Source: Zygnema circumcarinatum SAG 698-1b
Lineage: Eukaryota; Plantae; Zygnematophyceae
NCBI GenBank assembly: GCA_037447605.1
Contig: CM074810.1
Span: forward strand, 2,762,880-2,826,879
DNA: 64,000 bases
Direction of reading: 5' to 3'
In this document: piece after piece, positions 1-64,000 of the stretch
Layout of the letters: every line of letters begins with the position of its first letter
Position numbering within the stretch: position 1 is the stretch's first letter
Position numbers and translations under genes: made by a program
The notes under the pieces: generated by a model
What the model was told of the DNA's origin: nothing
Databases searched by the model: none
The model's input: only the letters and a program-made list of their open reading frames with translations

Positions 1-94
1 AGAAAAAAATGGCTGACTGACTTACTGACTGTCCCCAGAATTTAGTCTACAAATCGAGATACAGAACCCTCTCTCACCTTTCTCAGGCTCATTC

Positions 95-300
95 TCGCCC
101 CCTTCCTCCCTCTCTCTATTCATATACTTGCGAAAAGAGGAAGGAAATGTTCGACTCACATCCAAGAGGATGCAATTCTGAGGTTCAATTCCCCCCCCGT
201 TCCTCCCTTCCTCCTTCCTCTCTCTATACATATACTTGAGGAAGGAAATGTTCAACTTACCTCCAAGAGGATGAATATTTGAGGTTGAATTCCCTCTGCC
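95..300 (-). repeat. Degenerate tandem duplication (period ~108 bp) of the ADK exon-3 3' end plus its splice donor
   Basis: The real exon ends GAGGGAATTCAACCTCAAATATTCATCCTCTTGGAG|gtaagttgaacatttcc. The downstream copy reads GGGGGAATTGAACCTCAGAATTGCATCCTCTTGGAT|gtgagtcgaacatttcc. CATATACTTG occurs at about 121 and 229. Confidence 0.8.
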
Positions 301-2841
301 TTGAGAGCCGCTGCTTGCTTTGCGGTGCGCGGGTACCCGTCCAGCAGCCACCCCCTCTCGCGGGCATCATCCTCAGCGAGCCTGCTCTTCACAATCTGAA
401 GGAAACATACGAATAGATGGAGAGAGAGAGAGTGACATAACAAACGGAGCAGAGAGAAGGGCAGAGAGAGGTAATAGAGAGAGGGACATGAAAACGGAGC
501 AGAGAGAGGTAATAGAGAGAGAGACATAAAAAACGGAGCAGAGAGAAAGGGCAGAGAGAGGTAATAGAGAGAGAGACATAACAAACGGAGCAGAGAGAAG
601 GGCAGAGAGAGGTAATAGAGAGAGGGACATGAAAACGGAGCAGAGAGAGGTAATAGAGAGAGAGACATAAAAAACGGAGCAGAGAGAAAGGGCAGAGAGA
701 GGTAATAGAGAGAGAGACATGAAAACGGAGCAGAGAGAGGTAATAGAGAGAGAGACATAACAAACGGAGCAGAGAGAAAGGGCAGAGAGAGGTAATAGAG
801 AGAGAGACATGAAAACGGAGCAGCAGAGAGAGGTAATAGAGAGAGAGACATAACAAACGGAGCAGAGAGAAAGGGCAGAAAGAGGTAATAGAGAGAGAGA
901 CATGAAAACGGAGCAGAGAGAGGTAATAGAGAGAGAGACATAAAAACGGAGCAGAGAGAAGGGCAGAGAGAGGTAATAGAGAGAGAGACATAAAAACGGG
1001 GCAGAGAGAAAGGGCAGAGAGAGGTAATAGAGAGAGGGACATGAAAACGGAGCAGAGAGAGGTAATAGAGAGAGAGACATAAAAAACGGAGCAGAGAGAA
1101 AGGGCAGAGAGAGGTAATAGAGAGAGAGACATGAAAACGGAGCAGAGAGAGGTAATAGAGAGAGAGACATAAAAAACGGAGCAGAGAGAAAGGGCAGAGA
1201 GAGGTAATAGAGAGAGAGACATGAAAACGGAGCAGAGAGAGGTAATAGAGAGAGAGACATAACAAACGGAGCAGAGAGAAGGGCAGAGAGAGGTAATAGA
1301 GAGAGGGACATGAAAACGGAGCAGAGAGAGGTAATAGAGAGAGAGACATAAAAAACGGAGCAGAGAGAAAGGGCAGAGAGAGGTAATAGAGAGAGAGACA
1401 TGAAAACGGAGCAGAGAGCAGAGAGAGGTAATAGAGAGAGAGACATGAAAACGGAGCAGAGAGAGGTAATAGAGAGAGAGACATAAAAAACGGAGCAGAG
1501 AGAAAGGGCAGAGAGAGGTAATAGAGAGAGAGACATGAAAACGGAGCAGAGAGAGGTAATAGAGAGAGAGACATAACAAACGGAGCAGAGAGAAAGGGCA
1601 GAAAGAGGTAATAGAGAGAGAGACATGAAAACGGAGCAGAGAGAGGTAATAGAGAGAGAGACATAAAAACGGAGCAGAGAGAAGGGCAGAGAGAGGTAAT
1701 AGAGAGAGGGACATGAAAACGGAGCAGAGAGAGGTAATAGAGAGAGAGACATAAAAAACGGAGCAGAGAGAAAGGGCAGAGAGAGGTAATAGAGAGAGAG
1801 ACATAACAAACGGAGCAGAGAGAAGGGCAGAGAGAGGTAATAGAGAGAGGGACATGAAAACGGAGCAGAGAGAGGTAATAGAGAGAGAGACATAAAAAAC
1901 GGAGCAGAGAGAAAGGGCAGAGAGAGGTAATAGAGAGAGAGACATGAAAACGGAGCAGAGAGAGGTAATAGAGAGAGAGACATGAAAACGGAGCAGAGAG
2001 AGGTAATAGAGAGAGAGACATAAAAACGGAGCAGAGAGAAGGGCAGAGAGAGGTAATAGAGAGAGAGACATAAAAACGGGGCAGAGAGAAAGGGCAGAGA
2101 GAGGTAATAGAGAGAGAGACATAAAAACGGAGCAGGGAGAAAGGGCAGAGAGAGGTAATAGAGAGAGAGACATAAAAACGGGGCAGAGAGAAAGGGCAGA
2201 GAGAGGTAATAGAGAGAGAGACATAAAAACGGAGCAGGGAGAACAGGCAGAGAGAGGTAATAGAGAGAGAGACATAAAAAACGGAGTAGAGAGAAAGGGC
2301 AGAGAGAGGTAATAGAGAGAGAGAGTCGATCAGGTCAAAGAATTGAACATGTGAAAAGGAGGTCTTAAACCTATCAATCAATCAATGATTCAATTCATTG
2401 ATTAATTCACTCGATTCAATGAATTCAACGATTAACCAAATCGATGTAAGACATGTAATTGGCAGACATCTGAGTAGACGACTGAACTGAACGTACCATC
2501 TAATTAAGATAAAAAAAACAAATAAAAATGTTATATTTCACCACAGAAAGCCCTTTTTTTGTTTTCCATGCAAAATGTCTGTGACAAAACCTCTATAAAC
2601 AATGATTCTATAGAAAAAAAAAAAAAAAACAGCTTCTGCGACTCACAGAGGTGACCACTTCATCCGGAACGAGCATTCCCCCCTCCATGAATGCTTTCAC
2701 TTGCTCCCCGAACTCAGTCCCCGCCGCCACTTCGGCTCGAAGCAGATCGCCGGTCGATATGTGAGCTAGGCCGTACTGCACAGCCATGCAGGAAAGAGTC
2801 ACGTCACGTTCTGCTCAATGGAGCATAAGCACAGGATGACG

Positions 2842-2886
<45 letters not shown>

Positions 2887-3093
2887 TACTAAGGCTCGAA
2901 CTGCATTGGAGGGCAATAAGATGCAGCACAAGAACTCAACATAGAAAACGAATCGTTCCTAAGTTTGAAGTCACTGCACTGTGTGCTCGCGCACCTTCTT
3001 GACAATTTCCTCGCACTGCGTCCCCTTGCCGGAAGCAGGAGCGCCGGAGATGATCACTGTCAGAGGCCTCGAAGGCGCGGCGACTCCCTCCAT
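261..3093 (-). CDS. ADK: Adenylate kinase, first three coding exons (3093-2995, 2775-2647, 395-261); gene continues beyond the left edge
   Basis: Exon 1 MEGVAAPSRPLTVIISGAPASGKGTQCEEIVKK (P-loop GAPASGKGT), exon 2 YGLAHISTGDLLRAEV...LVPDEVV, exon 3 GWLLDGYPRT. All junctions are GT-AG and phase 0. An upstream targeting-peptide exon cannot be excluded. Confidence 0.93.
420..2325 (+). repeat. ~1.9 kb GA-rich minisatellite in ADK intron 2, with alternating ~38-bp and ~51-bp units
   Basis: The short unit gagagagagacatgaaaacggagcagagagaggtaata alternates with the long unit gagagagagacataaaaaacggagcagagagaaagggcagagagaggtaata. Confidence 0.95.
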
Positions 3094-4594
3094 CGCCGGA
3101 TGAGTTCAGGCACTCAGAAGGAAGTAAGCGCTGCTGGTCGGGGAGCAGCAGAGAGAGGCAGGGAAAGGAGGAGGGGGAGGGGGAGGGGGAGGAGGAGGGG
3201 GAGGGGGAGGGGGAGGGGGCGATGGATGTATGGGAAAGAGTAGGGGGAACGAGGGAGTGGGTCTGAATGTGGAGAAAGGAGAGAGGGAGAGGGAGAGGAA
3301 AAGGGTGACGAAGAGGGCGAGGGAGAGGGTGAAGACGAGGGAGAGGGAGAGGGAAGAGGAAGAGGAAGAGGGAGAGGGTGAGGAAGAGGAGAGGGAGAAG
3401 AGAGATTGAGGGAAAGGGCAATGGCAAGGGAGAGGCCAACGGCGAGGGAGAGGGTGAAGAGGGAGGAGAGAGGGGGGGAGGGAGAGGTAGGGAAGACAAG
3501 AGGGAGAGCGGGAGGAAGGTGTCGAAGAGGGAGAGCGGGAGATGGGGAGGGTCAGAGGGCGCGCGTCAGACAAAATAGGGACGTACGAAATTTCCCAAAC
3601 GACAACCGCTTGTACTGTATGTCTTTTTTAGCAAGGCCTGCAGCGAATGCGAGCCCGAAACCTGTCGGTAGGCTCACGTCAGCAAACGACAATCGAGCAG
3701 CCATTTTTGTCGGTTTTGCAGAGCAAGGAGATATCGCCACATCGCCAGCGTATCGGCCATGACCGTCACGGTTTGCCGGCCACAGGCTCCAGCCGGTGGC
3801 TTTATTGGGGCCCTTCCGCCGGCCAGAAGAAACGTCCGCACAAAAGACAGTATGCAATAGCCGGCACGAGTTGCCAATCGTATCGTCAAGCCGGCGATAT
3901 AGAGATAAAATGACTGTTGACGAAAACGACAAGCTTGTGATTCGTCGCACAAGCAAATACCGTACATGCCTGTCATCAGTACGGATAGTTGGTCGGTGGA
4001 TTGTGATTGGTTACAGGACTCCTACTGACGTAATCAACGTGGAGTTAGCGTATCTTTGTCGTGACCTTAACGAGACCAGCCGTTAAAACCATACTCTTCT
4101 GACGTTATTGCCACGTCCAACCGTACCCTCAACCACAAACTCCGGCTCCTGATTGGTCGAAGATGCCACGTAGGCGTTGACTAATGGGGTAGTGGAGCAA
4201 GCGTGAGTTGGGCGCCCTAGGGAAAAATTCAAGAAAAAACAAGGAAAATGATACAGCGGCCCCACTTTTTGGATATCGGCGCCCCCTTTTGGGAAAAAAA
4301 TGTACTTTTTTTTTTTGCAGCCAGCGGGGTCCAATCAAAGCACAACACGTGGAACAGAGAGACACGTGGTACCCTCGGAATGGCTTTTTTTTGCCGAGTT
4401 GAAACCAGTGGAATCTGGCTTTCAGGGTATCCCGATACGATACTATACAATATGATACTATACGATACGGTGCGATATGGTACGGTACCAGGCCTGCAGC
4501 TTGGATTCTCCTGCTGCTTCCTGTCCAAGCTTCCAGCCATGGCGGCTCCTCCCCTTCCTGCTGGGTCTCCCTCTTCACCTTGCAGCTCGCAGGC

Positions 4595-6493
4595 ATGGCT
4601 ACCACGGCAGCCATGGCGCCTGCCTTCGCCACCTCCCCTTCCTCCTCCCCCTCCTCTCCCTGGCTTCCTCTCCTTACTTCCGGCCGCCTCTCCGACGTGA
4701 CGGTGGTAGTGGACGGCATTGCCCACAGACTGCACCGCTTCCCCTTGTTCGCGCGCAGCCTCTACTTCGACGAGCTCTTCGATGACTTCTGCAAAGAGGG
4801 CGCGGAAAGCTTGAACTTTGTGTGCGAGCTCTCCCTTCCGGGAGGGTATGCCACCTTCCGCCTGGTGGCGGAGTTCTGCTATGGCGGCGCGCCGGCCCTG
4901 ACGGCGGAGACGGCGGTGCAGGTGCTGCTGGCGGCGGGGCAGCTGCGGATGACGGAGGAGCATTGCAGGAACAATTTGATCGAGTTCTGCAGGAGCTTTT
5001 TGAAGGAGAGAGTGTATTCCGACTGGAAGAAGTCGCTGTTGTTGCTGGAAAGGTTCGACATTACGTTGCTTGAGAATCAGTTGATTGCTGATGTGCCGGA
5101 CAAGTGCCAGGAAGCAATCGCTGGTGAGTGTAGCGTCTCTCCCCCTCTCCCTCTCCCTCTCCCTCCCCGTCTCCCTCTCTCCTTCTCCCTCTCCCTCTCC
5201 CCCCTCTCCCTCCCTCTCCCTCTCCCTCTCCCTCTCCTTCCTCTCCCTCTTCCTCTCCTTTTCCAACTCCAACTCCCTCTCCCTCTCCATCTCCTTCTCC
5301 CTCTCCCTCTCTCTTTACTGCTCCTCTGCAGGCTGTATGGTGAATTGATACCAAAGCTTCCAGGCTGGATGTTGTGATTCCTCTACTCCCTCTGCTTCTT
5401 TTGACCTTTTGAAAATCATTGTCTCGCAACAATTTGGTTCTTTATCGCTATTCTGGTTGACTGGCTGAATGACTGAATGACCGACTGACTGACTCGTGCA
5501 GGTCAGTTAGCACAAGTGCATGACCATACTTCAAAGATAGAGGAAACTCTCAGCATCTTCAGGAAGTCGACTGCCCTGCAGTTCCCTTTCCTGCAAGGCG
5601 TAATCGCCAAGTTGCGAGCCCGAAAGCTGACATTTGTGCCTGTCGGAAATCTCCTCGCTGCCGATAGCCATCGTTGGCTGCTTCACAAAGAACTTGACGT
5701 CTATCTTCGGAAGCAGCCTGTGACTTTATCAAATGGATCAGGTTTAGAAGGGGATTCTGCAGAATTCAAGAGGCGAAACATGCAAACCATCCTCGAGTAC
5801 CTCGTGGATGCTTTGGAGTTTTGTCAAGACAGTTCAGAGAATGCGGAAGGAGCGTCTCATTCTCTCGCATACAAAGTTACTTTATTGAAATGCTGCCATA
5901 AGCTTAGACTTGAGAATCATCAGGAGAGGTTGGAGCTCCTTTTGAAAAAGGACTTCTTTAGCTTCTCTCTCGCAGACATGAAGGAGTTGGATCTGGAAAT
6001 TATGCAGTCTCTGGTCGACCGATATATAAGAAAACGAAAGCAAGAGAACAATGCAGCTCTTCCTGTGCTTTCCATGGTAGATGTGTTAGACAGTTACCTT
6101 CTTTGGATAGCCTGCGAGTCTGCCGAAGTTCATCCTCATCGATTCCAATCTTTAGTTGAAGCTCTTCCGAGCGAGGAACGTGAGAACTGTGATACTTTAT
6201 ATGATGCAGTCGACCGTTTTTTGGAAAGAAATCCAGATGTGAATCCGGGAGATCGACTCCGCCTTTGCGAGAATTTGGATCCCTTCAAACTTTCGGAAGA
6301 GAAGACGGAGCATGCAGTACAGAATTCGCGTATCTCGCTTCCGCCCCGGTTTTATGCCAACTTGTTTTTGGCGCAAAAAAATCGCATGCAATCGCTGCAA
6401 GGAGAAGTGAAGGAGCTCCGGAAAAGGCTATCAACAAAAGATTTGGCGCTTTCAAGTATTCCAACGCAAGAGGTTGCTGTTTTGCAAGAAAAG
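4595..6493 (+). CDS. NPH3/RPT2-like (NRL) BTB/POZ + NPH3 domain protein, exons 4595-5123 and 5502-6493
   Basis: BTB motifs SDVTVVVDGIAHRLHRFPLFARS, PGGYATFRLVAEFCYG, LRMTE..NNL; NPH3 C-terminal motifs DSYLLWIA, FQSLVEALP, DTLYDAVDRFL, LCENLDPFKLS, HAVQN, then a coiled coil. The phase-1 intron (G|gtgagt...gcag|GT) keeps the frame. Confidence 0.88.
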
Positions 6494-6672
6494 GTGACCT
6501 ATTTGCGTTTTTTTTCCCCCTTATTTCCCCATTTTTTTCACATTTTTATGTGATGCGATCAGGATGTTGTTTTTTCACTGCAATCAATTGATCAAATGCT
6601 CGTGGAAAGACAATCTAAACGTTTACTAACTGATTTTAGAATGGGCTGAATTCCTTTCTGAATGAGATGCAG

Positions 6673-7560
6673 AAAGATCCGGTAATCATCGAAGGGCCGA
6701 ATATGGAAATCAGATGTGACTTTTCGGTCGGACATTTAGTCGTTGGTAGAGACGGAACTATCTGGGCGGCGGGTCCTGATGGGCTCTCCTATTGGCGGAA
6801 AGATGAAGGGTTGAGCTTCAAGGAAGTGAACAGCTGCTGCATCTCATCTTTATCTCTAGATGAGGAAGGATGTTTGTTGGTCGGCTGTTGGAATGGAGAT
6901 ATAATAGTATTGGAAAACCAAAAGTCTTTCAACTATTCTGCCGCTGTGAATGCTCACACTGGACTAGTAACAGCTCTGCTATCCACTTCATCTCGTAAGC
7001 AGTATTATTCAGGAGGAGAAGATAGCAAGATGAAGGAGTGGACCCGAGATGGGTCCTCCTTAAAACTCATTTGGGTATCTCCGGCTGGTGATAAGGGACA
7101 CAAAGGGACTATCACTGCCCTCTGTGAAGACATAAATGGTCACATTTGGTCAGCCGCTAACGATGGGACGATAAAGTGTTGGAAAGACAAGTTGTGCATA
7201 CGAACTATGACCGGAGATCCGGGGCGTGTTCTTTCTATTGTTGCGGAAAAGTACTTGTGGGTGGGGGGGCCTGATGGTAAGGTGATGTGTTGGAATTTAG
7301 AGGGAGAGCTTTTGTCCGTTATGGAGGGACATTCGGACTCGGTTCAGGCTTTGGCTTTAGGGAAGGATGGAGTTCTATGGTCTGCAGGTCATGACAATGT
7401 TATTAGGGGATGGAAGGGGCCTTGGAAGGAAGGGAGATGTGTGGCGATCATGAAGGGACATGAACATTGGATTTGGGTACTGGCTATGGCTCCAGATGGG
7501 AGCCTATGGTCTGCCAGTGCAGATACGACAATGATGATGTGGAAACCACAGATTGCATGA
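6673..7560 (+). CDS. WD40-repeat beta-propeller exon, probably the last exon of the NRL gene
   Basis: GH/AH...WK repeats (AHTGLVTAL..SGGEDSKMKEW, GHKGTITAL..DGTIKCW, GHSDSVQAL..DNVIRGW, GHEHWIWVL..DTTMMMW). The phase-0 donor at 6494 and acceptor gatgcag|AAA at 6672 join it in frame to the NRL exon. An independent start at ATG 6667 is also possible. Confidence 0.85.
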   Translation, partial: KDPVIIEGPNMEIRCDFSVGHLVVGRDGTIWAAGPDGLSYWRKDEGLSFKEVNSCCISSLSLDEEGCLLVGCWNGDIIVLENQKSFNYSAAVNAHTGLVTALLSTSSRKQYYSGGEDSKMKEWTRDGSSLKLIWVSPAGDKGHKGTITALCEDINGHIWSAANDGTIKCWKDKLCIRTMTGDPGRVLSIVAEKYLWVGGPDGKVMCWNLEGELLSVMEGHSDSVQALALGKDGVLWSAGHDNVIRGWKGPWKEGRCVAIMKGHEHWIWVLAMAPDGSLWSASADTTMMMWKPQIA

Positions 7561-9405
7561 AGCGGCAGTTGAGCGTTGGTGAGTTGCAGTTCATCCCTTT
7601 TGTGAATGCTGGATTTTGTAAACATGTTGCTTTGGACTTGAGCATGAGGAGGAGGCTTCCTAGTGCCTGTCGTTTGGAAGGTGAATAGTGGTTGAGAGGA
7701 AGGAGGAAATGGAGCGGGGGAGTGGAAGGAAGTAGAGAGAGAGTGTGAGAGTGGTATGAAGAGAGGGAGAGTGAGTGTGGGATGAAGGAAGAGTGAGAGT
7801 GGGATGAATTGACGGAGAGTGAGAGGGATGACAAAGGGTAAATAGAGAAATAAGTCGTCGAGAAGCGAACAGTTGAAATGATTTTATCGGCAGTTCTGCT
7901 TCCCTAAAATCCTCCCTTGGATTGGAGGAGGAGCCAGCAGGGTCAATACAGACGTTGATATGTCTCTCGTTACTGATTGGCATTTCTGGCGTTAAAATGA
8001 ACTGCAGGCGCGTGTGCTTCTATGGAGACAATCGTTTTATTACGTTGTGCCTCATTGGTGCATATGCACAGATATTTTGCCTATAGTGTTGCGGGCAGCT
8101 GGGGCTATTTCAGGCTTCATTTCCAGCAGAGGCATTTTATTATGGAGGTTGGCTATCGGTGTTGATATGTGACGCAACGGCAATGGCAATGGCAACGGCA
8201 ATGGGCACTAGGCAGAATGTGAACGGACTTTTATGGGTACGTTATGTGTTACGATCTGCTGGAAAATGCAGCCTATATATTTTACTTACATTCTATTTAA
8301 ATCGCAAAATAGAATAAAGCTTCGCTTCTCATTTTAATGTCTGTTTTTTTAACATCAGTGTGCGTTTGAGGGTTTACGGGGGAGGGGGGAGGGGGAGGGA
8401 TATTGTATTGGTGAGCATTGAAGGAGGCACACATTATTAGTTCTACCTCTACATGAGATGAAAGGGGAAAAATTTTAGAGTATTGTCATTTTCCAAAATC
8501 CTTCCGTTCCATGATGCCACTTCCGACTCTCTTCCCCGTTGTCTCTCCCACCCTCTCTCAAGCCCCATACCTTCGTCCCTACATCCCATGCTTTTCTCTC
8601 TACTCATCTACTCCTCCCCTCTCTTCCTTCTACTTCCACTCTCTCACCTCTCCATCACTCCCCTTCCCTCCCCACCCTCTCGACCCACCCATGAAACTTC
8701 AAATTGCTGACCTTGATCTGCAGTGGTCTTCTAGTCCTTTTGGAAATCGAAAACCACAATTGTAGACCCAACAAAGCTTTTTGTTTACCGGAAGGACAAA
8801 ATTGTCTTAAAACACTGCGAGCAGAATTTCTGCTCGTTTTATTTCCCTATAAACTCTACATTAATGTACGAAACCGTGGTGGGTTCGGATCCCAGACCGA
8901 AAACTCTCGACCTATTGTTCAAAAACCTCCATCTTGACGTAGGTTTCACATCTCCAAGTGGATTCAGACTCCATGATAAAAATGGAGTACAGCAATCTAA
9001 ACGTAGGGGTAACTAACTAGTAGCTAACTTTTGAGCACATGATAACATACAAGGTCAAAAGATTAGCGCAGGCAAGTCTCCTACCTATTAGGGCTGTAAA
9101 TAATAATAACCCAATATTCATACCCTATTTAAAGCTTTTTCAACTATTTTCAGATTAGGGTTCCTATGATTTGTACACTCTTCAGGGTTCTAATACCCCC
9201 AACTGTACTATATATACAGTGGCCAGTCAGCCAGCAGCTTGCATCGATGGCATCCCTTCGTTCACTGAAAGACTGGCTCTTCTGTAATTGAATTACATGC
9301 TGGGTTCGGAGTGCCATAAAAACACGCCAGCAATGGAGTTGTAAAGACTGATTAGATATAATTTAAAGATAGAAACCCGTAGTCATAGGTTATGGCCTCC
9401 CTAAA

Positions 9406-12171
9406 TCAGAAACTAAACCTTCTCGTAGCCGGCTTCTTCTTTTTCTCATAGTCTTTAATCAACGCCAGAGTGGAGTCCGCATCCAAGTGTCCTTGATCCG
9501 CCGCCTTCTTCAGAGCAACTTGCGCCATTTCTATATCTTTCGTTACGCCCCGTCCGTTCAAATAGCACGCTCCCATGTTAAACTGAGCGTCCTTGAACCC
9601 CTGCTCCGCCGACCTCTTGAACAACTCGAAAGCCCTCTTCTCATCCTTAGGAACCCCTTGTCCACTGTAGTAACACATCCCCAACCTGTTTTCAGCCTTA
9701 GCATAGCCTTGCTCTGCCGCTTTCGTGAGCATTCTCACTGCCTGTGCCAAGTCCTTTGTAATGATTCCGTTACCATTCGCAAATATGACGCCCAACTGAT
9801 ACTGGGCTTCTGCATGTCCTTGATTTGCCGCTTTCTGTAGCAGCTCTACGGCGCGTTTCATATCCCTTGCTACACCACCTCCAATCATGTAAAGCAGCCC
9901 CAAATTGCATAAAGCACCTGCATGACCGACATCTGCCGCCTTCGTATACATGACAGAGGCTCGTTTCAAATCCCGGGAAATGCCGGTTCCATGTTGATAA
10001 CAGCATCCTAACTCGAAGAGGGCATCCACGTGTTCCTTGTCAGCTGCTTTCTTGTAGAGCTCCACCGCCCGTGGAATGTCTCGACGGACTCCCAAGCCCT
10101 GCATGTAACACGATGCCAACTCAACTTGAGCGTCTTCCAACCCTTGACCGGCTGCCCTCTCCAACAGTTCAACAGCCTTTTCTAGGTCTATTTGCACCCC
10201 ATTCCCGGTCTTGAAACACAACCCTAATTTGCACTGTGCCTTCAAAACACCCTTCTCTGCAGCACGTGTGTAAATCTGAACGGCCTGTTCCATGTCCATG
10301 GGGACTCCTCTGCCGTTCTCGTAGCACAGACCTAAACGGAAAAGTGCGCCCAAATGCCCCTGATTCGCCGCATTCCTGTAAAAAGTCACCGCCTGCTCGA
10401 AATCCGGCACTAACCCAGCTCTCCCCTCCTCACATTGCACCCCCAAGCGATAGGACGAATCCCCTTGATCTCCACTTTCCACTACCATAGAGTTTCCCTC
10501 ATCCCTACTTTCAATTCTCCCAGAATTTTGTTGATCCCCATTACCCATACTTGCGGAATTATCTGCAGGTGTGTTCAGTTCAATAGAGCTGATTCTCCTC
10601 AAATCACTAATTTCCTTCGAGGACCGTCTCGAGCTCTTCGCCCGTTCTACGAGGCTACGAACACAAAAATTGTCAACAAGACGAAGATCTCCAGTTCTGG
10701 GGTCAGTTTCAAGTATTTCATTTGTTAATGGGTCGGTTCGGTGCCCTCCTTGAAACCACTCTTGAATGCATTTTCTGTCATATGTATGCCCGGAATCCAA
10801 CATGACAGGATCCTCCATAATGTGGAAACATATGGGGCAGATGAGCTCAGGAGAAGCGTTATCAGGGTCTGCCTCGTCGACTACATTGCCTGCCACTTTG
10901 GAGGCAAGAAGTCCAATAATCGCTTGAATGTAGTGCTCCTCTTCTGATTGCTTGTCGGATACAGCGCGCTCCATATCCGCCTTCATCTCCTCCATGAACA
11001 TTCCGATCTACACAAGAACATGCCATGCATAATGGGTGAGTTGATAAGTGAGCGATACCTCGACATCATGCATGGCCATAGGCCAATTATGCGCACAAAC
11101 ATGACAAAAAAGCATGACTGCACGCAATGCATATGTAATGTCGATCACACTCGACTGCACGTGGAGTTCAAAACCAATTCTCACTAAACTAAGACAACCC
11201 AACTCAAAAAAAGTCCACCTCCTTGAGAAAGAGCGGGTCCCACCTCCTGCTGCGTGACCTCCCTCTCCTCCAGAAGGCGGCTCACAAGCGCGTCCACCGA
11301 CTCCGGCTTGTCCACCGCCGCCCCCCCCAACAGCGCCGCATTCTGCGCCCTCTCCTCCTCCCCCGCCCTCNNNNNNNNNNCCCGCAACTCTCGAGGAGTC
11401 CATGGATGTTCTGAATCTTGGGATCACCCGTGAGTAGCTGCAAAATGATGAGGCCGAGGGCGTACACGTCGGCAGTGGATGTGAGCATTCCCTTCCGTGC
11501 ATGCTCCGGCGCCATGTACCTGTGAGGAGGCAAGGAAAGGGAGACCTTGGAGAGATGAATAAATCCCATCCCCACAAAGAAGTAGAGGAGGGCGGGAAGG
11601 AGAACTGCTGAAGCGGCAAGAAAGCAGATTGGAATATGACGTACCCGGGAGTGCCTCGGAAATTGCGGGTTTTGACTGTTCCCTCAAACAACCTAGCGAG
11701 CCCCATGTCTGCCAGTTTGGAGGTGAGGTTCCCGCCCAATAGCACATTCTCCGGCTTCATATCGCAATGGAGGAGGTTCTTCTTATGCATGAACAGCAGA
11801 GCGGACGCCATCTCGTAGCATATTCGGATGCGGTCCGCCCAACCAAGGGGGGGATACTTGGCAGCAGGGCCTTTCAGGCGGTCCTGGAGGCTCCCTCCGC
11901 TCATCAGCTCACTCACAACGCAGCGCGCTTCGGGGCTCCATCCCATGAACTGCACAATGTGGGGATGGCGCAGCCGGCTTAAAGCCGCCACCTCCTCCTC
12001 GAACCCCTTCAAGGGGCCGCTCTCATGCAGCCTCTTCACCGCCACAGGGGTGCCGAACAGCAGTCCTCTGTAGACCGATCCAAAGGCTCCTTTTCCGAGC
12101 AGGTTTGTGTCGGAGAAGCTGTCGGTGATCTCCGCCATAAGGCTTTCCGGGAAGGTATCAGGCATTGCCAT
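9406..12171 (-). CDS. Paralogue 1: Ser/Thr kinase - [gap] - helical linker - U-box - short linker - 9 Sel1 repeats (exons 12171-11645, 11519-gap-11244, 11007-9406)
   Basis: Kinase motifs GKGAFG, VAVK, HCDMKPENVLL, LADMGLAR, GTPG|YMAPE; U-box [40 protein letters not shown]; nine ~36-aa Sel1 units (AxxxLGxxYxxGxGVxxDxxxAxxxyxxAA). GT-AG junctions are in phase. A 10-N gap at 11371-11380 hides the middle. Confidence 0.85.
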
Positions 12172-12540
12172 TCCGGCTTCGCAGTGAGAGGGAGGGAGAG
12201 AGAGAGAGAGAGTTTGGTATTTATAAGGCGGCCGCCTGCCTTATCTCTAAACTCAACACTTGAGAAATTTCTGAGCTCCGGGCTGAGGTCAGCGGGACAC
12301 CGCGAACTTTCTGTTCCCGCCCCACAGATTTGAGTCACTTTAGAACAAAACCAATGCAGGTCCAAGAGAGTCCAATCTGTTGGATTTGGAAGACGATAAG
12401 CTTTTGTTTGCCAAAGTTCACTTGCAGTATAAAAACAACCTTAAGCCACCTTCTAAATGTAGAAGCACTATCCACAGCGCTGTTTCGCCATGCCAGGCCC
12501 CTCTGTATGCTATGACATTCAAGACATCAGTCGTCTGCCG

Positions 12541-12582
12541 TCCAATGTCCAATGTCCAATGTCCAATGTCCAATGTTCAATG
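12541..12582 (+). repeat. (TCCAATG)n heptamer tandem, ~6 units, upstream of paralogue 1
   Basis: tccaatgtccaatgtccaatgtccaatgtccaatgttcaatg. Confidence 0.85.
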
Positions 12583-14073
12583 CTCATAGCCACGTGCTTG
12601 CAGACATGGTCGGTTCCTATCATTCGATGTCAGTAAACAAAGCCATAAGCAGAACCCCTCATTCTCAGAGGGAGCTGAACCCTAAACCTTCGTTTCGGCC
12701 ATACCTGAAACGCAAGCCGACAACTCTGCATTCGTTCCGAAGGAGTCGACCTCTGTATTGACCTTCGGCGCGTAACCCGCATTCCAGGGACTCTGAAATC
12801 CGCCCCGTAACCCTGAACCCTAAATATCAAGGGCTGAAGAACCACTTCCGTTGTGCTCCATGCTTCCTCATCTCCCTCTCTCCCTCTCTCCCCCTCTCTC
12901 TCCCTCTATGTCTCGTCTCTCTCTCCCTTCCCCCCTCTCCTGTCTCCGTCTCTCACCCTCTCTCTCCCTCTCCGCCCTCTCCCTCTCTCCCTCTCTCCCC
13001 CTCTCACTCTCCCTCTCCCCCCTCTCCCTCTCTCCCTCTCTCCCCTCTGTCCCTCTCTCCCTCTCCCCCTTTCTCTCCCTCCGTCCCACACTCGCTCCCT
13101 CTTCCCCCTCTCCCTCTCCCAGGACCCCTCCCACTCTCTCCCTCCGGAAAAGCCACGGGCACACAGTACTGCAAACAGTACTGCAGTTAGTACTGTAGTA
13201 CTGTAAAGTTATAGTACCGATTTCGGGCAGACTGAATTTCAGCAAACCGCATTTTTACGGTCCCATTTTTCCTTTTTCCGATTGTTACTTCCTACATCCT
13301 AACGGTTCACATTCGCAGCAATCAATAATCAGAATCAGTAAGTTGTACCTCGAACTATTGTCCTTAACAGTACATGTTTCGAATACATTCTCTCTTCTTC
13401 GTTACTTTTAGGGTGCACCCCATTTTCAGAAAACGGAGTGTGTGACCGCAAAACGCGGGCAGTAGAAAATTTAGCGTCACGCTTGGTCACGCAGGGTCTC
13501 TGGAGGTCAACGGGTGCCGTACGGCGGTTTGGCGTGTTCAACACGTTTCACGTCCTCCGTGGCGCCATTTGCATACGTGACACCAACGTGGCGTGACGTG
13601 ACCTGACGTGGTGGGCCATGCTGGACTTGTCTTACGTGGCGAGCATTGATTGGCTTAGACTGGGCCATGTCATTTTCATGACACCTGTCATCCGACGTGT
13701 GCAGTTTACGACCGCTCGATGGACCGCAGCCCATTCGATCGAACGTTTCGTTTGCCGCGACCGCTAGGCACCGTATACGACAAACGAATGCACGAAAAAA
13801 TGGATGGTACGGTCGGCGGATGCGGCTTGCCACAGCCATTTCAAATACAAAGTGCATTGAACTCACGATGTCGAGGCCATCAACATGGACAAAAGCAACA
13901 GGTGGAACCACGAAAAACTGGCCGCAAAGGACCTAAGCACAATACAAAGAAGCTAAGAGAGGAAAATTACGACTAGACGCACAACGCAGCCCCTCGAAGC
14001 AGCCGCGAAGGTCACCGATGTGCGGCACTTCGCGAGGAGGGAGCGGCGGAAGGCCACCGACACGGTCGCTAAC

Positions 14074-14121
14074 AACCGCAACCGCAACCGCAACCGCAAC
14101 CGCAACCGCAACCGCAACCGC
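14074..14121 (+). repeat. (AACCGC)8 microsatellite
   Basis: Eight direct hexamer copies. Confidence 0.9.
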
Positions 14122-15228
14122 TTTTATACGCTGCCGACAAAAGGTAACCAGGATCTCCTCCGGCCGTCAAATTATCAAGTTGAACTCAACGTGATGTGAC
14201 GTGACGTGACGTGACGTGGCGTGACTTGGCGTGATGTTGCGTGACGTGGCGTGGCATTGATGTAACGTCACGATCCCGTCAACTGTGAGAAATGGACAAA
14301 ACCATGACCGTGGCGAACCACGAGGAGCCGGTCACAAATAGGGAGGACTCGCCATCTGTACAAGGCTATTTTCGAACGAATTTTTATAACGTTCAAATAT
14401 TGAATTCAAAGTTTCAATAGAGTTTTAGAACACTTTTGGAACGACCGTACGAGCGTAAGTCTGTACGGTAGAATCCATTCCAAGTCATGACGTGACGTGG
14501 TGTGACGTCAGGGAAAGTGAATTCAAAAACGGCCTATATTATATAATAAATCATTATAAACTTTATGAATTTAATTTAAAAAAAAAAGATTGAAATCCAT
14601 CCCTGGATGAAGCTTTGACGCTGCCGCAAACCGCAAACTGAAATTCCAAGGGTGGTACTCAGCTTCGCGGAGTTGGGTTTTGTATAGGCTGGATCAAGCT
14701 CACTCCCTTTCCCCTCTCCCGCTCTCTCCCTCACTCTCCTCACTCCTCTCCCACTCTCTCCCCTCTCCTCTCCCTCTCTCTCCCCTCTCTTCTCCTCTCT
14801 CTCCCCCCCTCCCGCGCCTGCAAGTCCGCTTTGCCATGCAGGAGCAAATCTCCCTCCCCTTCATCATCACTGCTTTCAGATGACAGCTGAGGTTAAGCGT
14901 GAATGCCGAAAAAAAGCACCACTTCCTCTGTACTATTCCCTCTCTCCCTGCCCTCTCCCTCTCTCTCTCTCTCCCTCCCTCTCTCCCACTCCCTCTCCTC
15001 CCTTCTCCGTCTCCTCTCCTCGATTGCACCAGCCTCCAGCGTGCCCCGCATTCCCCTCCCCCTCGCTTCCCTTACCTCGTTCGCCGCCATCTCCAAAAAT
15101 CTGTAGTTGGTCTCCTTCTTCTCTATCTGCCACGTCAGCAAGGTCATTTGAACTACTGAAGATGTGTTCGAGATCGGCAATCGTTGCTGTGACACGTGGC
15201 GCGTTCCATGCACACAGTTTGGACCGCT

Positions 15229-17858
<2,630 letters not shown>

Positions 17859-20060
17859 GCGGCCCCACGCCCCTGAAAGAGAGAGAGAGAGAGTTGGAGA
17901 GAGCGAGAGAGAGAGAGAAAGAGAGAGAGGGAGAATGAGAGAGAGAGAGAGAAGAAGAGAGATTGTTTGTGTGAATAAGGCGCTGTCTACCTGCGCCTCT
18001 AAACTCTCCCTCTGCAAAATTTCTGAGCTCCGCCTGCCGCCGGGCCCCGCGAGTCGCACCCGTCCGCTTCCGCGCCCCTTCGCGGTCGGTCGCCGCCACA
18101 AAAAGTGCGGACTTTGGCGGCGACGTCCGAAATTTGGACCGCGAAAATGCGGACTTCCGCGGCCGTTCCGAAATCAGTCCGGATTTATTCGCCGTGATGT
18201 ACGGACCGTACAGGGAGCCATTCTGTACAGTACAGTGTGGCCATCTTCCTGTTTTGGACGGTTGTGGTCGTACGTTTAACGTTTTTCGTTGACCGGACTT
18301 TCTCGACCAAGGTTTGGTCGGTGGGCAGTGCCACGTCAGCACCAGCTCACGCGACCGCCGTTCCATACATCTGCCGCGCAATTGACGGCCGTCAATCGCG
18401 TCGGCCTTCGCCGGCACGTTGTATCGATCACCTCCAATACGCCGGCGATATGGCGTTATATTTAGTCTTGGAAAAAACGACAAACTGGCTGCTTGTGGCA
18501 AAGCGTACGGACATGCCGAGTCAACGCACGAAATTTTTGTTTTGCACGGAGAAAGTCGGTGGCTCCTGATTGGCTGCAGAATCGGCGCTGGCGCACAGCC
18601 GTGTGCAATTAGGGACCTTTGTGGTGTGCTCCTTACAGACCCTGGAAAGTGACTAGACTGACTGACTAGGTAGAGACAAGCGCGAGGCGGTTGGTTGGTT
18701 AACCACGGCGCCAAGTGCACCAAGGCGAGCTCTTGCGAGAACGCGAAGGCAGAACGAGCGACTCGGCACGAGGGGAACGCGGCGAGATCGAGCAACCACC
18801 AGGTCAGGGGGAGAGTGTGGAGAGGGAGAGAGGGGAGAGGGGTGAGAGGGGAGAGGGGGAGAGGGGGAGAGGGGGAGAGGGGAGAGGGGAGAGGGGGAGG
18901 GGGAGAGGGGAGAGGGGGAGAGGGGAGAGGGGGGAGGGGAAGAGGGGAAGAGGGGGAGAGGGGGAGAAGGGGAGAGGCGGAGAGGGGGAGAGGGCGAGCG
19001 GGCGAGAGGGTGAGACGGGGAGAAGGGAAGAAAGGGAGAGGGGGAGAGGGGGAGAGGGGGAGAGGGGAATTGGGGGAGAAGAGGAAGGGGAGAGGGGGAG
19101 AGGGGGAGAAGGGAAGAAGGGAGAGGGGGAGAGGGGGGAGAGGGAGAGGGGGAGGAGGGTAGGGGGGGGATGGGGAGGGGAGGGGAGGAGAGGAGAGGCA
19201 AGAAGAGGGTAGGTCACTTCAATATCATGACAGAAAGATAAGCATAACATGGTAAGGAGTTACAATAGGAAGGGGCATATGATGGCAGCAACAGGCCTTA
19301 TTGTGGCGGGTAAGCTTACCTGTACATGACAATCGGAAGAGTTTTCAGAGTTCATTCATTTTCTTTTCCACAGTGACACCTTCCCTTCCGCCTCTCCCAC
19401 TCTCCCGTCTTCTCTGTCATTCCCTCTCCTACCGCTATCCCAATATCCCATTTTTTTGTCTTCCTTTTCATCGTTCGTTATTTCTCCCTCTCCACTATAC
19501 AACACTCCTCTCTCTCACCCCTGCATTTCTCTCGTGTTTCTGGAATTGGCAGTCATGGTTTGTAGACCCTAAGGAGTCAGGCTAATCCACTTCCCTATAT
19601 ACATCAATAGCTCCACCATAGTTCACTCTGAGATCCTAGGCTTGAAAAGTCCTAGACCTATTATTCAAAACCCTAATGCTGACCCAATGGTAATTAAAAT
19701 TTCAGGTCGAAACTGAACCTATAAGTATTAGCAAGAAGCCGAAAGATAAAAGGCAATGAAAACTAATGATCACAGGCTACTCTGTTACAGTTTCGGGCTA
19801 AAAATCCTGATAGCCTAATACTCACCGCAAGGAACAATTTATTTTCCTAAATACAGTGTTCCTAGGATCCTTCGGGTCTTTGGCGTTTTAAGGGTCCTAT
19901 TCTTGCTATCTGTACAATGTATAAAATGGCCAGTGAGAGAGCGGACTGCTCCTACTAGTCACATCCACTGGAGGTCTGACTATTCTCTACTTTGCATACG
20001 TGCAGTATTTGTACACATAAAAGTAACAAGATAAACATTAATGAGGCCCTCAAACATACG

Positions 20061-23000
20061 TCATGGCCAACTGAGCATTCTTCTTCCCGGCGTTCTTCGT
20101 ACCGCATAGTCTTTGATCAACGCCAAAGTGGACTCCGCATCCAAGTGTCCTTGATCCGCCGCATTCTCCAAAAGAACTTGCGCCATTTCCATGTCTTTCG
20201 TTACGCCTCGTCCGTTCAAATAGCACGCTCCCATGTTAAACTGAGCGTCCTTGAACCCCTGCTCCGCCGCCTTCTTGTACAATTCAACAGCCCTCTTCTC
20301 ATCCTTAGGAACCCCCTTTCCAGAGTAGTAACACATTCCCAACCTGTTTTCAGCCTTAGCATAGCCTTGCTCTGCCGCTTTTGTGAGCATTCTCACTGCC
20401 TGTGCTAAGTCCTTCTTAATGAAACCGTCACCGCTTGCAAATATCACGCCCAACTGATACTGGGCTTCTGCATGTCCTTGATTTGCCGCTTTCTGTAGCA
20501 GCTCTACGGCGCGTTTCATATCTCTTGCTACACCACACCCGATCATGTAAAGCAGCCCCAAATTCAAAAGAGCACCTGCATGCCCGAAATCTGCCGCCTT
20601 TTTATACATGAAATGGGCTCGTTTCATGTCGCGGTAGACGCCGGTTCCATGTTGATAGCAGCATCCTAACTCGAAGAGGGCATCCACGTGTTCCTTGTCA
20701 GCTGCTTTCTTGTACAGTTCCACCGCCCGTGAAATGTCTCGACGGACTCCCAAGCCCTGCATGTAACACGATGCCAACTCAGCTTGAGCGTCTTCCAAAC
20801 CTTGATCGGCTGCCCACGTCAGCAGCTCCACAGCCTTTTCTAGGTCTATTTGCACCCCATTCCCGGTCTTGAAACACAATCCTAATTTGCACTGTGCCTT
20901 CAAAAAACCCTTCTCTGCAGCACGTGTGTAAAGCTGAACGGCCTGTTCCATGTCCTTGGGAACTCCTCTTCCGTTCTCGTAGCACAGACCTAAACGGAAA
21001 AGTGCGCCCAAATGCCCCTGATCCGCCGCATTCCTGTAAAATATCACCGCCCCCTCTACATCCGGTCCTAACCCATGTATCCCCTCCTCACATTGTACCC
21101 CGGAGTGATAGGCAGAATTCCCCTGATCTCCACTTTCCACCACCATTGAATTCCACTGATCCCCACTTTCCACTACCATAGAATTCGCCTGATCCCAACT
21201 TTCCATTCTGCCAGAGTTCCGTTGATCCCCACGTTCCGTTCTTCCGGAAAACCCACTTTCCATTGTCCGTGAATTCCGTGGATTCCCATTTTCCACTCTC
21301 CCAGAATTCCGTTGACTCTCGTTTTCCATTCTTCGAGAATTCCGTTTCTCCCCACTTCATTCTCTCAGAATTTGCCTGATTCCCACTATCCATTCTCCCT
21401 GAAACCCGATGATCTCCAGTTTCCATTCTCCCAGATAGCCGTTGATCCCCATTTTCCAATCTCCCAGAATCCTTTGAAGATGTGTTTGGTTGAATGGAGC
21501 TGTTACTTGTCAGATAACTGATTTCCGTTGACCAGCTAGAGTTCCGTGCCCGTTCTCCAAGAGTACGGATAAAGATATTGTCACGAAGACGAATTTCTCC
21601 AGTTCTGGGGTCAGTTTCAAGAATTTGTTTGGTCAAGGGGTCTGTTCGGTGCCCTCTCCTAAACCAAACTTGAATGCATTTTCGGTCATACGTATGGCCA
21701 GAATCCAACATGACAGGGTTCTCCATAATGTGGCGGCATATGGGGCAGATGAGATCAGGAGACACGTCATCAGCGACTGCCACTTTGGATTCATTGTCTG
21801 CCATTTTGGAAGCAAGAAGTCCAATAATCGAATGAATGCAATGCTCCCCTTGTGATTGCTTGTCAGATACAGCGCCCTCCACTTCCGCCTTCAACTCCTC
21901 CAAAAAAATTTTGACCTGTGCGACGCCATGCATAAGGGATGAGTTCATATGTGTCGANNNNNNNNNNNNNNNNNNNNNNNNNNNNNNNNNNNNNNNNNNN
22001 NNNNNNNNNNNNNNNNNNNNNNNNNNNNNNNNNNNNNNNNNNNNNNNNNNNNNNNNNTCAAGACTCGGCGAGCCGCCCTGTCCCTCCACGCAGTGCAGCG
22101 CCACGTGGACAACTGCCTCTGTGTGGTCGCGCCCCCACGCCCCTCCCCGCGGGTCCAGCCTCGCCATGAAGACAGCTGTCGCCTTCTCCAACTCGCGCTT
22201 CGGCTGAGCTGGCCCGCAGCCCTCGAGGAGTCCATGGATTTTGTGGATCCTTGGTTCGCCCGTGAGTAGCTGCAATATGGTGAGGCCGAGGGCGTACACG
22301 TCGGCAGTGGATGTGACCAATCCCGTTCGTGCGTACTCCGGGGCCATGTACCTGTGAGGAACCAGCAAAAGGTGACCTTGGGAGATGAGTAGATCCGCCT
22401 TTTATAAAGTTGTGTACTCACTATCAAAGCTCACCTGAACATGAACAAACTCGCGGAGGATGGACGAGCGGGAGAAATTGTCAGCGGAGGATGGCGGGAA
22501 GGAGAACTGCTGAAATGGCAAGAAAGCAGATTGGAATATGACGTACCCGGGAGTGCCTCGGAAATTGCGGGTTTTGACTGTTCCCTCAAACAACCTAGCG
22601 AGCCCCATGTCTGCCAGTTTGGAGGTGAGGTTCCCGCCCAATAGCACATTCTCCGGCTTCATATCGCAATGGAGGAGGTTCTTCTTATGCATGAACAGCA
22701 GAGCGGACGCCATCTCGTAGCATATTCGGATGCGGTCCGCCCAACCAAGGGGGGGATACTTGGCAGCAGGGCCTTTCAGGCGGTCCTGGAGGCTCCCTCC
22801 GCTCATCAGCTCACTCACAACGCAGCGCGCTTCGGGGCTCCATCCCATGAACTGCACAATGTGGGGATGGCGCAGCCGGCTTAAAGCCGCCACCTCCTCC
22901 TCGAACCCCTTCAAGGGGCCGCTCTCATGCAGCCTCTTCACCGCCACAGGGGTGCCGAACAGCAGTCCTCTGTAGACCGATCCAAAGGCTCCTTTTCCGA

Positions 23001-23073
23001 GCAGGTTTGTGTCGGAGAAGCTGTCGGTGATCTCCGCCATAAGGCTTTCCGGGAAGGTATCAGGCATTCCCAT
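20061..23073 (-). pseudogene. Paralogue 2: kinase - [100-N gap] - U-box - long 33-bp minisatellite linker (frameshifted) - 9 Sel1 repeats
   Basis: Kinase exons 23073-22547 and 22350-gap; last exon from 21915 with U-box ICPICRHIMENPVMLDSGHTYDRKC. A 2-nt loss at ~21356 (ATG AA GT GGG where ATG GAA AGT GGG is expected) separates the U-box frame from the intact Sel1 ORF 21329-20061. It may be a functional gene with sequencing errors. Confidence 0.75.
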
Positions 23074-24859
23074 TGTTGTTGTTCGCGTGCCAGAGGAAGG
23101 CAACCCGCTATATCTCTAAACTCAGCACCTGCGCAACACACAATCAGAACACTTGAGTACGAATGCAATGCAGGCCCCGCAATGCACTCTGTTGGAACTT
23201 GAAAATAAGTCAGCTCTGTTATCGCTGTCTCACTTGTCAGTGTTCAATTGTTCAAATAAGTGTCACCTCATGCGCACTCTATCGGCTTGCTGTTATGATT
23301 CCTTTATGATGAGAAGTAGATGGAAGATGCTATGAAATAAAGAATGGTTGAAAAACGTTTGACGGCAATGTGCAGGGCAACTACACGCGCGCCAGAGGAA
23401 AATTTGCAGGTTAAATGTGAGGTTAATGCTTACTGAGGGCACTGCCTATAAACTCGAAACCCTCTCGGCAACTATTCACTTTAGAAAACAATAAGCAGAA
23501 CCCACACTCTCAGAGTGAATTGAAACCTAAACCTCGCTCCGAGGATACTGCCAAGCCCCTACCTGAAAGCCACAGGCCGATAAGCGCACCTCGACTCTAC
23601 ATTCGATCCGGACGTCAAAAGAAGAAAAGCCGACCCTCCATTGCCTATCTCTACCTTTCTCCTGTATAACGGCCTGCCTTTCCACATACTCGAAATCCTC
23701 AGCCCTAGACCCTAAACCATAAAGCTGAAGGGCTGAAACCCACTTCTCTCTCCCCCCCACATTTCCTCCCTCTCCCTCTGTTTGATCTCCCACTCCCTCG
23801 CCCTCTTCCTCTTCCTCTCCCTCTCCCGCTCCCTCTCCCCCTTCCTCCTCTCCACTCCTTGCTCGACCCATTCACGAATCCCCGGAGATTCCCAGATTCC
23901 GAAAAGACAGGGAGACAGGGCCAGTCGAAATTCATCCGATGCGATTTATCCACGTGGCGCGCCACCATTGGTCAATGTTTGGTATGACGTGGCCAATTGT
24001 GCCCACGTGTCCCTACAATTCGCATTTGGACGTTTGCGCAAATCACAGAGCTCGGTGTCGATCGCTCAAATTTCTGTTCGCAGGGTCCAATACCAATGGT
24101 TGAAAGCAATTCAACCATTGCAATCATTCAATCCTATGGTTAGCTGGGTCGCGAATTCAATGATTCGCGACTATTCCAATGGCGGTCCAACCAATGGTCC
24201 GACTTGTCAACGAGGAAGGATGTTCATTGAACTCACGATGCGTCCAATCGTTGCCGACCATTCGAAGGGGAGGGAAAATTTCATTGAACTCGCTATGGCG
24301 AGGCCATCAAATGTACATGGACAAAAGCAAAATGTGGAACCACGAAGGACTGGTCGCAAAGGACCGTTCAATTCATGCTACAGTCAGGGGCCCTCATATT
24401 TTCCACCCTGGTTTTGGCCAATATGAGGCGAAAATATTGATTTTGCATATATAAGGTTCGTGTTACCAATAGACGGGCGGTATTATGTTAGAGTTCATAT
24501 TGGGCCGTACGTATCGTACCGTATCGTACTGTATCGGCTACTACAACTCGTACGGCTAGTACGGATAGTACCGTATCGGGACGTTTCGTATCGTACCATA
24601 TCGTACCGTATCATATCGTATCGTATCGAAGCCAAAGAGAAGGGGAGAAGAGCGAGCGCCTCCTACGGCGGCTCGTCTGGGGAGATTAGGTGAGGTTTGC
24701 GTAAGCCCGTAACGGCTAGTACAGCTAGTACGGCTAGTACGGACAGTACGGACAGTACGGTAACACGAAGTTACCGTACAAAAAGGTGTTTCGGCAAAAT
24801 CGGGGCGAAATTCTTGGGGACGCACTCCTCAGGGCGGTAAATACGAGGGCCCCCGACTG

Positions 24860-24945
24860 TATTGGTTCGTACAGTTTCTTCCAATATTCACCCGATTGGC
24901 TTGTACAGTTTCTTCCAATTCACCCGATTGGTTCGTACAGTTTCT
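24860..24945 (+). repeat. Three tandem ~33-bp copies (gattggttcgtacagtttcttccaat[a]ttcacc)
   Basis: Direct repeats with no unique spacers. Confidence 0.8.
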
Positions 24946-26351
24946 TCGAGTGCGCAGCAAACACCAACAAGGGAGTATTGTCGTTGGCGAAGCATCGCCG
25001 CGAGGGAAAAAACATGGAGAGTTGATAAGGGAGCCAAGGTGCGGCAAGAATAAGATAGAGAGAGGAGAGGGGAGGAAGAAGAGAGAAAGCGAGAGAGGAG
25101 GAGAGAGAGGGAGACACGGGATGCCGTAATTTCAAGTCAATATACAGATAGGGAGAGGGAGAGGGAGGGGGAGGGGGCGAGGGCGAGGGGGAGGAAGAGG
25201 GAGAGGGAGACGGAGAGGGAGAGGGAGGGCGGTAAGGAGGCAAGCCATGCCAGATTTGAGTCGTCAGTTTTTAAGATATCGTCACAGTCGAATGACGCAT
25301 AAGGTAGTACAGAAACAAGAAAAAAAGGGGAAACAGACACTATGGACTTTATGACAGCCTTGTAGAAAGTAAGCCTATCTGCACATGACAAGAAAGTGGT
25401 AGTTTGTTTAGGGTACGGGTACTTCCAAATCTTTCCCTCCGACAATGGCTTGCAGCCTATCCACGTCTTCTCTCCCACTCTATCTCAAGCCGCCTATCTC
25501 TCTCCCGACATCCCACGCATTTCTCTATGTATTCATCTGCCTCGCCTCCCTCTCCCTCCCTTCATTTCTTTCTCTCAACTATACAACACCCTCTTCTCTC
25601 TCAACCCTCCACCTCTCTCCCCTTCTAAATCTCCCTTACTACCCGTCCTTCCAATCTCCTTATTTAAATGACCGACCTTGGTCTGTACTGACCTTGTTAT
25701 CGTTTGAAATTGATAATCATAGTTCGTAGACCATACGCAGTCAGACGGATTCACTTCCAGATGAATTTGATTTTTATTTATCCAACATAGTGGATTCTGA
25801 AATGCTAGACCTGAAACCCTAGACCCTACATTGACCCGAAAGGTTGATCATTTCAGGTGGATTCAAACTTGCCAAACACAGGGAGTACAACCTATGAAAC
25901 TACAGGTCCTTTGACTGCCTAACTTATGAGCACAATGATAAGCGGTAGAAAAGGAATCTGAGTAAGGTAAAAGGTATCTGAGTTGCCAAGGCAACTCAGA
26001 TACTTTCTAGGGTTGTAAATCGTAATATGAAAGATTCACCCACCCATGTCTACTTCTCCTTTCAAGATTCAGATGAAGGTTCCTAAAGTTTTTAGGGTGC
26101 TTAGGGTTCTTAGAGTTTTTAGGAATCTATTCCGCTAAGTGTACAATATATACAAAGGCCAGTTAGAGTGCTTATCCCGTATACTAGTTAGCTTCCCTCA
26201 AGGACTGATTGTTCTCTACTTCTGCATACAAGCAGTATGTGCACGTCTTTAAGAGTGCCATAAAACTGGGCTTTTAAAACGTAAAAACACAGATTGACAG
26301 ATGTTAAAGATAGCGACCCTATGCATACATTATGACCAACTGATGGTCAAC

Positions 26352-28786
26352 TCACTGTCTCCAACTGAACATTTTTGACGGCGTTTTTTTTTTCGCGTAG
26401 TCTTTGATCAACGCCAGAGTGGACTCCGCATCCAAGTGTCCTTGATCCGCCGCCTTTTGCATATAAAATCTCGCCCTTTCCATGTCTTTCGTTACGCCTC
26501 GTCCGTTCAAATAGCACGCTCCCATGTTAAACTGAGCGTCCTTGAACCCCTGCTCCGCCGCCCTCTTGTACAGCTCAAAAGCCCTCTTCTCATCCTTAGG
26601 AACCCCCTTTCCAGAGTAGTAACACATTCCCAACCTGTTTTCAGCCTTAGCATAGCCTTGCTCTGCCGCTTTTGTGAGCATTTCCACTGCCTGTGCCAAG
26701 TCCTTTTTAATAATTCCGTTACCATTCGCAAATATCACGCCCAAATGAAACTGGGCGTCTGCATGTCCTTTATTTTCCGCTTTTTGAAGCAACTCTATGG
26801 CGCGTTTCATGTCTCTCGTCACACCACTTCCGCTCATGTAAAGCAGCCCCAAATTGCAACAAGCACCTGCATGCTCGAAGTCCGCCGCTTTTTTATACAT
26901 GACAAGGGCTTTTTTCATATCGCGGGAAATTCCGGTTCCATGCTGATAGCAGCATCCTAACTCGAAGAGGGCATCCACGTGTTCCTTGTCAGCTGCTTTC
27001 TTGTACAGTTCCACCGCCCGTGAAATGTCTCGACGGACTCCCAAGCCCTGCATGTAACACGATGCCAACTCAACTTGAGCGTCTGCCAAACCTTGACCGG
27101 CTGCCCTCTCCAACAGTTCCACAGCCTTTTCTAGGTCTATTTGCACCCCATTCCCGGTCTTGAAACACAATCCTAACTTGCATTGTGCCTTCAAAACGCC
27201 CTTCGCTGCAGCACGTGTGTAAAGCTGAACGGCCTGTTCCATGTCCTTGAGGACTCCTCTTCCGTTCTCGTAGCACAGACCTAAACGGAACTGAGCGCCC
27301 AAATGCCCCTGATCCGCCGCATTCCTGTAAAAGGTCACCGCCTGCACTACATCCGGCGCTAACCCATCTAACCCCTCCTCACATTGTACCCCCAAGTGGT
27401 AGTACGAAGTGCCCTGATCCCCACTTTCCATTTTCCCAGAATTCCGTTGATCCCCACTTTCACCAACCTTAGAATTCCCCTTATCCCCATCTTTCATACT
27501 CGCAGAAGTCCGTCGATCCCCACTGTCCATTCTCTCAGAACTCCGTGAGTCTCCGCTTTCCGCTACCTTTAAATTCCCCCAATCCCCAGTTTCCATCCTC
27601 CCAGAACTTCGTGGGTCTCCGCTTTCCGCTACCTTCAAATTTCCCTGATCCCCACTTTCCATCCTTCCAGAATTCCGCTGACTCCCACCTTCCTTCCCTA
27701 TTCCCCCTGAATTCCACAGATCCCAATTTCCCAAACTCTCAGAACTCCCTTTACTTGTGTTCAGTTCAAAGGAGTTTTGGGAAACGGAGCTCTCATTTGT
27801 CACGTCGCTAAAGAACCCGTCTTGGTCCCCTAACCGATCTATGAGACTACGTACACAGATATTGTCGACAAGACGAACATTCCCGGTCGTGGGGTCGGTT
27901 TCGAGAATTTCTTTGGTTATGGGGTCATTTCGATTACCTCTTTTCAGCCAAACTTGAATGCATTTTCTGTCATATGTACGGCCGGAATTCACCATGACAG
28001 GGTCCTTCATAGTGCGGCGACATATGGGGCAGATAAGCTCCTCGTCCACTTTTGTCTCTTTGGCAGCAAGAAGTTCAATAATCGTTTGAATGTAGTGCTC
28101 TTCTTGTCGACTTTTCTCGGATATAGCACGTGCCTTCTCCGCCTTCAACTCCTCCATGAACCTTTCGACCTACGCAAGGACAAGCCACGAATAAAAGATC
28201 AATTTATCCTGCTGCCAAGCAGTCATACGGAATTCAAGCCCCAAACGCTGAAAACCAAACCAAGTCAATCTCCTTGAGAAAGAGCGGGTCCCACCTCCTG
28301 CTGCGTGACCTCCCTCTCCTCCAGAAGGCGGCTCACAAGCGCGTCCACCGACTCCGGCTTGTCCACCGCCGCCCCCCCCAACAGCGCCGCATTCTGCGCC
28401 CTCTCCTCCTCCCCCGCCCTCAACACGCGTCCCATCTCCTCCCTACTTAGCTCCCGCGCCAGCAGGAAGTCCTGCTCGCAGTGCGAAATGCAGAAATTGA
28501 TGTCCTTTATGTCCTCAGAGATCTGCTCGTGAAAGAGCAGGCGGTAGAGCACGCTCCGCTTGCAGCGCGCGGCCAGTTCTGTGGCGGAGTGCACGTGCTG
28601 CAGCAGGTCCTGCAGGACCTTCTCTTCCGGTAGGCGGCCCCTCTCCGCCATGCGCCCCTCCAGGAGGGAGGAGAGCCGCTCCACGCGCCCGCAGAGGAGG
28701 GCGCCCATTTGCCCATGTGACGTCACGTTGTCCCACGCACGCCGCAGGGCTCCCACCGCCTGGAAAATTGTAATCGCCGTGTCCAT
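26352..28786 (-). CDS. Paralogue 3: N-terminal four-helix-bundle-like domain - U-box - minisatellite linker - 9 Sel1 repeats; no kinase (exons 28786-28295, 28169-26352; ~769 aa)
   Basis: ATG directly after ccacag; phase-0 intron GAG|gtggga...cgtag|GTC; U-box [40 protein letters not shown]; uninterrupted Sel1 array homologous to paralogues 1 and 2. Confidence 0.87.
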
Positions 28787-30299
28787 CTGTGGAAAGGGGG
28801 AGTGGTGTGGGGAAGGGAATGAGAGAGGGAGAAGGGGAGGGAGAGGGGAGGAGGGGGAGGGGAGGAGGGGGGAAGGACGGGGAGGGGGAGGGGGCGGGGG
28901 AGGAGGAGGGGCAGGGGGAGGGGGAGGGGGAGGGGGAGGGAGAGGGAGGGGAGGGGAGGGGGAGGGGAGGGGAGGGGAGGGGAGGGGAGGGGGAGGGGGA
29001 GGGGAGGGAGGGGAGGGGAGGGGAGGGGGAGGGGAGGGGAGGGGAGGGAGGGGAGGGGAGGGGGAGGGAGGGGAGGGAGGAGGGAGGGGAGGAGAGGGAG
29101 GGGAGGGGAGGAGAGGAGGGAGTGAGAAAGGGAGAAGAAGCGGTGAAGGGAGGATGGGACAGGGGAGAGAGGGATAGAGGGAGATAGGGAGAAGAAACAG
29201 GAATGGAAAGACGAGGAGAGCAGGGAAAGAAGGGGAAATAGAGGCAACACGCAAGAAAGGGGAATGAGAAAGAGAGAAATGTAATGGATAATGCGACAGG
29301 TTACCAGAGGGGGAGAGAGACTGTGAGAGAGGCGAGGCGAGACGAGGATAGGTCGATCGTCACAGTACGAGGGGGGGAGCTTCGTAGCGCACGCATCGCG
29401 TCACGTATCGTCAGGGTATGTTACGTGACGAGACGTGACACCTGCGAGAAGCGGACATTTGCCGTACAAATTTCTGCTAAACGACGGCAAGGCATCCTCC
29501 GTGGGGGTTCCATGGAGCCGTTGATCGTCGTGTTCGACGCTTTCATGACATATATCAGGGACCGTTGTCCGACGTGGCTGCCACGTGTGCATTGAAGGAG
29601 AGTTCCACAAAACGTGGAGACTTGAAACAGGATTTGGCCAATCGTGTGTCGCCACGTTTCCACAAATATCCACGTGGATGCCATGGTGGCTCGCTGCCAT
29701 CGACCCGCCGTGACTGTCGTTTGGTGTGGGAACTCCCAGGATATTGGAATGCCATGTGGCAATCTCTGATTGGCTGTTGGTCAATATACTTGATTAGTAC
29801 TTTGGATTGCACGTTAGTAACAAAGTGGCACGTTTCGGAGTACTGTTTTTGGTTACAAAAAGCCGGTTAAGGTTTCGTGGTCAGTAATTTTGTCTGACAT
29901 GCCTTGACTTACTCCCAGACAAAGGGGAGGTCCCGGACAACTACAAAAATAGCATATTCGATGCATATGCGGACAAGGGAATCAAAATCTCGGTAAAGGT
30001 CCTTCCGGTGAAGGTTTTTGTGGCGCAGATTTTTCCTGTCCCGGTTCCGTACCGTATTCGTTAAAAACCCAGTTTGCTGGGAAAAACCCAGACCGGCTCC
30101 ATGTCGCAGTACGGTAGTCATTTTCGCCGTTCCGTTTTGTAAATTGTAAATCAAACTAGCGTCGGGTTTTTTGTACCCGTTTTTTCGGAACTAGATTCTC
30201 TGGATACTCGTTCCTTGTGACGAGTGTATGGAATTTTCGCATTCCCGTTAAACAGTTTTCTATGCTTGACAACTCTTATTCAGGCAGAACTGGACCATT

Positions 30300-30505
30300 C
30301 GTAACGGTAACGGTCACGTTAATGGTAACGCTAGCGGTAAAGGGATTAGTAACGGTAACGGCAACGATAACTGCTTCATCAACGACACCAAAAGCAATAA
30401 TAATAACGGTAACAATATCAGTAACGGTAGTAGTGACGGCAGTTTAAACGGTAACAATGACGGTAACTGTAACACTCACAAAGCGGTAACGGTAACTGTA
30501 ACGGG
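30300..30505 (+). repeat. Degenerate (GTAACG)n array
   Basis: Repeated gtaacg/gtaact/gcaacg units. Confidence 0.75.
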
Positions 30506-31244
30506 GAACCTTGCAACGTTAGGAGTCTCCATGCGAAAACGACGTTCTTGAGCCATTTTGTGCAACTACTGTACGGTAACGTTTCCATGTTCCTCATGCA
30601 ACTGGGTCTTTCCCGATCTATAAGGTTCAAGACCCGACCTCCGCGTGACAAGACAGGACTTCCACTCCCTTCAACTCGCAGTTCCAGTTACAATTTCAGT
30701 AACACCCCCAATTTTTTTCAATTTGTTGCCCCTTTTTTTCCAAAGTATTTTCTCCACTAGCACTCCTCCCCGTACGGCCATCCCATCCGCCGCGTCAGCA
30801 CGGGCCGACGATCGCACATGCGGCCACGTGTCGGCCGCCATCCCCAACAGTTGGTGGCGTGCTGACGTGGACTTTCTCCGCCAATCCGCGCACTGCGTGC
30901 CACTCGCGACCCGTCACAGTGCACCACGTGGCGCACTATCCACCCTCGCTGTCATTTCCACCCCTTGGGCCTCTGTGCAGCTCCCCTCGCCGCCTCCCTC
31001 CCTCTCCCTCTCCCTCCCTCTCCCACTCCCTCCCTCCCCCTCTCTCTCTCGCTCTCCCTCTCCCTCCCTTCGTTCTTCTTTCTCGCTCTCCCTCCCTCTC
31101 CCTCCTTTCCCGCCCCTCTCCCTCTCTCCCCTGCCTGCCCTTTCCCTGGAACCCAATTTTTTCCGTAAAGTTCCCTGCATTGTTCCATAATTCGCAACCA
31201 ATTCGCCCACACGAAGCCCCAGTTAGGGTTTCCTCCGCGCAGCC

Positions 31245-34200
31245 ATGGCGCTGCGCCTCCTCGTGGAGAGCCTCTTCCTCTCGTCCCTACGGCGGGCCCC
31301 ACCCTCCTCCCCGGTCGCCCTCGTGGCACGGGCCAGTGCGCTGGCGACAGCTGTCCCCGCGGAGCCGCCCAATGCGGGCAGGGGAGGGCTGTCGGCGGCG
31401 GCGGTGGCGGCTGAATCGACGGTAGAGAATGGGGCGCGCAATGACTGGACACGTGGCGAAATCCAGGCCGTCTACGACTCGCCGCTGATGGACCTGCTCT
31501 TCCATGGGGTATGGGAGGGAGGGAGGGAGGGAGGGAGGGAGGGAGGGAGGGAGGAGGCAGTGAGAGGGAGGGAGGGAGGGAGGAGGCAGTGGGAGGGGAG
31601 GGAGGGACAGGGAGGGAGGGAGGGAGTGAGAGAAGGTGGGAGAGGGTGTGGGGGAGGAGAGGATGAGGGAGAGAAAAATGTGAAGGGATGTAAAGAAATA
31701 AAGAAAGAAAGCAAAGGAGAAGGAGAAGGAGAATATCGAAAAGAAAGAAAAGAAAGGGAGGGAAGGAATTCGGAGGCAGCCAGTCAATTTTTTTTGAGAT
31801 GATTTTGAATTATAAAATTAGTTATTCTGATTTCTGTGTAAATAATGTGGCCTTTTGACTGAGCGGCTGTGTTACTGACATGGAACTGCCGCATTGCATA
31901 GTTAAACAGTAGCATAGAAACTGTCTGAATTATTGACAACTGGCAGACTCGATGCGCATAGGGACTAAAGCCAAATACATTTCTTTCTTTCTTTTTTTTC
32001 TTTAAAACATCTTTCCAGAATACGCGGCTTTGTTTTCTTTTCTTCGTAGGTGGTAAAGACAGTTTAATTTAAAGAAGTAGAAAGAAAACTGTCAGTCAGA
32101 AACATGCGACTCCAAAGGCCCTGACCCTTTTTTTGACAATTTTAATTTTGGAGTGCGCACGGGCAAAAACTGGACGCTTTACATGCTTCGAAACTTCTGA
32201 GATCTATCTTTATTTACTTGTAGACAAAATGCACGGCCTTTAGGCACTCGACCGATGGATAGAAAAAAGAAAACAATCCTGCACCATGACCCTGAACCTC
32301 ATCCCCTGAACGCTCAAACCCTAAAACCCTCGAACTCTAACTCCCAACCCCTGAACACTTCAATTCCCATCCCTACCCCCATTACCTCCTTACTCTCCTA
32401 TCCTACACCATACACCCCTGCACTCCTACATCGTACACCCTGAACCCTAAAGCTTAAACACTAAACCCTACACCCTACACCCTACACCCTAAACCCTAAC
32501 CCTACACCCTAACCCTAAACCCTACACCCTGCACTGTACACCGTTAACCCTAAATCTTAAACCCTAAATCCTACATCCCAAACTCTAACCCTAAACCCTA
32601 CACCCTGCTCTTTACACACTAATCCCTAATTCCCTAACCCTAACCCTAAACCTAAACCCTAACCCTAAACCCTAAACCCTACACCCTACACTCCAAACCT
32701 TAAAATCTAAACCCGAAAACCCGAAACCCGAAACCCGAAACCCGAAACCCGAAACCCGAAACCCGAAACCCTAAACCCTACACTCTACACCCTACACCCT
32801 CCACCCTAAACCCTACACCCTCCACCCTAAACCCTAACCCTCCACCCTAAACCCTAACCCTCCACCCTAAACCCTACACCCTCCACCCTCCACCCTAAAC
32901 CCTAACTCTGAACCCTAAACCCTAAACCCTAACCCTAACCCTAATTTCCGGGGGGGGGGGGGGCAGGCGCGGGTGCACCGCGCGAAGCATCGGTTCCGCG
33001 AGGTGCAGCGGTGCACGCTGCTGTCCGTGAAGACGGGCGGCTGTACGGAGGACTGCTCGTACTGCCCGCAGTCCTCCAAGTACGCCACGCCCGTCGCGGC
33101 CTCCAAGATGCTCGCGGACGACACCATTCTAGAGGCAGCGAAAAAGGTAATACACATATATATATTTTTTTTTTGGAAAATTTTGGTGGCTTGCGATTTG
33201 CTTTGCACGGATAAGGATGATGTCCGTCTCCTTCGTTTTTTTTTGGGGGGGGGGGTTCTGTTCAACAAAGTTGGGGTAAGGTTGTTGTGTGTGTAAGCTT
33301 TATTTATTTTTTTATTTATTTGTTTATGTGATGTTGAATGCAGGCGAAGGAGGCAGGAAGCACTCGTTTCTGTATGGGAGCCGCGTGGCGGGACACTTTG
33401 GGCCGCAAAACTCAATTTCAGCGAATCTTGAACAATGTGACTGCCATTCGGTGGGTACTTTCTTAACCGTTTTTTCAAAGAATTAATAAATATGACTCGA
33501 CATATTGGAAATTCATGAAGTGGGTTTTGTGAGAAATTCAGCAAGTCCTTTATCTCTTTTTCCGAGAATTGTATTGCAGATCAATGGGTAGTTAGCTCCA
33601 GCATAAAGTATCATCCTTACATTCAATATCTCTACAATTTCCCAATTCTGAAAAATGGGTTTTGCGAAGCTATTCCAAACACGCTTATCGATACCTTAAT
33701 CTCCTTTTTCGGGTTTTGCGTTTTGTGGAAAATTTGGCAAAAATATAGAGCTATGGGTATGGAGGTTTGCTGCACTCTGGGAATGCTGGAGGAGCAGCAG
33801 GCCAAGCAACTGAAAGCCGCAGGACTGACTGCATATAACCACAATTTGGACACTTCGCGCGAATTCTATCCTTCAATTATCACAACAAGGTCCTATGATG
33901 AAAGGCTCCAAACGCTCGAACATGTTCGGAATGCAGGTCTCTCCGTCTGCAGCGGTGAGTCGACCCCCCTTTACAGACACCTCATGCAATGTATACATCA
34001 TAGAATATCGTATATACTATGTAGAATACTATCTATGCATCATTTGCATTTGTATGCGATGGAATTTGTACATTGCATATGTCATCTATCACATGTCATA
34101 TACCGTACAATGAACAGACTGAATCTCTTCTTCAACAGATTGGATTATTTGCTGAAGATTGAGCTCTTCATCCTCAAAAACGCACAAAATGTAGCCTTTC

Positions 34201-34802
34201 ATGTAGCCTTAGCCTCTTTACAATGACCCATATCATGCAAGCTGCAGATACCTACAATGCATACATACATTCATGCATGCATTTATGTACTAATCCTCCA
34301 ACTACCCCCTTTCATGAAAACGACAGGTGGCATCATCGGATTGGGCGAAGCCGAGGAAGACCGAGTGGGCCTCCTCCACACTCTCTCCACTCTTCCGGAA
34401 CATCCGGAAAGTGTTCCCATCAACGCCCTACTGGCTGTGAAGGGAACTCCTCTTGAGAAACAGGAGCCTGTCAAGTGGTGGGAGATGGTACGGATGATTG
34501 GTACGGCCCGAATAGTGATGCCCGGAGCCATGGTACGACTCAGCGCGGGAAGGGTCCATCTCTCGCAGGCGGAGCAGGCTCTCTGCTTTATGGCGGGTGC
34601 GAATTCGATCTTTACAGGAGAGAAACTTCTGACTACGCCGAACAATGATGAAGATTCGGACACTGAGATGTTTGAGAGGCTAGGGTTGGTGGCGAAGCCG
34701 CCCTCGTTCGGGGCGGGAGGGAGTACGACGGAGGTGGGAGAGAGGGAGGAGTGGGTGGGAGAGGAGGAGAAGGGGGAGGAGGTGAAGATGGCGGCGCAGT
34801 GA
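31245..34802 (+). CDS. BIO2: Biotin synthase (radical SAM), mitochondrial-type; exons 31245-31508, 32967-33146, 33344-33450, 33749-33954, 34327-34802 (410 aa)
   Basis: [40 protein letters not shown] (CxxxCxxC), [66 protein letters not shown]. The N-terminus is Arg/Ser/Ala-rich like a presequence. All introns are GT-AG and in phase. Confidence 0.97.
32435..32945 (+). repeat. Degenerate telomere-like array (CCCTAAA/CCCTAA/CCCTACA/CCCGAAA/CCCTCCA) in BIO2 intron 1
   Basis: About 500 bp of heptamer/hexamer variants, including a run of about 8 AAACCCG units. Confidence 0.9.
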
Positions 34803-35518
34803 GAGGGAGAGGGAGGAGAAGGAGCAGGGTGAAGGAAAAGGAAGAGGAGAGATGGAGACGGGAGAGAAAGGAGAGAGGGAGAGAGGGGGATGGGGTGAAG
34901 AGACCAAGACGGAGTGTGGACGAGGGGAGGAAGGATGAACAGAGCAAGTAGATAAAGAGCGGAAGTGAGAGAGGCAGAGCGGGAGGGAGGGAGGTTGAGA
35001 GGTGGATAAGGGTATAAGATATGTGAGCAGCCGCTTCACTTGTTCAGTTGTAGGATTCTGATTTGGAGTTCCAGAACGAACTATTCTTCTATTCTTTTGT
35101 AGAATTAGAAATTTCTGAATGCGGTTCGCGACTGCCGGTGTCCTCTGTGTTGGCGATGTGGCGGGATGAGAAACTCACATGGACGATTTTTGAGAACTCA
35201 CTTCGATTGGTCCAAATTTTACATAGACCCCTTGAAAGAGTGAAGTCCCTACCTGAGCGCATTTATCGTTTTGATTGACTTAGTTAGTGAGAGTGCTAAA
35301 CTAGTGCTAATAGACAAGTAATATGGGCCACACAAATTGTTTGTCCAAACAAATGTACTTGGATATATTTTTTTGCAAAGATGTGTAAACTGAAAATTTT
35401 GAAAAGAAAATATATTCTCGCTTGCCTATACTTTTTGACGAAGTGAACGGTGTCAACGATTCTTGGGCCGGCACTCCATCGAGACTGACGGCATCGGAAC
35501 GTGGCATCGGAGCGTGCT

Positions 35519-35925
35519 ATGCCATGTCACGCCATGCCATGCCATGCCATGCCATGCCACGCCATGCCACGCCATGCCAGGCCACGCCATGCCATGCCAT
35601 GCCACGCCATGCCGTGCCATGCCATGCCACGCCACGCCATGCCATGCCATGCCATGCCATGCCACGCCATGCCGTGCCATGCCATGCCACGCCACGCCAT
35701 GCCATGCCATGCCACGCCATGCCATGCCATGCCACGCCATGCCATGCCATGCCACGCCATGCCATGCCATGCCATGCCATGCCATGCAACGCCATGCCGT
35801 GCCATGCCATGCCACGCCACGCCATGCCATGCCATGCCACGCCACGCCATGCCATGCCATGCCACGCCATGCCGTGCCATGCCATGCCACGCCATGCCGT
35901 GCCATGCCATGCCACGCCATGTCAC
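35519..35925 (+). repeat. (GCCAT/GCCAC)n pentanucleotide satellite, ~400 bp
   Basis: Continuous 5-bp periodicity with GCCAC and GCCGT variants. Confidence 0.95.
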
Positions 35926-35986
35926 CTCCCTCCCTCCGCCACACGGCCCGTCATCGACTTTTGAGGGCCGCTGCCGCGTCGCGGAG

Positions 35987-36052
35987 CGTGACGTGACGTG
36001 ACGTGACGTGACGTGACGTGACGTGACGTGACGTGACGTGACGTGACGTGAC
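35987..36052 (+). repeat. (GTGAC)n pentanucleotide, ~13 units
   Basis: Perfect cgtgacgtgac run. Confidence 0.95.
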
Positions 36053-36401
36053 CAGAACCAGAACCAGAAAGCGCGCATGCCGAGGGGGCGGGCCGCGGGA
36101 CCGTTCCATGTCCATGCGCTAGTTACAGTTTATCCGAAAATCAATATTTCACGCTGGAGGAAGCATGTGACGCGAGGGCACGGACCGTGCAAATATTTGG
36201 CCCGCGCAGGAGATTCCGCACGTGCCCCTCTCCGCTCCAAGAGCAGGCGAGCCGCGAGGCAGAGAGCGAGGGAGGGAGGGAAGGACGGAAGAGCGGTCCC
36301 GCACTGCTCAACAGGAGAGAGGAGAGGCGCGCCGCTGCGAGGAGGAGCAGGAGGGCAGCGCAGAGGCGGGGTGTCAGCGGTCGCAGGTGGACGCGGTCAT
36401 C

Positions 36402-36932
36402 ATGAACCGCCTTAGCGATAGCCGTTATGGAGATTCCTCGTCGTACAGGAACCGAAAGAGATAAGTGGCTGTTGCGAATTCGCTATCCTCGACGTTGAAT
36501 TCTTGTTTGTTTACAGATTAAGAAGCGAGAGGGAGGTGGAAGAGGGTTTGGTCTCATAGCCCGTTTTGGGAGTCTTAGGCTGATAGTGCTGAGCAGGGCA
36601 TCGATGGTTTTGTCTGGGCAGTGATTTTGGAAGTAGCGGATATAGCGGAGGTAGTTTTGGTGGAAGTGGAGGGTATGGTGGCGGTGGGGGGGGGATATGG
36701 CGGTGGAGGAGGAGGTGGCCGGTCACGTCGAGATCTGGATAACATCCAGTTGGCGCCGGAAAACTTTGATAACATTCCTTCGTTTGAAAAGAACACGTTT
36801 ATGGTGAGCATCCTGCAATTACTGCAATGACGGAGGATGATGTTGCGGATCATCGACGAAGGAAGGCGATTACTGTCGAAGGCCGAAACGTACCTAAGCC
36901 CGTCCGCACTTTTGAGGAGGCCTCCTTTCCAG
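36402..36932 (+). pseudogene. 5' fragment of a DBP2/RH20-like DEAD-box RNA helicase (two decayed exons)
   Basis: MNRLSDSRYGDSSSYRNRKR, a Gly/Tyr-rich segment, RDLDNIQLAPENFDNIPSFEKN then (frameshift) YGEHPAITAMTEDDVADHRRRKAITVEGRNVPKPVRTFEEASFP, matching the DDX5/DBP2 N-terminus from memory. The exon-1 donor reads ataagt instead of gtaagt; there are frameshifts and stops; no helicase-core exons were found downstream. Confidence 0.82.
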
Positions 36933-37156
36933 GTTTGATTCTGCATGCTCTATCGGCTATTTTGCAGAGAAATTACAGTCCAAGAGTTTGAATTGGAGAG
37001 TGGAATTTGTTCTCTGGCGTAACTTTCCCACCTTCTAAGACTTGGACTGGTCAATCACTCGACCCAGCTAGCGGCTCTGCCTGCCCTCGAACAGAAGCAG
37101 TTGGAGGAGGTGGGGCTGTTTTGTGTGCAAATAAATAATTCACACCTTCTAAGGAG

Positions 37157-37245
37157 TTAGGGTTAGGGTTAGGGTTAGGGTTAGGGTTAGGGTTAGGGTT
37201 AGAGTTAGGGCTAGGGCTAGGGTTAGGATTAGGATTAGGGTTAGG
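37157..37245 (+). repeat. Interstitial telomeric repeat (TTAGGG)n, ~15 units (first 7 perfect)
   Basis: ttaggg x7, then ttagag/ctaggg/ttagga variants. Confidence 0.92.
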
Positions 37246-38138
37246 AACTTAGCAGAGGTGGCCTTTAGGATTTGAAGCAGTTTCTAGTATTGTGAAGGAG
37301 TGTTCACAAACTGTTTATGTTCACACCGCTCTTCTCTGCATTTATGTTGAAGCATGGATGGCTTGGAGACTGAGAAAGCAATGCCGGTTTTCCGCGTCGG
37401 TTTGTTTCTTTGGTTTCTTTTTTAAATGACTCGTATTATACTTTTTCCCTTTCCTCTGGTTGAAGGCTTTTAGGGTTTTCGTCAAAGCTCAATAAGCATG
37501 GAGCGGGGCGAGAAAGTGATTAATTCAAACATCTACAGTGAGATTTACGGGCACTGGTCGACACCGCAGGTATTGTTTTGAAAAACTTCTTAAAGCGTAA
37601 AATTTACTAGGAAGATTTCACTCATACATATTTGACTTTAACTATTGGCTAAAAGCATATCTGCTTTCCAAAAAGCTCATTACCCATCTCCTCACCCACT
37701 GTCCCCCTCCCTTTTTTGGTTTTTTACTGCTTTTTTCAGAACACGAATTTCCCACCAGCCCTTCAAGCTGCACAACCTCCTCGGGCAGCTCCCCAAAATT
37801 TTTACCCTCCACCTCCTCCCTCCAGCCATCCATCATTGGAGCGTCCTTTGTTTTCTCATCTACCCGCATTTCAACCCTCTAAAAGGCTCTTGCAAATGTC
37901 CGCCACGAGGCTGAGGCCGGCGGAGTTCCATGGAGCCAACCTGCACAGTTTCAGTTTGGAGCGAACGGAGCAGCTTGGCACGGACCACCAGGTGGACCTC
38001 CCCCAGAATGGCTGGCAGGGATTGGGCCTCCCCCAGTTCTACCTCCACCGCGAGGGCCTTCATTTCACAGAACACTGCCTGTGAGAGGCTCTCACTGAGA
38101 GCTTCAACTTTTGGCCCGCCTCCTGCCAGCTGGCCTCC

Positions 38139-38628
38139 GCCAGGTGGACCTATGCCAGGTGGGCCTATTCTGACTAGCCCTAGGCCAGGTGGACCTATGC
38201 CAGGTGGGCCTATGCCAGGTGGGCCTATGCCAGGTGGGCCTATTCTGAATAGCCCTAGGCCAGGTGGACGTATGCCAGGTGGACCTATTCTGAATAGCCC
38301 AGGCCAGGTGGACCTATGCCAGGTGGGCCTATTCTGACTAGCCCTAGGCCAGGTGGACCTATGCCAGGTGGGCCTATGCCAGGTGGGCCTATGCCAGGTG
38401 GGCCTATTCTGAATAGCCCTAGGCCAGGTGGACGTATGCCAGGTGGACCTATTCTGAATAGCCCAGGCCAGGTGGACCTATGCCAGGTGGGCCTATTCTG
38501 AATAGCCTATGCCAGGTGGACCTATGCCAGGTTGGGCCTTTGCCAGGTGGGCCTATTCTGAATAGCCCTAGGGCAGGTGGACCTATGTCAGGTGGACCTA
38601 CGCCGGGTGGATCCGCACCAGGTGGTCC
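38139..38628 (+). repeat. 15-bp VNTR (GCCAGGTGGRCCTAT; PGGPM in frame) with a 164-bp higher-order duplication
   Basis: 38141-38304 is repeated at 38305-38468; tctgaatagccc(t)ag units are interspersed. Confidence 0.9.
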
Positions 38629-39040
38629 TTTTGTGGGGCTACCTTCAGAAGCTGGACACTTGGCAGCATCCAGTTGGCCGACTGATCCAAGCGGTACTGT
38701 ACCGGTTCCGGTTTTGGAAATCAAGGAGTTCCTTCTCCTCACTTGAATCATTCGAGCAATCTTTCCGTCCCGTATTACGGATACGGAGACGGTAACAACT
38801 GGGGTTCTATGCACACGTTTTACGGAGGGCCAACGGCCGACAGGGAAACGTTCTACGGCCAATCTTACGGATTTCAATATAGAACACCTCCCGTGATGCA
38901 AAGTAGCATCAACCCTTGTTTTGCAGACAATGGCGAAGGGTTCAAGGGAGGGAATGTGGAACCTCATTTTTTGAAAACCTCACTTCTTCCTCATAATTTT
39001 TTTACCCTTAATTTTTTTGTTTTTTGATTTTTAATTCCAG

Positions 39041-39211
39041 ATTGAAGACTGCGATCAGCCGACGCTGCGATACCTGGCGGAGTTTGATGACGGGGTGGAT
39101 CTGGAACGGTACGATTTCAAATCCGACGGTATGTGTGCGCTGCTGAGTGATCCAATCGCCAAGCGCCACCTGGCGTACCGATATCGGCATTTGGAAGCTC
39201 TATACATGGAA
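39041..39211 (+). other. Unidentified putative coding exon (57 codons, phase 0-0)
   Basis: T-rich tract + ttccag acceptor and gtgagt donor; open frame IEDCDQPTLRYLAEFDDGVDLERYDFKSDGMCALLSDPIAKRHLAYRYRHLEALYME; family not recognised. Confidence 0.5.
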
Positions 39212-39534
39212 GTGAGTCTCTCCATCGATGTTCCAAACGTTACTGAGAGAGAGGGATGGGGAGGGGGAGGGGAAGGGGGAGGGGCAAGGGGAGGGAGAGG
39301 GGGAGGGGAGAGGGGGAAGGGGGAAGGGGGCAAAGGAAGGGGGCAAAGGAAGGGGGCAAAGGAAGGGGGAAAGGAAGGGGGAAATGGGTTTTCATTTTTT
39401 AATGTCGCTATTGTTGTTTGCCTTGGCAAGCGAGAGGTTGCATTGTAGTGAGAAGTCGACCATTTTTTTGTGCTTTGGAGATATTGCAAGAGATAATCAA
39501 AAAATTTGGAGTTTATTTGTCACATGTGATGAAT

Positions 39535-39937
39535 ATTCTTAAAGATGTATGTGTCAGCGCAGCAATTTTAGAGTCCCTTCTGAGGTGGTGAGATTCAGCA
39601 ATTAGTTGTGGGTCAGCATTTTTACAAGTCAGCATTTTTTAAGGCTTTATTTTCCCTTGTGCAAGCATTCAAGAACACTAAGGCAAAATGCATTGCAATG
39701 TCATTTACTGTTATATTAAAAATGTGCTTCAAGATAAGACACAATATAGCAATAAATGATATTACAATATTGATACATGCATTTTGCCTTGGTGTTCCTG
39801 AACGCTTGCACGAGGGAGGATAAAGCCTGAAGAATGCTGATTTGTAAATGCTGATTCGCAACTAGTTGTTGAATCTCATCGTCTCATAGGGGACTTTGAA
39901 ATTGTTGCGTTGACATTTCACATGCATCTTCAAGAAT
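39535..39937. mobile_element. Foldback/MITE-like element, ~400 bp, with ~170-bp imperfect terminal inverted arms
   Basis: The left arm attcttaaagatg...gagattcagcaattagttg...aaggcaaaatgcat pairs with the right arm atgcattttgcctt...caactagttgttgaatctc...catcttcaagaat. No TSD seen. Confidence 0.78.
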
Positions 39938-39950
39938 TGGTTCCTCACAG

Positions 39951-41762
39951 GTACATGGCCCCGGAGTACGCACGAACGGGATTGGTCACATCCAGTGCCG
40001 ACGTGTACGCCCTCGGCCTCACCATATTGCAGCTACTCACGGGCGAACCAAGGATCCACAAAATCCATGGACTCCTCGAGGGCTGCGGGCCAGCTCAGCC
40101 GAAGCGCGAGTTGGAGAAGGCGACAGCTGTCTTCATGGCGAGGCTGGACCCGCGGGGAGGGGCGTGGGGGCGCGACCACACAGAGGCAGTTGTCCACGTG
40201 GCACTGCACTGCGTGGAGGAGGACAGGGCGGCTCGCCCGAGTCTTGAAAACGATGTTGTGCCTCGCTTGCAGAGGGCAGCGGAGAATGCAAAGGAGGGGG
40301 AGCAACTAGATTCAGCAGTATCAGCACAAACGCCTGCACCCGAAAACGATGGAAAAAAAATGAATGAGAGCAGTCCCCTGGAGGAACTTGAGGATAAAGC
40401 TGAGGAATTAGGCCCTGCCACGGTTCTCACCCAAGGTGATTTGAATGAAGTCGGGTCTCTTGTGAAGGAAGTGATGGCTGTGTGGGAGAATGTGAAGTCA
40501 CATCGAAAGAAAGGCAAGGTGCTGAGCGAGACCGTGAATATCGTGTACGAAGCGATGAAGAGTAGAAGTTACCAAGGGAGTGACTTGGTAACTGAAAAAC
40601 TTGCAATACGCCAGTTTCAGTCTACCATGAAGAGGGCAATCGCTGTTGCAGAAAAATGCAATCAGAGCACTACGTACCGACTCCTGTTTTCTAACAACAT
40701 TTCAGCTGAACTTCTACAAATACAAACTGAGTTGAACACCTTCCAGCTTCCTTCCTTTCTTCTGGTGGTGAGAGAAGCGGGGAAAGGCGGTCAACCACCT
40801 TCTCCGAGTCAAAAAACCAATCTACTAGACACTCAATCCGATCCAATTGCTGAGGTGCGTTCCGGGTCGGGCTTGGAGAAGCGCTGTGATGGCATTCTGT
40901 TAGTTTCCGGGAGGGGTTTGGAAGTTTATGCATGTGCAGATTCACCTGTCGCTGTCTGTGATTGACGTGCCTGCCGGGATAAAGGCTGCTTCGTCAACAG
41001 ATTGAGGAGAGATTTGAACCGTCCCCCAGTTAGGAAATTGTCTTCGAATGTTGCAAAGTACATATCAGACCCTGAGTCCCTATAGCCTGAAGTTTGTGTG
41101 TATTTGCATTCCTTATGATATTCGACATGCTGACTTGTGATTCCCCTCCTTGCCTTGACCGTCAGGTCGAAACCCTTAAACAAGAGATCAAGGATAAGGC
41201 TGAGGCGCAGTTCCGTGTAGCTGTGCAATACGCTAACGGAAATGGAGTCCCCAAAGACATGGAACAGGCCGTTCAGTTTTATAGGCGCGCTGCAGAGAAT
41301 GGCCATCGTGATGCCCAGTACTATTTAGGTTGGTGCTACGCGAATGGAGAAGGAGTCCCCAAAGACATGGAACAGGCCGTTCAGTTTTATAGGCGCGCTG
41401 CAGAGAATGGCCATCCTGAGGCCCAGTACAATTTAGGTTGGTGCTACGCGAATGGAGAAGGAGTCCCCAAAGACATGGAACAGGCCGTTCAGTTTTATAG
41501 GCGCGCTGCAGAGAATGGCCATCCTGAGGCCCAGTACAATTTAGGTTGGTGCTACGCGAATGGAGAAGGAGTCCCCAAAGACATGGAACAGGCCGTTCAG
41601 TTTTATAGGCGCGCTGTAGAGAATGGCAGTTATCACGCGCATGACAAGTTAGGTGACTGCTACAGGAAAGGAGAAGGAGTCCCCAAAGACATAGAAAAGG
41701 CCGTTCAGTTGTATAGGATGCAGGAATTTGCATGGTGCAGCGGCCAACCAATCCCGTGCTGA
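39951..41762 (+). pseudogene. Paralogue 4: kinase C-lobe only - four-helix-bundle-like domain - near-identical Sel1 repeats; no U-box (exons 39951-40767, 41166-41762; decayed last repeat to ~41950)
   Basis: The exon starts cag|G TAC ATG (phase 2) and is nearly identical to paralogue 2 kinase exon 2; no N-lobe exon was found upstream. The phase-0 intron lies in an equivalent position to that in the other paralogues. An out-of-frame remnant KDAQFNVGVCFL...GHLKAEST follows the stop. Confidence 0.75.
41247..41720 (+). repeat. 108-bp near-perfect coding tandem repeat (Sel1 unit), ~4.4 copies
   Basis: GTCCCCAAAGACATGGAACAGGCCGTTCAGTTTTATAGGCGCGCTGCAGAGAATGGCCAT... recurs every 108 nt. Confidence 0.95.
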
Positions 41763-44700
41763 GGCTGCAAATATGTTTCGGAGACTAACAGTGGTGACAG
41801 GGGATCAAGGACGCTCAGTTTAACGTGGGAGTGTGCTTTTTGGACGAACGAGGCATGACGAAAAACGTGGAAAGAGTGAGAGAGTATATGCAGAGGGCGG
41901 CGGGTCAAGGCCACTTGAAGGCGGAGTCCACTCCGGCGTTGATCGATAAGCCCTTTTGGAGGTGGTGTATTCAGATTGTGTTTTAGGGCAGGCTTGAAGA
42001 AAGAGTGAGGGTTTTTATCGTCGCTGAATGTGAAGTCCCTGTAGGGGCATACCTTGATAAAGTCACAAGGAATTTTACCATTATTTATTTATAATATAAC
42101 TGAATGTTGGGCTTTGCCCGCTAGCCAGGCTAAGACTTAGACGTAGTGGGAGGAGGTGAGGTAAGGTCAGAGCTTCGAGGCTCGTGACTTTATCAAGGTT
42201 GTCGAGCGTGGTGTTTACTTTACAAAGTGACCCTACCAAATGGTCGACTGCTCTGGAAAAATATATAAAAAAATGTGGGTAATTGCATTCGCTTTCCATC
42301 ACTTTCCGTCCACGCTCAAAATTGTCAGTCAGATTCAGTTCCACTTCCAGTCCTGATTCAGTTCAGTTTCACTTCCTCTTGCACTTTCAATGAAACATTC
42401 AATTTATTTCATGAGTGTTGTCTGAGTCCCTTTCCCGTTTCTGAGAAGCCNNNNNNNNNNNNNNNNNNNNNNNNNNNNNNNNNNNNNNNNNNNNNNNNNN
42501 NNNNNNNNNNNNNNNNNNNNNNNNNNNNNNNNNNNNNNNNNNNNNNNNNNTCGCACGCGCGCGGCCTGCTTCAGACCTCGCTGATCGCCGCCGCGACTTC
42601 TCCAAACGCCGCTCGCGAACTGCCGCTGGGCCCTCGTGACTAAATGGGCCAAGCCGCCAAGGCGCTGGAGTCCGCTTGTCGTTGTGTCGGTTGCTGTCAC
42701 GGGCGGAAGTGGGCGCCAAGGAAGTCTGAAATAACCATGGCGACGCCACGTTGACGCGATTTCCGGCCAAGATTTTCTTCGCGACGCCCATTTCTTTTGC
42801 GCAACAAAATCGCATGGGTTAGGCGTTCTTTTAGTAAACCCCACGGTCAATCTTCGCAACGTTGACCCGTTGACTTAGCACAGTTGACTTCCGTTCGGTT
42901 CGGCTTCTAGGTTCGGGGCACGAAGGATTTTAGTACTTAGTAACCTCGATTCTCGTAAAACTAAAAACTCGATATTCGTAACATTTTGTTAAGTCTGACA
43001 CGCCCTAGTGACACAAATACGTTGGGATCGATATGGTCACTACAACGCGAGTACACTGTAGACTGTACGGACAACAAAAGTCTGACACTTGCTCGCTAAT
43101 TCACAAAGTTCGGACGCACTATGAACTTCCGTAATTGGCATCGTTTCGCTAACCGCCATTCGCGACGGTATCAAAATTTTCTTAGACCGCCGCATCATGC
43201 TGACCTGGATTAGAATGAGGAGATAATGGGGAGCGGGTATCAATCTTCACGAATATGCGGTCAAAGTCAGCACGGGAAACCACGGGAGTTGGCTATCGCT
43301 ATCAATCACTAGTCAATCAATCTATCAATCCATCAAAAGTCTCCATCAATTTTCTTGTCGCTATTCGCTAATCGTGATGACTAGAATACGCAGACCTCAC
43401 CTTTCCGTGTTGACCAACCGAACTGTACCGCCACACGGTACGGAGCGGGCTCCGGCGCGGTACAGTAGTGGCCCCCTCTCTCTCTCTCTCTCACTCTTGC
43501 TCCTATTGGTGCCGTACATTTAGTTACACGAGCTCCTTGTTGTTCCTCACATATACCGTACGATTTTGAAATTGGAAAATTGTGTTCTCACACCTTTTTT
43601 GTCTACACACAGACCTTTTTTCACCGGGCAGGTTCTATTTAAAAAAAAAAGGATTAAAAACGAAAATGATTTTTTTACACCTTTTTTGTCTATACACACT
43701 CCATTTTCCGTCGGGCAGATTTGATTTTAGAACCAAAAGGTTTTTAAACCCTAAAAACGCATTATAATTCCACAAGCATTGCCAGACACATCCGGACAAT
43801 CATCAGACATTGCGGCATTGAGGGATGTTTAACTTTGCGACCTCTTTGAGCCTCTTCGTCTCTTTGACCCAATACGAGAAGTGTTTGCTGGCCTGTAACG
43901 TTTACTTGCCATTCAAACAATGAAAAAATGCTAAAATTTGTGCTTTCTCCCTTTTTTTTTCACCGAAAATCGATGACCGAGNNNNNNNNNNCCAAGTAAT
44001 GAGGAGTCAGATCCTACGGTGGAGGACGCGGATGGAGATAAGGCTAAGGCGGATCTGACGGCAATGATGTGTTGGATCCGTGCAAGCCTACGAGGATCCG
44101 ACGGCGCGAGATTAGGATTGGGATAAGGGTCTTGCAAGGCGTTGCATGTGCGGCTGTGACGTGACAATGTCACTAATGGCGCCATATTGTATTTAAGGCT
44201 TAGATTGTTTGGTAGAATTAACCTTCTCGTGACTCACAGTGGGGTGAGGCTATCTTGCTTAGGGCCTAGGAGATAGAGGGAAGAGTTCAGCTTGTAGTGG
44301 GTGGTTTATTCACGTAGCTTGAGAGGAGGTGCTTGAAGCTTGGCGTTAGTGTTGTCAAGTTGTATTCCAACTTTATCTTAAGGAGTTTTAGGCTGGTGGC
44401 TTTCTCCTTACATTTTCATATTTCCGCTGAGTTGTTCTCTTGCATTTAGTGTGCTTTGTGTGATTGAGCAATTCATTGAAGATGTCGAGTTCTACCCAGG
44501 GTAGAGGAGAAGTGGCAGCTGTTGGTGCAGTGACTCCTCCATTGCTGCCGGCTTCTCCACTCGCATCACCTTCCATCGGAGTTCGCGTTCCAATCGATGA
44601 TGACATTTCCCAAACTCTCACTTGCACTCATAGCCCATTTTACTCACAGAGTGAACCTCACAGAATATGCACAGCGGAATAACAGAGAGAAAAGGATAGG

Positions 44701-45018
44701 AGAAAGCTCTCGGCTCTAAAACTCCTTAATAATAAATTTATCAACACAATTGAGAGACCCCCTCTCAAATAGCCCAATAAACTCAAAAGCCCACTACCTC
44801 GCAGCACGAGCAAGTGTAGTGTTAAGCAACACGAGCAACAGCTTCTCAGAGTCTACAATAGCTACGTTGATAATCCAGAAGTTGAAGATTAATAACCAAA
44901 CAAAACAACACACTATATACTATGTCACAACATCCGTGACACTACCATGCTACGAAGCCCACAACATCGGCTAGCGGCCCGCAAGGGCCCTATCCCGATC
45001 CTCATCCTNNNNNNNNNN

Positions 45019-47635
45019 GGAAATCAAGGCTCTCAGGGAATTGAACTTTACCACTGGAGCGAACGTCTCCATGTAGTCAATCCCATACTGCTGGCCGTAT
45101 CCTTTCGCCACTAACCGCGCCTTGTACCTATCCACGCTTCCGTCTGCCTTCCTCTTGACTTTGAAGACCCATTTGCAGCCGATAGCTCGCCTCCCTTGAG
45201 GCAGCTCCTCCAATCTCCACGTGCCGTTCTCGATCAGGCTGTCCCATTCGCTATCAATCGCAACCCGCCACTTATCGCCATCGACTCCGTCGTGCGCCTC
45301 CTCAAAGGTCTGTGGCTCGGTAATCATGAAACAGTGGGCAACTCCCACAAGGTCAGCTGAATCTGATGGCACTCTCTCTTGGATCAGATTGGTACCAGGC
45401 GAAAACCGATCTGGTCGCCTCGTGTCTTAGCCGCTCCTCCGGACTGTCTTCGCACTTCGTCCTCTCAGGTAGAAGTAGAGTCCGGGAACAAAACCTGGGG
45501 GCATGTTCGCTATCATTGCCTCCCTCTCGGCCGCTTCAAGATCCTCTGAATCTTGCGCGTGAAGCGGGACCGTCTCCACTGAGTTCTCCTCTTCACCACT
45601 GGAGTGAGTGTGAAGGGGAATCGTCTCCGCTGAACTGTGCGGCTCCTCCGCATGCGCCTCCTCGGGCGTCACTCTAACATCAGCCGACTCGCTCGTTGCT
45701 GCCGCTGGCTTAGCTCCTTCATTCGTCGACGTGCTGGCATCCTGCACAGCACCACCCTTCTCTCCAACTGTCTCTCCCTCCTCGTACACGATCTCGAGGT
45801 CGGTCTTTGACGGAGGTAAGAATCTGAGAACACGCTCAACCGCACTATCTTCATCAACTGTAATGTCTCTCGTCTGGAGAACTTCCTTCAGTCGAGGGTT
45901 CCAAACCCTGTAGGTGCGGCTGCTGGTGTTGTAGCCGAGCACGTAGCCCTCCACGGCTCGGGGGTCGAATTTCTTCTTCTGTCGCGCCTTGGGCAGTGCA
46001 GCCCAGCATCGCGCGCCAAAGGTCCTCAGGTGGGAAACTGTGGGCTTCCTCCCACTCCACATCTGCTCAGGGACCTGGTCTTTCAGAACAGAAGACGGAC
46101 ATCTGTTCCTAATGTAAGCAGCCGTAGAAACTGCTTCTCCCCAAAAGGAAGCCGGAAAGGGGGAATCAATCAACATGGTCCTGGCCATGTCCCCCAATGT
46201 CCTATTCACACGTTCAGCTGCTCCATTACTCTGTGGGGAATAGGGGGCTGAGAATTCATGCCTTATACCGCGGTTCTTCAGAAACGCCGCGAATTCCTTC
46301 GATTTGAACTCGCCACCATTGTCCGAACGGAAAGCCTTCAGCTTCAGTCCCGTCTCTGTCTCCGCCTGGTTCAGCCAGTCTCGAAAGGCTCCGAAAGCCT
46401 CTGACTTGTTCTTCAGGAGTGTAATCCAAATCTTCCTCGAATAGTCGTCAAGGAAGGTGACGAAGTACCTCGCTCCGCCACTGGTCGCCGGTGTAACTGG
46501 GCCACACAAGTCAGAATGTACCAATTCCAACTTTTCTCGCGCTCGATAGGACTCGTCTCCACTCCTCACGAATGGTCTCTTGTGCGCCTTGCCCTCCACG
46601 CATTCTCGGCAAACCCCCAACTCCTTCTCCACTACACCCGGGTCTAGCCCACGGACTAGCCCCCTCTCAGCCAACAGCTTCATGCCTCTGTGGTGTAAGT
46701 GACCAAGTCTACAATGCCATACATCTACGGCATTCTCTGAAACTGCATTCACCTCCTCATGATTCTCCCTCTTATAATCAAGATAATACAGCCCTCCTCT
46801 CTCATAACCCCTGAACAGCTGTCTCCCAGTTTCTGAATGGATAGCCACGCATGACTTCTCCTTAAACAGAACACTGTATCCCTTCTTGCACACTTGGCTC
46901 ACAGGCATAAAATTCTGCATGAGGCCAGGGGTGTGAAGAACATCACCAATGTGCAGTTTCTCCTGAACATTGTCTTCATTGATGACTGAGCCGTCTCCGA
47001 GAACCATCCTCACGGCTCCACCTCTCGTCACGGTGACTCCTTCACCGGTTGCTGAATGAACTGAGCGAGTCTGCTCCAAGGTGTTGAGCTTGGAGAACAT
47101 CGATGTGTCCCCGCACATATGTGTGGATGCGCCGGAGTCAATCGGCCACGGCCGCTTCAGGTCCTCTGCCTGAATCCTTCCCACAAAATTGTGCTCAGTA
47201 TTCTCAGCNNNNNNNNNNCACTTCCACATAGCATGAGAGGTTTTCAGATCATACAGCATAGAGGATGGACTTCCTCTTACGCTCATAACAATCTGCGTCA
47301 GGGCTTTGTTGTCCTTGGCCTTCCATCGTGCGAGCGCCACGTCGTGCTCCGACTGCTGCTCCGCTGAGGCTCCAACCGGTAACTCCGGCGCCTTGATGCT
47401 GCCATCAACGTACCCAAGCAACCCTTTGCCCACAAGCAAAGGCACCAACCTCCATCTCCACGCTTTGTAATCCTGCCCATCGAACGCCGGTATGCTGAAC
47501 TTGACGTGGTCCTCCGAGTCTCCATGAGCTCTGATACCACTTGTTGGTGGAGGGACTCCTCCACTGCTGCCGGCTTCTCCACTCGCATCACCTTCCATCG
47601 GAGTTCGCGTTCCAATCGATGATGACATTTCCCAA
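45019..47635 (-). mobile_element. Second D-family internal copy (D2): LTR end, PBS, gag, protease, integrase, RT start
   Basis: SGIRAHGDSEDHVKFSIPAFDG, WPIDSGASTH, HCRLGH..CRECVEG, ELVHSDLCGP..DDYSR..RSDNGGEF..QSNGAAER, WVFKVK..YKARLVAKG. It is bounded by 10-N gaps. Confidence 0.85.
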
Positions 47636-50405
47636 NNNNNNNNNNATCCCAACGAACATGATGTCTGCCCCCTCTCCTTGACGGTACACTGAATGATCTG
47701 TCTCAAACCGAGCACAGTCATTCCTCCTCAAAAGATCGTCAATCTTTTCGTACCACACTCTCGGCGCCTGCTTCAAGCCGTACAGGCTCTTCACGAGTCG
47801 ACAGACTAGGTGTTCCTTCCCGGGAACCACCTTCCCCTCCGGCTGCTCCATGTAGATCTCTTCCGTTAGATCTCCATACAGAAATGCCGTCTTGATGTCC
47901 AATTGATGGACATGCATTCCTTCAGCCGCTGCAATGGAAATCAAGGCTCTCAGGGAGTTGAACTTTACCACTGGAGCAAACGTCTCCATGTAGTCAATCC
48001 CATACTGCTGGCCGTATCCTTTCGCCACTAAACGCGCCTTGTACCTATCCACGCTTCCGTCTGCCTTCCTCTTCACTTTGAAGACCCACTTGCAGCCGAT
48101 TGCTCGCCTCCCTCGAGGCAGCTCCTCCAATCTCCACGTGCCGTTCTCGATCAAGCTGTCCCATTCGCTGTCAATCACCACCCGCCACTTATCGCCATCG
48201 ACTCCGTCGTGCGCCTCCTCAAAGGTCTGTGGCTCGGTAATCATGAAACAATGGGCAACTCCCACAAGATCAGCTGAATCTGATGGCACTCTCTCTTGGA
48301 TCAGATTGGTACCAGGCAAAAATCGATCTGGTCGCCTCGTGTCTCGGCCGCTCCTCCGGACTGTCTTCGCACTTCGGCCTCTCGGGTAGAAATAGAGTCC
48401 GGGAACAAATCCTAGGGGCATGTTCGCTAACATTGCCTCCCTCTCGGCCGCTTCAAGATCCTCTGAATCTTGCGCGTGAAGCGGGACCGTCTCCACTGAG
48501 TTCTCCTCTTCACCACTGGAGTGAGTGTGAAGGGGAATCGTCTCTACTGAACTTTGCGGCTCCTCCGCATGCGCCTCCACGGGCGTCTCTCTATCATCAG
48601 CCGGCTCGCTTGTCGCTGCCGCTGGCTCGGCTCCTTCATTTGCCGACGTGCTGGCACCCTGCACAGCACCACCCTTCTCTCCAACTGTCTCTCCCTCCTC
48701 GTACACGATCTCAAGGTCGGTCTTCGACGGAGGTAAGATCTGAGAGTCTGCAACACGCTCAACCGCACTATCTTCATCAACTGTAATGTCTCTCGTCTGG
48801 AGAACTTCCTTCAGTCGAGGGTTCCAAACCCTGTAGGTGCGGCTGCTGGTGTTGTAGCCGAGCACGTAGCCCTCCACGGCTCGAGGGTCGAATTTCTTCT
48901 TCGCCGCTGCCTTGGGCAAAGGTGTTCTCAAAGATCGCGCTGGCCAGTGTCCTCGCCAGTGGGGAAACCGTGGGGCTTCTCCCTACCTACATCCGCCAGT
49001 GGACCTTCGGGTTCTGCCAAGATGAGGTTGTTTCAAACGCTACCTGCGTACCGAATCCTTTTTGTGACCTTCTTCTGTACTAAACAAGTGCCGCTAACGC
49101 CTTCTTCTCCTTCTTGCCGGATGAAGTTGCGTTTCCTCCCTTCTCAGGACTGCCCTTGTTCTTGAAACAGTCGCTGGAGTAGTGGCCGGTCTTGCCACAT
49201 GTGAAGCATGTCACATTCGAGCGTTCTCCTCGGGCTGACTTGAAGCCTCCTCCTCTTATTCGGTCGAGGGTGATGCAGCCTTACGACACCTTCTCTTCTT
49301 GAAGCGTAGGCAATGCGAGATCGAATCACTCCTCCTTTATCCTAAACGCCCCGCTTTGTTTCGCGTCATAGAAATATTAGTGAGAGCGTCCTCAAAATTT
49401 TGCTTGAAACTTCGAATCTCAGGGCAAACCCCCTAAGCTGGCTTATCTTATGAGTGCGCATCTAGTTTCCTAAGGCTATGAACCTCTCCATCAATGCATC
49501 AAATCTGACCATATAAGCTTCTAGTTTCTCCTCTGAAGTCATCTTCATCTTGCCTAGCTGAGTGTAAAGACTGACTATAGTCACATTGTCTTTCACATCA
49601 TACATCTCCTCTAGACACTTCCACATAGCATGAGAGGTTTTCAGATCATACAGCATAGAGGATGGACTTCCTCTTACGCTCATAACAATCTGCGTCAGGG
49701 CTTTGTTGTCCTTGGCCTTCCATCGTGCGAGCGCCACGTCGTGCTCCGACTGCTGCTCCGCTGAGGCTCCAACCGGTAACTCCGGCGCCTTGATGCTGCC
49801 ATCAACGTACCCAAGCAACCCTTTGCCCACAAGCAAAGGCACCAACCTCCATCTCCATGCCTTGTAATCCTGCCCATCAAACGCCGGTATGCTGAACTTG
49901 TTGTACAGCGCTAGAGACCGTACAACTAATGGGACATAGACTCTCTAGGGCATGAAGGACTTGGGACTTAGGCGCGGACGCCAAGCGACAAGGATGGTCG
50001 CGCGGGCGCGGATGCAAAAAGTCCTAAGTTAAATCATGGGACCGTGATGTGACGAACCGAAACATCATTCAGGTGTACGGACGACGTCGAAGCGCGACGC
50101 GACTAAGGAGCGCGAAGCGCGAAATGTGAACGGAGGCGCGANNNNNNNNNNNNNNNNNNNNNNNNNNNNNNNNNNNNNNNNNNNNNNNNNNNNNNNNNNN
50201 NNNNNNNNNNNNNNNNNNNNNNNNNNNNNNNNNNNNNNNNNNNNNNNNNNNNNNNNNNNNNNNNNNNNNNNNNNNNNNNNNNNNNNNNNNNNNNNNNNNN
50301 NNNNNNNNNNNNNNNNNNNNNNNNNNNNNNNNNNNNNNNNNNNNNNNNNNNNNNNNNNNNNNNNNNNNNNNNNNNNNNNNNNNNNNNNNNNNNNNNNNNN
50401 NNNNN

Positions 50406-52870
50406 GAAGCATCGCGCGTCCAAGCAGCTGGAGTTGGTTCACAGCGATCTATGCGGACCAATCACTCCCGAGTCAAAAGGCGGTTCAAGGTATTTCATCA
50501 CCTTCCTTGATGATTATTCCAGGAAGATATGGGTAGTACTGCTGAAATTTAAGAGTGAGGCGTTTGAGACCTTTCAGACCTGGCAGTTAGAGGTAGAAAG
50601 GCAGACCGGAGAGAAGGTGCAGAGGATCCGAACGGACAATGGAGGTGAATACAGGTCCCTCAAATTCTCTGGCTACCTCAAGTCACTCGAGATTCGACAC
50701 GAGTTCACCGCTCCCTACAGCCCGCAAAGCAACGGCGCGGCTGAGAGGGTGAACCAAACCCTCGGTGACATGGCGCGAGCCATGCTGAGTGAGTCCCCCT
50801 TCACCCTCGATTTTTGGGGAGAAGCAATACTCACGGTAGCTTACATCCGGAACAGGTGTCCTTCCAGTGCCCTGAAAGATGAGAAGAAAGTACCCGAAGA
50901 AATGTGGAGTGGCAATAAGCCTATAGTTCAGCACTTAAGAGTCTAGGGCTCGAAGTGCTGGATAGCGGTTCCAAAGGTAAAGCTAGATACAAAGTTCAGC
51001 CCAAGAAGCGAGTTCGGCTACTTCCTCGGCTACAACGCCGACAGCTTGACCTACAGGGTCTGGAACCCCTCCACGCAGAAGGTTATGTCAAGCCGTGACC
51101 TTCAAGTCGACGAGAATTCCAAGGGGGAGCAGCAGATGCGAACAGGTGTGGAGCCACCTCCCGTCATTGAGTTCCTTCCAGTAAGGGACATCTTTGGGAG
51201 TGAGTCTACTTCACCCCCTACCACTGCCCCCTTGTTTCAACGACATCGGAGTCGCAAGAAGAATTCGCACGGCGCCCGAAGGCGCCGCATGATCCCTCCC
51301 CGACACCTCAAGAGGAGCTGCACGGAGGAGAAGAGCCAGAAGACGACGATTTTGACCAGGAGTCCACGGAGGAAGAAGCGATTGAGGCACCGGCACCACG
51401 CACCTGGATCCCGCGCCACGGTATGGATCCACCCTTGTATGCCAATGCAAAGGGGTTCACTCCGAACTACGGCGACAAGCCACCCTACAGAGATAGGCAA
51501 CAACCGAAATGGTTCGGTAGAGGAGGACCAGCAAGGAAGCCGACGAGAAGGAGAGAGGAACCTGAAGAGAGGGTTCCCTTAGACTCCGCCGATTTTGCGG
51601 GAATGGCGATCTGCCTCATGGCACACGAAGGGGAGCCGCAAACGTACTCCGAAGCGTTGGAGTGCGCAGATGCGGCCAAGTGGAAGGTGGCCATCAAGAG
51701 TGAACTCGACAGCCTCAAGGAGAACGGGACGTGGCGGCTGGNNNNNNNNNNCTGCAGGCTTGTGAAGAGCCTCTACGGGCTCAAACAAGCTCCAAGGATC
51801 TGGTATCAAAAGATACACGAACTGCTCTTGAAGAATGGCTTCACCCGCTTCCAAGCAGACCACTCGGTCTACAAGAAGGGAGAAGGAGCGGCTCAGATGT
51901 TCGTCGGCATCTACGTCGATGACTTGATCATCGTGAGCGCCTCAATGGTGAGCATTCAGGGTCTTAAGGACCTGCTGAAAAAGAGTTTTCAGATGAGTGA
52001 TCTTGGACCTGCGGAGTACCTCTTAGGAATTCAGCTTAAGAGGGGGAAGGATGGCAGCATGTTCCTAAGCCAGGAGAAGTACGCTAGGGAGGTGCTAGCG
52101 CGCTTCAGAATGGAGAAGTGTACCCCATGCTCCCCCCCCATGGACGGGAGCACGCAGCTTAGCGCGGACATGAGCCCGCGGACGGCAGCGGGGGAAAAGG
52201 AGATGGAGAAGATTCCGTACAGGTCTGCGATCGGCAGCCTGATGTACCTCATGGTGGGAACGCGACCAGATCTCGCCAAGGCCGTGAGTACGGCCAGCAG
52301 GTACATGGAGAATCCAGGGGTACAACATTGGGAAGCGGTTAAGAGGATCTTTCGATACCTCAAAGGTACGCTTCATTATGGCATCCGATTCGAGAGGGGG
52401 AGCGGCAGCGAAGTGTACGGATACACCGACGCTGATTGGGGAGGTGACCCGGATACGGCCAGATGGACATCTGGATACGCGTTTCTGAACGCGGGCGGCG
52501 TCATTTCTTGGAGTTCGAAATTGCACGAAACGGTAGCGTTATCTTCTACCGAATCTGAGTACATGGCCGCGTGTCACGCAGCCAGGGAGGCCGTGTGGAT
52601 CGCGCTCTTCTTTGATGAGTGTGACTGACCACAACTCCCAGTGCAGATTCTGTCGGACAACCAATCTTCGATCGCGCTCATTGAGAACCCGGTATTTCAT
52701 CGGAAGAGCAAGCATATCAAGATCTAGTATCACTTCACGAGAGAGTTAGTGGATGCTGGAGAGATCGCGGTGTCATTTGTACGCACGGCTGACATGGGCG
52801 CAGATATGCTGACGAAGGGAGTCACGGGACTGACAATGTGGAGGAACAATCACCTCCTCGGATTGGGACC
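50406..52870 (+). pseudogene. Element A integrase - RT - RNase H, with premature stops
   Basis: ELVHSDLCGP, RTDNGGEY, YVDDLII, YRSAIGSLMYL, GYTDADWGG, WSSKLHETVALSSTESEYMA; stops at ~50944, ~52626 and in KHIKI*Y. Confidence 0.9.
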
Positions 52871-53388
52871 CTATCGTGCCTAGCCCCAAGAGGGGGATTG
52901 TTGTACAGCGCTAGAGACCGTACAACTAATGGGACATAGACTCTCTAGGGCATGAAGGACTTGGGNNNNNNNNNNCATTAGAACGTGGAGGAGTAGTGCA
53001 ACGCTTAGTACTTAAGTAGAGTTAGGCTTAGGTAATAGATATTCTAATACAGCCGCAGCTTAGCTCGTGTTGCTAAGTGCGGTTGCCTGGCTGTATGGGC
53101 AGCAGGGGGTCGGGAGTTAGTCAGAGCTGAAGTAGAAGCCTGAGGGCTGAAACTTGTGCTTGTAACTTCCTTTACTTTATTAAGGAGTTTTGAGGCCGGG
53201 TGCTTTCTCCTTACATTTCCTTACGGTGTTTTTTGCTCGTTTGATTTCAGTTATCTTTCAGTGTGTGCACTTGAGAGCTTTCCTTGACTCAGATTGCAAA
53301 CATGGCAGTGAGTGAAGTGAGTGAGACGGACCGGGCCTTAATTTACAACAGTGGTATCAGAGCAACCTCCGAGGAGGAACCCAGGTTC

Positions 53389-64000: not shown

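Follow-up and report, generated by a model that had tools for sequence, protein, structure and literature searches.

Central to signalling in immunity and development is the pairing of ubiquitin ligases of the plant U-box (PUB) type with receptor-type kinases, which phosphorylate them, as in the SRK–ARC1 and BAK1–PUB12/13 relays; in these land-plant pathways, the kinase acts on the PUB in trans. Class II PUBs (UND–U-box–ARM proteins of the PUB12/13/14/15, SPL11, and ARC1 type) place a four-helix UND/MCAfunc bundle directly before the U-box, and class IV PUBs (RLCK-IXb) carry an RLK/Pelle kinase N-terminal to the U-box in one polypeptide. MLKL, RPW8, and the CC-R domain of helper NLRs, which are executors of cell death, have this bundle fold just as much. 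Here, we examine a 64,000-nt window of the Zygnema circumcarinatum SAG 698-1b genome (GCA_037447605.1, CM074810.1, positions 2,762,880 to 2,826,879 of the forward strand; all coordinates below are relative to the window), in which an earlier note had described four related modular genes with kinase, four-helix bundle (4HB), U-box, and Sel1 modules. Pfam, self-comparison, and fold searches confirm these four paralogues, P1 to P4, and their modules in one local array.

We consider it likely that this array is a lineage-specific branch of the PUB E3 ligases, a kinase-regulated E3 family in which ligase and kinase activity are read from motifs. The conserved core would then run, in order, from a UND/MLKL-like 4HB through a helical linker, the U-box, and a Ser/Gly-rich linker of 11-aa repeats to a nine-repeat Sel1 solenoid, an arrangement that on balance looks like the PUB-ARM plan with Sel1 replacing ARM. 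A predicted cytosolic RLK/Pelle-type non-RD kinase is probably fused ahead of this core in P1 and, probably, in P2. Our literature search found no paper describing the kinase/4HB/U-box/Sel1 architecture, and to that extent the suggestion that this is not a described family stands; the core, however, is already present in public Klebsormidium proteomes, where the homologue is unnamed and annotated as “hypothetical” or “U-box domain-containing.”

P3 is encoded on the minus strand by a first exon specifying the UND/MLKL-like bundle (28295..28786, ATG at 28786, donor at 28294; DUF7792, E 0.0039) and a second specifying a coiled coil, the U-box, the 33-nt-repeat linker, nine Sel1 repeats (E 1.8e-90), and the stop (26352..28169). 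The spliced model of 769 aa is stop-free, has intact splice signals, and lacks a kinase, just as first described (4HB–U-box–linker–nine Sel1). It is collinear from the first to the last residue, predicted splice junction included, with K. nitens KFL_007190040 (P0123, 687 aa) and with a homologue from K. subtile transcripts (P0121, 686 aa), with BLASTP E-values of 5.7e-23 over the bundle and U-box and 3.2e-28 over Sel1. The Klebsormidium proteins have the same part order (MLKL_N-like N-terminal bundle, helical linker, U-box, linker, and Sel1) from the first Met, which aligns with the start of P3 exon 1, to the C-terminal tail. They differ in sequence (about 28% identity), have fewer Pfam-detected Sel1 repeats, and lack both the 11-aa-repeat linker and a kinase fusion; furthermore, the Klebsormidium locus is single-copy with no paralogue nearby, in contrast to the array described here. 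Since P3 aligns end to end with these single-copy proteins, it represents a conserved, kinase-less core form and not a product of loss. K. nitens P0123 in turn aligns with an MCAfunc–U-box–ARM PUB over the latter half of the bundle and on through the U-box (E 6e-11), and MCAfunc, U-box, and ARM are reported to be the ancestral streptophyte combination (PMC8049495).

In P3 and at the visible P1 end, a UND/MCAfunc-type bundle lies immediately N-terminal to the U-box. The atlas clusters nearest to the P3 bundle by language-model features are MCAfunc, DUF7792, MLKL_N, and RPW8; a profile search against the PDB returned MLKL in six of seven matches (E 0.02), and fold searches, with E-values all above 0.01, matched MCA1/2, the UND of PUB12/13 (TM 0.63–0.64), and MLKL. 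These three lines agree on an MLKL/RPW8-type helical bundle, as had been proposed. The further step of taking the bundle for a death effector does not follow, because PUB-ARM ligases are known to carry this very pairing of a 4HB with a U-box, their UND(MCAfunc)–U-box unit. The likeness to class II PUBs (TM 0.58–0.65) ends at the C terminus, where the substrate-binding repeats are Sel1 here and ARM there; no Arm Pfam match occurs in the array genes, and nine Sel1 repeats fill that place. The two also differ in that P1 and P2 have a kinase, probably in the same gene. The U-box (PF04564) is detected in P1 (E 2.9e-13), P2 (E 3.6e-12), and P3 (E 1.3e-12) and is absent from P4, with the conserved core motifs CPI..., DPV, G.TY.R..I..W, and T.P.T visible in the alignment.

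Kinase N-lobe exons are found only in P1 (12171–11645, minus strand; ATG at 12171, donor GG|GTACGT at 11644; Pkinase E 1.3e-28 over profile positions 3–164) and P2 (23073–22547, minus strand; starting MGMPDT; Pkinase E 2.5e-29), and these two exons are 99.3% identical in nucleotides (99.4% by tblastn). Structural relatives place the kinase in the IRAK/RLK group, with IRAK1, Pto, and BRI1 as the best solved relatives of the P1 N-lobe. Its set of catalytic residues is complete (VAVK, HCD, KPEN, DMG, and GTPGYMAPE, the last restored by splicing in the P1 and P2 models), and the HCD motif bears out the non-RD assignment made at the outset. In their predicted form, P1 and P2 resemble class IV PUBs in the order of kinase before U-box, a likeness of order with a family-level IRAK/RLK assignment; they differ in the bundle between kinase and U-box, the Sel1 repeats after the U-box, and the lack of a visible N-terminal USP domain. 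With animal and plant MLKL and the RPW8/CC-R N-termini of helper NLRs, the array has the bundle fold in common; it also resembles MLKL in joining a bundle to a kinase-fold domain within a single protein. In contrast to MLKL, however, the kinase comes first here and keeps its catalytic residues (K, E, HCD, N, DMG, and APE) and is not a pseudokinase; the U-box follows the bundle, and there is no NB-ARC. Membership of the MLKL family was rejected on the reversed order, the retained active-site motifs, and the lack of a brace–pseudokinase arrangement, and NLR/STAND membership on the lack of an NB-ARC or NACHT match. Across the exons and ORFs of all four genes, Pfam gave no match to NB-ARC or NACHT, which agrees with the initial description of a family without a nucleotide-binding domain.

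P1 and P2 are each interrupted by an assembly gap, and both gaps sit exactly at the expected position of the 4HB. In P1, the gap (11371–11380) separates kinase subdomain IX from the last third of the bundle: the first 47 codons of the C-lobe exon (11381..11519, minus strand), 85% identical in nucleotides to the P2 C-lobe, end at the gap, and the last 42 codons of the 4HB follow directly (11244..11370, minus strand; donor GAG|GTGGGA at 11243). This bundle end matches P3 28421–28256 with 97.6% nucleotide identity over 166 nt, into the intron, and 100% amino acid identity over 50 aligned residues. The last exon of P1 (9406..11007, minus strand) is an uninterrupted ORF encoding a coiled coil, the U-box, a short linker, and nine Sel1 stretches (E 7.5e-83) up to the stop. 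In P2, the C-lobe exon (22058..22351, minus strand) is 98.4% identical in nucleotides to that of P4, with two compensating indels (−2 and −1), and runs to the gap at 21958–22057, which splits the gene between the kinase end and the 3′ end of an intron. The last exon of P2 (20061..21915, minus strand) encodes a coiled coil, the U-box, and a long 33-nt-repeat linker in which a 1-nt deletion near 21363 parts the U-box frame from that of Sel1 (E 2.9e-83); the Sel1 region has zero stops in 431 codons.

In both genes, the kinase and the U-box/Sel1 parts lie on the same strand in the same order and with the same spacing, each across a gap in a putative scaffold join, and the exon joins and kinase-to-Sel1 continuity are sequence-based gene models. 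The near-identity of the gap flanks to P3 and P4 implies, by homology, that about 0.7 kb is missing from P1 and 0.7 to 0.9 kb from P2. Given that the piece after the P1 gap corresponds to the end of the P3 bundle and the piece before the P2 gap corresponds to the P4 C-lobe, which continues into a bundle within a single ORF, both genes are probably kinase–4HB–U-box–Sel1 with hidden bundles. Their architectures are thus incomplete rather than different. Of the four distinct assemblies originally listed, the P3 and P4 forms hold, whereas P1 (kinase–gap–helical–U-box–nine Sel1) and P2 (kinase–gap–U-box–long linker–nine Sel1) differ only since the gaps hide the 4HB; the domains listed for both are correct, but each form is incomplete, with the linker frameshift in addition in P2.

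P4, on the plus strand, fits the proposed kinase C-lobe–4HB–Sel1 arrangement without a U-box. One ORF (39841–40962; exon 39951..40854, donor GAG|GTGCGT at 40855) encodes the C-lobe (Pkinase positions 156–203 only, the upstream N-lobe being absent) and a divergent four-helix bundle of a second type (about 40435–40750; MLKL_N E 0.19), so that two deeply diverged bundle types occur within one array. The first 105 aa of the P4 predicted structure have a pLDDT of about 88, and the best fold matches are the ADR1-L/NRG1 CC-R, RPW8.2, and the MLKL executioner domain. The following exon (41166..41762, stop at 41760) encodes a short coiled-coil remnant and five Sel1 repeats (E 6.3e-62) made of near-identical 108-bp units (TRF period 108, 4.5 copies, 92% matches), giving a spliced model of 499 aa. 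A remnant of what was ancestrally the final Sel1 repeat (41798..41944), 69% identical in amino acids to the last P3 repeat, lies past the stop and out of frame, and a search for an in-frame splice to it found none. P4 is thus a truncated copy with rearrangements and may be a pseudogene.

The phase-0 intron before the last exon, claimed for all four genes, is predicted at a homologous site (GAG|GT ... AG|RTC) before the U-box/Sel1 exon in P1, P3, and P4; in P2, the acceptor alone is visible, and the donor lies inside the gap. The copies form a mosaic in which tracts of 97.6 to 99.3% identity adjoin tracts of 74 to 89%, which bears out the idea of local duplication with segment swapping. On our reading, the array evolves through tandem duplication, its copies being further altered by gene conversion or unequal exchange. 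Such expansion characterises defence genes more than it does housekeeping ligases.

The mosaic array is among the features that would fit a family of immune or cell-death receptors lacking a nucleotide-binding domain, in which Sel1 senses, the U-box and kinase switch, the bundle damages membranes, and the genes diversify as in an NLR cluster. The fold of the bundle is that of MLKL, RPW8, and the NRG1/ADR1 CC-R, the bundle type seen in P4 is basic (pI about 9), the kinase is non-RD, and kinase, TIR, and caspase fusions are common among Sel1 homologues; furthermore, Sel1 repeats are reported to be fused to NB domains in NLR-like genes of Klebsormidium (PMC7145615). We nevertheless regard this reading as unlikely. 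Sel1 is the most conserved module among P1 to P3 (87% amino acid identity, Ka/Ks 0.30–0.39, with all pairs below 0.4) and is under purifying selection, its substitutions are dispersed and form no hypervariable face, and this is the opposite of NLR LRRs and argues against the sensor diversification that had been suggested. The bundle occupies the position of the UND of PUB ligases, which are not known to be executors, the Klebsormidium homologue is single-copy without a nearby paralogue, and among the “shuffled” forms, two of four are gap artefacts, with one copy frameshifted and one truncated. Less probable still is an NTPase-free streptophyte immunity module, analogous to helper NLRs and MLKL, in which Sel1 would act as guard or binder of a target, phosphorylation and ubiquitination by the cis kinase and the U-box would set the threshold, and a released bundle would damage membranes.

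About as doubtful as the receptor reading is the view that the modular variety is meaningless, with P1 the sole functional gene, P2 to P4 recent partial duplicates or pseudogenes, and some of the near-identical tracts beside gaps mis-joined contigs of a collapsed repeat family. The P2 frameshift and its indels at the gap edge, the P4 copy without N-lobe and U-box and with its relic repeat out of frame, and the high-identity tracts, which stop at or near gaps, would all be expected from decay and assembly noise. In the RNA run X16, only 0.21 of P3 words are present, 0.14 of P3 words being common to P1 and P2; P3 may thus be silent in that sample. The same run contains 0.79 of sampled P1 words (exons make up 0.85 of that P1 stretch), which speaks for expression of P1 and favors the PUB-ligase reading. 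Against this view, P3 combines a clean frame with undamaged splice signals and retains the ancestral architecture, and Ka/Ks is below 0.4 in every pair, including the stop-free P2 Sel1 region. In addition, P1-specific words occur in several independent DNA runs (0.84–0.88), which are mostly different from those with P3-specific words (0.57–0.81).

If the array encodes kinase-regulated PUB ligases, as we prefer, the U-box would recruit an E2, the Sel1 solenoid would hold a conserved substrate or partner, and the attached kinase would phosphorylate the bundle, linker, or substrate to switch ligase activity or substrate choice. This would amount to the relay from receptor-type kinase to PUB known in land plants, but acting in cis. 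The relay partners are apparently fused in one gene, with a Sel1 solenoid in place of armadillo repeats; if true, this fusion would be Rosetta-stone-type evidence for a kinase-to-PUB relay in this lineage. The family may also offer a tractable single-protein system for asking what the UND/MLKL-like bundle does in PUB ligases and whether a kinase-adjacent bundle is regulatory or an executor. The direct pairing of a U-box or RING with Sel1 is known from proteins of diatoms, haptophytes, and some viruses in the ESM Atlas, where it appears in 13 of the 100 nearest clusters, and U-box plus Sel1 is common in protists; these Atlas proteins are 190 to 300 aa long and have neither bundle nor kinase, and the likeness is that of a shared domain pair.

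The four paralogues at 9406–41960 (P1–P4), built from kinase, four-helix bundle, U-box and Sel1 modules, are a real, undescribed variant of the plant U-box (PUB) E3 ligase family, and the array product would most likely be a kinase-regulated E3. Pfam scans of long reading frames agree with the earlier note in finding kinase, U-box and Sel1 modules in these genes. By these scans, P1 (9406–12171, minus strand) and P3 (26352–28786, minus) each combine a U-box with nine Sel1 repeats, P2 (20061–23073, minus) has its U-box in one frame and Sel1 in another, both P1 and P2 have an N-lobe exon of the kinase, and in P4 (39951–41944, plus) Sel1 comes after a kinase C-lobe and a helical domain. The N-lobe exon ends in a consensus donor (GG|GTACGT), and its predicted join to the C-lobe acceptor rebuilds GTPGYMAPE in P1 and P2 alike. 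The phase-0 intron previously placed before the last exon of all four genes occupies a homologous site in P1, P3 and P4, but P2 shows the acceptor only, beside its assembly gap. The spliced P3 model is stop-free at 769 aa and collinear, from the first Met to the C-terminal tail, with a transcript-derived protein of Klebsormidium subtile and its Klebsormidium nitens orthologue; the predicted P3 junction VTQQE|VERF aligns with the Klebsormidium sequence VTAQDVAQY, which is the sole independent support for this junction.

A 1-nt deletion within a linker repeat unit puts Sel1 out of frame in P2, and a search for an intron able to bypass this frameshift found none. P4 has neither N-lobe nor U-box, and its Sel1 part is built of a 108-bp unit present in 4.5 near-identical copies; downstream of the stop, and out of frame, the ancestral last repeat survives as a relic, to which no in-frame splice was found. 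The P2 protein begins MGMPDT (23073, minus), where Gly2 and Thr6 would be compatible with N-myristoylation, and the P1 protein begins MAMPDT (12171, minus); the identity between the two genes ends exactly at the ATG. An (AGGGG)n-type simple repeat directly upstream of the P3 start (28790–29360, minus) reads in the same frame as 190 proline-rich codons and may mark the breakpoint at which a kinase part is absent.

Assembly gaps interrupt P1 (11371–11380) and P2 (21958–22057). In P1, the pre-gap sequence (11381–11519) encodes kinase subdomains VIII–IX and the post-gap sequence (11370–11244) the last 42 codons of the bundle; this post-gap stretch shares 97.6% identity over 166 nt with the P3 bundle end and intron start, extending into the intron, and its protein matches the P3 bundle end at 100% over 50 residues. 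In P2, the pre-gap sequence is 98.4% identical to the C-lobe of P4, which runs into the bundle in one open frame, and beyond the gap only 42 nt of intron and the acceptor are visible before the U-box exon. The sequence letters are therefore not continuous across the gaps. Judged by the P3 and P4 templates, the missing sequence amounts to about 230 codons in P1 and, in P2, to about 200 codons as well as part of an intron. The earlier note described four different assemblies; on the simplest reading of the flanking sequence, P1 and P2 would both be kinase–bundle–U-box–Sel1 proteins with the bundle lying in the gaps. The assembler was probably unable to tell near-identical paralogous copies of the bundle apart and broke off there. 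Exact-match look-ups with the exon ORF products of P1, P2 and P3, aimed at assemblies that bridge these gaps, returned no record.

The best solved relatives of the kinase are IRAK1, a lectin receptor kinase, Pto, BRI1 and IRAK4, and its catalytic residues are complete, with HCD (non-RD) and DMG motifs. The bundle gives weak Pfam matches to DUF7792 and MLKL_N; its closest atlas clusters are MCAfunc, DUF7792, MLKL_N and RPW8, and a profile of four bundle sequences finds the MLKL N-terminal domain in six of seven PDB matches (E about 0.02). Two types of bundle are present, sharing only about 25–27% identity: the P3-type core (28442–28786, minus) is near neutral (pI about 6.5) and the P4-type core (40435–40750, plus) is basic (pI about 9.1). 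The P3-type model (pLDDT 68) matches best the folds of MCA1/2 and of the UND domain of PUB12/13/14/15 and SPL11, followed by RPW8 and MLKL; for the P4-type model (bundle pLDDT about 88) the best matches are the CC-R domain of ADR1-L/NRG1, RPW8.2 and the MLKL executioner domain. None of the bundle fold E-values is significant alone, and the weight lies on the agreement among methods.

The homologous K. nitens protein (KFL_007190040) aligns with an MCAfunc–U-box–ARM protein from the second half of the bundle through the U-box (E 6e-11), and the MCAfunc, U-box and ARM combination is reported to exist from charophytes onwards (PMC8049495); the bundle–U-box unit of the array is therefore the UND–U-box unit of PUB ligases. 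Whereas PUB-ARM ligases carry ARM repeats after the U-box, the Zygnema array has Sel1 in their place. The order of kinase before U-box resembles that of class IV PUBs, in which a kinase precedes the U-box. Diatoms, haptophytes and viruses also pair U-box with Sel1, as short proteins. Searched exhaustively by phmmer, the P3 bundle had two matches only, the relevant one from K. subtile and the other a fish protein judged spurious. In a protein word-index search, the whole U-box/Sel1 exon retrieved overwhelmingly Sel1 proteins, none of the best 120 carrying a U-box, and the coiled-coil plus U-box part alone had no match at E ≤0.001 in a collection apparently without this genome's own proteins. 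A kinase gene adjoining the K. nitens homologue was considered as an unfused partner and set aside, the similarity being weak and generic (41–51% over about 45 aa). Literature searches for U-box plus Sel1 in plants or algae gave bacterial-effector and ERAD papers only.

Nucleotide identity among the copies is a mosaic. The N-lobes of P1 and P2 are 99.3% identical, extending 60 nt into the intron; the C-lobe is 98.4% identical between P2 and P4 and 85% between P1 and P2; the bundle end is 97.6% identical between P1 and P3; and P1 compared with P2 or P3 shows 74–77% in the U-box region and 89% in Sel1. Synonymous divergence likewise differs, with dS about 0.2 for Sel1 and 0.37–0.55 for the U-box region. 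This pattern fits gene conversion or unequal exchange, and mis-joins at the gaps are possible. The linker from U-box to Sel1 is a 33-nt tandem repeat (11 aa; 16 protein letters, not shown) found at 21252–21470 and 27415–27693 (minus), and differs among copies mainly in unit number (about 2 in P1, about 7–9 in P2 and P3). Ka/Ks is 0.30–0.39 for Sel1, 0.43–0.53 for the coiled coil plus U-box and 0.4–0.8 for the linker, and the Sel1 substitutions are dispersed, with no concentration on one face. This conservation of Sel1 argues against the analogy with immune receptors. In favor of the analogy are the fold of the bundle, the non-RD type of the kinase and the clustering of copies that exchange segments, and we regard it as a minority possibility beside a kinase-regulated ligase.

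Of the sampled words of P1, 0.79 are present in a run labelled as RNA, and the exonic fraction of the P1 stretch is 0.85; P1 is thus probably expressed. For P3 the share is 0.21, and 0.14 of P3 words are common to P1/P2, so that expression of P3 in that sample is probably low or absent. The small surplus above 0.14 roughly equals the contribution that a presumed P3-like bundle hidden in P1 would make.

The window is eukaryotic, with introns, a G+C content of about 50% and 12 assembly gaps, and the kinase matches, atlas neighbors and closest homologues alike are streptophyte. Searching each module against the whole window by tblastn recovered two N-lobes, three C-lobes, four Sel1 arrays and two P3-type bundles, one of them partial. 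P1–P3 stand in tandem on the minus strand and P4 is inverted on the far side of a biotin synthase gene (32919–34802, plus; BATS domain E 5.5e-27) with a radical-SAM motif (10 protein letters, not shown) at 33054, the only ORF between the paralogues to yield Pfam domains. Just upstream of this gene stops an interstitial array of the plant-type telomere unit (CCCTAAA/TTTAGGG; 32437–32944) of about 74 degenerate copies (78% matches). Two Ty1/copia-type polyprotein copies with gag, integrase and reverse transcriptase motifs lie at about 45000–50000 (minus), broken by several assembly gaps. Upstream of P4 are long microsatellite/minisatellite arrays at 35515–35921 and 38124–38611, with (TGCCA)81 and 33 copies of a 15-nt unit, the second of which itself reads, on the plus strand, as a Pro/Gly-rich ORF.

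Follow-up and report, generated by a model that had tools for sequence, protein, structure and literature searches.

The helical bundle of MLKL, HeLo and RPW8 proteins is a shared executioner module that serves necroptosis in animals, incompatibility in fungi and helper-NLR immunity in plants. MLKL carries the bundle at its N-terminus, with a brace and then a pseudokinase behind it. A little-understood relative of this module is the UND found in plant U-box ligases, and we know of no UND that acts as a killer; in PUB12, PUB13 and PUB14 it comprises a helical bundle plus two helices placed directly N-terminal to the U-box. DUF7792 forms the N-terminus of plant ARM-repeat proteins. Land plants also pair receptor kinases with PUB ligases, as in SRK-ARC1 and BAK1-PUB12/13, and non-RD kinases are often tied to innate immunity.

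Here we describe a tandem array of paralogues (P1 to P4) within a 64,000-nucleotide stretch of DNA (the window), in which domain content is shuffled such that the kinase and the U-box are each present in some copies and missing from others. We consider it likely that the first exon of P3 encodes a highly divergent member of the MLKL_N/RPW8/MCAfunc/DUF7792/UND group of bundles, carried on a U-box ligase as a docking or auto-regulatory module. As in PUB12/13/14, a helical bundle and two further helices lie directly ahead of the U-box in P3, and as in the PUB-ARM ligases a repeat domain comes after it; unlike in those ligases, the repeats are nine Sel1 rather than ARM, and a kinase is fused upstream in some of the window paralogues. 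The domain resembles the MLKL N-terminus (human, 2MSV, 6ZVO and 6UX8; mouse, 4BTF; Arabidopsis MLKL2/3, 6LBA and 6KA4) in its fold, in a short helix that sits between helices 3 and 4, and in a brace-like continuation. However, it is only about 13-18% identical to MLKL and is followed in P3 by a U-box. The kinase, which P3 lacks, comes ahead of the bundle in P1 and P4 and retains the catalytic motifs, in contrast to the MLKL pseudokinase. RPW8/CC-R (NRG1.1, 7L7V/7L7W), MCAfunc (MCA1/2, CNR13 and plant MLKLs) and DUF7792 occupy the same structural neighbourhood as the P3 bundle, but no NB-ARC, PLAC8 or ARM partner is present here and the Pfam scores all fall below the curated thresholds. Protists and giant viruses have short proteins with the same U-box-then-Sel1 core, whose clusters lay nearest to the full-length homologue in language-model features (score 0.81, a lead only), but they are about 260-300 aa long and have neither an N-terminal bundle nor a kinase.

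Results

P3 encodes a predicted U-box ligase with an N-terminal helical domain

The P3 gene model comprises the following features:

28786-28295, minus strand: exon 1, ATG at 28786, 164 codons
28457-28786, minus strand: four-helix-bundle core, residues 1-110 (AlphaFold, PDB matches to MLKL N-termini, Pfam DUF7792)
28298-28444, minus strand: linker ("brace"-like) helices, residues 115-163 (AlphaFold, low confidence)
28170-28294, minus strand: intron 1, 125 nt, GT...AG, phase 0 (sequence reading and homologue colinearity)
26352-28169, minus strand: exon 2, with pre-U-box helix, U-box, linker, Sel1 repeats and stop codon (Pfam)
about 28050-28169, minus strand: pre-U-box helix
about 27867-28043, minus strand: U-box (Pfam U-box, E 1.3e-12)

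The original prediction had placed the bundle of P3 at 28295-28786, and these coordinates are exact: the 164 codons run from the ATG directly to a GT donor at 28294-28293. Exon 2 begins at 28169, directly after an AG acceptor whose last base is 28170, and these positions give an intron of 125 nt with both junctions in phase 0. The spliced product reads ...VTQQE/VERFMEEL, colinear with ...VTAQDVAQYRADLEAL in Klebsormidium-type homologues (intron-free protein sequence), and the splice is thus supported by proteins that run uninterrupted across the junction. By sequence reading, the P3 open reading frames are intact and the splice sites canonical. The P3 version of the helix after the bundle reads FMEELKAE...; the FMEEMKA... 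helix earlier quoted as that of P3 is in fact that of P1 (exon 11001-9406), which reads FMEEMKA...EEHYIQAIIGLL. The linker that separates the U-box from the Sel1 repeats is acidic, Ser/Gly-rich and repetitive, and the repeats form nine stretches (Pfam Sel1, E 1.8e-90). From its sequence, the P3 product is predicted to be an E3 ubiquitin ligase of the U-box kind, about 769 aa long. Upstream of P3 we found only a purine-rich low-complexity tract and no kinase. Exon 1 is present at a word share of 0.86-0.96, a suggestive figure only, in several small contig sets from the same organism (35-43 Mb, found on looking for RNA runs but of unstated kind).

The P3 domain recurs in P4 and in Klebsormidium-type proteins

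P4 carries an internal copy of the P3 domain, with the following features:

39937-40245, plus strand: kinase C-lobe only (tblastn, 93% identity to the P2 C-lobe)
40405-40809, plus strand: internal bundle copy, in the same open reading frame as the kinase C-lobe (BLASTP to P3, Pfam)
41166-41944, plus strand: downstream exon(s) (sequence reading, tblastn, Pfam Sel1 E 6e-62)

The kinase C-lobe and the bundle of P4 lie in one continuous open reading frame (39910-40965), bearing out the claim that the kinase-then-bundle order is the reverse of that in MLKL; P1 shows the same order of kinase and bundle. A likely donor, GAG/GTGCGT, follows 40854. The downstream exon(s) open with VETLKQEIK, homologous to the VERFMEELK that starts exon 2 of P3, and then pass straight into Sel1 repeats; a relaxed tblastn search of 35000-43000 found neither a P4 kinase N-lobe nor a U-box.

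The alignment of P3 with P4, originally made by eye, proved to be real. BLASTP aligned 91 aa of the P3 bundle with the P4 segment at 30% identity (42 bits, pairwise E 2e-10). The Smith-Waterman score was 98, against an average of 25.4 for shuffled sequences (z 16.3), and none of the 2000 shuffles scored as high. The motifs first picked out as shared (WxNVxSH, EK, C-x-xS-xxYRLLF and IS) correspond to invariant columns, which in P3 numbering are W18, N20, V21, S23, H24, E55, K56, C75, S78, Y81-R-L-L-F85, I89 and S90. Across the comparisons of P3 with P4, P3 with Klebsormidium-type proteins and P4 with Klebsormidium-type proteins, z ranged from 12 to 21, and the observed score was reached in none of 2000 shuffles.

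An exhaustive HMMER search of 1.84 billion representative proteins recovered one such homologue, P0001, at E 2.3e-7. Klebsormidium-type proteins, built as bundle, coiled coil, U-box and Sel1, were the sole detectable relatives in this search; at E <= 0.001 it linked the domain with none of the annotated families. In both P0001 and P0002 (K. nitens KFL_007190040), an N-terminal bundle is followed by a U-box and then by Sel1 repeats, and P3 agrees with these proteins in its kinase-less layout and its start codon. Word-indexed protein searches gave no match with the 164-aa domain alone, for which the length window and 5-mer seeding are unsuited to so divergent a domain, or at E <= 10 with a four-sequence alignment of the domain, where the seeding is again unsuited to such divergence. 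Precomputed Pfam annotation of the public Klebsormidium protein gives only U-box, Sel1 and TPR_27, leaving the bundle unannotated, and our literature searches returned no paper connecting U-box, Sel1 and Klebsormidium and none connecting MLKL with the U-box N-terminal domain. Judged from these sequence comparisons, the bundle domain is real and is conserved as protein. To the eye, the N-terminus of P3 also resembled the MADA motif known from CC-NLRs, but we dropped this comparison; the likeness is not conserved in the Klebsormidium-type sequences.

Sequence profiles point to the MLKL_N group of bundles

We compared the four family sequences (P3, P4, P0001 and P0002) with Pfam, in which the curated cut-off for both MLKL_N and DUF7792 is 27 bits. 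MLKL_N (PF22215) matched three of the four, in the same register throughout: P4 at 14.5 bits (E 0.026, under the cut-off), P0001 at 21.3 bits (E 2.1e-4) and P0002 at E 8e-6, the best of the family; hmmscan gave no MLKL_N hit for P3. DUF7792 (PF25055) matched the two window sequences, both below 27 bits (P3, 17.9 bits, E 0.0035; P4, 14.8 bits, E 0.033), and RPW8 (PF05659) matched only the two Klebsormidium-type members (E 0.014-0.1). The DUF7792, RPW8 and MLKL_N matches all fall in one register. No hmmscan hit was obtained in the family sequences for MCAfunc (PF19584), or for PUB10_N (PF25368) at E <= 10. As the window sequences score under the Pfam cut-offs (17.9 and 14.5 against 27), the case for formally placing them in a family depends on transitive and structural evidence.

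A profile of all four sequences, run against 177,635 PDB sequences, gave eight hits, six of them MLKL entries (top five at E 0.008-0.01), with profile positions 9-115 aligned to MLKL 8-118; a two-sequence profile gave one chance hit only. In the four-sequence alignment, the short helix that bears YRLLF, between helices 3 and 4, falls on the NICRFL segment of MLKL. Language-model features of the domain were nearest to the MCAfunc, MLKL_N, DUF7792, RPW8 and PUB10_N clusters (score 0.93, 194 of 256 features shared), with PUB10_N itself a neighbour at 0.85.

Structure models match MLKL and the UNDs of PUB12/13/14

AlphaFold, given the four-sequence alignment, modelled P3 residues 1-110 at a pLDDT of about 85 (range about 80-93), with helices at 2-19, 25-47, 55-75, 79-84 (the short capping helix that bears YRLLF) and 86-109; the brace-like helices at 115-138 and 144-163 have a pLDDT of 45-62. 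The best Foldseek match in the PDB was the executioner domain of human MLKL (probability 0.97, with E-values of the hits at 0.2-1). In a Foldseek-independent search of 48,161 chains, human MLKL ranked first (Z 12.9), mouse MLKL second (Z 12.5) and AtMLKL3 fourth; designed helical repeats reach Z 11-12.4 in the same structure searches, so that, for a helical bundle, evidence from the fold does not by itself settle the matter. The CC-R domain of NRG1 was also among the matches.

Among Swiss-Prot models, the top match was PUB12 residues 8-159 (E 0.017, TM 0.63, 21% identity, probability 1.00), with PUB13 (TM 0.65, probability 1.00) and PUB14 (probability 0.99) also high; the TM by query for these three was 0.57-0.65, over residues 2-152. 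The P3 alignments to MLKL and to PUB12/13 run on through residues 145-152. Matches among AFDB clusters, at E 4e-4 to 1e-2, were to MLKL-domain, DUF7792, MCAfunc and RING-type E3 proteins. A model of homologue residues 1-310 was poor (pLDDT 60, pTM 0.33), with a confident U-box, an unchanged helix order and a long helix ahead of the U-box predicted at low confidence, and we therefore leave the domain packing of the homologue uninterpreted.

A non-RD kinase precedes the bundle in P1 and P4

The two remaining paralogues, each of which is interrupted by an assembly gap, carry the following features:

11381-12171, minus strand: P1 IRAK/Pelle (RLK)-type kinase, upstream of the bundle (tblastn, ORF motifs)
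11244-11369, minus strand: P1 bundle-exon tail, 100% amino acid identity to P3 residues 123-164 (tblastn)
9406-11001, minus strand: P1 pre-U-box helix, U-box and Sel1 repeats (ORF and tblastn)
20061-23103, minus strand: P2 as a whole (tblastn and gap list)
23103-22060, minus strand: P2 kinase (tblastn)
21958-22057: 100-N assembly gap in P2, at the expected place of the bundle exon
21909-21367, minus strand: P2 U-box (tblastn)
21218-20067, minus strand: P2 Sel1 repeats (tblastn)

The P1 bundle exon adjoins an assembly gap (11371-11380) that conceals its remainder, and by blastn the 166 nt at 11205-11370 are 97.6% identical to 28256-28421 of P3. Because P1 too has a bundle-exon tail after its kinase, the kinase-then-bundle order is a family trait. 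The best PDB sequence relatives of the P2 kinase, which is nearly identical to that of P1, were IRAK1, a lectin RLK, BRI1 and Pto, and the motifs GKGAFGS, VAVK, HCD..N, DMG and APE can be read from the open reading frames. The kinase of the array is a non-RD (HCD) kinase of the IRAK/Pelle type and looks catalytically competent.

Discussion

The original interpretation is supported in part: Pfam, the family profile, the language model, AlphaFold and three structure searches concur with its prediction of a four-helix bundle of the MLKL_N/UND/RPW8/MCAfunc kind. The proposed family placement draws on five largely separate lines of sequence and model evidence, none of them decisive alone. As a function for the bundle, UND-like docking or regulation on an E3 ligase would be more economical than killing. 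Such a bundle would act as the docking or auto-regulatory module of the ligase, the counterpart of a UND, and might associate with membranes or oligomerise, while the Sel1 repeats would bind a ligand or a substrate. Where a paralogue has a kinase fused in cis, this kinase may control the bundle/U-box unit through phosphorylation, and kinase, bundle and U-box together would then be a fused version of the relation between receptor kinases and PUBs in land plants.

We regard as unlikely the alternative that the bundle is an executioner of the MLKL/RPW8 type, which upon ligand binding at the Sel1 repeats and kinase autophosphorylation would be activated and released, oligomerise through its brace and coiled-coil helices and permeabilise membranes, making the array a set of NB-ARC-free cell-death receptors. 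Among solved proteins, the executioner domain of MLKL does give the best sequence and structure matches, the CC-R domain of NRG1 is matched too, and a tandem array with shuffled domain content and a non-RD kinase would be in keeping with such receptors. The position directly ahead of a U-box, however, is the UND arrangement. The basic lipid-binding cluster of MLKL helices 1-2 is not conserved either: KYCKKQCRR of MLKL aligns with a basic HRKKGK in P4 but with HGQMGA in P3, and the net charge of the domain is about neutral (-1 to +4 across the four sequences). The kinase, moreover, lies upstream rather than downstream of the bundle and appears to be active, in contrast to the pseudokinase of MLKL.

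A more far-reaching version, which we consider distinctly unlikely, would have the array encode NB-ARC-free death switches of a streptophyte-like lineage, in which a Sel1 sensor and a non-RD IRAK-type kinase gate a pore-forming MLKL-like bundle fused to a U-box, ancestral to both UND-PUBs and plant MLKLs. If true, a single polypeptide would combine execution of the necroptosis kind with ubiquitin signalling.

It is improbable that the resemblance is convergent, with a generic helical spacer or coiled coil that packs as a bundle in the model and shares no ancestry with MLKL_N or the UND. The individual statistics of P3 and P4 against known families are all marginal, a Z of about 13 is common when helical models are compared with helical proteins to which they are unrelated, and the HMMER search yielded no annotated family, all of which speaks for convergence. 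Against this, independent methods agree on one family group and one register, a Klebsormidium homologue matches MLKL_N at E 8e-6, MLKL predominates among the PDB sequence hits of the profile, and the motif-bearing short helix aligns with the NICRFL segment.

Finally, decay, whereby P3 lost its kinase, P4 lost its kinase N-lobe and U-box and the bundle is without present function in both, would fit what is missing from P4 and the bare low-complexity tract upstream of P3, but is most improbable given the intact frames and canonical splice sites of P3, its Klebsormidium-type layout and start codon, and the retention of exon 1 in the contig sets of the same organism.

The family shows such a bundle before a U-box with Sel1 repeats in place of ARM, and sometimes behind an apparently active non-RD IRAK/Pelle kinase, and Klebsormidium-type algae hold its sole detectable relatives. 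The family thus offers a concrete and testable entry to the questions of when the bundle-U-box module arose and whether the bundle was first a killer or a docking domain.

Gene models and domain order in the paralogue array

The window is eukaryotic and plant-like, with spliced genes, Ty1/copia elements, an RLK/Pelle-type kinase and assembly gaps, and it carries four paralogues (P1 to P4) of one modular family:

12171-11381, minus: P1 kinase
11371-11380: P1, 10-N assembly gap
11369-11244, minus: P1, tail of the bundle exon, 126 nt
11001-9406, minus: P1 U-box and Sel1 repeats
23103-22060, minus: P2 kinase
21958-22057: P2, 100-N assembly gap
21909-21367, minus: P2 U-box
21218-20067, minus: P2 Sel1 repeats
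28786-28295, minus: P3 bundle exon
28169-26352, minus: P3 U-box and Sel1 repeats
39937-40245, plus: P4 kinase C-lobe, in the same ORF as the bundle
40405-40809, plus: P4 bundle, in the same ORF as the kinase C-lobe
from 41166, plus: P4 Sel1 repeats

The original prediction placed a four-helix domain resembling MLKL_N and the U-box N-terminal domain (UND) of land-plant PUB-ARM ligases, here called the bundle, in P3 and P4. Its P3 coordinates were exact: an ATG at 28786 opens 164 codons that run to 28295 and are followed by a GT donor. The acceptor AG of intron 1 ends at 28170 and exon 2 begins at 28169 in phase 0, giving a predicted spliced product of 769 aa. Across its junction (...VTQQE|VERFMEEL...) the product stays colinear with two homologues, which read ...VTAQDVAQYRADLEAL... 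without a break, and its start Met aligns with theirs. The by-eye alignment of P3 with P4 also held up (30% identity over 91 aa, 42 bits; Smith-Waterman score 98 versus 25.4 +/- 4.5 for shuffles), and the motifs singled out in it are invariant columns, but the FMEEMKA helix quoted for P3 is that of P1, the P3 version being FMEELKAE.

Between U-box and Sel1 repeats, P3 exon 2 carries an acidic Ser/Gly-rich tandem peptide repeat (27430-27830, minus); similar stretches occur in P1 and P2, with copy number varying among paralogues. P3 and P4 are separated by a multi-exon biotin synthase-like gene with a radical-SAM motif (31245-34802, plus), so that a housekeeping gene breaks up the array. Between that gene and P4 lies a long, microsatellite-like tandem repeat (35420-36080), several frames of which translate as (H)AMPC/RHAMP units. 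Purine-rich (GGA/GAG-type) low-complexity tracts occur throughout the window (e.g., 3150-3550, 18800-19210, 31000-31700 and 39250-39380, and 28790-29250 immediately upstream of the P3 start codon) and yield long spurious Pro- or Gly/Glu-rich ORFs. Several nested Ty1/copia-type retrotransposon fragments (gag-integrase-RT ORFs), broken by small assembly gaps, occupy 45400-62000.

A kinase precedes the bundle in P1 and P4

No kinase was found upstream of the P3 bundle exon. In P1, 11205-11370 is 97.6% identical at the DNA level to P3 28256-28421, compared with 74-89% for the rest of the genes; this tract comprises the 3' end of the bundle exon and 39 nt of intron, and it ends at the gap. P1 therefore has a bundle exon behind its kinase, and the kinase-then-bundle order proposed for P4, where one ORF holds both, is a family trait rather than a P4 peculiarity. 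The local near-identity suggests a gene conversion tract; alternatively, it reflects an assembly join at the 10-N gap. As neither a kinase N-lobe nor a U-box was found in P4, and its downstream exon from 41166 opens with VETLKQEIK, homologous to the start of P3 exon 2, and then passes directly into Sel1 repeats, P4 is a truncated derivative.

The best solved relatives of the kinase are IRAK1, a lectin RLK, BRI1, Pto and IRAK4. The fused kinase keeps GKGAFGS, VAVK, HCD..N, DMG and APE, and from its sequence it looks active; it is non-RD, in contrast to the MLKL pseudokinase. At 22405-23103 and 11584-12171 (minus), HCD replaces HRD and DMG replaces DFG, with the other catalytic motifs intact.

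Relatives are found in Klebsormidium-type proteins

None of the window's own proteins is in the databases. A P3+P4 profile, run exhaustively with HMMER over 1.84 billion representative proteins, had only one match at E <= 0.001, the 686-aa transcriptome protein P0001 (E 2.3e-7 over residues 10-114), which is 78% identical to P0002, Klebsormidium nitens KFL_007190040. Both have the layout of P3 (N-terminal bundle, coiled coil, U-box, Sel1 repeats), and the kinase-less layout is thus common to P3 and the Klebsormidium-type proteins. We infer that this layout is older and that the kinase fusion is particular to the array in this genome. At the K. nitens locus (L001, DF237668.1, 14558-20322), a separate protein-kinase gene adjoins the orthologue on the opposite strand, which could be chance or a hint of kinase association before fusion.

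The bundle resembles MLKL and PUB N-terminal domains

Pfam matches of the family were weak but consistent, sharing one register (domain ~10-110 on profile ~2-103): P3 matched DUF7792 (E 0.0035); P4 matched MLKL_N (E 0.026) and DUF7792 (E 0.033); and P0001 matched MLKL_N (E 2.1e-4) and RPW8 (E 0.1). MLKL_N was matched by three of the four members (P3, P4, P0001, P0002; best E 8e-6). A four-member profile run against all 177,635 distinct PDB sequences gave eight matches at E <= 10, six of them MLKL; the top five were the human MLKL executioner domain (E 0.008-0.01; profile 9-115 on MLKL 8-118), with the family's NVKSH-basic segment facing EMKYCKKQCRR and its CxxSxxYRLLF facing SNRSNICRFLT. By language-model features, the P3 domain lay nearest MCAfunc, MLKL_N, DUF7792, RPW8 and PUB10_N clusters, all from Streptophyta (neighbour score 0.93; 194 of 256 features shared).

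An AlphaFold model of the P3 domain, built from a four-row alignment, had a mean pLDDT of 73.7 (about 80-93 for residues 1-110), with helices at 2-19, 25-47, 55-75, 79-84 (short) and 86-109, and two further helices of low confidence after these; a model of the entire N-terminal module of a homologue was of poor quality. A Foldseek search with the P3 model returned the human MLKL executioner domain as top PDB match (6zvo_A, E 0.2, probability 0.97, TM 0.53/0.59), followed by many other MLKL entries, NRG1.1 CC-R and Rx CC domains. When 48,161 chains were searched independently of Foldseek, the leading match was the human MLKL NTD (Z 12.9; rmsd 3.5 over 133 aligned residues), with mouse MLKL next (Z 12.5), AtMLKL3 in fourth place and a designed cage as the best unrelated chain (11.2); because helical models often score Z ~13 against unrelated proteins, this fold evidence is supportive, not decisive. 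Among Swiss-Prot models, the best match was PUB12 (residues 8-159, E 0.017, TM 0.63, 21% identity), with the RPW8-type NLR At5g66910, PUB13 (TM 0.65), PUB14, mouse MLKL, RPW8/HR proteins and CNR13 also among the best. AFDB clusters (E 4e-4 to 1e-2) included entries named MLKL-domain, DUF7792, MCAfunc, RING-type E3 and fungal N-terminal domain, and the top ESM Atlas row was a plant kinase+MCAfunc cluster.

Proposed role of the bundle

Our literature searches found no paper linking U-box, Sel1 and Klebsormidium and none linking MLKL and the U-box N-terminal domain, and the N-terminal domain of the public K. nitens protein is unannotated. Some short protist and giant-virus proteins have a U-box+Sel1 core with no bundle, which we note as a lead only. 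The fold superfamily and the UND-U-box logic are known, and we rate the architecture and lineage in which they occur here as undescribed.

With the identity and architecture of the bundle family in hand, we infer its function by analogy. The UND of PUB ligases is its closest working analogue, because the bundle lies directly before a U-box, its best model matches are the PUB12/13/14 N-termini, and a repeat domain follows the U-box. Less probably, the bundle would be an executioner. The non-RD kinase and the shuffling within the tandem array would be consistent with this, but the basic cluster opposite the lipid-binding region of MLKL is unconserved (HGQMGA in P3 versus HRKKGK in P4) and the net charge of the bundle is near zero. 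Plant MLKLs are defined by an N-terminal bundle (MCAfunc / Cbl-N superfamily / DUF1221) with a kinase behind it (bioRxiv 10.64898/2026.08.07.743466), the reverse of the order in this family. On the UND-like reading, the bundle would provide docking or auto-regulation and may also help the protein to associate with membranes or to oligomerise, binding would fall to the Sel1 repeats and, in P1 and probably P2, the cis-fused kinase would act as a regulator.
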